Shown: in pieces, positions 1 through 43,696 of the stretch
Layout of the letters: each line of letters starts with the position of its first letter
Position numbering within the stretch: position 1 is the first letter of the stretch
Assembly: GCA_002269645.1 (NCBI GenBank)
Contig: NIVC01001573.1
Location: 222,802 to 266,497 of the forward strand
Reading direction: 5' to 3'
From: Macrostomum lignano
Taxonomy: Eukaryota
DNA length: 43,696 nt
Notes under the pieces: generated by a model
What the model was told of the DNA's origin: nothing
The model's input: only the letters and a program-made list of their open reading frames with translations
Database searches by the model: none
Position numbers and translations under genes: made by a program

Positions 1-649
1 TGACGGACGCAAGAGTGAGATTTCTCCGGGTTTTATTGGTTCATTTGACATGTACGAGTGTGTCAGCCCTTACAGAACACCTTATGGGGCTCTTTATTTT
101 GTAGTTTAAGGTCGAATTTTACGAGTAATTTAATCCAAAAGCCTAAATTAGCGAGGAACTGCTTTTCCAACTGCTTTGACTTTCACTTTGATGGGTTTTA
201 GCGCTTCAGCCCCAGGACTACTAAAGTATAAATGTTACTTTACGAGCGTAGTCGTCCTTGTTCAGGCCACAGAGTCGGCAGTCGATACTAGTTGTTCTAG
301 CATCTGTGGTTCAGGCCTAGCCGGGTCTCTTACGCTAATATTTATACATTTTTCTATAAAGTTGGAAGTAAAAAGATTTGCGATTCCTATTTTACGAAAC
401 GAAAGTTAAATATTGGAGAAATGAAAAGAGTAGCAAGGGGTAATATTGTAAATCATTTTAAACAATTAAAACAAATTTAATCGAATAAATTTAAAACAAT
501 AAAACAAATATTCGGTGGTTTAAAGAATATGCATAGAATATGTATGTTTGAAAAGAGAATTCGAGTTTGGTAATGAAAACAAATAAGCAAGATTAAAATC
601 ACAGTTCTGATTATTATAAAGAAATACAAGACTGAATTAGCAAGTTGGG

Positions 650-1515
650 AGGAGAACACCCACCAGTTAGTTTCCAATGGCATTTCTGAGTCTAGTGGTC
701 ACAGGGACTCTGTTACTGTTAGTCTTTTAGATCAAGGTCAATGTTATAGACCCCTGCAGTGAGAGAAATTTTGTACCACCTTTTGCCCAGATTCTAAATT
801 CTCTCTCCTTGAACCTGTGCATTTTGGTGACTTAATGGAGGTAACTACGCTCGTAGTTTTTGTGCAGGAGGGCGCATCAAAGGATAGCCTGGTTTTGAAG
901 AACCTGGTGTTTTTGGAGTAGCGTGTCCGAAGCGTTGATAAGCTAGAATAGGTGCACCGTAGGTCATACCACCCTCAACGTAGGACCTGTAGATAAGCCT
1001 GGGTGCAAGCTGGGTGATCCTATAGTGTTCCTGGCGATCCTTCTCATGACGTAGAGCTTGGCCGTCGTGATGCCGGCAGTCTTGGAAATATGTTGTTTGA
1101 TGTTGGGTTCCTTATCTAGAGTGACACCTAAGAAGGCAGCGGAGTCAAAGTATTGAATTTCGTACTGGCTAAGTTCAAGGGTCGGCTTTTCGGGGCCCGT
1201 GAAGTGATTACCTTCAAACTTAAAGAAAGAAACAGCCTTTCTTTTGGTTGGATTGATAGTGATGCCAGCCAATTTTCAAGATAGCAAAGTAGCTGTTGAG
1301 CCTTTTAGCAGACATGCTGGACTTTCTGGCAAGCCCAGACAACAAGGTCGTCCGCTAATTGGCTCATCCTGACCCGGTTGTCTAGCGGCCAAAGCCCTCG
1401 CTGAGAGCCCCACCCACCTGGATTCGAATCTCCTTACCTTCGAGGTAACTGGAGACGATCCTGACCAAGTTGTGTGGAACATCGCATTCAAGGAACCTAT
1501 GCCTGAGATAGTCAT
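650..1515 (-). mobile_element. Degenerate non-LTR retrotransposon (LINE) reverse transcriptase fragment
   Basis: Minus-strand pieces in several frames match RT motifs: LNAMFHTTW (like D..AFD.vW), QLADDLVVW (YADD-like, about 1340-1363), ITINPTKRKAVSF and FLGVTLDKEPNIKQHI. Multiple frameshifts; the 3' boundary is approximate. Confidence 0.65.
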
Positions 1516-2003
1516 GCCAGACTCCGTCGAAACGCACCCTTTTCTTTCTTTCGCGTCAGAGCTCTTACGCTAATTTGCATTTCGAGTTGGAAGAATTAAA
1601 CGAGTTGAATTAAATGACGAATGCACCCTTGTCTCGAGCTGCTTTCTAGTTTTAAACAAACCTGCGATCTGTCCTAACCGAACTACTACTGTTTCATGGT
1701 CTAAAACTACTAACAGTAATACATGTAACATTTGTAAAACAGTGTTGCTCTATAAATCCCTTACTACGATTAAAAAATATACCCTTACTACGACATTAGT
1801 TTTTATACGACAATTGGTGATTGAATGGTGTTGTGAAGCGACAATAAAAAAGACAAAAAATAGCTTTTTCAAGCCAATTGCCTTTTGGACTAATAATTTG
1901 CGAGTAAATTTTACCGCAAAGTTGAATAGTTTATTGACCGCTTTGACTTAAAATATTTTCAGTGTGTTTGACGTCAAAGCAGCTGCACTGCCAATCTATG
2001 CAG

Positions 2004-2443
2004 TCAGCCTCCGAGCCCGAAGCAGGAGAGAGGATGGTAAATCGAAGAACAAAACCGCTTCTTCATCTGGAGCTGTTTGAACACCTGGACATCGTCCATC
2101 GGCTTCTCGCTGGCTGGAGGATTCTGTTGGCAAAAATGTCGGATTTATGGGAAAGTCTGTTTTTGCAGTAGAAAGCATGGTAGGATAGCCATTCCATTTC
2201 GGAGTTTTACAGTCAAGAAAATTCGAAATTGAAATAAGAAATTTTCGGACGATCTGGTTCAAAGCGGTTCGGATGGACATATACAGATGTTGAAAGAGCA
2301 GTGTCAAAAAAGAACAGTTTTAGTATTCTTACATGTCGCTCAACAGTTTCAGAACCCGGATCCTTGGAGTCAGAGATTCGAACTCCTTCGCCGGTCATCA
2401 GAGCCGACATACAGAAGACAACAATGCAATTTTGGATATTCAT
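2004..2443 (-). CDS. Secreted disulfide-loop peptide precursor, copy 1 (2 exons: 2443-2333, 2123-2004; 76 aa)
   Basis: Phase-0 intron CAT|GTAAGA ... CAACAG|AAT joins MNIQNCIVVFCMSALMTGEGVRISDSKDPGSETVERH to NPPASEKPMDDVQVFKQLQMKKRFCSSIYHPLSCFGLGG*. It has a hydrophobic N-terminus, a KKR cleavage site and a C-terminal Cys pair. The same structure is conserved in the paralog at 6004-6422. Confidence 0.7.
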
Positions 2444-3535
2444 AACTGTGTCAGCTGAGCAGATGAGCGTGTTGAATTTAATAGCCTGGGCTATGGACGC
2501 AGTAGACAGTTATATGCGCTCAGATGCTTGCACGATTCTTGAGCTGACTGACCCAGTTCGGCCAATTTTATTCGGATGAAGCTGCATGGGTTGTGCTGAA
2601 CGGCTAGCCAATCGCCGTTAGCAGGACCGAGGATTGAACGCTCTGGCCTTTGTTTTTGGGGCGGCGATCTGCGAGCTGTTGGCTGAGCTTATGCCAGAAA
2701 AAAATGTCGGGAGAGGAATTCCCCCCTTTTGTAGTTCTACTGTTCAGTTGATATTTACCTGCTATACACCATAGGGTCTTCCTAAGAGTTCTCTCTACTC
2801 AAATTTACTGCACATGCGACGAGCTTCTTCCTTTTGCTTTCTTTGCGGCTCAATTGACAGAATTACCAGATTATCAGAATGTCACTCCGCTGACTCCTGG
2901 GCACATACAACGCGTCAGACATGTGCACACTGTGCTCGATCCTTCTGAGCATTCTAATTGTCAGGAGATCTTGACCGATTCGTTAAACTGAGCATCGAGT
3001 CTTCTGATCGGCCGAACTCGTTGCCACACAAACCTATTTATCGAAAAGAGATTTTATTGTTCTCTGTGATTTTAGACCCCAAAACAGTTGACGACAGATA
3101 GAACCGTACAGTCGAATTGTAGAGAACCCAAAAGATAAATAAAGTAATCAAGTATAAAATCCAGAAAAAATGCCTACTAGCAGCGATTTGTAAACGTGCA
3201 GAGGCGGAAGTGAAAAAGGCAGTCTTACTCGCATGTTTCAATTGACAGCATTCCAGACCTTCAGCATATGTACGAATGTTTTACTCCAAGATTTTTATGC
3301 TTTCATTAGAACTTTAAGACAGCAACAAAACTCAGCAAAGCACGCAGTTGCAAAACTCTTAAATTTTAAAGCCTCACAGGGTGCGCCCCAAGGTTTGCAG
3401 CGGCTCGTTTTGCATCGGAAATCATATTCAGTGGGTCATGCATGCACTCGTAGTGTAATGGATCAGGATATACTTTGCTTATAAGCATTTAGATTCGGTC
3501 GCACTGCGTTTCAGGTTTTGCAGTGTAAAGCCGTC

Positions 3536-3888
3536 TTCAACCAGCAGCCAGTGTTCAACCAGCAGCTAGTTTTCAACCAGCAGCCAGTGTTCAACCAGCA
3601 GCCAGTGTTCAACCAGCAGCCAGTGTTCAACCAGCAGCCAGTGTTCAACCAGCAGCCAGTGTTCAACCAGCAGCCAGTGTTCAACCAGCAGCCAGTGTTC
3701 AACCAGCAGCCAGTGTTCAACCAGCAGCCAGTGTTCAACCAGCAGCCAGTGTTCAACCAGCAGCCAGTGTTCAACCAGCAGCCAGTGTTCAACCAGCAGC
3801 CAGTGTTCAACCAGCAGCCAGTGTTCAACCAGCAGCCAGTGTTCAACCAGCAGCCAGTGTTCAACCAGCAGCCAGTGTTCAACCAGCA
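3536..3888. repeat. 18-bp minisatellite (TTCAACCAGCAGCCAGTG), about 19 copies
   Basis: Near-perfect tandem units are directly visible; they generate the FNQQPV, CWLNTG and LLVEHW ORFs. Confidence 0.97.
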
Positions 3889-3938
3889 CTGTGCAGTGTG
3901 CACAAGAATTTTAATTGGAGCGGGCGCCAATGCTTGGT

Positions 3939-4783
3939 GTCTCTTGGTGAGCGCCCCTGTCTCTTGGTGAGCGCCCCTGTCTCTTGGTGCGCGCATCTGT
4001 CTCTTGGTGAGCGCCCCTGTCTCTTGGTGCGCGCATCTGTCTCTTGGTGAGCGCCCCTGTCTCTTGGTGCGCGCATCTGTTTCTTGGTGAGCGCCCCTGT
4101 CTCTTGGTGAGCGCCCCTGTCTCTTGGTGCGCGCATCTGTCTCTTGGTGAGCGCCCCTGTCTCTTGGTGAGCGCCCCTGTCTCTTGGTGCGCGCATCTGT
4201 CTCTTGGTGAGCGCCCCTGTCTCTTGGTGAGCGCCCCTGTCTCTTGGTGCGCGCATCTGTCTCTTGGTGAGCGCCCCTGTCTCTTGGTGCGCGCATCTGT
4301 CTCTTGGTGAGCGCCCCTGTCTCTTGGTGCGCGCATCTGTCTCTTGGTGAGCGCCCCTGTCTCTTGGTGAGCGCCCCTGTCTCTTGGTGCGCGCATCTGT
4401 CTCTTGGTGAGCGCCCCTGTCTCTTGGTGAGCGCCCCTGTCTCTTGGTGCGCGCATCTGTCTCTTGGTGAGCGCCCCTGTCTCTTGGTGAGCGCCCCTGT
4501 CTCTTGGTGCGCGCATCTGTCTCTTGGTGAGCGCCCCTGTCTCTTGGTGAGCGCCCCTGTCTCTTGGTGAGCGCCCCTGTCTCTTGGTGCGCGCATCTGT
4601 CTCTTGGTGAGCGCCCCTGTCTCTTGGTGAGCGCCCCTGTCTCTTGGTGCGCGCATCTGTCTCTTGGTGAGCGCCCCTGTCTCTTGGTGCGCGCATCTGT
4701 CTCTTGGTGAGCGCCCCTGTCTTTTGGTGAGCGCCCCTGTCTCTTGGTGCGCGCATCTGTCTCTTGGTGAGCGCCCCTGTCTC
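3939..4783. repeat. 20-bp minisatellite with two unit variants (CTCTTGGTGAGCGCCCCTGT / CTCTTGGTGCGCGCATCTGT)
   Basis: About 42 tandem units, frequently in an AAB or AB arrangement. Confidence 0.97.
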
Positions 4784-5792
4784 GTGTCTTTAGTTTTAAC
4801 CCTTTAGTCTCTTGTTAGCGCCCCTAACCCTGTCTCAGACAAGGACCACTATAGAAACACTTCGCGATAGTTCTAGTCTAGCAGTCCTTACTCCTAGACT
4901 GGCAGATGCCATGCCCAAGAGGTGGGCAGAGGTTGAGCTCCTGTCATTCGTCGAAGTTGGTTGCCTCCTTCATTTGATTTTTGGAGGAGCGCTATGTTTA
5001 TAGTGGTGACTGGTTTGGAGCCGAATCCAAGGTAGCTCGTACTTTTGCGATTAGTGCTACTAATAGTAGGTGTTGCAGATTAACCAAAGAAGTAGAATAT
5101 TCCATATATAGTTTCGACGCTCGTAAAAACATTCAAATGAAAGAGAGCTAGTTAAGTCAGCTTTATTGCCTTTAATGCTTCGGTGGATGCAAATTATCTC
5201 GTATTTTCTTTTGAAATCTGAAATTCAATCAAATTTCTTTGATATGCTATCGCTCTGCATGGAATACATTGCTCCAGCTGGAGTAATTATTAATTATCAG
5301 TTAAATTCGATTGCGAGGACACAGTACCTTCAGCTTAATTCCTTAAGTGTGCACCTATTGGGACTGTAGCTTGATTAAATTTCGAATGAGAATGAAAGCA
5401 TCTTGCCTGGGACCATGAGCGCACATCGGCGAATATGCATCAACTGGGACCGTGTGCACTTGTTAATTAAATTCGATCGCATGTATTCGAATGAGAGCAT
5501 ATTATAACGATCTGAGATTAACACATCTTTGCTGATTGAACGCCATGCATAATTGAGTAGCTTTCTGGTCTGGGCTATACTAGTTCAGCCAATGAGGTCT
5601 GGGTAAATTAGCTAATACTTCTTGGCTACTGGTTATTTGGTAGAGTTGCATGCCACCTGAGTTGTGTCCTTAATTCTAATTTATAAAAAATAAAATAATG
5701 AGCACGAACTCTAATTTATTTGAAGAATTTACTTGGCAATTGTATCCAAGACAGTGAAACGATTAATATGTGAGTTCTATTCCAAGGCATTA

Positions 5793-5824
5793 TTCGATCG
5801 TTCGTTCGTTCGTTCGTTCGTTCG
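5793..5824. repeat. (TTCG)n microsatellite
   Basis: Visible run ttcgttcgttcg... Confidence 0.85.
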
Positions 5825-6003
5825 ATAGGTTCAGAGCTTTAAGTCCTTAATAAAAACGACATAAAACTGCTTTTTCAGGCCAATTGCCTTTTGAATATTA
5901 ATTTTGCGAGTAGATTGAAACGCGAAATTGACTCGTATATTGAACGATTTAACTTAATATATTGTCAGTGTTCAAAGTCAGCTGCACTGGCAATCTTCTG
6001 CAG

Positions 6004-6422
6004 TCAGCCTCCGAGCCCGAAGCAGGAGAGCGGATGGTAATCCGAACAAAACTTTTTCTTCACCTGGAACTCCTTGAACACCGGGCCATCATCGTACGCC
6101 GGCTTCTCGCTGGTTGGAGGATTCTATATGGTGTGCAGCGGGAATGTGGAAAATGTTCCGTTAGCCATTCCATTCCCGAGTTGTTCAGTCAAAAAAGATT
6201 CGAAATTTGAATATGAAATCTTGATCTGGTGGTTTGGTTTGGAAGTGGTTTGGATACATGTAGATGTGAAAGAGCAATGTGATAAAAACATTTTAATAGG
6301 CTTATTTTTACATGTACCTTAACAGTTTCAGAACCCGGATCACTGGAGTCAGAGATTCGAAATCCTTCGCAGGTAATCAGAGCCGACATACAGAATAGAA
6401 CAATGTAAATTCGGATATTCAT
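6004..6422 (-). CDS. Secreted disulfide-loop peptide precursor, copy 2 (2 exons: 6422-6312, 6123-6004; 76 aa)
   Basis: MNIRIYIVLFCMSALITCEGFRISDSSDPGSETVKVH | NPPTSEKPAYDDGPVFKEFQVKKKFCSDYHPLSCFGLGG*. The donor is CAT|GTAAAA (alternative AAG|GTACAT, same phase) and the acceptor is CATATAG|AAT. Exon lengths are the same as in copy 1 (111 and 120 nt). Confidence 0.7.
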
Positions 6423-7389
6423 AATTGTGTCACCTGAACAGATGAGCCTTGTCGAATTTAATGACAGCGGTATATGGACGCAGAAAACAATATGCACTCA
6501 GATTCTGGCACGACTCTTGCGCTGAGTAATCCAGCTCAGTCAGTTTTCTTCAGATGAAGCAGGGTTGTGCTGATTGGCTAGCCAATCACCGTCAGCAGGC
6601 CCAAGGATTGAACGCCGCTGTGGCCTTTGTTTTTTGGGGTGGGTGATCCGCGAGCCGTTGGCTGAGCTGCGGTGTCTTGGGTGGGAGTGGGCGGCTGTGT
6701 GTGGGCCTTATGGGCCCAATTCGTAGTCTTATCTTGACTCGGATGGTCAGATCACAAACTGACAGATTTTAATTAAGTGTCGGTTACTTCCTAGTATACA
6801 AAAATGAGTTGTCTGTAGGTAGGTAGTTATGTGATTGATTTCAGAACGGCTCGACCAATTTCCAGGAAACTTACACCGTTCGATCAGAAATTTTTCTGTG
6901 AACGGTACATGTGCTAATAAATTGCTCAAGGCAAAAGCATTAAATATTCGAAAAACATGCTTTTTTGCAAGTGAATCAGACTTTTTGACTTGAAATGCAT
7001 TTCAAGCATGTTTAGATAAAAAAACGGACTGGCTGAATTCTGATTCCTGATAAAGATTGCATCACACCATGGTTTTTTATCGTCACTAATTTACTGGCTG
7101 AATTGTGAGTCCGACATAGATTGCGTCACAGTGTTAAAAACGGTGTAAATTCGAAGCACATAGCACCAAACTTTATTCAAATTGCATTCCATTTTTAACC
7201 TTAATGGAGACTGATTCTGACTGACTGAGAAATTGATTATGTCGATCATAACTGCTGTCGAACATACCTGGGTTCGAATCTTTGTAGTGTATTTTTTTAG
7301 TAAAAGCTTTTTTCAACGTAAGTGAAACTCAACGAAAGAAATAAAGAAAAATAGAGACAGGTTACATGTATGTCAACAACCATGAAAGA

Positions 7390-7690
7390 AGCGTAATGTC
7401 AAAAAAGCGTAATGTCAAACATAAAAATTAAAGTCCTGTCAAACATAAAAGAAGAGTACGTGTAATGTCAAACAAAAAATAATTAAAATTCCTGTCAAAC
7501 ATAAAAAAGTGTCACATCAAAAATGAAAAAAGCGTCATATCGAGCATAAAAGGTTCATAGGGGAATTGCTAAGGATTTGAAGGCTCGACGGAATTGCTAT
7601 AACTCTGTGACTCGGGGAAAATTGCTAAGATGTCAAGGCATACGGGTATTGCTGAGAGATGGCTTACTGAGGAATTGCTGAGATATCAAG
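7390..7690. repeat. Degenerate short direct repeats (TGTCAAACATAAAA-like, then GGAATTGCTAAG-like)
   Basis: Several imperfect copies are visible; possibly the subterminal region of an unidentified element. Confidence 0.5.
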
Positions 7691-9465
7691 GCTGAGAGGT
7701 CAGAAGCTATAGATATAATTTATTCAAAGCGTCTATTCCGTTCTTTTTTCAATTTTACTCGAGTATAAGGTGATTTATAAAGTTTTAAAACTGAAGAAGG
7801 AATGCTTTTAAGAAAAGTTCCTTTCATTTAAAAGGATTCACATCAATAACTTTTGTCCCTTGCTTGTGTGCCTGAATTGTTGTAAGATGGTGAATTGTTG
7901 GATTTCATGCCAATTACAGGAACACGGTACTATGTTGAATTAAGTGAAAACTTAAACAAATGATACCTCACATTAGCATTGGGCAGTACCATAGACTGCG
8001 CTATATACGATTGGTTAATCTAATTGATTAAGAGCTTGATATGTTCTGCTTTAATAAAGATATATTGTATTATTTTTTTCAGTATTATTCAACATTTAAG
8101 TTGTCGCAAAAGCAGCAAAATTTCGCTTTCGTACTCGTATTCTTTATGGCCGTTACTTTCTCCATCCTGCAAGTAACTTAAGTAGGGCGTACTGACTTAG
8201 AAATATAGGTTGAAAAATGTTAAGAATTAGTGCGAAATTATTTATGTAGAGATATAATTGGATAGAATCGTTACAGGTGTTTTTATAAGCTTTTATAAGC
8301 TGATGATGTGATATTTTTTTAAAGTAAAAATTTTATAATATAATTAAAATATACATAGTTTTCAAGTATATAGGGTAAAAATAATAAATTTATTTAGGCT
8401 ACTATATATAAAAGTGTTTCTAAAATTGATTTTTTTGTACTCTTTTGCTTAAAAGTTTTGAATACTTTTTCTAACATCATAGACCTATGCGTGTTATAAC
8501 CGCCTTCTAGTGTATTGGTCTATTAGTAATAGCCTATACTAGGTTGATTTGATCCAACCCTTTCGCATGTAGTGTGTAGGGCAAAAATATTTTTGTGTGC
8601 ATAGTGCATACTTAAGACTATGGTATAGTATAGAGCATTTTATAAAAATATGCATAAATATTAAATGTATGAAATTAATTAATTAGGCAATATCTTTAAA
8701 ATAAACAAATAAACAAAAAAGATACTTCTTAAACAAAAAATTTTGTTTCCATTTAAGCCTAGGGATATTTTTGTGAATAATAGTCTATAATTAGCCTATA
8801 ATTAAAAAATTAGTTGGTATACTATGTTAGCATATTAAGGCTCAAGTTTCTAGCAAAAAATTAGCTTTGTTTGGTATTCTATATTTTTATAATAAATTTT
8901 ATATTCAGTCAGGTATGCTAGTTGCATTGACAAACCTAATGACCTAACAGCTTGCAAGGCAGGATCCCTAGAAATTATAGATTTATAAGTTGTACTACAT
9001 TATAGATTTCTTTTAATTTATATAACATTGCTATTTAGAAAGCATTGTCATAAGAGTGAAAATCTTAAAAATAAAATAAAATTTTTATTTTAGCACCTGC
9101 AATAGAAGCTTGAACTATTATATTTTCAATTATTGACATTTTTATTATTTTACAATTCTATTTTTTATAGAAAATTGATACCTAAGTTAAAAGATACAAT
9201 TTATGCAACTAATTATATATTTTTAAGCCAAGATGAAAGCAATACTTTTAAAAATTTTTGAAAGACTAATAAATTATTTATATTATTTACTTGATTTTTC
9301 TTTGGTGATAAAAATATTGCTATGTTAGCCTATTGATAGTCTTTAAATCAATATAAATATTATAATTTTATCATTCTAATGCTGGTAGAGTCACTCGCTT
9401 GGCAAGAAGAATAAATAGAAAGCTTAATATCAACATTTGAATATGATTTCAATTTCTAACAACTT

Positions 9466-9498
9466 CAACGCGTTTCGCACACCATGGTGCATCGTCAG
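9466..9498 (-). ncRNA. Minimal hammerhead ribozyme motif in the PLE pLTR (inverted copy)
   Basis: The minus strand reads CTGACGA-T-GCAC-CATGGT-GTGC-GAAAC-GCGTTG: a CUGANGA/GAAA core around a 4-bp stem II plus a palindromic AACGCGTT. PLE pLTRs are known to carry such minimal hammerheads. The plus-strand copy at 11294-11326 has a mutated core (CTGACAA). Confidence 0.6.
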
Positions 9499-10304
9499 GA
9501 TTTTATTAGAACGATTTGAGAAATTGAGATTGAAAGCGATTGATTAAATATTGGTTTTTATTGGCGCTACGTCGACGATACGTTTGCCATCTTTGATCAG
9601 GAGCAAAAAATTGATCAGTTCCTCCACGCTCTCAACTCCACTCATAAGAACATAAAATTCACGGTTGAACATGCTGTTGACCAAAGACTCCCCTTCCTGG
9701 ACATTGACATTGACTACAGTAAGGAAACCCTCTCCACAAAAGTCTTCCGTAAGAAAAGCTTTACCAATCTCATTCTCAACTTCCAAGCCACTTGCCCCAG
9801 ACAATAGAAAACTGGGCTCGTGAGGTGTTTGCTCCATAGAGCTTTCACTACCTGTAACACCTAGATCAACTTTGACCAGGAGGTGCAGTTCCTCACCAGA
9901 CTGTTCCATCAAAATGACTACCCCATTTGTCTGGTCCAAAAAATCATCAACAAGTTCATCTTGGACAAAATCACCAAACAAAAACCTGAGCAATCTGTTA
10001 CCACTGAAGAATTTGAACCCATTCTGTGTCTCCCCTTCCTCGGACCTCCATCTCTAGCCTTTAAAAACAGAATGCGTAGGTTATTCTTTGCCTCTTTCAA
10101 TCGTAACATCCGGGTCGTCTTCCACATGAACAAGATTGGGAACTTTGTTAGCAGATTAAAGTCGCGTGTTCCTTGTACTCTGCGTGCAGGTGTTGTCTAC
10201 CAATTTAACTGCTCTGTGGACCAGAGCGTCTCCTACGTGGGGAAAACCAAAAGACACCTACACACGAGGATCAGGGAACACTGGCTCAAACCATCTGCTA
10301 TACA

Positions 10305-10864
10305 AACTCACCTCCTTGAATGCACTAACTGCAATGACTGCAAACCAGAAGAACACTTTAAACTCACCTCCTTGAATGCACTAACTGCAATGACTGCAAA
10401 CCAGAAGAACACTTTAAACTCACCTCCTTGAATGCACTAACTGCAATGACTGCAAACCAGAAGAACACTATAAACTCACCTCCTTGAATGCACTAACTGC
10501 AATGACTGCAAACCAGAAGAACACTTTAAACTCACCTCCTTGAATGCACTAACTGCAATGACTGCAAACCAGAAGAACACTTTAAACTCACCTCCTTGAA
10601 TGCACTAACTGCAATGACTGCAAACCAGAAGAACACTATAAACTCACCTCCTTGAATGCACTAACTACAATGACTGCAAACCAGAAGAACACTATAAACT
10701 CACCTCCTTGAATGCACTAACTGCAATGACTGCAAACCAGAAGAACACTTTAAACTCACCTCCTTGAATGCACTAACTGCAATGACTGCAAACCAGAAGA
10801 ACACTTTAAACTCACCTCCTTGAATGCACTAACTGCAATGACTGCAAACCAGAAGAACACTTTA
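10305..10864 (+). repeat. 56-bp tandem repeat, 10 copies, inside the PLE GIY-YIG coding region
   Basis: Unit AACTCACCTCCTTGAATGCACTAACTGCAATGACTGCAAACCAGAAGAACACTTTA; the first unit starts at 10305 and the last at 10809. Confidence 0.97.
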
Positions 10865-12321
10865 AAATCATTGACCAAAGCCATACTGACGCCAAACTTA
10901 GAATTCTCGAGGCCCTGCACATAAAAGCTCAGACCCCGAATCTCAAACACCCAATTACAACATAGTGGTGCAGGTCACGTTCTCCGCATTTTCTGAACAG
11001 TGAGTGACACAGTCGTGCACGCTGTGTACACTTAGCTTGACGTTCAATTACCTAAGCTAGCTACCGCCCCTGATTCTGCCTTTTGACCACTGGACAAGAA
11101 TTGTGTACATTTGGTTTAACTTTCAATCTCAATCTATAATTCTCTCTCCTACCTACTATACCTATGTATGTTGTTAAAGCCAAGTTGTAATCAATTGTTT
11201 TCAATCTTACCCTCCTTACCTATGTACATTGCAAAAACCAATATTTAATCAATCGCTTTCAATCTCAATTTCTCAAATCGTTCTAATAAAATCCTGACAA
11301 TGCACCATGGTGTGCGAAACGCATTGAAGTTGTTAGAAATTGAAATCATATTCAAATGTTGATATTAAGCTTTCTATTTATCATTCTAATGGTTTTGCAC
11401 TTATAGCCACTTCTTTAAGATTATATTTATATTTAATCTTAGTATGTTTTGCAATTTACTTAACAATTGGTATTCCATATTTTGCTAAAATTTTATTTAA
11501 ATATTGAGATTTTCTAGTTAAGAGTCAAATATTATCATATTAATATTAGCAATATTAAAGTAAACAGAAAGATCAATATCTAAAGTTAAAAATTGAAATA
11601 GATACATTTAAATAATATTTACTTATATATGCTCATATATTGATCTCGTAAATATATATTCATAACACTTAAGTGACTTAGCTGGTGTAATTGAGTGATA
11701 AGTGGTTAGTGATATAGGTAGTATATGCTACAAAACCTATTAGCTAAACATAAAAAGTAAAGTAAAAGTAAAAAGTACAATATAATATATAAGTAAAATC
11801 TTACATAATTGATTAAAAAAGAAAAAAAGAAAATATTTATACAGCATACAAAGCAAATCTATGTTGCAAAAATGCTATATAGATACAATCATCAAATTTT
11901 TTGTATATAATTTGGCTAGGAAACATTCAGGGAGGTTGCACATATAATTCAAGTTAGTATCTCTTAAAAATGATCTGTCTATTGTTTAGAAAATTTTTTT
12001 TTAAAACTTTAAAACCAAACTGCAATACCTGTCAATTGAGCCCATTTTTGTTACTAACCAACATTTATTCTTTCATTTCTTTCTATTTGTTTTTCATGTG
12101 CCATTTTACAAAGTTGAGGGACAGTTATTTCCCAACAGGTATTAGTTTGCATTTACTGCTTAAGCCACCTTGTTTAATCACTTTCTAATTTGCTGCACCT
12201 GCAATCAGCAAGCCAACGCTAAAAAGTTTTCATTTGTTAAATTGGCTTCAATAAAACTTTGCCATCAGAGCCTATTTCTGTTCACTGTCTGGCTTGCCCA
12301 GCTTGGAGCAGACAGCACGCA

Positions 12322-15300
12322 ATGGCTTCAGGCACTCCCATGGAGGTGTCAGTTAGAAATGCCCGCAATGTGCTGATAAGAATTGTCAAAAAAGACCGCC
12401 GCCTTCCGCAGCCCGATGAAATGGCTGAACTAATCAGCATTGACTGCGACTTAGAAATGAAATACCAGCCAATAAGTGTATCTGTACTGCTGCAAAATGT
12501 ACGGGGCAAGCTTAGCAATGTACGGTCTGCGTGCACCCTGCTGCGCAATAAAATGAAGCAGCTGCTGCTGCCGCGGGAGGACCGCAGCACCGATTGGTCA
12601 GTCATGAAAGCCAGCTATCTTCGCTCGTTGCCTAACGCCGCCAAACTCCTTGAAACTATTGGCTTTGTTCTTTGCGGCGAAAATTTTATTGCTAATGAGG
12701 ATCGCATCACATTGCAATCTGTTGTCGACTTTCTGGTAGACGTATCCATGGTAACCGAGGAATTGTCCTTGTATCTTAGCGGACAGCATCCGCGAATGGA
12801 CGTTATTAAATCCTATACATCCGCTGCAGGACAGCTTGAACAGCGGCAGCAACAGACCCACATTACAACAAACCCGCTGCTGATTGTGCAGGAGAGTGAA
12901 CTGCCTGCTCAGAAGGAACCTTCTGGTATTCAGCGCAGAACGGCCACTCTTCCATCATTGCCATCGCCTCCGCTTTCAACTCCCCTTGTCGCTGTATCCT
13001 CTGCTGCAACTGAATCAACAGGACAGAAGCCTCTGCAATCTGCTCAGCAATTTGAAGATCTGAGCCAACAGCCAACCCAGAAACCAAGACCTCCTCCGAC
13101 TCCTTCCTCATCTGCGCCGGCTCAGCTACTCTGCGACCTATGCGGTGATGAGCCTGTTGCATTGGTCTGCAGCAACGAAGCCTGTCCTAGGCGGCACCTG
13201 TGCCTTGGCTGCGATCAGCGCTGGCACGGTCATCCTAGTCGGCGCGGTCACGAGCGCGAAGGTGCCGATACTGTTGAGCTCAGGCGCAAGATTCCATCGA
13301 GTATGACAGCTTCGGCTGTAGCCACGCTTCCTAGGTCCAGAACAGCCTTGGAGCCTGCAGCGTCCGGAATAAAACCGCGCTTGGTAGTGGCGTCTGGCGG
13401 CAAAAATTATGTTAGCTACGTGTCCCAGTTGGGCTTAGCAGCTTCAAACTTCGACTCAGAGCAACAACAACAGTCAAAAGGGAAAGATCAATCTTCAGAT
13501 GTTCAATCTGATGATTTGAAAATACCAAACGAACGTGAAGAACAACAGACTGATGCAGCAGCAACCAAAAAGCAAGAGACTGAAAGTTCAGAGAGTCAAG
13601 AAAGAGAGGAGAAGCAAAGAGGACAGGAAGAACAAGAGAGGCAAGAGCGTAAGGAGCAGCAGAGAAAGCAGGAGGATCTAGAGAAAGAGCGTGACCAGCA
13701 GAGAAGACAGGAAGAACAGGAAAGACAAGAGCAAGAAGAACAGCAAAGAAAGCAGGAGGATCTAGCGAAACAAGAGCGTGAACAGCAGAGAAGAAGGGAG
13801 GAGCAGCAAAAGCAGGAGCGAGAGGAGCTTAGTAGACAGGCGGAGCGAGGAAGAAAAGAACAAGAGAAGCGGATAGCGCAAGAGTCTGACAGCCCAATGG
13901 ATCAAGACTTCGAGCCAAGTCAGCCTGATCATACTAACCAACAGTCGACTGTGCTGCAGCAGATGCTTCAATTCGAGGCAATGGACATCGCAGGCAACAT
14001 GTACTCTAGTGGAGGTGGAAGCCTCGGAAAACCTGACTGGGACTCGAACGGTTTTGCTACAATGCCCACACGCAAAGCTGCACCTAAATTTGTTGATGAT
14101 AGTAACCAAGATGATTGTTCAAACGAGATCTACCGGTCACCCACACAACAAGCGCACCAGAGCCTTACTCAAACTCTTGAATCCAATTCTCACGGCCGCA
14201 GCCACAACCTGGAGCGCCATCGCGAGGGTCTAAGTCAAATTTCACGAGTTGAAGCTAGCCTGGACTTGCGACAGGAAGAGCTGCTAACTTACATGCAAAT
14301 GCTCGAAGTGCGCCCGCATTCAGATCAGGCTCCCGCTGTACCAACGTCAGCTGGCTTTCCGTCTCCGTCTCCGCCACCGACTCCACCGCCGCAACACCCT
14401 TTGCCCGAAGCGCCAATTCTCGAAGCTGAAACTACAGAAGCTCGAATTGCGAGTGAGGAAGACAGCGACCAGGGCAGGTGTGATGAATTTCATACACCTA
14501 GAGCTTCGCCTCCGCCTCTTCCTTCAGCACAGATCGCGTCTTTAACTGATCCAACCGGTCCAGAACACGAGATGGATGATTCAAGCTGGACCTGTCCTAT
14601 CTGTACTGTCAACATCCCTCGCAGCGACCTGAAGATTATTGAAAATAGCAATCGTGCTGTTTGCCCCGTGTGCAGCATGTCTTCCGAGCTTGACACTTAC
14701 AACCAAGTGGAACGCACTGATGCTGGGACGAGCCAATCAGCTACAGCTTCTTCCTCCAGTTGGGAGTGTCAAGTTTGCACTTTTGTCAACAGCGACACTG
14801 ACTGCTGTCAGATCTGCGAGAACCGTCAATCATCGTCTTCTTCATCTGCCGCCGTACCGTCGGCACCCCTAGAGCAGTCAGAATCTGAAGCTTCGGCCAT
14901 CGCTGATAGAAACGCCCGCCTGCTCGATACAATTCGTCGCGCCGACAGCGGCGACGGCGACAATCAAATTGCGGACTCTCGCGTGATTATCGCCGCCTTG
15001 GCCGCGGCTGGCGACCGGGACATTCCGGATGCCCAACTGATCGACTGGGTTCGCCAGGAGTGGCCCCGCCGAGTCGATCGCGTCCGCTTGGAAGCCACGC
15101 GTCGCTACCTCGCCAATCGGCCGGACCTGAAGCCGCATGCGCTGGAAGAGCTGGCTTTCTCGCAACACGAAGTGTCCGAAGCCATGGCCGACTGTCCGCA
15201 CCTGTCCGAGGCCGACTGCCTGCCGGTGGTGCTGGACCAATGCTCCAGGCGCCGCGAACGCGCGGTGCAGGAGTTGGCGCAGCTCTACCCGAACCTGAGC

Positions 15301-15930
15301 TGCCGCGATCATCACGCAGCCGTGGCCAGAGCCGATGGCAGCTTAGAAAAGGCACTCGACCAGCTCAACGGATTAGTGCTGGACAGTTACCTTGGCGACC
15401 TGTCACTGGCCGGCGACGGCCCCGATGCGGACGCTGCTGCTTGCGTCGCATTCGACGGCAGCCAGTTCTCGCTGCACACCCTCATGGTGGACCACGGACT
15501 GCGCAGCGAGTCCATCGCCAGGCGCCTCACTAAGCTGCACAATCACGAAGACTTCGGCCACCATCAGTTGGAGGATCTGGTGGAAGCTGTTAAGGCCACA
15601 GACTGTATGCTGGATGAAGAGAATTGGCTGGAAGAAGTCAGCAGCTACATGAACAAGCAGTGCCCGATCTGCACCGAGAAGTATCCGCGGCACCAATTCC
15701 TGGCCATGGTGAACTGCGGCTGCGAGCTGTGCCAGGAGTGCTTCTATGGCTTCGTCACTACCAATATGAAGGACATGCACGTGACTCACCTGAACTGCCC
15801 GGTGTGCCGCTATCCCAAGGCTAACGATGTTGAGGCATTGCAGTTGCACTTTCAGCACATGCTGGCTCAGATTGCTCACTTCCAGCATCCGGCTTTGCGA
15901 TTTGAACCGGATGATGTAAACCGACTGCAG
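12322..15930 (+). CDS. RNF31: HOIP/RNF31 exon 1 (PUB-like, B-box, coiled coil, two NZF, UBA-like, RING1)
   Basis: The first ATG is at 12322. Motifs: AKLLETIGF (PUB-like), CDLCGD...LCLGCDQRWHGHPSRRGH (HOIP-type B-box), WTCPIC..CPVC and WECQVCTFVN..CQIC (NZF), and CPICTEKY...NCGCELCQEC...LNCPVC (RING1). The donor is CAG|GTGAGT at 15930/15931. The spliced product is about 1470 aa. Confidence 0.9.
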
Positions 15931-15952
15931 GTGAGTTTGCTATTAAAGAGTT

Positions 15953-16200
15953 GCTAGTAAATCAGAAGTAGCTACTAGTAAATCAGAAGTAGCTACTAGT
16001 AGATCAGAAGTAGCTACTAGTAAATCAGATATAGCTACTAGTAAAAAGAAGTAGCTACTAGTAGATCAGAAGTAGCTACTAGTAAATCAGATATAGCTAC
16101 TAGTAAACGAGAAGTAGCTACTAGTAAATCAGAAGTAGCTACTAGTAAATCAAAAATAGCTACTAGTAAATCAAAAGTAGCTGCTAGTAAATCAGAGTAG
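15953..16200. repeat. 21-bp minisatellite (GCTACTAGTAAATCAGAAGTA) in HOIP intron 1
   Basis: About 11-12 visible units. Confidence 0.93.
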
Positions 16201-16333
16201 CAGAAGATGACAGCTCAAAAGCGAAATAATGTTCAGGAAAAACTAAACGCTACTGCTTATAGTACTACTAAGTAGCGAGTAGTGTGCATTTATTTTCAAC
16301 ATGAAACCCACAACCCGCACTCGAACAACCCAG

Positions 16334-16788
16334 GACCGCCTGTTCGACTGGCAGACGATGCGCAACCCCGACTTCGTCTGGTGCAGCCACTGCGGCACCG
16401 GCTTCGAGCTGGATGCCGAGGCCGGCCAGAACCGGTTCACCTGTCCCCGGTGCCGCCGGGACACCTGCAGGGAGTGCCGCAAGCCGTGGGAGAAGCAGCA
16501 CAAAGGACTCAGCTGCGAAGACTTCGAACGCTGGAAGCAGGAGAATGATCCGGAGTTCCAGACCAGAGGCGTCGCCTTCTATCTGCAGCAGCACGGCATC
16601 GAGTGCCCGGCCTGCCACTTCAAGTACGCCTTGGCTGGCGGCGGCTGCCTGCACTTTGTGTGCCGAATGTGCCGGGCGAATTTCTGCTCGGGCTGCGGCA
16701 ATCTGTTCCAGCATACGGACAGCCAGGGCCTGGCGTGCCGTCATCCGCGTAGCTGCCTCTACCATCTGAGAGATTTCGATATTGACAG
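16334..16788 (+). CDS. RNF31: HOIP/RNF31 exon 2 (IBR, RING2 with catalytic Cys, start of LDD)
   Basis: The acceptor is CCCAG|GAC (phase 0). The exon encodes DRLFDWQTMRNPDFVWCSHC...CRECRKPWEKQH...WKQENDPEFQTRGVAFYLQQHGIECPACHFKYALAGGGCLHFVC, closely matching human HOIP ([40 protein letters not shown]). The catalytic TGC is at 16646. The donor is AG|GTGAGA (phase 2). Confidence 0.93.
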
Positions 16789-16801
16789 GTGAGAAAAATT
16801 C

Positions 16802-17119
16802 CTATTGTATCTATTGTATGTTTATATGGCCCCAATTGGGCCAGGTGTGCAACCGACAGCTCAGCCGCAGCTATTGTTGCGCGGCGCATCTGAAGGCTGC
16901 GTACGGCTGTTCAGTCCAAGGACTGGGGGGGGGGGTCGCCACACACACCCTCAGTTACCCCAGCTGATGCTGGCACCAATTTTACAGCTGGGTGAACTGA
17001 AGCAATGCGCTAAGTTAAGTGTCTTGCTCAAGGGCACAAAATTGTTGCAGTGGGATCGGGAATCGAACTCCCGACCTTCAAGCTGTGATTAGTCCGACGC
17101 TCCAACCACTAGGGTACAA
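16802..17119 (-). mobile_element. tRNA-derived SINE (CORE/Meta-like central domain) in HOIP intron 2
   Basis: The minus-strand head has an A-box-like TAGTGGTTGG and a B-box GTTCGATTCC, followed by TTGTGCCCTTGAGCAAGACACTTAAC. A homologous second copy lies at 25121-25380. Confidence 0.75.
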
Positions 17120-17684
17120 CCTCAGAGCATTAGAGCTACCACTAGCTGAAAATGTCCAGCTGGTTTGGTTACTGTCAAGTCTTGATCAGATACATCAGTG
17201 ACCAACCATCAACTAAAGCCAGAGCTGCTGCAGACACATTTAGTCAACGTGCTGATGAAATTTTATAGGCTTGGCAAGGTCTGATTGGCGCACAGTGGTG
17301 TATTGAATACACTGGCGCTTAAGCGAAAATCTGACCTTCTGACCTTGAGAAAGTGCGCAACAAAAAGTTACGAGCGTAGCTTTGGTTTTAAATTTTGTGT
17401 GCCTGATGTGACAAAAAATGTCAGAAGGGATACCAACCTTGGTAGTTACTACTCATAGCGAAAATACTACTCATAGCAAGTAGTTTCATGCTGTTCAAAA
17501 AAAGTAAGAACCGTATCTTGGTACTTATAGTAGTTAGACATAATCTACACACAATGTAAAGGTTATTTCTATTGGTGAATAGATCAGGCTGTTATATCAT
17601 GAATCTGGAACTAGACTACTTATATGAGTAGTCAATACTAGAAATCAGTCTATACGATCCTGTTTACTCGCATCGGCCTCGCAG

Positions 17685-18033
17685 GCTACAGCAGCTGCTT
17701 CGCATGCACAAAGTCGAATTTCGCTCTTTCGTACCCGACGACGAAGAGTTCGACGAGTGCAAAGTGATGGAGCAGAAGGAGACAGCCGACGGCCTGGTTG
17801 ATGAGGCCTGCAGCAGGCGGGTGCACCCCGGCCGGGCCAACCTGTGCGACAAGCACTACTCAGAGTACCTGGTGACGCTTATCAATAGGAACCGGCTGGA
17901 TCCGGTTGAGATCATGACGCCTGACGAGCTCGTGGCCGTGTGTAGGCGGCACGGTCTCCAGGTGGCCTTGGGGTCAAAAGAGGTCAACGTGGCGGAACTG
18001 AAAAAAGCGATCCTGGCTCAGTGCCCGCTCTAA
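17685..18033 (+). CDS. RNF31: HOIP/RNF31 exon 3 (linear-ubiquitin-chain determining domain)
   Basis: The acceptor GCAG|G restores R-LQQLLRMHKVEF. The exon contains CKVMEQKETADGLVDEAC...LCDKHYSEYLVTLINRNRLDP (human CRVIEQKEVPNGLRDEAC...HYKEYLVSLINAHSLDP). Stop TAA at 18031-18033. Confidence 0.92.
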
Positions 18034-18208
18034 GCCGGTTGCGACAGCGTTTTTTATGACAGCAACTTGCCATCAGTTTGTTTAACAAGTTTTTCTGTGC
18101 ATCATCCCCGACTTAAAAGTCCGTTGTCGTTTCATCATTTCTGCTAAAGTTGACGTTTAGCATCCATAAATTTCCACTCGTGACAGCAGCCACTATTAAA
18201 CAAGGATT

Positions 18209-19015
18209 GCCACTAGTATCCACGAACCAGCCACTAGTATCCACGAACCAGCCACTAGTATCCACGAACCAGCCACTAGTAACCAGAAATAGCCACTAGT
18301 ATCCACGAACAGCCACTAGTATCCACGAACAGCCACTAGTATCCACGAACAGCCACTAGTATCCACGAACAGCCACTAGTATCCACGAACAGCCACTAGT
18401 ATCCACGAACCAGCCACTAGTAACCAGAAATAGCCACTAGTATCCACGACCAGCCACTAGTATCCACGAACAGCCACTAGTATCCTCGAACAGCCACTAG
18501 TATCCACGAACAGCCACTAGTATCCTCGAACAGCCACTAGTATCCACGAATAGCCACTAGTATCCACGAACAGCCACTAGTATCCACGAACAGCCACTAG
18601 TATCCACGAACAGCCACTAGTATCCACGAACAGCCACTAGTATCCACGAACAGCCACTAGTATCCACGAACAGCCACTAGTAACCAGAAATAGCCACTAG
18701 TATCCACGAACAGCCACTAGTATCCACAACCAGCCACTAGTATCCACGAACAGCCACTAGTATCCACGAACAGCCACTAGTATCCACGACCAGCCACTAG
18801 TATCCACGAACAGCCACTAGTATCCACGAATAGCCACTAGTATCCACGAATAGCCACTAGTAACCAGAAATAGCCACTAGTAACCAGAAATAACCACTAG
18901 TATCCACGAAAAGCCACTAGTAACCAGAAATAGCCACTAGTAACCAGAAATAGCCACTAGTAACCAGAAATAGCCACTAGTATCCACGAACAGCCACTAA
19001 TATATACGAACAGCC
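18209..19015. repeat. 20/21-bp minisatellite (AGCCACTAGTATCCACGAAC and AGCCACTAGTAACCAGAAAT variants)
   Basis: About 40 visible tandem units. Confidence 0.96.
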
Positions 19016-19709
19016 TCTCTACGAAAAGTTACAAAAACCAATGAGATGCATACAAGCGCAATTCTTGAACATTCCCATATTCGACTCATCTTTCCATATC
19101 TCGATGAATAGCTTCACGAGTCTAATAAATGCTGCTACTCATTGTATCTAATCCTGATTTTGTCTAAGTATTTGAATATCTCCATTTTATTGACCAGAAT
19201 GCACTTTGGTTATAAATATATAACGCATATTCCTCTGATCTACAGCGCCACATGCGACCGGACCCAGCTAGCTGGCTTATTCAGAGTCACTTCGAAAACT
19301 CGCTTCATAAAACAAATTTTAGAATCATATTTTTTCAAAGTCTTCAACTGATATAAAATCAATTAACACTTGAATTTACTCTTTCGTGATTGATCGCTTT
19401 GTAGTATGTACTGCATTGAATTTATTTTCCATCAGAGACTTCAATTATCTTTCATAATTACAAAGTATGGAGTTCCTTGAATTATTGCGGTAAAGAATTG
19501 TCTCTGCCTACATATTTTCTGTTTTATTATTAATATATGTATATTTGTTACTCCAGACTAATCTGACGCTTTCATTTAGTCAGTTTCGACTTTAAATTGC
19601 CTTTAAACGCCTTTAAATTCATTGCATGCTATATGGTTATTTAGAACTTATAGATCCTAGCTATATCAAATATCATATTTAGGGCATGTTCGATAGATTC
19701 CTTTTGAAT

Positions 19710-20898
19710 GGAGCATTTCACCTGGAGGTTCCTTCAGAAAGAGACATTTCATCTGGTAGATTCCTTTTGACTAAGACAATTCACCAGGTAGATTCCTTTT
19801 GAATATGGCATTTCACCTGGTAGGTTCCTTTCAATGGGACATTTCACCTGGTAGATTCCTTTTAAATGGGATATTTCACCTGGTAGATTCATTTTGAATA
19901 TGGCATTTCACCTGGTAGGTTCCTTTCAATGGGACATTTCACCTGGTAGATTCCTTTTAAATGGGATATTTCACCTGGTAGATTCATTTTGAATGGGATA
20001 TTTCACCTGGTAGATTCATTTTGAATGGGATATTTCACCTGGTAGATTCATTTTGAATGGGATATTTCACCTGGTAGATTCATTTTGAATGGGATATTTC
20101 ACCTTATAGATTCATTTGGAATGGATATTTCACCTGGTAGATTCATTTTGAATGGGATATTTCACCTGGTAGATTCATTTTGAATGGGATATTTCACCTG
20201 GTAGATTCATTTTGAATGGGATATTTCACCTTATAGATTCATTTGGAATGGATATTTCACCTGGTAGATTCATTTTGAATGGATATTTCACCTGGTAGAT
20301 TCATTTGGAATGGGATATTTCACCTTATAGATTCATTTGGAATGGATATTTCACCTGGTAGATTCATTTTGAATGGGATATTTCACCTTATAGATTCATT
20401 TGGAATGGATATTTCACCTGGTAGATTCATTTTGAATGGGATATTTCACCTGGTAGATTCATTTTGAATGGGATATTTCACCTGGTAGATTCATTTTGAA
20501 TGGGATATTTCACCTTATAGATTCATTTGGAATGGATATTTCACCTGGTAGATTCATTTTGAATGGGATATTTCACCTGGTAGATTCATTTTGAATGGGA
20601 TATTTCACCTGGTAGATTCATTTTGAATGGGATATTTCACCTTATAGATTCATTTGGAATGGATATTTCACCTGGTAGATTCATTTTGAATGGATATTTC
20701 ACCTGGTAGATTCATTTGGAATGGATATTTCACCTGGTAGATTCATTTTGAATGGGATATTTCACCTGGTAGATTCATTTTGAATGGATATTTCACCTGG
20801 TAGATTCATTTTGAATGGGATATTTCACCTGGTAGATTCATTTTGAATGGGATATTTCACCTGGTAGATTCCTTTTGAATGGGACATTTCACCTGGCA
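19710..20898. repeat. 31/32-bp minisatellite (TTCACCTGGTAGATTCATTTTGAATGGGATAT)
   Basis: About 37 units, degenerate at the left end, abutting the next gene. Confidence 0.96.
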
Positions 20899-20923
20899 GA
20901 TAATTTTTGTCTCTCATCTGTGC

Positions 20924-23017
20924 ATGGCTTACAGTCTGTCCGCTCAGAGTCAAGCGGCTGCAGCCTCAATGCAGCCGCACCAGCAGCCAAATCTCCGTGA
21001 GGTTGAGATGTGCAGCTTCTGCGGCGACAATCCTGTGCAGCGGATCTGCTCAGAGCCCAGCTGCAGTCGCAATCGCCTGTGCAAAGACTGCAGCGTACTG
21101 TGGCACGGCCATCCGAATAGGAAAGATCATCGAGTTCATGACGTTAACGATGACAAAAATAGCTCGCACTATAACATGCCTCCGCAAACACGGATTATCC
21201 AGCACAGGGCCAAGACTTCTGAAAGTTCTATCCAGCGGCACAAGTCCTGTTTGCCACAGGAACGTCAATCGTCAACCATGCAGCGAACCTCCAGTGGCGC
21301 TCAATATGACACCCTTGCAGCACGAGCGCAAACCGCTGCAGAGGCTCCGGCTGCTATTGGCGGTGGTGTGGAGTGGCAGTGCGAGCACTGTACTTTCATG
21401 AACAGTCCTGAAAGTCCGGCTATTGACTCGACTCGGCGCCTACTTTGCGAAGTCTGTGGCAAAACAACTGATCGAGCTGTTGCTACTCAGAGGGCGCCAA
21501 TGTCTTTTGATAGCCAGCGTCCAGTTCAAGCTCCGCAGCAATGCCAGCAGCCTGATGTTGTTTTAAAACAACCGCAGTCTGTGGACAGCGCACTGGCAAG
21601 GGAGAGCAAGCGCCCAGTGTATTCTTCAACTACTGTGAGAGATTCGAATGGATTTGATCCGATGTCACAGCAGCAGTCTCAGACAAACTATTCAAGGCAA
21701 CATGAAGCCAACGGGCAGTCAGTTAATCAAAATGTCCTTCAACCACAATATGCGCAGCAACAACAGACCCAATCTAGTAGTTTAAGCTCTGCTCCAAAAA
21801 CCTCGTACGAGCAGTCTCGTGACCAAAAACACGAACCTTCACTCGATTCAGCTACAGATAATCCACCACTGCAGGCCGTACGCGGGGAACCGCAGGTCCA
21901 GCATCGTCTGAGACAGGAAACATTCCAGCAGATTCGCAACATGAATGCTCCTGATACAGAGAAGGAGCTTTTGCTAAGACTTGTCCAGGATCCAAAGTTC
22001 TGTAAATTTCGGCTAGACGATTTGGTGAAGGCTGTTCAGTCTGGCGGTGAGCTCGCTTACGAAGACGAGTTCATGCTTGCCTACCTGTGCAGCAAATGCC
22101 AGAAGTGTGAAAAACCCGAGCCTCGTCACTACCAAGTGTGCATGGCTCAGTGCTCTTGTCAACTGTGCTTTGATTGCTTTAGAAAGTTTGTGTTCGAGTG
22201 CCTCAACCCTGCTAGCAACATCAGCCCGAGTCGATTTTCTTGTCCTGGCTGTCAGCAGCCCAAGCCAGACGATGTGGAGCACTTTGCTACTCACATAAAC
22301 TTTCTGAGCTTGCAGCTTGAGCAGATCGTAGAGACTTGCAGCTGGGTTAGTGAAGCTGTCATTGCTGACTTTGAAAGGACTTCAGACGAATGCTGCCGTG
22401 AGTTGTCTATAAAGATAAGTAAATTTTCTGACACGCTGTCTTCCACTCAACCAGCTTATGATAGGCTAAACGCGAAAGGATTTTACTGTCCAGAATGCCA
22501 ATGTTTTTTTCCGAGTTCGAAATCCACCGCGGATCATATTGCATGCTACAGCTGCAAGCATTCATTCTGTCCTTGCTGCAACACCGCAAGTTCTATAATG
22601 CTGTCTAGCCATGAGAAGCAGTGCTTCTTTAAGTCTAAGAATGTCAGCATTTCCGTGCTACAGTTTATACTGAAAGAGTCTAAAATTCCTTTCGACAAGA
22701 CCGCCAGGCGCAGACGGAACAAAAGCTCATCCGAAAGGGGCGGAAGAAAGATCGTTGATGAGGAGTGGCGATGCTCAGCGATCGACTTTAAACATGGAGG
22801 TTCCGGTAGCGGTGGCTTTCTACAGTGCGAAAATCGAGTCTACAAGAAGGTTTGCGTCTGTGAGCGGCACTACAAGGAGTACCTGTTGGACTTGATCAAT
22901 GAGAACAATATCGTTATGGAAAACGTATGTTCGTCGTTATCGGCCTTTAAAATAAACTGGGTTGAAAGGGGTCGATATATGAAGAATTTCTTTAAAAGCC
23001 TTTTTTCCGACGGGTAG
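20924..23017 (+). CDS. HOIP-like paralog 2, intronless: B-box, NZF, RING1, no IBR, RING2 with catalytic Cys->Ala, LDD (predicted pseudo-ligase)
   Basis: B-box CSFCGD...LCKDCSVLWHGHPNRKDH; NZF WQCEHCTFMN...CEVC; RING1 CQKC...QCSCQLCFDCF...SCPGC. RING2-like CPECQCFFPSSKST-A-DHIACYSCKHSFCPCC aligns gap-free to CPACHFKYALAGGG-C-LHFVCRMCRANFCSGC. LDD ...CERHYKEYLLDLINENN. The start could be 20924 or 20969. Confidence 0.82.
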   Translation: MAYSLSAQSQAAAASMQPHQQPNLREVEMCSFCGDNPVQRICSEPSCSRNRLCKDCSVLWHGHPNRKDHRVHDVNDDKNSSHYNMPPQTRIIQHRAKTSESSIQRHKSCLPQERQSSTMQRTSSGAQYDTLAARAQTAAEAPAAIGGGVEWQCEHCTFMNSPESPAIDSTRRLLCEVCGKTTDRAVATQRAPMSFDSQRPVQAPQQCQQPDVVLKQPQSVDSALARESKRPVYSSTTVRDSNGFDPMSQQQSQTNYSRQHEANGQSVNQNVLQPQYAQQQQTQSSSLSSAPKTSYEQSRDQKHEPSLDSATDNPPLQAVRGEPQVQHRLRQETFQQIRNMNAPDTEKELLLRLVQDPKFCKFRLDDLVKAVQSGGELAYEDEFMLAYLCSKCQKCEKPEPRHYQVCMAQCSCQLCFDCFRKFVFECLNPASNISPSRFSCPGCQQPKPDDVEHFATHINFLSLQLEQIVETCSWVSEAVIADFERTSDECCRELSIKISKFSDTLSSTQPAYDRLNAKGFYCPECQCFFPSSKSTADHIACYSCKHSFCPCCNTASSIMLSSHEKQCFFKSKNVSISVLQFILKESKIPFDKTARRRRNKSSSERGGRKIVDEEWRCSAIDFKHGGSGSGGFLQCENRVYKKVCVCERHYKEYLLDLINENNIVMENVCSSLSAFKINWVERGRYMKNFFKSLFSDG

Positions 23018-24031
23018 TGTTTTTATTTGCCTGGTTAAGTTTTTATTGTGTAGGACTTTGTGCAGAAGATGAAGCTTCTTTTCACATCTTCTGTGTAGTT
23101 TGTAGAAAACGAAGCTACACGTAAGCTAAGCGTTTTGTCTGTTCCATTTGCGTGTTGTTTTTTATGCTGCAAGGTTCAATGATTTCTTTGTAGAATTCCT
23201 CACGACCATTCCTGACTTCATGATCAATTAATTGTAATCGTAATAGCACCATAAAAACTCTTTAATCTTATTTAGTCATAGATCTACAAGCGCTTAGTTA
23301 AAGTCGCTGTGGTTAAAACGATTTCTAAGAAAAGTAATAACTTACAGTTAAAGTTTTGTAAATTAAGATAAATAGCTTGTGAATTCAGTTAAATCATTTT
23401 ACATCCGGGATCCAACATTTTACTCAAACTATTTTAAATATCGCTTCGTAGAACTATGCGTATCGTATACATTGGCTACTACATGTATTTATACATAACC
23501 AAAATGAAAGGGTCAAAGGCTGCTTCTGCTGTTATTAAATGCTTCTATTGTGCAGTGTTATTAAATATTAAATAGCTATATAATTTTTACTCTTAAGGGT
23601 TTTGATATTTGTTTAACTATAATTATAATTACAGTTAAAACTATATTACGAATTATTAAACACGTACATTGTACAGTAAAACAATCTGTAGGAACGTGAG
23701 CCTCTCAATTACTTGAGTGTGCTAATAAAGAATAAAAGAGTTGAAGATCATATTAAAATCCCCTCATACCTACAGAGTCAGCAAGAGTCCATTCTTATCT
23801 ATGCATACCTGCTTAGCATGCGTCTTTGAGATCAGTGGTTTTAATATGATCCTGAGCCTCGGCACAATGATTACGTACGCTATCTCAACATTGTGCGTTC
23901 CCCTTAAATGTTTTATAGCTCGTATCAAGCTATCATATTTTTGTCGGTATGTTTTTTATTTCTTGCCCCTGCGGTTTTGTGCCTAAAAGACAATTTTGCT
24001 GCTTGGCTATTTTTGTGCATGTACGAGAGTA

Positions 24032-24868
24032 CAGCTTTTTTTCAGTCCATTTGGGCTTGCGCGCATTGAATTTAATCCAAGATAGGCTTACCAATGTAAC
24101 GCAGCTTTTGTCTATGGTAGCAAGGCTGGCACAGCGGCGTTTACTTTGGTCCAACAAGCATCAATTTGGTCCGTAGCGTCTATGAAACCCAATCAAGAGT
24201 TGCAGCTGTAGAATTCAATTTATTTAAGCAAATCTCACTGTACTAAAGTAACACCTGGTAACATCAGAAACGTATTTTTACTTAACTATAACTACGGTAC
24301 AAAATATTTTTTTAGCATAGTCAAAACTCCGCTGAGGAAAACAAAGATTAATTGACATTTTCTGCAATGCAAGCGGGCACGAAACGCAGCATCTGCCGAT
24401 ACCAACCTACACACTTTAAAGGTGTGATGGCGGCTGTAGCGGCCTCCGCAATGCGCTGAAGTAGCAGTATTCTCCATTGGCCAAGGGTGGTGTTTGGAGG
24501 CGGCTGATCAAGCTCTAGTTGGGTGGCCGGGTCACTGTGCTCCTGCTTGATTGCAGCCTTCAGGCAGGAGTGGGCAGCCTCGACAGGATTCAGAAACGGA
24601 GAATATGGGGGGCAATTGGATGAGCTGGATCCTGTCCTGATGTAATTCCGGAATCCGGGTTCCGTAATGAAACCGCGCACCATCCATAATGATTAAAATC
24701 TAGGGGTAAAGGTATCTACAGCCGCTACGGACCAAATTGATGCTTGTCGGAACAAATTAGATGCCGCTGTGCCAGCCTTGCTACCATAGACAAAAGCTGC
24801 GTTACATTGGCAAACGTATCTTGGATTAAATTCAATGCGCGCGGGCCCAAATGGACTGCTAAAAGCTA
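24032..24868 (-). mobile_element. Internally deleted Tc1/mariner (IS630-Tc1-mariner) DNA transposon
   Basis: Imperfect TIRs of about 146 bp (24032-24178 / 24723-24868) start with CAG and are flanked by TA at 24030-31 and 24869-70. The internal minus-strand transposase C-terminus reads ILIIMDGARFH...QLPP/YSPFLNPVEAAHSCLKAAIK, with a 1-nt frameshift in a C run near 24610. Confidence 0.88.
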
Positions 24869-25120
24869 TATTCACCCCAACTCCCCCTTCTTCATCATCT
24901 GTCTTTCCATCGTAGAAACATCCATGTATTCAGTGATTTCTATAATAACTACATCGTAGCTATGTGGGCTAAGGCCCTTATTTTTATTCAGAGTTTAAAC
25001 GAATAAAGTTGTGTTTTGATTTATTTAACTGCTGGTATTTGATGCCGTCAAATATTTTTTATTCTCAGTATTATTAGCAATCGTAATAATAGTTCATTAC
25101 TTGATTACACCCACCCTAAT

Positions 25121-25380
25121 TTGGCCAGATGTGCACCCAACAGCTCAGCCGCAGCTATTGCGCGGCGCATCTGAAGGCTGCTTTCGGCTGTTCAGTCCAA
25201 GGACTGGGGGGTCGCGACACACACCCTCAATTACCCCAGCTAATGCTGGCACCCATTTTACAGCTGGATGAACTGAAGTTGTGTCCTGCTCAAGGACACA
25301 AATTGTTCTAATGGTATAGGTGGTATAGGTCGACCTCGATTAAGTCGTGAATCCGACGCTCTAACCACTAGGCTACAACC
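25121..25380 (-). mobile_element. tRNA-derived SINE, second copy
   Basis: Colinear with 16834-17119 (CAGCTCAGCCGCAGCTATTG...TTACCCCAGCT...GCTCAAGGACAC...TCCGACGCTCTAACCACTAGG). Confidence 0.75.
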
Positions 25381-25548
25381 CCTCATTTTAAAAAATGGCA
25401 GTAAAGCAGTATTTGTGTAGGACATAGGTAATTAGACCCGTAAATATAAATGTCACTTAATCTTCTATTTCAGAAACGCGTCGAATTTCAAATCAAACCT
25501 GTTTTCCTCATCTGTGGCGATAAACGCAATTCGCACTATTAGTTTGCC

Positions 25549-28028
25549 ATGGCAACAAGCGCAGCTGCTGGCATCAACGAGGTTGAAATGTGCAAATTCT
25601 GCGGCGACGAGCCTGTCGCTCGCGTCTGCACAGCTCCGGCCTGCGCGCGCAAGCAGCTGTGCGTCAACTGCGACGAGATCTGGCACGGCCACCCGAGCAG
25701 ACGCAGTCATCAGCGGCAGGAGGTTGATGTTTTATTGCGAGAAAACGGCCGCAGTGACCAGCCGTTGACGCAACCGCAGCAGCAAGGTTATCCTTGGTCG
25801 TGTCCGCACTGCACATTTCAAAATGTCAGCGCAGTTCAATGGAAGCCAGAAGATCGGTTGATGTGCGAAGTGTGCAGCAAGACCAGCGTTGGCAGGGAAT
25901 TGAGAGAAGCTGCACCAGCTCAGACAAGCAACAGCAATACAACCAAGACTAAGAAGTCGAGTAAAAAGTCTTCATCACCAAGCACGGAGATTGCCTGTCC
26001 TACTTGCACCTTTGTCAATACTGCGAAGGGAGCAAAACAATGCGAAATGTGCAACTCTCAGCTGCCATCGCCTTCGAAAAAGCGTGAAAATCCAGCAGCT
26101 GCTTCGCCTAATGCGGAGAATAGTATTGGATTAAATGACTTGAGTCCTCAAGAAAGACAGAGGCAGTTTCAAGCTCAAGCTGCAATTGGCAGACAGAATG
26201 CTGGGCGTTCGAATCAGGGAGATCAGCAGCCGCCCAGCCAATCAGACAGCGAATCTCATAGAAAGCAGGCGCATGCTTCAGCGGTGGAAGACCGCGTAGA
26301 ACAAAAGCGCCAGCGAACTCAGCCGCCGTCTGAAAATCGTGCTGCAGCTGTGGAAACCTCGGCGAATTCTCTAAGAAAAGAGACGCGGGCGTTTTCCAGG
26401 TCCGACGTGGTACCGGCCGGCATCGCTACAGAGTCCAAACAGCTTGAAGATGCTGAGTATCCACTCTATCAGCAGCAGTTGGAGGAAAAGGAATTGCAGG
26501 TACAACTGGCTGAACTGCTGGCAGTCCAGGAGGCAGAAAAAAGGCAGTTTACTCAGGCTCAGCTGCAGGAAAGAGAGCAGCTAATACAGGAACTGCAGAC
26601 GCGGCTAAAAGAAGAGCAGGAGCAGAGACTTCGTACAGAGAGGCGTTTTAAGAAAGAGGCCACGGAAAGACAGCGGCTGGAGTTGGCAATGCTGGAGCAG
26701 CAGCGGCTGGAGAGAGAAAAAAGAGAAGAACTCGAAAGGCAAGCGAGAATCAAAGATGAGAACAGGAGGCAGAGAGAAGGTGAAGAAATGCGACAACGGA
26801 AGAGAAGAGAAGAGGCGGAACGAAAGAAAAAAGAGAAGGAAGAGGCTGAGCGGTTTAGAAAGGAGAGAGAAGAGGCTGAGCGGTTGAGACAGCAGAGAGA
26901 AGAGGCTGAGCGGTTGAGAAAGGAGAGAGAAGAGGCTGACCGGTTGAGACAGCAGAGAGAAGAGGCTGACCGGTTGAGACAGCAGAGAGAAGAGGCTGAG
27001 TGGTTGAAACAGCAGAGAGAAGAGGCTGACCGGTTGAGACAGCAGAGAGAAGAGGCCGACCGGTTGAGAAAGGAGAGAGAAGAGGCTGAGCGGTGGAGAA
27101 AGGAGAGAGAAGAGGCTGAGCGGTTGAGAAAGGAGACAGAAGAGGCGCAGCGACTGTGGAAGAGAGAAGAGGCTGAGCGACAACGAAGAAACCAATCTCT
27201 GCGGAACGCGTCGGCAGCCGTAGGGCGATGGGAAAGGGCAGAGGAAGAGCGGCTGCGCCAAGACCAAGAGGCTGAAGCCATGCAGAATGACCTTCAGCTG
27301 ATCAGAAAGACGAGGCTGCAAAGAGGTAAACAGGTGCCGCTGGATGAAAATCCCAGAAAATATCAAGGTGACGAAGCGAGGCAGAGAAGGGCAGATGATA
27401 CGACTTGGCAGATGGAAGCGGTTACTCATGCCAGCGGTCTGCAGTTTGGGGCCGATGCGATCTCATTTCCATCCCGTGCTAGATCATCGGCAACAGTTTC
27501 ATCGAGGCGAGTTGAGGATTCTGAGTCTGTTGATGCTGCTGAAAAGTTGCTTAATGGGATATATGGTCCTGAAACATCAGTAAATGACCTTCACAAAGTA
27601 AATACGTCTGATGAATCTGATGAGTTTGATGAGCCAAAAAATCGTCTACTCGAGTTACTGGCAGAATGAAAGCTCAAAAGGCTGAGACGAAACTGCAATG
27701 CGCTCACTGCGGCAAGTACAGAGCCATTACGGGCCCTATTAAACCTGTTGGTTTTCAGTGCTTTAATTGCTACAAGCACACTTGCAAGATGTGCGGCCGG
27801 CCTTGGGAAGATGTGCATACAGGCAGAAAGTGCAAAGAACTTGACAGTCTTCCAGGAGTAGCCCCTTCTCCAAAGCGTGGCTCTGTGAGCCGACCTGGGA
27901 GTGCACAGATTCAGGTCATGCGGTGCACGAGATGTCGTGTCCATGTGGATACAAATTTGAAAAGAGACTCATCGAATGTTATGTGTCGCAATTGTGGAAA
28001 TATTTTGCATCTTCCGAGACCCTACTGA
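25549..28028 (+). CDS. HOIP-related paralog 3: B-box, two NZF, long E/R coiled coil, IBR plus truncated RING2-like zinc ribbon (one-base frameshift at 27636-27641)
   Basis: B-box CKFCGD...LCVNCDEIWHGHPSRRSH; NZFs WSCPHCTFQN..CEVC and IACPTCTFVN..CEMC. ORF 25549-27669 overlaps ORF 27666-28028 (CAHC...QCFNCYKHTCKMCGRPWEDVH..C, IBR-like). The paralog at 33165 has A7 where this copy has A6 and reads through in frame. Confidence 0.75.
26840..27180 (+). repeat. 33-bp coding tandem repeat (11-aa EEAERLRQQRE), single-alpha-helix/coiled-coil like
   Basis: About 10 units GAAGAGGCTGAGCGGTTGAGACAGCAGAGA-like; also present at about 32920-33165. Confidence 0.9.
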
Positions 28029-29290
28029 GTTTTTTATGCATGTTGTCGATCGGTACAAAGCGATGGTCTATAGCTGCAGAAAGTTAAGATTGGTTATTGC
28101 TAGCTCGTGCTAACTGTACTCGATAAATTTTCGACCATATTCCTAATAGAAAACACTCCTATGATTTGAATTATTCTAGTTACTTCTCTTAATTTCAAAC
28201 CCTGTCCTCTATGTGATAAAAAGAAATTCAAAATTAATTTAATATTGGTAGTTTTTACGGCGTACGAAGTCATCTGATGGCCTTTATTGTTTTTTGTTTT
28301 TCTGCCCACAATGTTTATGTTTTTATCCACTCAAGTGCCGTGAATTCATAAAAATGACTGAAAACGTATATTTAGGGCTGTGAGTATGAAAAAAATATAT
28401 CAATGTAGTTTTATATTAACGACAAGTATTAGTATAAAGCCATTAGTTATAGATTCATGATCCAGTTTGACAGTCCACTGTAGTTCAAGTATCGCAGTAT
28501 CTCGAATTCTATTTCTGTACTGTCAGTATCCTTTTAGTGTAAATTAGTCATGAATGGCCTCGGATTTTTCATTTTTTCGTTATAACAAAATGTACTAAGC
28601 GTTTGCGTGTATTCCAGAACGGCAGAAGCCTTCGTCCTACAGTAGTACACGTCGACTTTTGATTTTGTACTTTCTGTTTTTTTCAGACCAAAATATATCA
28701 ATTTTTGTAACGTTATTTTTATCACTATGGTGCTAATAGTGCTTTGGTGTTTGTTTTTATTTTTAGTAATACAGGACTAGCAATCCGCCCTCCCCCCAAT
28801 GGGAGGCAAAAACTAAAGCAATAAGGTTTTGACCTTGTACAGTCATTATTGTTAGTTTCTTGAGGAAAATGGTGTTTAAAGCAAAACAGCAACAGCCCCG
28901 AAAGTCGGCTATCTGGCCTAAGATATCAGCATCCCCTGTGAGCTTTGGCATCAAAACCTCCCTTTAAGCCATGGCTTAACTTAAACCCTTCTCCCCTATG
29001 ATGCTTGGCCTACCAACAACTTCCGATTGAGCCTTGACATCTCATCATCTCCTCACTAAGAGCCACAGAATTTCTACAACTCCCCCGTGCGCTTTGACAA
29101 TTCAGCAGTTTTTAATTGAAAAGTTACCCAGAAAATTCTAATCGAAAGAGTAACTACTGACGTACTTAAACGAGTTGTTTTTTGTCTAAATGACTAAGGC
29201 TGCTTGCGTCACCCCTCAAAGCAGTCACAGTGAGCTAGTGGTCAATACAGCTGAACACATACAGCAAACCTTTTCGAACATAAATTCCAG

Positions 29291-30081
29291 ATGTCGCTGT
29301 TTGACGTTCGCTCGATTGCGTGGACCTGCGCCGGCTGTAGTCTTAGAAACGAGCTTCGATTTCATTGGTCTCCACAGCTGCACCAAAAGATGGTGAAGCT
29401 GACTGTGCTAAGCTTGAGAAGCTCCATCAGGCCAGCTCTGAGTTTCCTTCCTGCCTGACCTCGCTCGAGTGCGGCCAGTGCGGCTGCCTCGCTGCCAGCT
29501 GCGTTTCGCCGCGAGGAGTTTTCGGCGCCTCATCATCGTCTAACAAAGGAGAGCTCCGTCTTGAGCCGCGGCATAGGTTGGCCTGCCTACAGAGGCGGGC
29601 TCGAGTTCAGCTTGAGCAGCTGCGGAAACTGACTGACCAGCTGAGCTCTGTTGAAGCTGCGGTAGCCGCAACCGAACTGGCTGATCAAGCTGCAGGTAGA
29701 GAGGCTGAAAAATTGGCTGAAACTGCCTCATCTTCCAGAGCTGCCAGCAGCCGCCGCGGTTCCAGCTGGTCCGAGCGGCTGTTCGGCTCCCTGGCCGGTC
29801 TGGCCCGGCACAACAGACGGCAGTCGTCACTGTCTGCAGCAACTACTGACAGTAGCAAAGACGTTGACGCTTTCGAGCGTTGGAGGTCTGGAGTTCGAGC
29901 CCAGCTGGCCGCCGAAGCCGAAGCCGCCAGGCAGCGTCGAGCAGCCGAGACGCCGGAGCAGCGGCGCAAACGAGCCCAGCGTCGGCGAGATCGACGTCTC
30001 CGACGCCGGCTGAAGGAGGCCGAAGCCGAAGTCGAAGAGCGTCGGCGTCGGGAGGCCGAGACAGCGTTTTCATCTGGTTAA
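29291..30081 (+). CDS. NZF-like plus coiled-coil exon/gene (frameshift near 29350)
   Basis: TTCCAG|ATG SLFDVRSIAWTCAGCSLRN joins by a 1-nt shift to ORF 29365-30081 (...TSLECGQC...VSPRGVF...LRKLTDQL...). It is paralogous to the exons at 30210 and 31347. Confidence 0.5.
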
Positions 30082-30209
30082 CTGGCCACAAAGGCAATTA
30101 AAAGATTGTTAAGCTTTGGCATCAAAACCCCCTTGAGTTTTCGTACCGAACAAATACTCATGTAACTTGGTCAAGATACTCTTTGTAATTTCAAATTGTT
30201 TAACTCCAG

Positions 30210-30734
30210 GTGCACCTTCCGGACCGCAACCAGCTGCTGTGGAACTGTCCGCACTGCACCTTCACCAACGATGAGGTGCTCAGCGACAGCTCCAAGCAGC
30301 AGCAGCTGCGCTGCGCTGTCTGCCAGGCCGACTGCGCCGCCGACGTCAGCATCCGCGGCGTCTGGCTGACCTCTCAGCGAGCCACCGAAGCTCTGATTGG
30401 CGAGGCGAAACTCGCCGACGAGCTGCAGTCGATCGTCCGCGATCATGAGGTGCGCATCGCCGAGCTGACGCAACGGCTGGAGGCCGCACAGCGTCGACTG
30501 TCGTCAGCTGCTCCGGCGCGGCCCAACCTGCTGCTGCACCGAAGCCAGTCTGAAACGGCCGCCGCCGCTGCCCAGCCTCCGTTGCTAAGCAACCGTGGCG
30601 GACTGCGTCGCTCCAGCGCACCAACCGGAGCCTCGCAGCGTCGCTGCAGTGGCAGCGCAGCAAACGGCAAAGCTGACCGGTCGGCTCTGGTCTACGAGCA
30701 GCTGGTTGATAGTGATGAAGAAGATTCAAATTAA
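30210..30734 (+). CDS. NZF plus coiled-coil exon/gene lacking its own ATG
   Basis: Acceptor TTTAACTCCAG|GTG; encodes VHLPDRNQLLWNCPHCTFTN...LRCAVC...RIAELTQRL. GC-rich coding-like composition; stop TAA at 30734. Confidence 0.65.
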   Translation: MHLPDRNQLLWNCPHCTFTNDEVLSDSSKQQQLRCAVCQADCAADVSIRGVWLTSQRATEALIGEAKLADELQSIVRDHEVRIAELTQRLEAAQRRLSSAAPARPNLLLHRSQSETAAAAAQPPLLSNRGGLRRSSAPTGASQRRCSGSAANGKADRSALVYEQLVDSDEEDSN

Positions 30735-31112
30735 TTTTGCTGCATAACATGTGCTAGCAATACCAATGTCCGCTAATTCCATGAGGAACTGGCTATTGCG
30801 ATATTCTCGCTTTTTACCCACAGTTTTTTAAATTGTGTTCAAAAGCCAATAGGCGGCTGTCTGTTTTACATTTTTAATTATGCGATTAACCAGTTCAGTA
30901 TTTAATTATTTTTTCTGACAGTATTTGATACAGACTGCTACAGTTTACAATAAATATTGATTGCCAATTATAATTTATCAAAAAGTTGCGTTAAGACTTT
31001 ATTCTTCATTCATAATCAATTTCGGTTCTCGGCCTGCTAGGCTATCATTTTTGTGCTCAAGGCAAGATTGGCAGCATTTTTCTCAATCAAATATTTCACC
31101 CGTTCCAGCGGC

Positions 31113-31265
31113 ATGTCAGCGGACAGCCCGCCCCAGCTGTGCAGCCGTTGCAACAGCCGGCCCGCAGTGCTCGCCTGCGCTGAGTGCCCCGGTCAGCTGC
31201 TGTGCGACACCTGCGACACCGACTGGCACCAGCAGACTGAGGAGCGGCGGCTGCATCGCAGATCG
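31113..31265 (+). CDS. HOIP-related paralog 5, exon 1 (B-box)
   Basis: MSADSPPQLCSRCNSRPAVLACAECPGQLLCDTCDTDWHQQTEERRLHRRS, 51 codons, with a phase-0 donor TCG|GTGAGC. Confidence 0.75.
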
Positions 31266-31346
31266 GTGAGCAGCTCGTGCTGGGCTGAGTGAATATTGTC
31301 ACTGATCTGAGTTTATATTTAATGAGTAGCATCGCACAATTTTCAG

Positions 31347-33559
31347 ATTCACCTGGCTGGCGCTGCTATCGTGTCCTGGACGTGCAGGCACTGCCTATTT
31401 TCGGAAAACCAGCATGTTTTGACCAACTCGGATTCGCAGTACTTGGTGTGCTTAGTGTGCGAGACCGAGAGCGCAGAGTTTTTCCGCGTTGACGGCATCG
31501 TGTGCTCTGACAGAGTAGCGGATCAGATCAGACAGGACTCAGGGAGAATTGCTGAGCTGACTGATCAGCTTGGCCAGTTAAAGCTGCAGCTCGAGGCTCA
31601 GGAGGCTGAGTTACAAACATCTGCGGTTCAAAGCAGAGAACTGCACGTTCAGCTGCAGGAAAGAGAGCAGCAAATACAGGAGCTGCAGAGGCGGCTAAGA
31701 GAAGAGCAGGAGCAGAGACTTCGTACAGAGAGGCGTTTCGAGAAAGAGGCCACGGAAAGGCAGCGGCTGGAAAGAGAAAAAAGAGAAGAACTCGAAAGAC
31801 AAGCGAGAATCAAGGATGAGAACAGGAGGCAGAGGGAAGCTGAAGAAATGCGACAGCGGAAGAGAACAGAAGAGGCAGAACGAAATAAAATAGAGACAAA
31901 AGCGGCTGAGCGATTGGAAAATCGTGTCGCAGCAGCGGAAGCCTCGGCAAATTCTCCAAGTAGAGAGACGCGAGCGTCTTCGAGGTCCGACATGGTACCG
32001 GCCGGCACCGCTACAGAGTCCAAACAGCTTGAAGATGCTGAGTATCCACTCTATCAGCAGCAGCTGGAGGAAAAGGAGTTGCAGGTACAACTGGCTGAAT
32101 TGCTGGCAGTCCAGGAGGCAGAAAAAAGACAGTTAACTCAGGCTCAGCTGCAGGAAAGAGAGCAGCTAATACAGGAGCTGCAGACGCGGCTAAAAGAAGA
32201 GCAGGAGCAGAGACTTCGTACAGAGAGGCGTTTCGAGAAAGAGGCCACGGAAAGGCAGCGGCTGGAAAGAGAAAAAAGAGAAGAACTCGAAAGACAAGCG
32301 AGAATTAAGGATGAGAACAGGAGGCAGAGAGAAGGTGAAGAAATGCGACAGCGGAAGAGAACAGAAGAGGCAGAACGAAAGAAAATAGAGACAAACGCGG
32401 CTGAGCGATTGGAAAATCGTGTCGCAGCAGCGGAAGCCTCGGCAAATTCTCCAAGAAGAGAGACGCCAGCGTCTTCGAGGTCCGATATGGTATCGGCCGA
32501 CATCGCTACAGCGTCCAAGCAGCTTGAAGATGCTGAGTATCCACTCTATCAGCAGCAGATTGAGGAAAAGGAGTTGCAAGTACAACTGGCTGAACTGCTG
32601 GCAGTCCAGGAGGCAGAAAAAAGGCAGTTTACTCAGGCTCAGCTGCAGGAAAGAGAGCAGCTAATACAGGAACTGCAGACGCGGCTAAAAGAAGAGCAGG
32701 AGCAGAGACTTCGTACAGAGAGGCGTTTCAAGAAAGAGGCCATGGAAAGGCAGCGGCTTGAGTTGGCAATGCTGGAGCAGCAGCGGCTGGAGAGAGAAAA
32801 AAGAGAAGAACTCGAAAAGCAAGCGAGAATCGAGGATGATAAGAGGAGGCAGAGAGAAGGTGAAGAAATGCGACAACGGAAGAGAAGAGAAGAGGCGGAA
32901 CGAAAGAAAAAAGAGAAGGAAGAGGCTGAGCGGTTGAGACAGCAGAGAGAAGAGGCTGAGCGGTTGAGACAGCAGAGAGAAGAGGCTGAGCGGTTGAGAC
33001 AGCAGAGAGAAGAGACTGAGCGGTTGAGACAGCAGAGAGAAGAGGCTGATCGGTGGAGAAAGGAGAGAGAAGAGGCTGACCGGTTGAGACAGCAGAGAGA
33101 AGAGACTGAGCGGTTGAGACAGCAGAGAGAAGAGGCTGATCGGTGGAGAAAGGAGAGAGAAGAGCCAAAAAAATCGTCTACTCGAGTTACTGGCAGAATG
33201 AAAGCTCAAAAGGCTGGGACGAAACCGCAATGCGCTCACTGCGGCAAGTACAGAGCCATTACGGGCCCTATTGAACCTGTTGGTTTTCAGTGCTTTAACT
33301 GCTACAAGCACACTTGCAAGATGTGCGGCCGGCCTTGGGAAGATGTGCATGATGGAAGAAAGTGCAAAGAACTTGACAGTCTTCCGAAGTAGCCCCTTCT
33401 CCAAAGCGTGGCTCTGTGAGCCGACCTGGGAGTGCACAGATTCAGCTCGTTTACTGCCCGGGATGTCGTTGCAATGTGGATACAAATCTGCAAAGAGACT
33501 CATCGAATGTTATTTGTCGCAATTGTGGAACTGTTTTGCATCGTCCGAGACCCTACTGA
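31347..33559 (+). CDS. HOIP-related paralog 5, exon 2: NZF-like, repeated 165-aa coiled-coil module, IBR, zinc ribbon (frameshift near 33386 gives a stop at 33392)
   Basis: Acceptor TTTTCAG|ATT, in frame with ORF 31371-33392. The 3' part is nearly identical to paralog 3. A 1-nt deletion relative to paralog 3 creates TAG at 33390-33392, and the homologous frame continues to PRPY* at 33559. Confidence 0.75.
31640..32780 (+). repeat. 495-bp internal tandem duplication (165-aa module, two full copies plus a partial third)
   Basis: Shadow ORFs 31649-32023 and 32144-32518 are offset by exactly 495 nt, and QLQERE...QLEDAEYPLYQQQ recurs. Confidence 0.9.
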
Positions 33560-34097
33560 GATTTTGTTCTTTTGCAAGTTTGGTGCAAAGATTGGGCGAC
33601 GGCCACAAACAATAATAGTTTTTTGCCTGAGACGTAAGCGGCGCGTCAAAAAATTGAATCAATTGAAGAAATTTTTTCATTGGATATGTACATTGTACGT
33701 GCTTTTTAAACAGATTTATCTTTTTCAGATTGAATTTTTTGCTGTCAGATCCAAATATACTTCTATTATGTCTTCTATTTTTTAACAGTATATAATTCCC
33801 TTTTTGAATTTTATTTTTGATTTTTTAAACTTTTTCATTAACCTCATGAAACGGTTTCTTACGCTTGTTTAACATCGCAAAGCCGCTGTTATTCCAGTTT
33901 TTTGCAGAAAAGATATAAATACCATTTTTTGTTTGGTTTATTCATTTTATAGTATTTGTCTTGCTCACAAGTAGTTCAAACGCAGACCAAGGCCAAAAGA
34001 ATAGAACAGAGCTCAGCCAGAAGGATCAAATAGAGCCCCACCTTCCAGTGAATAATCTGGTATCTTATCTCTGGTATAATTCCCACTTTCAGCCGCA

Positions 34098-35027
34098 ATG
34101 AAGAAGAAGGTGCTGCTCATGGGCAAGTCTGGTTCCGGCAAGACCAGCATGCGCTCCATCATCTTTGCCAATTTCATCGCTCGCGACACTCGCCGCCTCG
34201 GCGCCACCATCGATGTCGAGCACTCGCACGTGCGTTTCCTTGGCAACCTGGTGCTGAACCTGTGGGACTGCGGCGGCCAGGAGGCCTTCATGGAGAACTA
34301 CTTCGCCAGCCAGCGGGAGAACATCTTCCGCAGCGTCGAGGTCATGATCTACGTGTTCGATGTTGAGAGCCGCGAGTTCGAGAAGGACCTGCACTACTAC
34401 CAGACCTGTCTGGAGGCCATCATGCAGAACAGTCCTCAGGCTCAGATATTCTGCCTCATCCACAAGATGGACCTGGTGCCCGAGGAGCAGCGCGAGCAGC
34501 TGTACTCGCAGCGCTCCGAAGAGCTGCGCACCCTCAGCAAGCCGCTGCAGTGCCGCTGCTACGCCACTAGCATCTGGGACGAGACGCTCTACAAGGCCTG
34601 GTCCAGCATCGTCTACGCGCTCATCCCCAATGTCCGCCTGCTCGAGGAGAATCTCCGGCAGTTTGGCGACATCATCGACGCCGACGAGGTGCTGCTGTTC
34701 GAGCGGGCCACCTTCCTGGTAATCTCGCACTGCCAGCAGAAGCAGCACCGCGATCCGCACAGGTTCGAGAAGATCAGCAACATCATCAAGCAGTTCAAGC
34801 TGAGCTGCTCCAAGGTGGCCGCCGCGTTCCAGAGCATGCACGTGCAGAACAGGGCGTTCGGCGCCTTCATCGACCAGTTCACCGCCAACACCTACGTCAT
34901 GGTGGTTGTCTCCGACACGCACGTGTGCCCGGCGCTCACCATGCTGAACATCCGCAACGCCAGGAAGCACTTTGAGCGGCTCGAGCGGCCTGAGGACCGG
35001 CCGTCCGCACTGGGCCGCCCGCTGTAG
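34098..35027 (+). CDS. RRAGA: Ras-related GTP-binding protein A/B (RagA/B, Gtr1), intronless, 309 aa
   Basis: [60 protein letters not shown] is essentially identical to known RagA/B; the C-terminal roadblock region [13 protein letters not shown] is present. Confidence 0.97.
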
Positions 35028-35148
35028 GCGGCTGTGTCTGCGTGGGGGTCTTAGGGACTGCTGTATTAGATGTATATTTTTAAACTTTCTGGGCTTCTTT
35101 TGGCCACTTTCAACTCCTTAATACTCCTTTCCAAATCTTCAGCTTGAG

Positions 35149-35884
35149 CAGCCAGCCTCCCAGATCCTCAGTTGCTGGGCCAGCCTCCCAGATCCTCAGT
35201 TGCTAGGCCAGCCTCCCAGATCCTCAGTTGCTGGGCCAGCCTTCCAGATCCTCAGTTGCTGGGCCAGCCTTCCAGATCCTCAGTTGCTGGGCCAGCCTCC
35301 CAGATCCTCAGTTGCTGGGCCAGCCTCCCAGATGCTCAGTTGCTGGGCCAGCCTCCCAGATCCTCAGTTGCTAGGCCAGCCTCCCAGATCCTCAGTTGCT
35401 GGGCCAGCCTCCCAGATCCTCAGTTGCTGGGCCAGCCTTCCAGATCCTCAGTTGCTGGGCCAGCCTTCCAGATCCTCAGTTGCTGGGCCAGCCTCCCAGA
35501 TCCTCAGTTGCTGGGCCAGCCTTTCAGATCCTCAGTTGCTGAGCCAGCCTCTCAGATCCTCAGTTGCTGGGCCAGCCTTTCAGATCCTCAGTTGCTGGGC
35601 CAGCCTCTCAGATCCTCAGTTGCTGGGCCAGCCTCTCAGATCCTCAGTTGCTGGGCCAGCCTCCCAGATCCTCAGTTGCTGGGCCAGCCTCCCAGATTCT
35701 CAGTTGCTGAGCCAGCCTCTCAGATCCTCAGTTGCTGGGCCAGCCTCCCAGATCCTCAGTTGCTGGGCCAGCCTTTCAGATCCTCAGTTGCTGAGCCAGC
35801 CTCTCAGATCCTCAGTTGCTGGGCCAGCCTCCCAGATCCTCAGTTGCTGGGCCAGCCTCTCAGATCCTCAGTTGCTGGGCCAGC
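35149..35884. repeat. 28-bp minisatellite (CAGTTGCTGGGCCAGCCTCCCAGATCCT), about 26 copies
   Basis: Directly visible tandem units. Confidence 0.97.
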
Positions 35885-36454
35885 GTGGTTAATCAATTTT
35901 GAGTCTTGAATTTCATTGCAAGATTATTAACGTTTCATTGTATCTACTGTCAGTAATGGAGTAAGCTAATTTGGTAGTTTTTTGTTACTATTTTTCGCAC
36001 TATTGTCCCCAGAAGTTGGTGCAATTTGACGAAAAAAATCAAGCTCTTATTGCACTTCAAATGTATATCAATGACGTCACTACTTGCTATGTCAATCCGC
36101 TCGTATTCAGGACATTGCTTCAAATTTATTAACGTTGCTGTATTGTAGATCTGCAATTATTTTCCCCTGTAGAATCTGTACGCACAGACAGTGAAGCATT
36201 ATGCCCTGATTCTCTATTGATTTCACTATCCTATGAGTATGTAATAAACATCGCCATGCGTCATATATTGATAGGCTTTCGAATGTGAAGTTTGTATTGA
36301 AATTATTTTGTTTACATTTAGCTAAATACGCCGCTATACTGGATGTAGCAGTTCCTCGTTCCTGCGGTATCCGATTTATGAGATCGTCCATCTGATCAAG
36401 TCTCAATCCGATATAGTGATGTCCTTAAACCCTTATTATTTCGACCCAGAGACA

Positions 36455-37013
36455 ACCTTAACCGCACTTATTCCGCCCCCAGGACTTACCCTTAACCACC
36501 CTTATTCCGCCCCAGGACTTACCCTTAACCACCCTTATTCCGCCCCCAGAGACTTACCTTAACCACCCTTATTCCGCCCCCAGAGACTTACCTTAACCAC
36601 CCTTATTCCGCCCCCAGAGACTTACCTTAACCACCCTTATTCCGCCCCCAGAGACTTACCTTAACCGCCCTCATTCCGCCCCCAGAGACTTAACCTTAAC
36701 CGCCCTTATTCCGCCCCCAGAGACTTACCTTAACGCCCTTATTCCGCGCCCAGAGACTTACCTTAACCGCCCTTATTCCGCGCCCAGAGACTTACCTTAA
36801 CCGCCCTCATTCCGCCCCCAGAGACTTACCTTAACCGCCCTCATTCCGCCCCCAGAGACTTACCTTAACCGCCCTTATTCCGCCCCCAGGACTTACCCTT
36901 AACCACCCTTATTCCGCCCCCAGGACTTACCTTAACCACCCTTATTCCGCCCCCAGGACTTACCCTTAACCGCCCTTATTCCGCCCCCAGAACTTACCCT
37001 TAACCGCCCTTAT
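36455..37013. repeat. 33/34-bp minisatellite (CCTTAACC(A/G)CCCTTATTCCGCCCCCAGAGACTTA)
   Basis: About 16 visible units. Confidence 0.95.
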
Positions 37014-37213
37014 CAGTTCCTTTTCCATTTTTTGTTAAAATTCAGACTTCAGTTACTAGAAGTAGCCAGTAGCAATTTTGTCGCGCATATTTAAATCCAA
37101 TAATTCATGATTGCCAAGCACAAGTATTGCTAAAAACTTGCTTCAGTGGATCATCTCTGCATTTGCCTTTGCAACAAAGACTTGATTCCGACTCAAGCAG
37201 CTGCTAGATCAAA

Positions 37214-37477
37214 ATGGCGCACCGACTCGCCCAAGACGGCGCCGCCGCTCGCCTTGGCGGCGACCAGTTCGACTCGACAGCCGAGGAGTTCTACGACGCC
37301 GACGACGGGGAAGAGGAAGAGGAGGAAGAGGAAGAGGAGGGAGACGATAGCGAGGGCGACGAGGATCTGCCAATGAGCGAGGATGTCCGCCAGCTCCGGC
37401 GGGACAACGGCGCCAACGATCATTTCGAATTGTTGAGCCCAGACAGCGTGCACGAAGAGATGCACCGAATAGTGCAG
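37214..37477 (+). CDS. ARIH1: Ariadne-type RBR E3 ligase, exon 1 (acidic N-terminus)
   Basis: Acidic tract followed by HFELLSPDSVHEEMHRIVQ, with a phase-0 donor CAG|GTGAGC; 88 codons. Confidence 0.85.
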
Positions 37478-37501
37478 GTGAGCTGCTGTCTGCTTTGTCA
37501 G

Positions 37502-40370
37502 AGGCTCACTTTTCACTGCTCACCTGAAAGGGTCACACTTCACTGCTCACCTGAAAGGATCACACTTCACTGCTCACCTGAAAGGATCACACTTCACTGT
37601 TCACTGAAAGGATCACACTTCACTGTTCATCTGAAAGGGTCACACTTCACTGCTCACTGAAAGAATCACACTTCACTGTTCATCTGAAAGGGTCACACTT
37701 CACTGTTCACTGAAAGAATCACACTTCACTGCTCACCTGAAAGAATCACACTTCACTGTTCACCTGAAAGGGTCACACTTCCCTGTTCACTGAAAGGATC
37801 ACACTTCACTGCTCACCTGAAAGGATCACACTTCACTGCTCACTGAAAGGATCACACTTCACTGCTCACCTGAAAGGATCACACTTCACTGCTCACCTGA
37901 AAGGATCACACTTCACTGCTCACCTGAAAGGATCACACTTCACTGTTCACTGAAAGGATCACACTTCACTGTTCATCTGAAAGGGTCACACTTCACTGCT
38001 CACTGAAAGAATCACACTTCACTGTTCATCTGAAAGGGTCACACTTCACTGTTCACTGAAAGAATCACACTTCACTGCTCACCTGAAAGAATCACACTTC
38101 ACTGTTCACCTGAAAGGGTCACACTTCCCTGTTCACTGAAAGGATCACACTTCACTGCTCACCTGAAAGGATCACACTTCACTGCTCACCTGAAAGGATC
38201 ACACTTCACTGCTCACCTGAAAGGGTCACACTTCACTGCTCACCTGAAAGGGTCACACTTCACTGCTCACCTGAAAGGATCACACTTCACTGCTCACCTG
38301 AAAGGATCACACTTCACTGTTCACTGAAAGGGTCACACTTCACTGCTCACCTGAAAGGGTCACACTTCACTGCTCACCTGAAAGGGTCACACTTCACTGC
38401 TCACCTGAAAGGATCACACTTCACTGTTCACTGAAAGGGTCACACTTCACTGCTCACCTGAAAGGGTCACACTTCACTGCTCACCTGAAAGGGTCACACT
38501 TCACTGCTCACCTGAAAGGGTCACACTTCACTGCTCACTGAAAGGATCACACTTCACTGCTCACCTGAAAGGATCACACTTCACTGCTCACCTGAAAGGA
38601 TCACACTTCACTGCTCACCTGAAAGGGTCACACTTCACTGCTCACCTGAAAGGATCACACTTCACTGTTCACTGAAAGGGTCACACTTCACTGCTCACCT
38701 GAAAGGGTCACACTTCACTGCTCACTGAAAGGGTCACACTTCACTGCTCACCTGAAAGGGTCACACTTCACTGCTCACCTGAAATGATCACACTTCACTG
38801 CTCACCTGAAAGGATCACACTTCACTGCTCACCTGAAAGGGTCACACTTCACTGTTCACTGAAAGAATCACACTTCACTGCTCACCTGAAAGGATCACAC
38901 TTCTCTGCTCACCTGAAAGGATCACACTTCACTGTTCACTGAAAGGGTCACACTTCACTGCTCACCTGAAAGGGTCACACTTCACTGCTCACCTGAAAGG
39001 ATCACACTTCTCTGCTCACCTGAAAGGATCACACTTCACTGCTCACCTGAAAGGATAACACTTCACTGCTCACCTGAAAGGATCACACTTCACTGCTCAC
39101 CTGAAAGGGTCACACTTCACTGCTCACCTGAAAGGATCACACTTCACTGCTCACCTGAAAGGGTCACACTTCACTGCTCACCTGAAAGGGTCACACTTCA
39201 CTGCTCACCTGAAAGATCACACTTCACTGCTCACCTGAAAGGGTCACACTTCACTGCTCACCTGAAAGGGTCACACTTCACTGCTCACCTGAAAGGATCA
39301 CACTTCACTGCTCACCTGAAAGGGTCACACTTCACTGCTCACCTGAAAGGATCACACTTCACTGCTCACTGAAAGGATCACACTTCACTGCTCACCTGAA
39401 AGGGTCACACTTCACTGCTCACCTGAAAGGGTCACACTTCACTGCTCACCTGAAAGGGTCACACTTCACTGCTCACCTGAAAGGATCACACTTCACTGCT
39501 CACCTGAAAGGGTCACACTTCACTGCTCACCTGAAAGGATCACACTTCACTGCTCACCTGAAAGAATCACACTTCACTGCTCACCTGAAAGGGTCACACT
39601 TCACTGCTCACCTGAAAGGATCACACTTCACTGCTCACCTGAAAGGGTCACACTTCACTGCTCACCTGAAAGGGTCACACTTCACTGCTCACCTGAAATG
39701 ATCACACTTCACTGCTCACCTGAAAGGGTCACACTTCACTGCTCACCTGAAAGGGTCACACTTCACTGCTCACCTGAAAGGATCACACTTCACTGCTCAC
39801 CTGAAAGGGTCACACTTCACTGCTCACCTGAAAGGATCACACTTCACTGCTCACTGAAAGGATAACACTTCACTGTTCACTGAAAGGGTCACACTTCACT
39901 GCTCACCTGAAAGGGTCACACTTCACTGCTCACCTGAAAGGATCACACTTCACTGCTCACCTGAAAGGATCACACTTCACTGCTCACCTGAAAGGATCAC
40001 ACTTCACTGTTCACTGAAAGAATCACACTTCACTGCTCACCTGAAAGGATCACACTTCACTGCTCACTGAAAGGATCACACTTCACTGCTCACCTGAAAG
40101 GGTCACACTTCACTGCTCACCTGAAAGGATCACACTTCACTGTTCACTGAAAGAATCACACTTCACTGCTCACCTGAAAGGGTCACACTTCACTGCTCAC
40201 CTGAAAGGGTCACACTTCACTGCTCACCTGAAAGGGTCACACTTCACTGCTCACCTGAAAGGATCACACTTCACTGCTCACCTGAAAGGGTCACACTTCA
40301 CTGCTCACCTGAAAGGGTCACACTTCCCTGTTCACTGAGAAGATCAAATTTCACTGAGCACTGAAAGGAT
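37502..40370. repeat. 26/27-bp minisatellite (TCACACTTCACTGCTCACCTGAAAGGG), about 105 copies, in ARIH intron 1
   Basis: Visible array with higher-order duplicated blocks. Confidence 0.97.
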
Positions 40371-40414
40371 TACTGTGAGTGGTCGCAGTTAACTAAAGCA
40401 CGGTAGTCACAGTT

Positions 40415-41377
40415 CACTGAGACACTGAAGAGAGGCTCACAGCTCACTGAGACACGGGAGAGAAGCTCACAGCTCACTGAGACACGGGAGAGAGGCTCAT
40501 AGCTCACTGAGACACGGGAGAGAGGCTCACAGCTCACTGAGACACGGGAGAGAGGCTCACAGCTCACTGAGACACTGGAGAGAGGCTCACAGCTCACTGA
40601 AACACTGGAGAGAGGCTCACAGCTCACTGAGACATTGGAGAGAGGCTTACAGCTCACTGAGACACTGGAGAGAGGCTCACAGCTCACTGAGACACTGGAG
40701 AGAGGCTCACAGCTCACTGAGACACTGGAGAGAGGCTTACAGCTCACTGAGACACTGGAGAGAGGCTCACAGCTCACTGAGACACTGGAGAGAGGCTCAC
40801 AGCTCACTGAGACACTGGAGAGAGGCTCACAGCTCACTGAGACACTGGAGAGAGGCTCACAGCTCACTGAGACACTGGAGAGAGGCTCACAGCTCACTGA
40901 GACACTGGAGAGAAGCTCACAGCTCACTGAAACACTGGAGAGAGGCTCACAGCTCACTGAGACATTGGAGAGAGGCTTACAGCTCACTGAGACACTGGAG
41001 AGAGGCTCACAGCTCACTGAGACACTGGAGAGAGGCTCACAGCTCACTGAGACACTGGAGAGAGGCTCACAGCTCACTGAGACACTGGAGAGAGGCTCAC
41101 AGCTCACTGAGACACTGGAGAGAAGCTCACAGCTCACTGAAACACTGGAGAGAGGCTCACAGCTCACTGAGACATTGGAGAGAGGCTTACAGCTCACTGA
41201 GACACTGGAGAGAGGCTCACAGCTCACTGAGACACTGAGAGAGGCTCACAGCTCACTGAGACACTGGAGAGAGGCTCACAGCTCACTGAGACACGGGAGA
41301 GAGGCTCACAGCTCACTGAGACACGGGAGAGAGGCTCACAGCTCACTGAGACACTGGAGAGAGGCTCACAGCTCACA
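40415..41377. repeat. 30-bp minisatellite (GAGAGGCTCACAGCTCACTGAGACACTGGA), about 32 copies, in ARIH intron 1
   Basis: Visible array; produces the 10-aa repeat ORFs. Confidence 0.97.
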
Positions 41378-41426
41378 TATAAGTGGATTGCTATCACAGT
41401 CTATACAGGCAGCCTTATCTAAACAG

Positions 41427-41626
41427 GAGGTCTGCCAGATTGTCCAGCTACCCAGCAGGGTACTGCGCCTTCTGCTCAGCAAATACCGCTGGGACAAAGA
41501 CCTGCTGTTGGAGCGATTCTACGAGCGCGAGCCGGAGGACTTCCTGGCCAGGCACAACATCCCGGCCAGTCAGTGGCGGATCGTCGCTGCCGCTCCCGCG
41601 GCACCGCAGGCGGCAGTGGCACACAG
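41427..41626 (+). CDS. ARIH1: Ariadne RBR ligase exon 2 (UBA-like)
   Basis: The acceptor AAACAG|GAG gives MHRIVQ|EVCQIVQLPSRVLRLLLSKYRWDKDLLLERFYE (human ARIH1 [32 protein letters not shown]). The donor is AG|GTTAGT (phase 2). An alternative acceptor lies at 41409. Confidence 0.8.
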
Positions 41627-41789
41627 GTTAGTGTGATTTGAGGTTCTGTGATGGAGCTCTGTGTGTGAGAGCTTCTTTGCGGGGAGAGCGGTATTGAAGA
41701 GGATATCAAAAGCATGGCTGTTATGTGGATGTAGACAAACTGAAAGTTTAATACTGGTTGTTAGCTAATATACCGAAAATTAGATAGGT

Positions 41790-42030
41790 TGGTGGGCAGG
41801 TTGAGAGGTAGGTAGAATAGTAGACAGGTTGAGTGATAAATAGCACGGAATACAGGTTGAGAGGTAGATAGAATGATATACAGGCTCTAGTCAGCAGATA
41901 GAATGGTAGATGAGGTGAGAAGTAGATACAATGGTAGACAGATTGAGAGATAAATAGAATGGTAGACAGGTTGAGAGGTAGCTAGAATGGTATACAGGTT
42001 GAAAAGTAGATAGAATGGTAGATAGGTAGA
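41790..42030. repeat. Degenerate repeat of about 28 bp (AGGTTGAGAGGTAGATAGAATGGTAGAC-like) in ARIH intron 2
   Basis: Several imperfect copies are visible. Confidence 0.7.
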
Positions 42031-42036
42031 TCGCAG

Positions 42037-42494
42037 CGCGGCACCTCAACGGCAAGCGCAGAGCTCCCCATCAGCTGCATCTCCTCCTTCCCTCCTCCCG
42101 CAGACGGTAATCTGTGAGATCTGCTGCCAGAGCCGGCCCTATAGCGGCATGGTCGGCAGCGGCTGCGCCCACGTGTTCTGCGTGGACTGCTACCGCTCCT
42201 ATGTCGCTCAGCGGATGCTCCAGGCCGGCCAGTTCGAGGGCCTGCAGTGCCCCGCGTTCGATTGCCGCGCCCTACTTGACGACCAGCTGGTGCTGCGCCT
42301 GCTTGAGGGCTCCCGCGAAGCTGCGCGGCCAGTTCCAGAAGGCGCTGGTCACCAACTTTGTCACCTGCAACCGCCGGCTGGCCTTCTGCCCCGGGGCCGA
42401 CTGCGAGTGCGTTGTGCGCCTGCTTGACGACGCCGTGCGCGCCTGCCGAGTCACCTGCCGCTGCGGCAAGACCTTCTGCTTCGCCTGCGCTCAG
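42037..42494 (+). CDS. ARIH1: Ariadne RBR ligase exon 3 (RING1 and IBR; frameshift near 42311-42314)
   Basis: CEICC...GCAHVFCVDCYRSYV...LQCPAFDC, then after a 1-nt shift KLRGQFQKALVTNFVTCNRRLAFCPGADC...CRCGKTFCFACAQ. The donor is CAG|GTGAGA. The 5' acceptor at 42037 is inferred from phase. Confidence 0.8.
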
Positions 42495-42509
42495 GTGAGA
42501 CTACGAAAT

Positions 42510-43060
42510 CCGCTCCCGACCCTAGATCCGCTCCCGACCCTAGATCCGCCCCCGACCTAGATCTTCCCGCCCCGATCCTAGATCTTCCCCCGATCCTATA
42601 TATTCCCGCCCCGACCCTATATCTTCCCGCCCCGACCCTAGATCTTCCCCGACCCTAGAGCTTCCCCTTGACCCTAGATCTTCCCCCTGACCCTAGAGCT
42701 TCCCCTGACCCTAAATCTTCCCCCGACCCTAGATCTTCCCCCCGACCCTAGATCTTCCCCGGAACCTAGAGCTTCCCCCGACCCTAGAGCTTCCCCTTGA
42801 CCCTAGATCTTCCCCTGACCCTAGATCTTCCCCCTGACCCTAGATCTTACCGCCCGACCCTAGATCTTACCGCCCCGACCCTAGATCTTACCGCCCCGAC
42901 CCTAGATCTTCCCCGGACCCTAGATCTTCCCCCGACCCTAGAGCTTCCCCCCCTGACCCTAGATCTTCCCCCCGACCCTAGATCTTACCGCCCCGACCCT
43001 AGATCTTCCCCGGACCTTAGATCTTCCCCCTGACCTAGATCCGCCCCACCTTAGATCTGC
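42510..43060. repeat. About 18-19-bp minisatellite (GACCCTAGATCTTCCCC) in ARIH intron 3
   Basis: About 30 variable units, decaying towards 43200. Confidence 0.92.
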
Positions 43061-43316
43061 TCCGGCCTTAGATTCACCCAAAACCTAATTACGCCCCACA
43101 ACAAATCCGCTCCCACTAAAAAAATGTCCCACACTGAATCCGCCCCCGAACTTGATCCGCCCCAGCCTTCGTGTAGATCCGCCCAATCCTGGATTATTCC
43201 ATCTCTAAACCTGCTGGCAGTCCCCGCTAGCCCACAATCCGGCCAGCCCACCGTCAGCGATTCCCCTACTCGCTCACCTAACCACCATTTCGCCCGTTCG
43301 CTGCCTCCTCCAACAG

Positions 43317-43561
43317 GACTGGCACGAGCCCATCAGCTGCTCCATGCTGCGCCGCTGGCAGCAGAAGAACGCAGGCGAATCGATGAGCACGCAGTGGTTC
43401 ATGGCCAACACCAAGGAGTGCCCGAAATGCCACGCAACAATAGAAAAGAACGGCGGCTGCAATCACATGAAATGCCGCAATGCCACCTGCAATCACGAAT
43501 TCTGCTGGGTCTGCATGGACGACTGGCAGCCGCACGGCAAAGAGTGGTACAACTGCAATCG
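43317..43561 (+). CDS. ARIH1: Ariadne RBR ligase exon 4 (IBR end, RING2/Rcat); the gene continues beyond the window
   Basis: Acceptor CAACAG|GAC; DWHEPISC...[53 protein letters not shown] matches ARIH1 [24 protein letters not shown]...FCWVC...WYNCNR. The donor is CG|GTGAGA. Confidence 0.93.
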
Positions 43562-43696
43562 GTGAGACTTTAGTAAACTACTGTTAGTAGCCATAACCTA
43601 AAATCAGCGCCCCCTCATTGGAGAACCAACAAATAATGGAATACATTTTTTAATAAACTAATATGTAGCTTTTCACCTCAGCCTTGACATCTCAAA

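Follow-up and report, generated by a model that had tools for sequence, protein, structure and literature searches.

A C-terminal disulfide peptide behind a dibasic site is a recognised hallmark of precursors of the somatostatin/allatostatin-C (SS/AstC) type (PMC4772807). The peptides of this type used here for comparison are lobster AST-C (pQIRYHQCYFNPISCF), Platynereis AstC (...KKR-QPVQCLVNIVSCW-KRK) and starfish ArSS. SS/AstC-type precursors measure 106-132 aa, and the loop between the two Cys residues is C-x6-C in AstC, AstCC and AstCCC, annelid AstC included, and C-x10-C in somatostatin. Elevenin (L11; reference Platynereis PDCTRFVFHPSCRGVAA) has a C-x8-C loop, and in its precursor the peptide adjoins the signal peptide, with KR and then a long C-terminal region behind it. 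BLAST-based annotation has labelled flatworm transcripts as allatostatin/somatostatin-like receptors (PMC3022928). No ligand with a disulfide loop, whether of the SS/AstC or of the elevenin kind, turned up for flatworms in the literature searchable here.

We describe a pair of genes, A and B, in a window of 43,696 nucleotides (the whole stretch of DNA that was analysed) from the flatworm Macrostomum lignano. We put at about one half the probability that they constitute a lineage-restricted pair of candidate peptide-hormone precursors. Their predicted products match SS/AstC-type prohormones in architecture and differ from both of the above systems in loop spacing or precursor layout.

Structure of the gene pair

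Copies A (2004-2443) and B (6004-6422) are tandem genes of two exons each on the minus strand. An initial reading of the DNA, referred to below as the sequence-only reading, had proposed two such paralogous genes with products of 76 aa, and re-translation of the spliced exons agrees, also for the C-terminal peptides that it quoted. Its further claim that splice sites, phase and exon lengths are kept while the introns diverge was borne out as well. Both introns are GT..AG and in phase 0, exon lengths are 111 + 120 nt in A and B alike, and identity is 88% in exon 1, 86% in exon 2 and 66% in the intron (54% with gaps counted). The features are as follows.

2444..2689, minus: copy A, conserved upstream region (promoter and 5'UTR), 81% identical to that of copy B
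2612-2608, minus: copy A, upstream motif ATTGG (inverted CCAAT)
2516-2510, minus: copy A, upstream motif CATATAA
2483-2477, minus: copy A, upstream motif TATTAAA
2333..2443, minus: copy A, exon 1 CDS, aa 1-37, MNIQNCIVVFCMSALMTGEGVRISDSKDPGSETVERH (translation)
2443 to ~2384, minus: copy A, signal-peptide-like part, aa 1 to ~18-20 (hydropathy, AlphaFold helix 3-16)
2124..2332, minus: copy A, intron, 209 nt, CAT/GTAAGA ... CCAACAG/AAT
2004..2123, minus: copy A, exon 2 CDS, aa 38-76 and TGA (translation)
within 2004..2123, minus: copy A, spacer in exon 2, NPPASEKPMDDVQVFKQLQM
2063-2055, minus: copy A, basic site KKR
2054-2007, minus: copy A, C-terminal peptide FCSSIYHPLSCFGLGG, C-x8-C
2006-2004, minus: copy A, stop codon
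1930..1935, minus: copy A, putative polyadenylation signal AATAAA, ~70 nt past the stop
6423..6668, minus: copy B, conserved upstream region (similarity to that of copy A)
6586-6582, minus: copy B, upstream motif ATTGG
6577-6573, minus: copy B, upstream motif CCAAT
6494-6489, minus: copy B, upstream motif CATATT
6464-6457, minus: copy B, upstream motif TCATTAAA
6312..6422, minus: copy B, exon 1 CDS, MNIRIYIVLFCMSALITCEGFRISDSSDPGSETVKVH (translation)
6124..6311, minus: copy B, intron, 188 nt, CAT/GTAAAA ... CATATAG/AAT
6004..6123, minus: copy B, exon 2 CDS (translation)
within 6004..6123, minus: copy B, spacer in exon 2, NPPTSEKPAYDDGPVFKEFQV
6060-6052, minus: copy B, basic site KKK
6051-6007, minus: copy B, C-terminal peptide FCSDYHPLSCFGLGG, C-x7-C
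6006-6004, minus: copy B, stop codon
5963-5958 and 5941-5936, minus: copy B, candidate variant polyadenylation signals AATATA

Exon 2 of copy B contains no Met and its reading frame is shut by the TAG of the splice acceptor, so that it can be expressed only via splicing to exon 1. The human somatostatin gene likewise has two coding exons with an intron in the pro-region, a layout that A and B resemble. RNA folding of a conserved hairpin across the stop codon and of a conserved intron block was not better than that of shuffled sequence. The window also encodes a RagA protein.

Public gene models

The sequence-only reading had called the pair hidden, which applies to copy B and not to copy A. 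UniProt entry A0A1I8H5L9 (“Secreted protein”, M. lignano) corresponds exactly to copy A of the window, preceded by 14 residues translated from the 5'UTR; this model (P0003) starts 42 nt upstream of the ATG, from which we infer that the copy A transcript begins at or before ~2485. GenBank PAA67418.1 (hypothetical protein BOX15_Mlig004101g1) is the counterpart of copy A, 97% identical, at a second locus on NIVC01001484.1. The gene of PAA67418.1 spans exactly 440 bp (111 + 209 + 120) and encodes 76 aa, which implies an intron of 209 nt as in copy A. This spliced model belongs to the Mlig_3_7 annotation, for which only RNA-seq and transcript evidence was used (StringTie/TACO/TBONE/TransDecoder). 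Together with the name of the UniProt entry, it supports the proposal that these are real spliced genes for small precursors of the secretory type. Copy B and its counterpart were present in no collection searched and are also unannotated in the RNA-seq-derived annotation. Neither A0A1I8H5L9 nor PAA67418.1 carries a functional annotation, processing prediction or family assignment. The gene id was not found in the supplements of the M. lignano transcriptome papers searched, and neither it nor the peptide string is mentioned in the literature searched.

Comparison of copies and loci

The duplicated units (1843-2689 and 5849-6668) are 77% identical over ~850 bp, with 81% identity in the 245 bp upstream of the genes. 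The coding sequences of A and B differ by only two indels, each of 3 bp, whereas the introns show several gaps of varied length, mostly not multiples of three. This pattern of similarity exceeds chance. The second M. lignano locus (L001), 93-94% identical overall, holds intact counterparts of A and B, here called A' and B'; additional copies were detected neither there nor in the window. In 4/4 copies at the two loci the 76-codon frame is open, and the Cys pair, the basic triplet and YHPL[ST]CFGLGG are kept, in agreement with the claim of a basic site ahead of a C-terminal two-Cys peptide. The last 12 residues had been described as conserved. This holds for the last 11, YHPLSCFGLGG being identical in A and B, but not for the 12th from the end, where A has I and B has D. 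Just past the signal peptide lies a second conserved block, RISDSxDPGSETV (13/14 identical).

The duplication is recent (dS ~0.16), and all four copies compared are from M. lignano. Whole-gene dN/dS is ~0.9 and exceeds 1 for B versus B'. By segment, dN/dS is 0.20 for the basic site plus mature peptide, whose codons gather synonymous changes while the amino acids stay fixed, and 1.7-2.1 for signal and spacer. The difference between the mature part and the rest is not significant (p = 0.06 and 0.13); at most, the data suggest that the mature peptide is conserved while the spacer varies. Evidence for selection on the gene pair from these sequence comparisons is weak.

These values bear on the possibility that A and B are young, lineage-restricted genes of little or no function, or that a transcript happens to contain an open reading frame, in which case the similarity of the copies would reflect recent duplication and gene conversion and not selection on a peptide. 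Besides the overall dN/dS, the ratios of non-synonymous to synonymous changes (2:1 for A versus A', 5:1 for B versus B') fit this explanation, as do the lower divergence of synonymous sites than of the intron (p = 0.008), compatible with gene conversion of exons, and the missing annotation of copy B. On the other hand, the frame is open in every copy, both coding indels preserve it, no splice site is damaged and the copies share conserved promoter blocks. Moreover, the duplication is older than the divergence of the two loci and neither copy has decayed, and the synonymous changes in the mature-peptide codons left its amino acids fixed. Even with the lack of homologues described below counted in its favour, we regard absence of function as distinctly unlikely.

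Search for relatives

A word-indexed search through 5.8 billion proteins, for which copy A served as the query, returned only PAA67418.1. A profile built from A, B and the counterpart, searched against 1.84 billion representative proteins, retrieved only the gene itself and an SRCR-repeat protein; the latter match consists of eight weak repeats against the signal and spacer region and was rejected as spurious. No Pfam family matched at E <= 10. Scanning metagenomes with back-translated exon-2 patterns gave 308 pattern matches, of which 0 were confirmed. A degenerate DNA pattern for YHPL[ST]CFGLGG had a single match, on a contig of 61.5% GC (L002), which has no upstream Cys and no stop and is attributed to chance. 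On present evidence, A and B form a lineage-restricted family and are not demonstrable members of any named one.

Predicted precursors and their proposed processing

Both copies begin with a hydrophobic N-terminus; a spacer that is polar and mildly acidic leads to KKR or KKK, and the two-Cys peptide and the stop codon follow. The hydropathy of copy A (nine-residue means) is 2.0-2.8 over residues 3-16 and negative afterwards. The N-terminal hydrophobic stretch of ~12 residues is too short to span a membrane and is followed by small residues (T-G/C-E-G); the n-region of the putative signal peptide of copy A has no positive charge. AlphaFold predicted no globular fold (pLDDT 52) and only two helices (3-16 and 48-65). 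The only Cys residues remaining in the pro-protein are 62 and 71 in A, and 62 and 70 in B. A signal peptide, a convertase site, the lack of a folded domain and, optionally, a C-terminal Gly are generic traits of neuropeptide and peptide-hormone precursors. The predicted products of A and B show these traits, which are necessary and not sufficient for such an assignment.

Under the preferred reading, that of a candidate peptide-hormone precursor, the N-terminus (residues 1 to ~18-20) would direct the protein into the ER and then be removed, and the two Cys residues would pair as a disulfide. A PC2-type convertase of the regulated secretory pathway would cleave after KKR60 or KKK60, freeing a C-terminal cyclic peptide of 16 residues, F-c[C-SSIYHPLS-C]-FGLGG (A), or 15 residues, F-c[C-SDYHPLS-C]-FGLGG (B), whose last Gly may serve for amidation (...GLG-NH2). 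Computed monoisotopic masses with the disulfide formed are 1684.74, or 1626.73 amidated, for A and 1599.65, or 1541.64 amidated, for B. The peptide would carry signals between cells as a neuropeptide or peptide hormone, probably via a GPCR. The M. lignano PC2 homologue is expressed in the nervous system and its knock-down is lethal (PMC4490696). Besides this homologue, the reading draws on the gene structure, on four intact copies with in-frame indels and with exons better conserved than introns, on the two public gene models, on the signal-like hydropathy, on the missing fold, on the low dN/dS of the segment with basic site and mature peptide, and on the hallmark position of that peptide. Points against it are that copy B is unannotated, that dN/dS is near 0.9 for the whole gene and above 1 for B versus B', that the mature part does not differ significantly from the rest, that the n-region of copy A lacks positive charge, and that KKK is a weak convertase site.

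In one alternative, the basic triplet is not cleaved and a secreted protein of ~56 residues remains whole, its C-terminal loop being part of an intrinsically disordered chain. The poor site in copy B would fit this, as would the conserved block past the signal peptide, which has no flanking dibasic site, and the AlphaFold helix 48-65, which runs across the basic site. However, the triplet is present in 4/4 copies directly ahead of the most conserved segment, no fold is predicted, and a disordered secreted protein of 56 aa would have no obvious stability. We consider an uncleaved protein very unlikely.

Another alternative is that the peptide is exocrine, i.e. a secreted, possibly processed cyclic peptide from gland, epidermal, gut or reproductive (seminal-fluid) cells that would serve in defence, in adhesion or in sexual conflict, acting outside the animal or on the mating partner. 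Near-neutral to fast protein evolution outside the loop (with dN/dS above 1 in signal and spacer), a recent tandem duplication in which the loop length changed, and the lack of relatives beyond M. lignano in very large databases are together typical of reproductive or effector genes. In precursors of amphibian skin peptides and cone-snail toxins, too, a signal peptide, an acidic spacer and a basic site precede a C-terminal peptide. Against this, the mature peptide is uncharged (no K/R in A) and not amphipathic, unlike most antimicrobial peptides, and the paralogues share its last 11 residues without change, whereas in effector and toxin families it is usually the signal that is kept and the mature part that varies. 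An exocrine role appears rather unlikely on balance. The lack of charge led us to reject an antimicrobial reading of the “Rana-box” type as the main one.

Comparison with the SS/AstC and elevenin systems

With SS/AstC-type precursors the M. lignano products share small size, an N-terminal signal peptide (predicted here from hydropathy and from the name “Secreted protein”) and, in comparison with Platynereis AstC and starfish ArSSP, a single two-Cys peptide at the extreme C-terminus directly behind a basic site, which reads KKR in Platynereis AstC as it does in copy A. By analogy, the precursors would work like prohormones of this type. The two Cys residues of one loop and the aromatic residue right after the second Cys are also alike, and P-[IL]-S-C-F is common to the M. 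lignano peptides and arthropod AstC. However, the loop is x8 (A) or x7 (B) and not x6 or x10, the precursors have only 76 aa, and five residues (F-G-L-G-G) follow the second Cys where AstC ends on CF or CW (-PISCF, -AVSCF(amide), -VSCW). In addition, annelid AstC, the nearest phylogenetic comparator, is CLVNIVSCW and has no PISCF motif, which means that the sequence resembling PLSCF comes from the arthropods, a more distant group. Neither Pfam nor the profile search revealed sequence-level similarity to the family. The label allatostatin-C/somatostatin-like given by the sequence-only reading was therefore overstated: it rests on a five-residue likeness (PLSCF versus PISCF) and on precursor architecture, while spacing, tail and searches disagree. 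Membership of the SS/AstC family is unsupported.

The comparison with elevenin, which had been drawn from the C-x8-C loop, stands for the loop length of copy A and extends to the tail. Both peptides have an aromatic-H-P...S-C core and a five-residue tail x-G-[VL]-small-small past the second Cys (R-G-V-A-A in elevenin, x-G-[LV]-G-G here), and 6/15 positions are identical with one gap. It fails for copy B, whose loop is C-x7-C, and for position in the precursor, since the M. lignano peptide is C-terminal, past a 40-residue spacer. The Arg past the second Cys and the F-V-F core of elevenin are absent here, and profile and Pfam searches detected no homology. Membership of the elevenin family likewise finds no support in these comparisons. 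We consider it unlikely that in this pair an ancestral disulfide-loop system of bilaterians (SS/AstC, or elevenin moved to the C-terminus) has its long-missing flatworm ligand, with a remodelled x8/x7 loop and an amidated GLG tail.

Significance

Peptide hormones are required for the planarian germline (PMC2953531). The claim made here is modest for now: a candidate pair, of which copy A is already public as an uncharacterised protein and copy B is absent from the collections searched. Growth, regeneration and germline development of flatworms are under the control of peptide signalling, and M. lignano is the transgenic flatworm model. Reporter lines, RNAi or knock-out, peptidomics and receptor de-orphanisation are easily applied to the compact two-gene locus with its conserved promoter of ~250 bp. 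Should its product prove non-neuronal, the pair would still illustrate a secreted peptide that evolves fast and is restricted to one species. If the ancestral-ligand reading were true, it would be the first identified peptide of the SS/AstC or elevenin system in Platyhelminthes, and would indicate that loop length can shift between recent paralogues without loss of function.

Structure and conservation of the gene pair

Reading of the minus strand confirmed the gene pair of the sequence-only reading, reproducing almost exactly two genes of two exons, with translated products of 76 aa for copy A and 76 aa for copy B:

2443-2333, minus strand, copy A exon 1
2332-2124, minus strand, copy A intron (209 nt, GT..AG, phase 0)
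2123-2004, minus strand, copy A exon 2
6422-6312, minus strand, copy B exon 1
6311-6124, minus strand, copy B intron (188 nt, GT..AG, phase 0)
6123-6004, minus strand, copy B exon 2

At the exon junction MNIQNCIVVFCMSALMTGEGVRISDSKDPGSETVERH is joined to NPPASEKPMDDVQVFKQLQMKKRFCSSIYHPLSCFGLGG in copy A, and MNIRIYIVLFCMSALITCEGFRISDSSDPGSETVKVH to NPPTSEKPAYDDGPVFKEFQVKKKFCSDYHPLSCFGLGG in copy B. Exon 2 of copy B lacks a Met, and the splice-acceptor TAG closes its frame, so that it is translatable only once spliced to exon 1. The C-terminal end is conserved as proposed, but over 11 identical residues and not 12.

The duplicated unit spans ~850 bp (1843-2689 versus 5849-6668, 77% identity). 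The claim of a conserved splice structure with diverged introns held: both introns are phase 0, and exons 1 and 2 are 88% and 86% identical versus 66% for the intron (54% with gaps counted). Identity is 81% both in the 245 bp upstream and in the 3′UTR. In a sliding-window comparison it was 87-97% across exon 1 and the mature-peptide codons, and 17-63% across most of the intron. An intronic block of ~50 nt (2195-2243 in A, 6175-6220 in B) was ~80% identical by this analysis; RNA folding found no stable predicted fold for it, and it may act in regulation or as a splicing signal.

Public records and a second locus

A word-indexed search returned a single relative of copy A, the M. lignano protein PAA67418.1 (76 aa, 97% identical), deposited in GenBank as "hypothetical protein BOX15_Mlig004101g1" on NIVC01001484.1 of assembly GCA_002269645.1. 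Its gene spans 440 bp (111 + 209 + 120), a splice structure identical to that of copy A. Since the underlying annotation is purely derived from RNA-seq and transcript evidence (StringTie, TACO, TBONE, TransDecoder; PMC5730564), real reads have been assembled into a spliced transcript of the A type. UniProt A0A1I8H5L9 ("Secreted protein"), which shares a 90% cluster with PAA67418.1, is identical to copy A of the window except for 14 additional residues that come from translated 5′UTR. Copy A is therefore not hidden from public annotation, as had been supposed of the pair; one copy is already public as an uncharacterised "Secreted protein". The description does apply to copy B: neither it nor its counterpart at the second locus was found in any collection searched.

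The 20 kb fetched around the PAA67418.1 gene (L001) are colinear with the window, 93-94% identical, and hold an intact B-type copy without any annotation. A RagA protein identical to that of the window is encoded ~48 kb from the peptide gene on this contig, and ~32 kb from copy A in the window. This colinearity and the common neighbour indicate that L001 is a duplicated or allelic counterpart, as expected in the neopolyploid M. lignano genome. In L001, the start codon of the annotated counterpart is directly preceded (~9990-10000) by a 7-bp insertion, TACCTGG, absent from copy A of the window and from both B copies, which changes the context of that codon. Other features of the window are:

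3536-3888, minisatellite between A and B (18-mer x19.6, 98% match)
3938-4783, minisatellite between A and B (20-mer, higher-order periods 40/60/100 nt, 846 bp)
9883-10431, plus strand, ORF weakly matching a GIY-YIG nuclease (E = 4e-4, not quite reaching the Pfam cut-off)
12259-33392, tandem family of large RBR/IBR-type E3 ubiquitin ligase genes (Pfam matches)
16301-16792, IBR PF01485 and PF22191, within that family
20879-23017, HOIP-type RBR C-terminal domain PF18091, within that family
34098-35027, plus strand, intronless RagA/Gtr1 GTPase ORF, 309 aa (PF04670, E = 2.5e-98; identical protein encoded on NIVC01001484.1)
35172-35909 and 40370-41300, further minisatellites
41400-41636, ARIH1-type UBA-like domain PF21235 (E = 4e-11), in an ORF continuous with the minisatellite 40370-41300

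The two minisatellites between A and B, matched in L001 by arrays of different copy number, generate spurious ORFs on the two strands, 125-381 aa in length, and the two further ones long repetitive ORFs. The GIY-YIG ORF is probably a degraded Penelope-like retroelement; GC falls to 29-35% in the AT-rich stretch around it (8-12 kb). Members of the E3 family have in common Cys-rich motifs at the N-terminus and long repeats rich in E, R and K, and the UBA-like domain indicates that an Ariadne-type E3 ligase gene begins near 41.4 kb.

Evidence for coding constraint

Only two indels, of 3 bp each, occur in the coding sequence, and 76 codons are kept in all four copies at the two loci. The A/B duplication is older than the split of the loci, and decay is seen in neither copy. 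Together these results favour constraint on the coding sequence. In quantitative terms the signal of selection is weak: dN/dS between A and B (Nei-Gojobori) was 0.92 for the whole coding sequence; by segment, residues 1-20 gave 1.7, the spacer 2.1 and the basic site with the mature peptide 0.20. Very few changes lie behind each value, and the contrasts between segments were not significant (p = 0.06 and 0.13). A value near 1 is what a near-neutral young gene pair would give; that explanation is disfavoured by the four intact copies, the in-frame indels and conserved promoter blocks. Despite the overall dN/dS of ~0.9, divergence at synonymous sites was significantly lower than in the intron (Fisher p = 0.008). 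Selection on the protein does not account for this difference; possible causes are exon gene conversion or a nucleotide-level constraint such as exonic splicing signals.

All four sequences conserve a stem of ~10 bp (GCUGACUGCA...UGCAGUGCAGC) over the stop codon (1980-2012 in A, 5980-6012 in B), with a stability no better than that of shuffled controls (z = -0.9 and -0.4).

Anatomy of the candidate precursor

The proposed signal-peptide-like N-terminus and acidic spacer were recovered: residues 3-16 are strongly hydrophobic (nine-residue Kyte-Doolittle means 2.0-2.8), and the spacer is polar and mildly acidic (D+E 7 versus K+R 4-5). At ~12 residues the hydrophobic stretch is too short for a membrane span, and the T-G/C-E-G that follows places small residues at positions -3 and -1. 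Without this segment the product has exactly two Cys, which both lie in the C-terminal peptide, and the most conserved segment directly follows the basic triplet (KKR/KKK). AlphaFold (pLDDT 52) gave helices at 3-16 and 48-65 only, so that no globular domain is predicted.

Under the most economical mechanism, the signal segment would be cleaved off, a disulfide would close between the two remaining Cys, and a convertase cut after KKR/KKK would free a cyclic peptide of 16 (A) or 15 residues (B), whose terminal Gly could become an amide. A PC2 homologue of M. lignano is expressed in the nervous system and needed for post-embryonic development (PMC4490696). Alternatively, A and B may be secreted proteins of ~56 aa that stay uncleaved: KKK is a poor cleavage site, and basic residues do not flank a second conserved block, RISDSxDPGSETV. 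A secreted peptide of exocrine or reproductive type would agree with fast evolution and species restriction, but less well with an invariant, uncharged mature peptide.

Relation to known peptide families

The pair had been interpreted as allatostatin-C/somatostatin-like, which is partly supported. Like somatostatin/allatostatin-C (SS/AstC)-type prohormones, A and B carry a single putative disulfide-loop peptide at the extreme C-terminus behind a basic site. In Platynereis, the AstC precursor terminates as ...KKR-QPVQCLVNIVSCW-KRK, and assignment of a starfish SS-type precursor rested partly on this position (PMC4772807). Among arthropods, the AST-C sequences are pQIRYHQCYFNPISCF, SYWKQCAFNAVSCFamide and GNGDGRLYWRCYFNAVSCF (PMC6008092); PLSCF of A and B resembles PISCF. 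However, AstCs are all C-x6-C, versus C-x8-C in A and C-x7-C in B, and stop at CF or CW whereas A and B continue with a GLGG tail; annelid AstC, phylogenetically the nearer, lacks the PISCF motif. No detectably related Pfam family was found for A or B, nor any detectably related protein among 1.84 billion representatives. A match to a degenerate pattern of the peptide in a 61.5% GC metagenome contig (L002, 6385-6416, ...SLYHPLTCFGLGGQD...) was rejected as an unrelated chance match, the first Cys and the stop being absent.

The proposed resemblance to elevenin through C-x8-C stands for A but not for B (x7). Platynereis elevenin (PDCTRFVFHPSCRGVAA) also shares the aromatic-H-P...S-C core and an x-G-[VL]-small-small tail; its peptide, however, sits immediately behind the signal peptide, unlike the C-terminal peptide of A and B. 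We therefore place A and B in neither family; by analogy, they would work like an SS/AstC-type prohormone. We consider it plausible that they are a lineage-restricted candidate pair of peptide-hormone precursors. Flatworm transcripts BLAST-annotated as allatostatin/somatostatin-like receptors are on record (PMC3022928), so that a receptor class is available in principle, which may serve as a lead.

What the first reader, a model, noticed from the sequence alone, without database searches (positions are those of the whole stretch)
12322..33559. Tandem HOIP/LUBAC-derived gene array: one active linear-ubiquitin ligase followed by non-catalytic derivatives
Seen: an intact HOIP is followed on the same strand by five related units. 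Two keep the diagnostic B-box motif WHGHP(S/N)R, one has a divergent B-box, all five have NZF or NZF-like fingers, and three retain RBR fragments; none retains the RING2 Cys-x-His. Known: HOIP is typically single-copy in the vertebrates and insects studied, and it builds Met1-linked chains for NF-kB, cell-death and xenophagy signalling. Inference: a lineage-specific expansion giving decoys, adaptors or regulators (B-box oligomerisation, NZF ubiquitin binding, coiled-coil scaffolds) around one catalytic subunit. This could be an undescribed invertebrate alternative to, or elaboration of, the HOIL-1/SHARPIN partner system. It is the strongest candidate for a novel system here.
Basis: partly seen in the sequence, partly recalled or inferred. 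Interest (0 to 1): 0.85.

Follow-up and report, generated by a model that had tools for sequence, protein, structure and literature searches.

The report
Flatworm HOIP ligase gene-family array
In the flatworm Macrostomum lignano, the gene for the linear-ubiquitin ligase HOIP is followed on the same strand by a run of its own diverged copies that have lost the catalytic cysteine; at least two are still conserved and transcribed, which makes this an undescribed lineage-specific expansion of an immune-signalling enzyme family whose function is unknown.

Summary
The window is the last 43.7 kb of contig NIVC01001573.1 of Macrostomum lignano.

**The ligase.** A three-exon HOIP/RNF31 orthologue (1470 aa) keeps RING1-IBR-RING2-LDD and the catalytic Cys-x-His.

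**The five downstream units**, all on the same strand:
- Unit 2 is a pseudo-ligase: HOIP-type B-box, NZF-like finger, RING1, decayed IBR, RING2 with Cys replaced by Ala, and an LDD.
- Units 3 and 6 carry a B-box, NZF-like fingers, a charged helical repeat and a HOIP-type IBR.
- Units 4 and 5 are small NZF-like proteins with a helical region.

**Evidence for function.** Units 2 and 3 are under purifying selection across three genomic copies (dN/dS 0.3-0.5; every coding indel is a multiple of 3). Both have transcript-derived models, and unit 2 shares a transcriptional unit with HOIP. Unit 4 looks like a pseudogene. Units 3 and 6 carry 1-nt frameshifts in this copy.

This is not one ligase plus decoys. 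The genome holds a second HOIP (HOIP-B) array with further active and dead paralogues, and all M. lignano members form one clade. No unit has a UBL domain, so replacement of HOIL-1/SHARPIN is unsupported.

**Verdict.** A new variant of a known family. The mechanism (ubiquitin-binding modulators or scaffolds) is inferred.

The parts
12322..15930 (+). HOIP-A exon 1. It holds an N-terminal conserved region (PUB not detectable), a HOIP-type B-box (13129-13269), an E/Q/R-rich helical repeat, a long-loop NZF-like finger (14584-14685), a canonical NZF (14758-14826), the UBA_HOIP pair and RING1 (from 15658).
   Evidence: UBA_HOIP scores 30.3 bits against a cut-off of 22.4. The donor is CAG|GTGAGT.
16334..16788 (+). 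HOIP-A exon 2: IBR and RING2. The catalytic Cys1308 is codon 16646-16648 and His1310 follows. The residue equivalent to human D936 is Ser1343 (16751-16753).
   Evidence: Pfam IBR_1 4.9e-24 and IBR 2.7e-11. Alignment to 5edv. Splice sites. Codon positions.
17685..18033 (+). [quoted passage not shown]
   Evidence: PF18091 3.6e-26. Acceptor. The spliced product of 1470 aa equals PAA66284.1.
20879..23017 (+). Unit 2, a single-exon pseudo-ligase. Domains: B-box WHGHPNR (20999-21148), NZF-like finger (21368-21472), RING1 (about 22094-22336), a vestigial IBR, a RING2-like domain (about 22466-22582) with Ala551 in place of the catalytic Cys (22529-22531), and an LDD-like domain (about 22658-22912). 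The real start may be Met31 (20969), because the first ATG lies inside a 32-bp minisatellite.
   Evidence: The ORF is intact in 3 copies, dN/dS is 0.32-0.51 (p<0.01), and all indels are multiples of 3. The copy on another contig is named Mlig012393.g2.
25549..27669 (+). Unit 3, main ORF. Domains: B-box WHGHPSR (25576-25731), long-loop NZF-like finger (25792-25887), NZF with T-F (25984-26067), and a charged helical region that includes a 30-bp tandem repeat (26839-27179). The reading frame is lost at an A6 run (27636-27641).
   Evidence: The homeologue L001 has one 801-aa ORF. dN/dS is 0.37-0.44. GenBank PAA66285.1 covers it.
27633..28028 (+). Unit 3, C-terminal module in another frame: a HOIP-type IBR followed by a CxxC...CxxC zinc ribbon.
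   Evidence: RNF31 IBR structure 2ct7, E = 7e-4. BLASTP to the HOIP IBR 1e-8. It is in frame with the main ORF in L001.
29291..30081 (+). Unit 4. The ATG directly follows a ttccAG acceptor. It has a degenerate NZF-like first knuckle (29318-29356) and an Ala/Arg/Glu-rich helical region. A 1-nt deletion lies at 29369/29370. The 3' end is cut by a roughly 3.3-kb deletion relative to the homeologue. It is probably a pseudogene in this copy.
   Evidence: dN/dS is 0.82, p = 0.33. No gene model exists for it.
30210..30734 (+). Unit 5. The exon starts at an AG acceptor (30208-09) with no upstream in-frame ATG. It has a long-loop NZF-like finger with T-F (30240-30326), a helical region and an acidic tail. 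The start codon could be supplied by the spliced leader, which ends in ATG (inferred).
   Evidence: Spliced-leader sequence from PMC8629364. dN/dS is 0.60, not significant.
31113..31265 (+). Unit 6 exon 1: a divergent B-box (WHQQ...H).
   Evidence: Pfam ANCHR-like_BBOX 30.7 against 27 and zf-B_box 24.2 against 24.1. Donor TCG|GTGAGC.
31347..33392 (+). Unit 6 exon 2. Domains: NZF-like finger (31371-31463), a charged helical region with 2.2 copies of a 495-bp tandem unit (31649-32758) and a 30-bp repeat (32919-33164), and a HOIP-type IBR (33228-33386). A premature stop follows a 1-nt deletion at 33385/86.
   Evidence: The homeologue in L005 is intact.
33377..33559 (+). Unit 6: frameshifted remnant of the C-terminal zinc ribbon.
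   Evidence: Against unit 3 there are 21.7 non-synonymous and 3.3 synonymous differences, giving omega 2.2 and no sign of constraint.
34095..35027 (+). RagA-like GTPase gene, which bounds the array on its 3' side. It is not part of the family.
   Evidence: dN is 0 and dS is 0.067 between copies.

Best explanation
The region is a lineage-specific, same-strand tandem array of the HOIP (RNF31/LUBEL) gene family in the flatworm Macrostomum lignano.

**Shown**
- HOIP-A is a full-length RBR-LDD ligase gene with the catalytic Cys-x-His.
- Unit 2 is a HOIP paralogue that keeps the B-box, the NZF-like finger, RING1 and the LDD. It has a decayed IBR and Ala at the thioester cysteine, so it cannot work as an RBR ligase.
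- Units 3 and 6 are recently exchanging paralogues (93% identical over about 1.7 kb). They are built from a HOIP-type B-box, NZF-like/NZF fingers, a long charged helical repeat and a HOIP-type IBR.
- Units 2 and 3 are conserved as coding sequence in three genomic copies and have transcript-derived models.
- HOIP and unit 2 carry the same transcriptional-unit name (Mlig012393.g1 and .g2).
- Unit 4 is probably a pseudogene here. Units 3 and 6 have C-terminal frameshifts in this copy.
- The array changes structure between homeologous contigs.

**Inferred**
- The non-catalytic paralogues retain HOIP's targeting and ubiquitin-binding modules (T-F-containing NZF-type fingers, the B-box, and in unit 2 the E2-binding RING1) but not its chemistry.
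- They most likely act as ubiquitin-binding, oligomerising modulators of Met1-ubiquitin signalling: competitors or scaffolds recruited to the same ubiquitinated sites as the active HOIPs.
- They are expressed with HOIP from an operon-like precursor resolved by spliced-leader trans-splicing.
For: **Identity**
- Unit 2 is 97% identical to M. lignano PAA67416.1.
- The window maps to NIVC01001573.1.

**HOIP**
-.

**Unit 2 homology and the dead active site**
-.
- The library search gives only HOIP-family hits.

**B-box, NZF and IBR homology**
-.
- The B-box signature [FYW]H.HP.R..H is shared with tick, ant, mite and fish HOIPs.

**Selection**
- dN/dS: HOIP 0.16-0.28, unit 2 0.32-0.51 (p 3e-4 to 9e-3), unit 3 0.37-0.44 (p about 0.01), RagA 0.
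- Coding sequences differ by 1.6-3.6% and show 9 of 9 indels as multiples of 3. Non-coding flanks differ by 7-22% and show mostly indels that are not multiples of 3.

**Transcription**
- The GenBank Mlig models come from RNA-seq. The suffix .gN marks genes inside one transcriptional unit (PMC5730564; names).
- The spliced leader ends in ATG and would be in frame at the unit 5 acceptor.

**Family context**
- A second array around HOIP-B holds both active and Cys-less members.
- In a neighbour-joining tree all M. lignano members are monophyletic (100%), and unit 2 clusters with the two other dead paralogues (100%).
Against: - No functional data exist. Ubiquitin binding by the long-loop fingers is untested, and the Drosophila LUBEL NZF bound ubiquitin chains poorly (PMC5090701).
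- Selection on units 4, 5 and 6 is not distinguishable from neutrality with the few differences available.
- Between paralogues, the C-terminal IBR/zinc-ribbon modules show omega of 1 or more.
- Three of the five units have frameshifts in this copy. One of them lies in a homopolymer and may be an assembly error.
- Unit 2 has no gene model on this contig, and units 4 and 5 have none on any contig.
- The AF2 model of the C-terminal half of unit 2 is poor outside RING1 (pLDDT 58.7), and its alignment contained HOIPs.
- The dead-paralogue clade could partly reflect long-branch attraction.
- HOIP-A has Ser at the acceptor-ubiquitin Asp (human D936), so even its Met1-linkage activity is an inference.
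Confidence: 0.62

Rival explanations
1. The five units are non-functional debris. They are decaying tandem duplicates of HOIP fragments in a duplication-rich, recently polyploid genome, and they are transcribed only as read-through.
For: - Units 3, 4 and 6 carry 1-nt frameshifts in this copy.
- Unit 4 has dN/dS 0.82 (not significant) and a 3' truncation.
- The frameshifted zinc ribbon of unit 6 shows no constraint.
- Between contigs the array differs by a mariner insertion, an extra unit and a 3.3-kb indel.
- Units 4 and 5 have no gene models.
Against: - Unit 2 (2.1 kb) is open in three copies. It has only indels that are multiples of 3 and dN/dS of 0.32-0.51 (p<0.01), while adjacent non-coding DNA is 7-22% diverged with frequent indels that are not multiples of 3.
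- The same holds for the unit 3 N-terminal 330 codons.
- Unit 3 and unit 6 are each intact in another copy.
- A dead-RING2 subfamily is also retained in the HOIP-B array.
Confidence: 0.15
2. Units 3 to 6 are exons of one large gene, as in the GenBank 760-aa and 790-aa models that run from the unit 3 ATG to the unit 6 stop.
For: GenBank PAA66285.1 spans 25549-33392 on this contig. A 790-aa model spans 21.7 kb on the homeologous contig.
Against: - The 5.5-kb "intron" starts and ends at homologous A-runs of two 93%-identical paralogous segments and has no GT-AG.
- The model also skips one 10-aa repeat. Both features are typical of a transcript mapped across paralogues.
- Units 3 and 6 each have their own ATG, B-box and, in other copies, their own stop codon.
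- No in-phase consensus donor links unit 4 to unit 5.
Confidence: 0.06
3. The paralogues are dedicated subunits of a flatworm LUBAC-like complex and replace HOIL-1L and SHARPIN around HOIP.
For: - The units share NZF-type fingers with HOIL-1L and SHARPIN.
- Unit 2 shares a transcriptional unit with HOIP.
- Dead paralogues sit next to both HOIP-A and HOIP-B.
- HOIP-A keeps the UBA_HOIP pair that docks partners in mammals.
Against: - No unit has a UBL domain, the element that binds the HOIP UBA. Pfam gave no ubiquitin-like hit.
- The presence or absence of HOIL-1L and SHARPIN in the genome was not tested.
- Drosophila LUBEL works without partners (PMC5090701).
- There is no interaction evidence of any kind.
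Confidence: 0.15

Closest known systems
HOIP / RNF31 (vertebrates), the catalytic subunit of LUBAC
   Same: HOIP-A shares the B-box, NZF fingers, UBA_HOIP pair, RING1-IBR-RING2, the catalytic Cys-x-His and the LDD. It matches human RBR-LDD structures at E = 8e-79. Unit 2 is collinear with RING1, RING2 and LDD.
   Different: - The N-terminal PUB domain is not detectable by sequence.
- The acceptor-site Asp is Ser in HOIP-A.
- The family here is multi-copy, whereas single orthologues were returned for the other animals sampled.
- Unit 2 lacks the IBR zinc ligands and the catalytic Cys.
- Units 3 to 6 lack RING1, RING2 and the LDD altogether.
Drosophila LUBEL (CG11321) and arthropod 'linear ubiquitin E3 ligase' orthologues
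   Same: They are invertebrate HOIP orthologues with an N-terminal B-box and NZF plus RBR-LDD (PMC5090701). The B-box signature H.HP.R..H is the same, and they are 36-37% identical to HOIP-A over the RBR-LDD.
   Different: LUBEL is a single 2-3-thousand-residue protein that acts alone. No tandem non-catalytic paralogues are described for it.
HOIL-1L (RBCK1) and SHARPIN, the LUBAC accessory subunits
   Same: They are small partners that carry an NZF finger and modulate HOIP. HOIL-1L is itself an RBR.
   Different: Both dock through a UBL domain, which none of the units has. The units derive from HOIP itself (B-box, HOIP-type IBR and LDD), not from the HOIL-1L or SHARPIN lineages.
TRIM/RBCC proteins and B-box plus coiled-coil scaffolds
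   Same: Units 3 and 6 combine a B-box with a long helical region, an arrangement that mediates oligomerisation in TRIM proteins.
   Different: They have no N-terminal RING. The B-box is of the HOIP type. The helical region is an E/R/K/Q-rich repeat that may be a single alpha-helix rather than a coiled coil (not tested).
Pseudoenzyme paralogues of ubiquitin-system enzymes, for example UEV proteins, which are inactive E2 variants (from general knowledge)
   Same: The fold and partner-binding surfaces are retained and the catalytic cysteine is lost. The proteins are kept under selection and act as regulators or adaptors.
   Different: I found no described catalytically dead HOIP paralogue in the literature searches. 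The function here is untested.

Membership tests
HOIP/RNF31/LUBEL (RBR-LDD linear-ubiquitin ligases) | RING1-IBR-RING2 in order | tested here: met
   **HOIP-A:** Pfam IBR and IBR_1 hit, and the match to 5edv covers RING1 to LDD at 8e-79.
**Unit 2:** RING1 and a RING2-like domain are present, but the IBR has lost its zinc ligands, so this feature is only partly met for unit 2.
**Units 3 and 6:** IBR only.
**Units 4 and 5:** none.
HOIP/RNF31/LUBEL (RBR-LDD linear-ubiquitin ligases) | Catalytic Cys (human C885) and His887 in RING2 | tested here: met
   The feature is met for HOIP-A only (Cys1308 and His1310). It is not met for unit 2, which has Ala551 with the His kept. Units 3 to 6 have no RING2.
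HOIP/RNF31/LUBEL (RBR-LDD linear-ubiquitin ligases) | C-terminal LDD (Pfam PF18091) | tested here: met
   HOIP-A scores 91.5 bits and unit 2 scores 28.5 bits, both above the cut-off of 23. In unit 2 the HPRDC motif has become HEKQC. Units 3 to 6 lack the domain.
HOIP/RNF31/LUBEL (RBR-LDD linear-ubiquitin ligases) | Synthesis of Met1-linked ubiquitin chains | not testable with these tools
   This needs an in vitro ubiquitination assay. Note that HOIP-A has Ser at the position of human D936.
HOIP/RNF31/LUBEL (RBR-LDD linear-ubiquitin ligases) | HOIP-type N-terminal B-box and NZF fingers | tested here: met
   **B-box:** present in HOIP-A and units 2, 3 and 6. The motif is shared with arthropod and fish HOIPs.
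**Fingers:**
LUBAC accessory subunits (HOIL-1L, SHARPIN) | UBL domain that binds the HOIP UBA | tested here: not met
   Pfam gave no ubiquitin-like domain hit in any unit at E up to 0.1 or 10.
LUBAC accessory subunits (HOIL-1L, SHARPIN) | Ubiquitin-binding NZF finger | tested here: inconclusive
   The NZF-like fingers have W-x-C-x2-C-T-F, but the loop is 16-17 residues long and the Pfam scores are below threshold. Binding was not tested.
TRIM / RBCC | N-terminal RING followed by B-box and coiled coil | tested here: not met
   No RING lies upstream of the B-box in units 2, 3 or 6.
M. lignano SL-trans-spliced operon (multi-gene transcriptional unit) | Same-strand genes named .g1, .g2 and so on within one assembled transcriptional unit, with short repeat-adjusted intergenic distances | tested here: inconclusive
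   On the homeologous contig, HOIP is Mlig012393.g1 and unit 2 is Mlig012393.g2 (nomenclature). The unit 3/6 model is Mlig013262.g3. Spacers are 0.13-2.9 kb and largely minisatellite. SL-read and poly(A) tracks were not available.

The most novel reading that the evidence does not exclude
Macrostomum has built its own multi-subunit linear-ubiquitin machinery out of HOIP paralogues. In this reading, catalytically dead HOIPs (unit 2 and its relatives in the HOIP-B array) and the B-box/NZF/IBR proteins (units 3 and 6) assemble with the active HOIPs through B-box, helical-repeat or RBR contacts. They would take over the activating and targeting roles that HOIL-1L and SHARPIN play in vertebrates, which would be an independent, paralogue-based invention of a LUBAC-like complex.
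Probability: 0.15. Interest if true: 0.7.

Novelty: new variant of a known kind. Interest (0 to 1): 0.5.

Why it matters
HOIP is the only ligase family known to make Met1-linked ubiquitin chains. The searches here returned one orthologue from each of the other animals sampled.

A lineage in which HOIP has radiated into at least two same-strand arrays is a natural experiment on how this machinery is regulated without, or in addition to, HOIL-1L and SHARPIN. The arrays hold full-length, short active and catalytically dead members. The pseudo-ligases are under purifying selection, and one shares a transcriptional unit with an active ligase.

M. lignano is transgenic-tractable and RNAi-tractable, so the idea can be tested directly. 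The practical limits are that this genome is generally rich in duplications and that no functional evidence exists yet.

Tried and rejected
- **Exact-product lookup of the unit 2 ORF** found nothing, because the annotated copies differ by a few residues.
- **Homology search with the unit 3 N-terminus** returned nothing. The cause turned out to be a database artefact: the matching GenBank proteins (P0064, P0065) are filed under a RagA cluster representative. It does not show absence.
- **PUB domain in HOIP-A:** no PDB or Pfam match even at E = 10, so I do not claim it.
- **AF2 model of the C-terminal half of unit 2:** only the UBA-like/RING1 part is confident. The Foldseek hits to HOIP are not independent of the HOIP-containing alignment.
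- **Cis-splicing of unit 4 to unit 5:** no in-phase consensus donor exists.
- **The single 760/790-aa gene model** was rejected as a transcript-mapping chimera.
- **TRIM or RanBP2 origin of the domains** was rejected.
- **Assembly or haplotype artefact** was rejected. The units are 20-60% identical to one another in protein, and the same array occurs on three contigs.
- **The RBR fragment at 43.3 kb** is an unrelated Ariadne-type gene.
- **Literature searches** for HOIP expansions, flatworm HOIP or the Mlig gene identifiers found nothing relevant.

Full report
**Source of the window.** The sequence is eukaryotic, with GC-rich exons, AT-rich spacers and many minisatellites. The unit 2 ORF is 97% identical to GenBank [quoted passage not shown]. 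Exact-sequence look-ups then placed the window on contig NIVC01001573.1 of assembly GCA_002269645.1: window coordinate = record coordinate - 222,801, and the window ends at the contig end. Two other contigs of the same assembly carry 91-98% identical, collinear copies of the locus: L001/L005 on NIVC01001484.1 and L002 on NIVC01001037.1. I treated these as homeologous or allelic copies and used them as an internal comparative data set.

**HOIP-A.** The long ORF from 12322 ends in CAG|GTGAGT at 15930. An acceptor at 16333/16334 and a second intron (16789-17684) join it to two further exons in compatible phases.
- The 1470-aa product matches human RNF31 RBR-LDD structures at E = 8e-79 over RING1 to LDD.
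- It hits Pfam IBR_1, IBR and the LDD family PF18091 and the UBA_HOIP pair (30.3 bits against a cut-off of 22.4).
- It equals GenBank PAA66284.1.
- The thioester Cys (1308) and His (1310) are present. The Arg of the acceptor-ubiquitin pair is kept, but the Asp (human D936) is Ser.
- A PUB domain could not be detected.
- "Intact HOIP" is therefore confirmed at the sequence level. Met1-chain activity is inferred.

**Unit 2 (20879/20969-23017).** This single exon encodes a HOIP-type B-box (WHGHPNR), a long-loop NZF-like finger, a weak UBA_RNF31-like helix, RING1 with all ligands, about 45 residues where the IBR should be (ligands lost), a RING2-like domain and an LDD-like C-terminus.
- Its only PDB matches below E = 0.01 are RNF31 chains (4e-5 and weaker).
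- PF18091 passes its cut-off.
- In a MAFFT alignment with ten HOIP-family RBR-LDDs, the catalytic Cys column holds Ala551 and HPRDC has become HEKQC.
- An AF2 model is confident only for the UBA-like/RING1 part. That part superposes on HOIP RING1 at 2.2 Å, and all top Foldseek hits are HOIP. The alignment used contained HOIPs, so this is not independent evidence.
- An exhaustive HMMER scan of 1.84 billion representatives found only 36 hits. Apart from its own cluster (P0001), the best is at 4e-20. Every named hit is an M. lignano paralogue or an RNF31/LUBEL orthologue from echinoderms, hemichordates, annelids, molluscs, arthropods or fishes.
- Unit 2 is therefore a HOIP-derived pseudo-ligase with no detectable orthologue outside M. 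lignano.

**Units 3 and 6.**
- *Unit 3* (25549-27669 plus 27633-28028) has a B-box (WHGHPSR), a long-loop NZF-like finger, a canonical-spacing NZF with T-F, a long E/R/K/Q-rich helical region containing a 30-bp coding tandem repeat, an IBR and a terminal zinc ribbon. The best PDB hit of the IBR is the RNF31 IBR (2ct7, 7e-4), and it matches the neighbouring HOIP IBR at 1e-8.
- *Unit 6* is a two-exon gene: 31113-31265 holds a B-box that passes two Pfam B-box cut-offs, followed by an 81-nt GT-AG intron and then 31347-33392. Its layout is the same.
- The two units share 93%-identical DNA over about 1.7 kb. Unit 6 additionally carries 2.2 copies of a 495-bp segment homologous to unit 3. They are therefore exchanging sequence.
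- In this contig unit 3 loses frame in an A6 run where its paralogue has A7 and where the homeologue has a single 801-aa ORF. This may be an assembly error.
- Unit 6 has a 1-nt deletion that is not in a homopolymer and that creates a stop. Downstream of it the zinc ribbon shows 21.7 non-synonymous against 3.3 synonymous differences. The homeologous unit 6 is intact.

**Units 4 and 5.**
- *Unit 4* (29291-30081) begins with an ATG directly after a ttccAG acceptor. It has only the first knuckle of an NZF-like finger (HMM E = 0.42). It carries a 1-nt deletion relative to L001 and lacks its 3' end because of a roughly 3.3-kb difference from the homeologue. Its dN/dS is 0.82 (p = 0.33). I regard it as a pseudogene in this copy.
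- *Unit 5* (30210-30734) starts exactly at an AG acceptor and has no upstream in-frame ATG. The M. lignano spliced leader ends in ...GCATG (PMC8629364), so trans-splicing there would supply an in-frame Met. This is inferred. Its finger is a good match to the family profile (1.5e-7). With only 11 substitutions, selection cannot be judged.

| Gene or unit | dN/dS (Nei-Gojobori, between copies) | Significance |
|---|---|---|
| RagA | 0 (dS 0.067) | - |
| HOIP | 0.16-0.28 | - |
| Unit 2 | 0.32-0.51 | p = 3e-4 to 9e-3 |
| Unit 3 | 0.37-0.44 | p about 0.01 |

- More telling, the coding regions of HOIP, unit 2 and the unit 3 N-terminus differ by 1.6-3.6% and all nine indels are multiples of 3. The spacers beside them differ by 7-22% and have an indel every 50-70 bp, mostly not multiples of 3.
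- The GenBank Mlig models are built from RNA-seq, and the suffix .gN denotes genes cut out of one transcriptional unit (PMC5730564). On NIVC01001484.1, HOIP is Mlig012393.g1 and unit 2 is Mlig012393.g2. The unit 3/6 model is Mlig013262.g3 or .g1.
- That 760-aa model (790 aa on the homeologous contig) is a mapping chimera. It follows unit 3 to the A-run and jumps without GT-AG to the homologous point of unit 6. It also skips one 10-aa repeat. It does show that an mRNA of the unit 3/6 type exists.
- Units 4 and 5 have no model.

**Wider family.** The HOIP query also found HOIP-B (P0004/P0005; 32-34% identical; B-box WHGHPDR; full architecture). Around HOIP-B, on the same strand, lie the following:
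- two large paralogues whose RING2 lacks the Cys (GYSVFHC and GVPVFHC), one of which has a B-box and NZF like unit 2;
- two kinds of short NZF-RBR-LDD genes that keep GGC(L/M)H;
- a B-box-only gene;
- further members.

In a neighbour-joining tree of the RBR-LDD region, all M. lignano sequences form one clade against arthropod and human HOIPs (100% bootstrap). Unit 2 groups with the two other dead paralogues (100%). Long-branch attraction cannot be excluded. So "one ligase plus decoys" is too narrow: this is a radiation of the whole family, with a dead-ligase subfamily retained beside both full-length HOIPs.

**Mechanism.** What is shown is loss of the thioester cysteine in unit 2, loss of RING1, RING2 and LDD in units 3 to 6, and retention under selection of the B-box, the NZF-type fingers (most with the T-F dipeptide), RING1 and LDD in unit 2, and the IBR in units 3 and 6. 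From that I infer non-catalytic, ubiquitin-binding or oligomerising modulators of Met1-ubiquitin signalling that are co-expressed with HOIP. None of the units has a UBL, so they would not dock on the HOIP UBA the way HOIL-1L and SHARPIN do.

**Novelty and score.** HOIP-A itself is an ordinary new family member. The same-strand arrays that mix active and catalytically dead HOIP paralogues are, as far as four literature searches show, undescribed. I rate the finding a new variant of a known kind, with moderate interest (0.5). It is a real, selectable, testable family expansion in a tractable animal, but it has no functional evidence and sits in a genome known for duplication.

Noticed in passing
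window 41383-43696 (+): An Ariadne-1 (ARIH1)-type RBR ligase gene lies here, split by minisatellite-filled introns and cut by the contig end. It has the Ariadne N-terminal region, RING1, IBR and a RING2 with GGCNHM. It is a different RBR family and is unrelated to the HOIP array. The homeologous model hits Pfam UBA_ARI1, IBR and Ariadne.
   Followed up: partly
window 34095-35027 (+): A single-exon RagA-like GTPase gene bounds the array. Its protein is identical between copies (dN 0, dS 0.067), which makes it a useful local yardstick for synonymous divergence.
   Followed up: yes
window 3536-4783, 10304-10870, 15954-16201, 18209-19015, 19694-20901, 35151-35884, 36445-37013, 37512-40370, 40407-41376, 42515-43041: Minisatellites with 18-95-bp units are exceptionally dense and fill introns and spacers. 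One array is 2.9 kb of a 27-bp unit. Copy numbers differ greatly between homeologous contigs. For example, the 20-bp array after HOIP is 0.8 kb here and about 5 kb in L001.
   Followed up: partly
window 20879-20901: The first ATG of the unit 2 ORF lies inside the last copy of the 32-bp minisatellite. The true start is therefore probably a downstream Met (Met16 or Met31). The GenBank copies are marked partial and begin at AYSLSAQ.
   Followed up: partly
window 16751-16753: HOIP-A has Ser where human HOIP has D936, one of the two LDD residues that position the acceptor ubiquitin. HOIP-B keeps the Asp. The residue is the same in all three HOIP-A copies.
   Followed up: partly
window 9411-11381: A retroelement fragment lies here (reverse-transcriptase motif YxDD at about 9544-10428). 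It is flanked by a 149-bp inverted repeat, 9411-9559 and 11233-11381, 98.7% identical. More reverse-transcriptase-like ORF pieces lie at 747-1275 (-).
   Followed up: no
window 16830-17002 and 25114-25278; also L006 12921-13322: A short dispersed repeat of about 170 bp (88% identical) sits in HOIP intron 2 and again upstream of unit 3. A similar sequence occurs in the HOIP-B array. It is possibly a SINE- or MITE-like element.
   Followed up: no
window 1843-2689 and 5849-6668: An 850-bp direct repeat, 78% identical, lies upstream of HOIP. Part of the second copy was used as a spurious first exon in the UniProt model A0A1I8H8R9.
   Followed up: no
L001 18739-19950 and 20954-21154; L005 1-2917: The homeologous contig carries extra array members that are absent from the window. 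These are a mariner-type transposase insertion, an additional B-box gene (MSANLCSICGHQ..., 366-aa product) and a second copy of unit 4. The array is therefore structurally polymorphic between copies.
   Followed up: partly
L003, L004, L006 (NIVC01000691.1, NIVC01000110.1): A second HOIP-family array surrounds HOIP-B. It holds two Cys-less RING2 paralogues (1114 and 982 aa), short active NZF-RBR-LDD genes (533 and 667 aa), a 117-aa B-box-only gene and others, all on one strand.
   Followed up: partly
protein database (P0064, P0065): The two GenBank unit 3/6 proteins are filed in a 90%-identity cluster whose representative is a RagA protein. This hid them from the homology search and could mislead other look-ups.
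   Followed up: yes

Follow-up and report, generated by a model that had tools for sequence, protein, structure and literature searches.

A HOIP-like gene without the catalytic cysteine beside an active HOIP gene in Macrostomum lignano: a probable natural RBR pseudo-ligase

The window analysed here, a stretch of 43,696 nucleotides of the Macrostomum lignano contig NIVC01001573.1 (positions 222,802 to 266,497; assembly GCA_002269645.1), carries a very diverged HOIP-like copy with an intact ORF that adjoins a normal HOIP gene. All coordinates given below are those of the window, and all features lie on its forward strand. HOIP is the RBR ligase for Met1-linked (linear) ubiquitin chains. The normal gene, HOIP-A (12322..18033; exons 12322-15930, 16334-16788 and 17685-18033), encodes a protein of 1470 aa in which the motifs GGC-L-H, LRD and EQKE are intact.

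The ORF of the diverged copy comprises 712 codons free of stops (20879-23017), in agreement with the uninterrupted frame of about 700 codons described in an earlier note on this DNA. Because the ATG at 20879 falls within a 32-bp satellite (19694-20901), translation more plausibly begins at the ATG at 20924 (Met16), giving a coding sequence of 697 aa (20924..23017) for which no intron is needed. The deduced protein is 97% identical to PAA67416.1 and 94% identical to PAA73089.1 of M. lignano. Since no record was found in an exact-sequence look-up, the window copy represents a third variant that corresponds to neither GenBank model.

The absence of both HOIP-A introns raised the possibility of a retrogene origin. 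The missing introns say little, however, because the identity to HOIP-A is only about 25% and because an active short HOIP of the same species (P0004) is intronless as well.

The protein begins at a B-box-like zinc finger (C45-H87; 21011..21139), which was detected by tblastn and is common to HOIP-A (about 49% identity) and the downstream paralogues; PUB and UBA domains were not found in a Pfam scan. It is followed by an NZF-like finger of the RanBP2 type (21374..21457) that remained below significance in the same scan and was read from the sequence as W-x-C-x2-C-T-F-x-N...C-x2-C. This finger contains a long insert and retains the T-F pair, and by its motif it may possibly bind ubiquitin. A Gln/Ser-rich low-complexity linker (21476..21943) stands where full-length HOIP has its UBA region and leads to a pre-RING1 module of three helices (21959..22087), which is conserved in all HOIP homologues according to the alignment and predicted by AF2 with a pLDDT of 91-95.

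The RING2 (Rcat-like) domain is located at 22487..22624. Its spacing, C-x2-C-x10-[C/A]-x-H-x2-C-x2-C-x4-C-x2-C, is identical to that of 18 active HOIP homologues, and phmmer aligned it without gaps to human HOIP (5EDV) with Ala551 opposite the catalytic C885. The corresponding codon at 22529..22531 is GCG in the context AAA TCC ACC GCG GAT CAT (K-S-T-A-D-H), while HOIP-A has TGC at 16646-16648 within G-G-C-L-H. The motif GGC[MLI]H was found in all other HOIP homologues (18/18); in the diverged copy not only the Cys is replaced by Ala but also the preceding G-G by S-T. Every zinc ligand of RING2 is retained, as is the equivalent of His887 (His553). The gapless alignment, the exchange of TGC for GCG and the conservation of the His and the zinc-binding Cys residues had all been proposed from the first reading of the DNA and are borne out here.

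A sequencing or assembly error at 22529 was considered and ruled out, since two further genomic copies in M. lignano (L001 and L003), both with intact ORFs, carry the same GCG codon. The main observation, the replacement of the catalytic Cys by Ala in an intact HOIP-like ORF, is confirmed. Since the RING2 nucleophile is an Ala, the canonical RBR E3~ubiquitin thioester is impossible for the predicted protein.

RING1 (22097..22252) retains its eight zinc ligands (C407, C410, C425, C427, C430, C433, C455 and C458), and its model superimposes on the RING1 of HOIP (7V8F) with an rmsd of 1.5 A and a TM score of 0.69-0.74. The equivalents of D724, C725 and P745 in the E2 interface are kept. In human HOIP, V701 helps to form the hydrophobic pocket into which F63 of UBE2L3 fits (PMC8944867). 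Its counterpart in the diverged copy is Lys409 (22103-22105). This position is occupied by I, V, L, M or F in 16 of 18 active HOIPs. As Ala or Thr occurs in the other two active homologues, a Lys or Arg at this position is no proof of lost E2 binding.

The spacer between the last Cys of RING1 and the first Cys of RING2 comprises 78 aa with three Cys and two His residues, compared with 131 aa and 14 Cys/His in HOIP-A. It contains the post-RING1 helix and a degenerate remnant of the IBR (22253..22486), in which C487, C505 and C506 are the remaining Cys residues. The conserved linker helix between RING1 and IBR (KLRDW..PNFRWC) is missing, the Pfam scan did not detect an IBR, a C6HC set of zinc ligands is not present, and the AF2 pLDDT of the remnant is below 50 (model residues 125-173). 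The loss of the IBR reported in the earlier note therefore holds with respect to the low Cys content, but instead of a clean replacement by about 60 aa the alignment revealed a degenerate remnant with several deletions. The IBR and the linker helices hold the donor and the allosteric ubiquitin in HOIP (structure 5EDV).

The LDD-like C-terminal domain (22625..23014) was recognised by Pfam PF18091 with 28.5 bits (gathering cutoff 23) and retains the HYKEYL..LIN helix and the zinc finger. Three ligands of this finger, C632, C661 and H664, are equivalent to C969, C998 and H1001; the fourth, C650, is shifted by one residue in the alignment relative to C986. Apart from this shift, none of the zinc ligands in RING1, RING2 or LDD varies among the 21 sequences compared. 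The L-R935-D936 motif, invariant in 18 active homologues, is replaced by S-K-N (Lys587-Asn588 at 22637-22642), and the invariant residues Q974, E976 and D983 are replaced by F, H and G. In HOIP, R935 and D936 contact the acceptor ubiquitin, and the corresponding Ala mutants are inactive (PMC7125101). Thus, the LDD signature is intact as previously claimed but the domain does not seem to be so functionally, and a role in positioning the acceptor ubiquitin is not supported.

The closest relatives in the PDB are all HOIP, both among the phmmer matches (all RNF31) and among the top 18 Foldseek hits. The homology to HOIP/RNF31, including the human protein and LUBEL of Drosophila, extends over the zinc finger, the NZF, the pre-RING helices, RING1, RING2 and LDD, so that the protein may be assigned to the HOIP/RNF31 family by descent as judged from its sequence. 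It differs from HOIP by the lack of the catalytic Cys, of a functional IBR, of the PUB domain and of a recognisable UBA, and by the replaced acceptor and V701 contacts. Its identity to any active HOIP is 24-26%, while active HOIPs share 36-53% with each other. AF2 predicted its RING1 with confidence and its RING2-LDD region weakly (mean pLDDT 61.7); from nearly the same alignment HOIP-A reached 88.1, with a Foldseek E value of 1e-31 to the HOIP RBR and TM scores of 0.73-0.82 for RING2-LDD.

Comparison of the three genomic copies, which diverge at 4-6% of synonymous sites, yielded dN/dS values of 0.32, 0.51 and 0.49 (binomial p 4e-4 to 9e-3), while the neighbouring HOIP-A as a control gave 0.13-0.21. 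Both dS and dN of the copies are 3-10 times those of HOIP-A. The N-terminal zinc finger shows no substitution of any kind over 51 codons, and RING1 differs by two non-synonymous versus six synonymous changes. In the LDD, 25 non-synonymous and eight synonymous changes were counted, and the pN/pS of RING2-LDD (0.66-0.81) is statistically indistinguishable from neutral evolution over the recent period. Recent constraint therefore falls mainly on the N-terminal zinc finger and RING1, and RING2-LDD seems to evolve nearly neutrally. Taken over its whole length, the substitution pattern indicates an ORF that is maintained by selection and is not a pseudogene, although the constraint is uneven and a dN/dS of 0.3-0.5 is to be regarded as relaxed.

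Two of the copies are covered by the GenBank models Mlig012393g2 and Mlig019305g1. The annotation behind these models was built solely from RNA-seq assemblies, and by this origin the gene is apparently transcribed. The gene IDs were not found in the supplementary expression tables of the M. lignano papers searched, and a full-text literature search for them returned no papers.

No orthologue outside M. lignano was detected, either by word-indexed protein searches (queried with the full length, the C-terminal half and a profile of the protein and its sister paralogue P0002) or by an exhaustive phmmer search of 1.84 billion representatives. One of the word-indexed searches was unreliable, as it returned nothing despite the presence of P0001, which is 98% identical to the query. 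In the exhaustive search 22 of 23 matches were HOIP-like. The remaining one, P0003 of Dicrocoelium, a protein of 2303 aa with 13 matched stretches, was rejected as a relative because it is repetitive and the Cys pattern is absent. As these searches yielded orthologues in no other species, the case for long-term conservation is based on one distant paralogue.

This paralogue, Mlig011956g1 (PAA78395.1, P0002), adjoins the active short HOIP P0004 and encodes Tyr (TAT) at the catalytic position within a contiguous exon. It groups with the window protein with a bootstrap value of 99.5%. Together with the partial copy Mlig004413g2 (P0027) it shows the same architecture, consisting of the B-box-like zinc finger, NZF, Q-rich region, pre-RING helices, RING1, RING2 and LDD. 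Both share with the window protein the derived motifs HSFCP.C and H-x-[KR]-Q-C and the loss of L-R-D, and neither has the catalytic Cys. Unlike the window protein, P0002 has Tyr instead of Ala, has lost the equivalent of His887, retains most of the IBR and has RING1 in duplicate; the V701 position in its RING1 modules is Arg or Gln. The two proteins are only 28-30% identical, while the structural zinc ligands are retained in both. Based on these sequence comparisons the window protein is placed in a small clade of dead HOIP paralogues of M. lignano. Long-branch attraction may have contributed to the high bootstrap value of this clade.

Given that the active-site Cys and most of the other catalytic contacts are lost, the gene probably encodes a natural RBR pseudo-ligase. 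As far as can be judged from the sequence, it is a clear homologue of an enzyme without the catalytic residue, which is one of the marks of a pseudoenzyme. Determinants of ligase function have been lost wholesale while the zinc scaffolds persist, a picture unlike that of a single switch from Cys to Ala in an otherwise competent enzyme. We therefore favour, with a probability of roughly 0.6, a HOIP-derived pseudo-ligase that is maintained and would have a non-catalytic scaffolding or adaptor role. Its interaction surfaces may be the zinc finger, the RING1 module and the NZF, the last potentially binding ubiquitin, and the most plausible setting would be the pathway of the adjacent active HOIP, for instance by competing for partners or by bridging them, which is purely inferred. 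From the interpretation given in the earlier note, the natural HOIP-derived protein without a thioester is retained, whereas its proposals of a sink for charged E2, of acceptor positioning and of a RING-type bypass do not stand as they were worded.

The first of these proposals assumes that RING1 binds the charged E2 and/or that the LDD binds the acceptor ubiquitin, so that the protein would withdraw both from active HOIP as a dominant negative. The retained RING1 fold with its eight zinc ligands, its status as the most constrained domain, the conserved E2-interface equivalents of D724, C725 and P745 and the LDD fold signature are in line with such a role. However, it is weakened by the Lys in place of V701, where the sister paralogue has Arg or Gln, by the exchange of R935/D936 for Lys-Asn and the loss of Q974, E976 and D983, and by the missing IBR and linker helices with their role in binding donor and allosteric ubiquitin, and we regard it as quite unlikely. 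Even less probable is a non-canonical ligase that employs another nucleophile, such as Cys542 in CPECQC or Cys556, or transfers ubiquitin directly from the E2 in the manner of a RING-type ligase. His553 is kept and an additional Cys is found two residues past the first zinc knuckle (three residues past it in the sister paralogue), but C542 aligns to human F876 in the strand leaving the zinc knuckle, nine residues before the catalytic loop, and is presumably far from the active site. Furthermore, the E2 and acceptor contacts are lost and the sister paralogue lacks the His as well. RING-type ligases employ an Arg or Lys linchpin; here the final Cys of RING1 is followed by Gln, and positive evidence for a bypass of the thioester was not obtained.

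A different explanation is a decaying duplicate without function that has yet to gain a stop codon. It would account for the very long branch and the low identity to active HOIPs, for the elevated dS and dN, for the nearly neutral RING2-LDD and for the low AF2 confidence in the C-terminal half. Taking into account, however, that three copies each keep a frame of about 700 codons open despite their synonymous divergence, that the overall dN/dS is significantly below 1 with RING1 and the zinc finger strongly constrained, that all structural zinc ligands persist even relative to a paralogue of 28-30% identity, and that transcript-derived gene models exist, decay seems unlikely. As a tentative extension of the favoured pseudo-ligase, these genes might form a Macrostomum family of RBR pseudo-ligases that arose from tandem duplication of HOIP and now regulate the active HOIPs beside them or serve these as accessory subunits, with RING1 as a module for protein interaction instead of E2 binding; for the time being we consider this broader scenario doubtful.

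Pseudoenzymes are well documented among kinases, deubiquitinases, E2s and simple RING E3s, and no natural pseudo-ligase was found described among the RBR enzymes. If the broader scenario is true, the M. lignano proteins would be the first case of natural pseudoenzymes reported in a thioester-forming class of E3s and a flatworm counterpart to the non-catalytic subunits of LUBAC. A HOIP copy that lacks the Cys, the IBR and the E2 and acceptor contacts and yet is maintained by selection would furthermore indicate that the RBR-LDD scaffold lends itself to reuse in a non-catalytic task and which of its parts, namely RING1 and the zinc fingers, stay constrained. This is to be read with the caveats that only a single species is known to have the gene and that part of its protein evolves almost neutrally. 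RNAi and transgenesis in M. lignano make the question of a dead HOIP beside a live one experimentally tractable.

Zinc domains of the E3 type without E2 binding or activity and with structural or regulatory roles have been described for BARD1 and TRAF2 (PMC13061254); unlike the protein studied here these are simple RINGs. The concept of the IBR of RBR ligases as a BRcat is said to stem from Spratt et al. 2014. The IBR/BRcat has a zinc-binding fold similar to RING2 without a catalytic Cys, and the RING2 encoded at this locus amounts to a further benign Rcat. The BRcat, however, belongs to the regular make-up of an active RBR, while here the true Rcat has lost its Cys and the real IBR has decayed. 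Within the linear ubiquitin system an analogy may be drawn to OTULINL/FAM105A, a tandem-duplicated paralogue of OTULIN (the Met1-specific deubiquitinase) that is catalytically inactive and belongs to another enzyme class and to another lineage, the vertebrates.

The HOIP-like paralogue at 20924-23017 (+) lies in a frame (20879-23017) that is open over 712 codons without any stop, as the earlier note had described. Since the first ATG (20879, from which residues are numbered here) falls within a 32-bp satellite array (19694-20901), the ATG at 20924 appears the sensible start and is upheld; the GenBank models start one codon downstream of it. An exact-sequence look-up of the window protein returned no identical record. 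PAA67416.1 (P0001; Mlig012393g2, “hypothetical protein, partial”) of Macrostomum lignano shares 97% identity with the ORF, and positions 14406-30067 are collinear with its locus (L001, assembly GCA_002269645.1) at 93-98% identity, which identifies the window as nuclear DNA of a flatworm. Polyploidy arose recently in M. lignano, whose genome contains numerous duplicated blocks that are nearly identical (PMC5730564); this accounts for the gene being present in three versions, namely the window copy, P0001 and P0024 (PAA73089.1, Mlig019305g1, locus L003).

Three satellite arrays were detected in this region, consisting of 21-bp units in the first intron examined of the neighbouring active gene HOIP-A (15954-16201), 40 copies of a 20-bp unit 3' of HOIP-A (18209-19015) and 38 copies of the 32-bp unit reaching the start codon of the paralogue (19694-20901). 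The copy numbers of all three differ largely between the window and L001.

The codon at the catalytic position (22529-22531) is GCG (Ala551, context K-S-T-A-D-H), compared with TGC (16646-16648, context G-G-C-L-H) in HOIP-A (12322-18033, +). As GCG is present in all three genomic copies, a sequencing error was ruled out. In a phmmer search against PDB sequences human HOIP (5EDV) aligned without gaps to this RING2, with C885 opposite Ala551. The spacing C-x2-C-x10-[C]-x-H-x2-C-x2-C-x4-C-x2-C is common to the paralogue (Ala at [C]) and 18 active HOIP homologues from amphioxus, Lingula, a crinoid, fishes, a cephalopod and others. All of these homologues contain GGC[MLI]H; in the paralogue the G-G preceding the catalytic position is replaced by S-T, and HPRDC reads HEKQC. 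The loss of the catalytic cysteine proposed in the earlier note was thus confirmed, and its statement that the RING2 histidine and zinc-ligand cysteines persist agrees with the alignment, in which all RING2 ligands and the His887 equivalent are present.

The RBR-LDD parts of 22 sequences were aligned together with human HOIP fragments carrying the human numbering. The paralogue retains all eight RING1 zinc ligands, the HYKEYL..LIN helix of the LDD and, in the LDD zinc finger, the equivalents of C969, C998 and H1001, the C986 equivalent being one residue off in the alignment. The columns of the RING1, RING2 and LDD ligands and of HYKEYL..LIN are invariant over 21 sequences. The LDD was also the only Pfam match (28.5 bits, cutoff 23). 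Its description as intact applies to this fold signature but does not extend to the surface that carries the function: L934-R935-D936, invariant in 18 of 18 active homologues, is S-K-N, and Q974, E976 and D983, likewise invariant among them, are F, H and G. R935 and D936 touch Glu16 and Thr14 of the acceptor ubiquitin, and their alanine mutants abolish linear ubiquitination (PMC7125101). In RING1, A2, P62, F63 and P97 of UBE2L3 are received by a hydrophobic pocket formed by V701, C725, I732 and P745 (PMC8944867). V701 corresponds to Lys409 in the paralogue and to I, V, L, M or F in 16 of the 18 active HOIPs, the remaining two having Ala or Thr.

The RING1-RING2 spacer comprises 78 residues with three cysteines, as against 131 residues with 14 Cys/His in HOIP-A, and lacks most IBR ligands as well as the strongly conserved KLRDW.LM..PNFRWC linker helix. 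The IBR cysteine pattern is gone, as had been claimed; however, what is left (CSW..., DECC...) resembles a reduced relic of the IBR more than a clean substitution.

An AF2 model of the paralogue, based on a 21-sequence alignment, reached a mean pLDDT of 61.7 and a pTM of 0.38, with values above 85 in the pre-RING helices and RING1, below 50 in the IBR remnant, 52-61 in RING2 and patchy values in the LDD. The top Foldseek entries in the PDB were exclusively HOIP. The RING1 model matched 7V8F well (rmsd 1.5 A, TM 0.69-0.74), and RING2-LDD matched HOIP loosely (TM 0.30-0.39, rmsd 6.5-10.7 A). The RBR-LDD of HOIP-A, modelled as a control with nearly the same alignment, gave a pLDDT of 88.1, a pTM of 0.71 and a match to the HOIP RBR with an E value of 1e-31 (RING2-LDD TM 0.73-0.82). 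The poor model of the C-terminal half therefore reflects divergence and not the depth of the alignment, with the caveat that this alignment is naturally closer to HOIP-A.

Nei-Gojobori estimates between the three copies yielded dS of 0.045-0.062 and dN of 0.014-0.032, with pairwise dN/dS of 0.32, 0.51 and 0.49 (binomial p against neutrality 4e-4, 6e-3 and 9e-3). For HOIP-A on the same haplotypes dN/dS was 0.13-0.21 at a dS of merely 0.016-0.018. The paralogue is therefore constrained, although less so than HOIP-A, and changes faster. Per domain the substitution counts are small: none of either kind in the N-terminal zinc finger (51 codons; hence no pN/pS value), two non-synonymous and six synonymous in RING1 (pN/pS 0.07), three and one in RING2 (0.66), and 25 and eight in the LDD (0.81, not different from neutral). 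A paralogue of only 28-30% identity has the same zinc ligands and HYKEYL helix, so the fold has persisted over the longer term.

Between the polyploid copies, synonymous sites have diverged about three times as much in 20879-23017 (0.045-0.062) as in HOIP-A 14407-18030 (0.016-0.018); HOIP-A may have undergone gene conversion, or rates may differ locally. The HOIP-A exon at 14407-15930 aligns to L001 and L003 with one gap per sequence; these gaps may be two indels that compensate each other, or an artefact of the alignment at this site.

The GenBank annotation of NIVC01 is based on RNA-seq transcript assemblies alone, which were split at trans-splicing and polyadenylation sites (PMC5730564); the two models of the copies therefore imply transcripts. 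These models were not found in the expression tables of the published M. lignano supplements searched.

With the canonical nucleophile and the IBR absent, the E2 and acceptor contacts altered and the zinc scaffolds retained, as judged by sequence comparison, and with purifying selection centred on the zinc finger and RING1, the protein is probably an adaptor or scaffold that works without catalysis. The NZF retains the T-F pair, as read from the motif, which is typical of ubiquitin-binding NZFs. The conservation of RING1 despite the altered E2 pocket points to a protein-interaction role, for which pseudo-E3 RINGs such as BARD1 and TRAF2 provide a precedent (PMC13061254). Given the tandem position beside HOIP-A, a putative role in the same pathway would be the simplest guess.

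A decaying gene seems unlikely, since three ORFs are intact and both RING1 and the zinc finger are constrained. The idea of an E2~Ub sink, raised in the earlier note, and likewise that of an acceptor sink, is weakened by the changed contact residues (Lys409 for V701, K-N for R935/D936) and appears rather improbable. Residual non-canonical ligase activity is considered very improbable.

An exhaustive phmmer search with residues 361-712 retrieved only 23 proteins. The nearest relative outside the paralogue's own cluster was P0002 (PAA78395.1, Mlig011956g1; L002:8001-11306), which is encoded on another contig directly upstream of the active intronless short HOIP P0004 (L002:17444-19045). P0002 has the same N-terminal architecture and, like the paralogue, has lost L-R-D; the derived motifs HSFCP.C and H-x-[KR]-Q-C occur in both. 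It has Tyr at the catalytic position (TAT at L002:10779-10781, within a long contiguous exon), Val for His887, two RING1 modules and most of an IBR. A truncated second copy, P0027 (Mlig004413g2), is located on a 965,811-bp contig. In a neighbour-joining tree the paralogue and P0002 form a clade with 99.5% bootstrap, a figure that long-branch attraction could inflate. The three active HOIPs of M. lignano (HOIP-A, HOIP-B (P0026) and the short P0004) form another (93.5%). The active genes comprise at least three different HOIPs, namely HOIP-A (12322-18033), HOIP-B (P0026/P0005) and the short form (P0004/P0025; 533 aa, lacking the PUB), with 46-53% mutual identity. The HOIP family of M. lignano has therefore expanded in a lineage-specific manner, and at least two of its lineages are dead, each lying in tandem with a live gene.

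Word-indexed and profile protein searches and the exhaustive phmmer search revealed no orthologue in other species; the word-indexed search with the C-terminal 352 aa is unreliable, as it missed P0001 despite 98% identity, which a profile of the same region found. A highly repetitive trematode protein (CAH8494128.1, Dicrocoelium dendriticum, 2303 aa, “unnamed protein product”) matched residues 155-209 (..QPAYDR[LI]NA..) in 13 repeats with a summed E value of 1.7e-23. It lacks the cysteine pattern and was rejected, the match being most probably an artefact of repeats or composition.

The paralogue belongs to the HOIP family by descent, as indicated by the LDD match, the closest sequence and fold matches and its tandem position; the catalytic cysteine and the IBR, two defining RBR features, and the HOIP-specific acceptor contacts are absent. 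The pseudo-E3s found in the literature searched are all simple RINGs and TRIMs. Nothing was found there on dead RBRs or these M. lignano genes, which is not proof of absence. At the sequence level it is a clean, internally consistent case of a dead HOIP, known from a single species.

Two further HOIP-derived ORFs were detected downstream (25549-28028 and 31116-33392, +). Both encode a B-box-like finger, NZF(s), a long E/R/Q-rich coiled-coil repeat and then an IBR, and lack RING1 and LDD; the coiled-coil blocks are duplicated inside and between them. The former ends in a half-RING2 (C-x2-C-x16-C-x2-C) without the catalytic cysteine. They are followed by an intronless ORF for a RagA/Gtr1-like small GTPase (34098-35027, +; 309 aa) and by pieces of an Ariadne-like RBR gene (40635-43573, +; LLSKYRWDKDLLLERFYE; IBR at about 42300-42500), which explain a weak RING2 tblastn match at 43323-43529.
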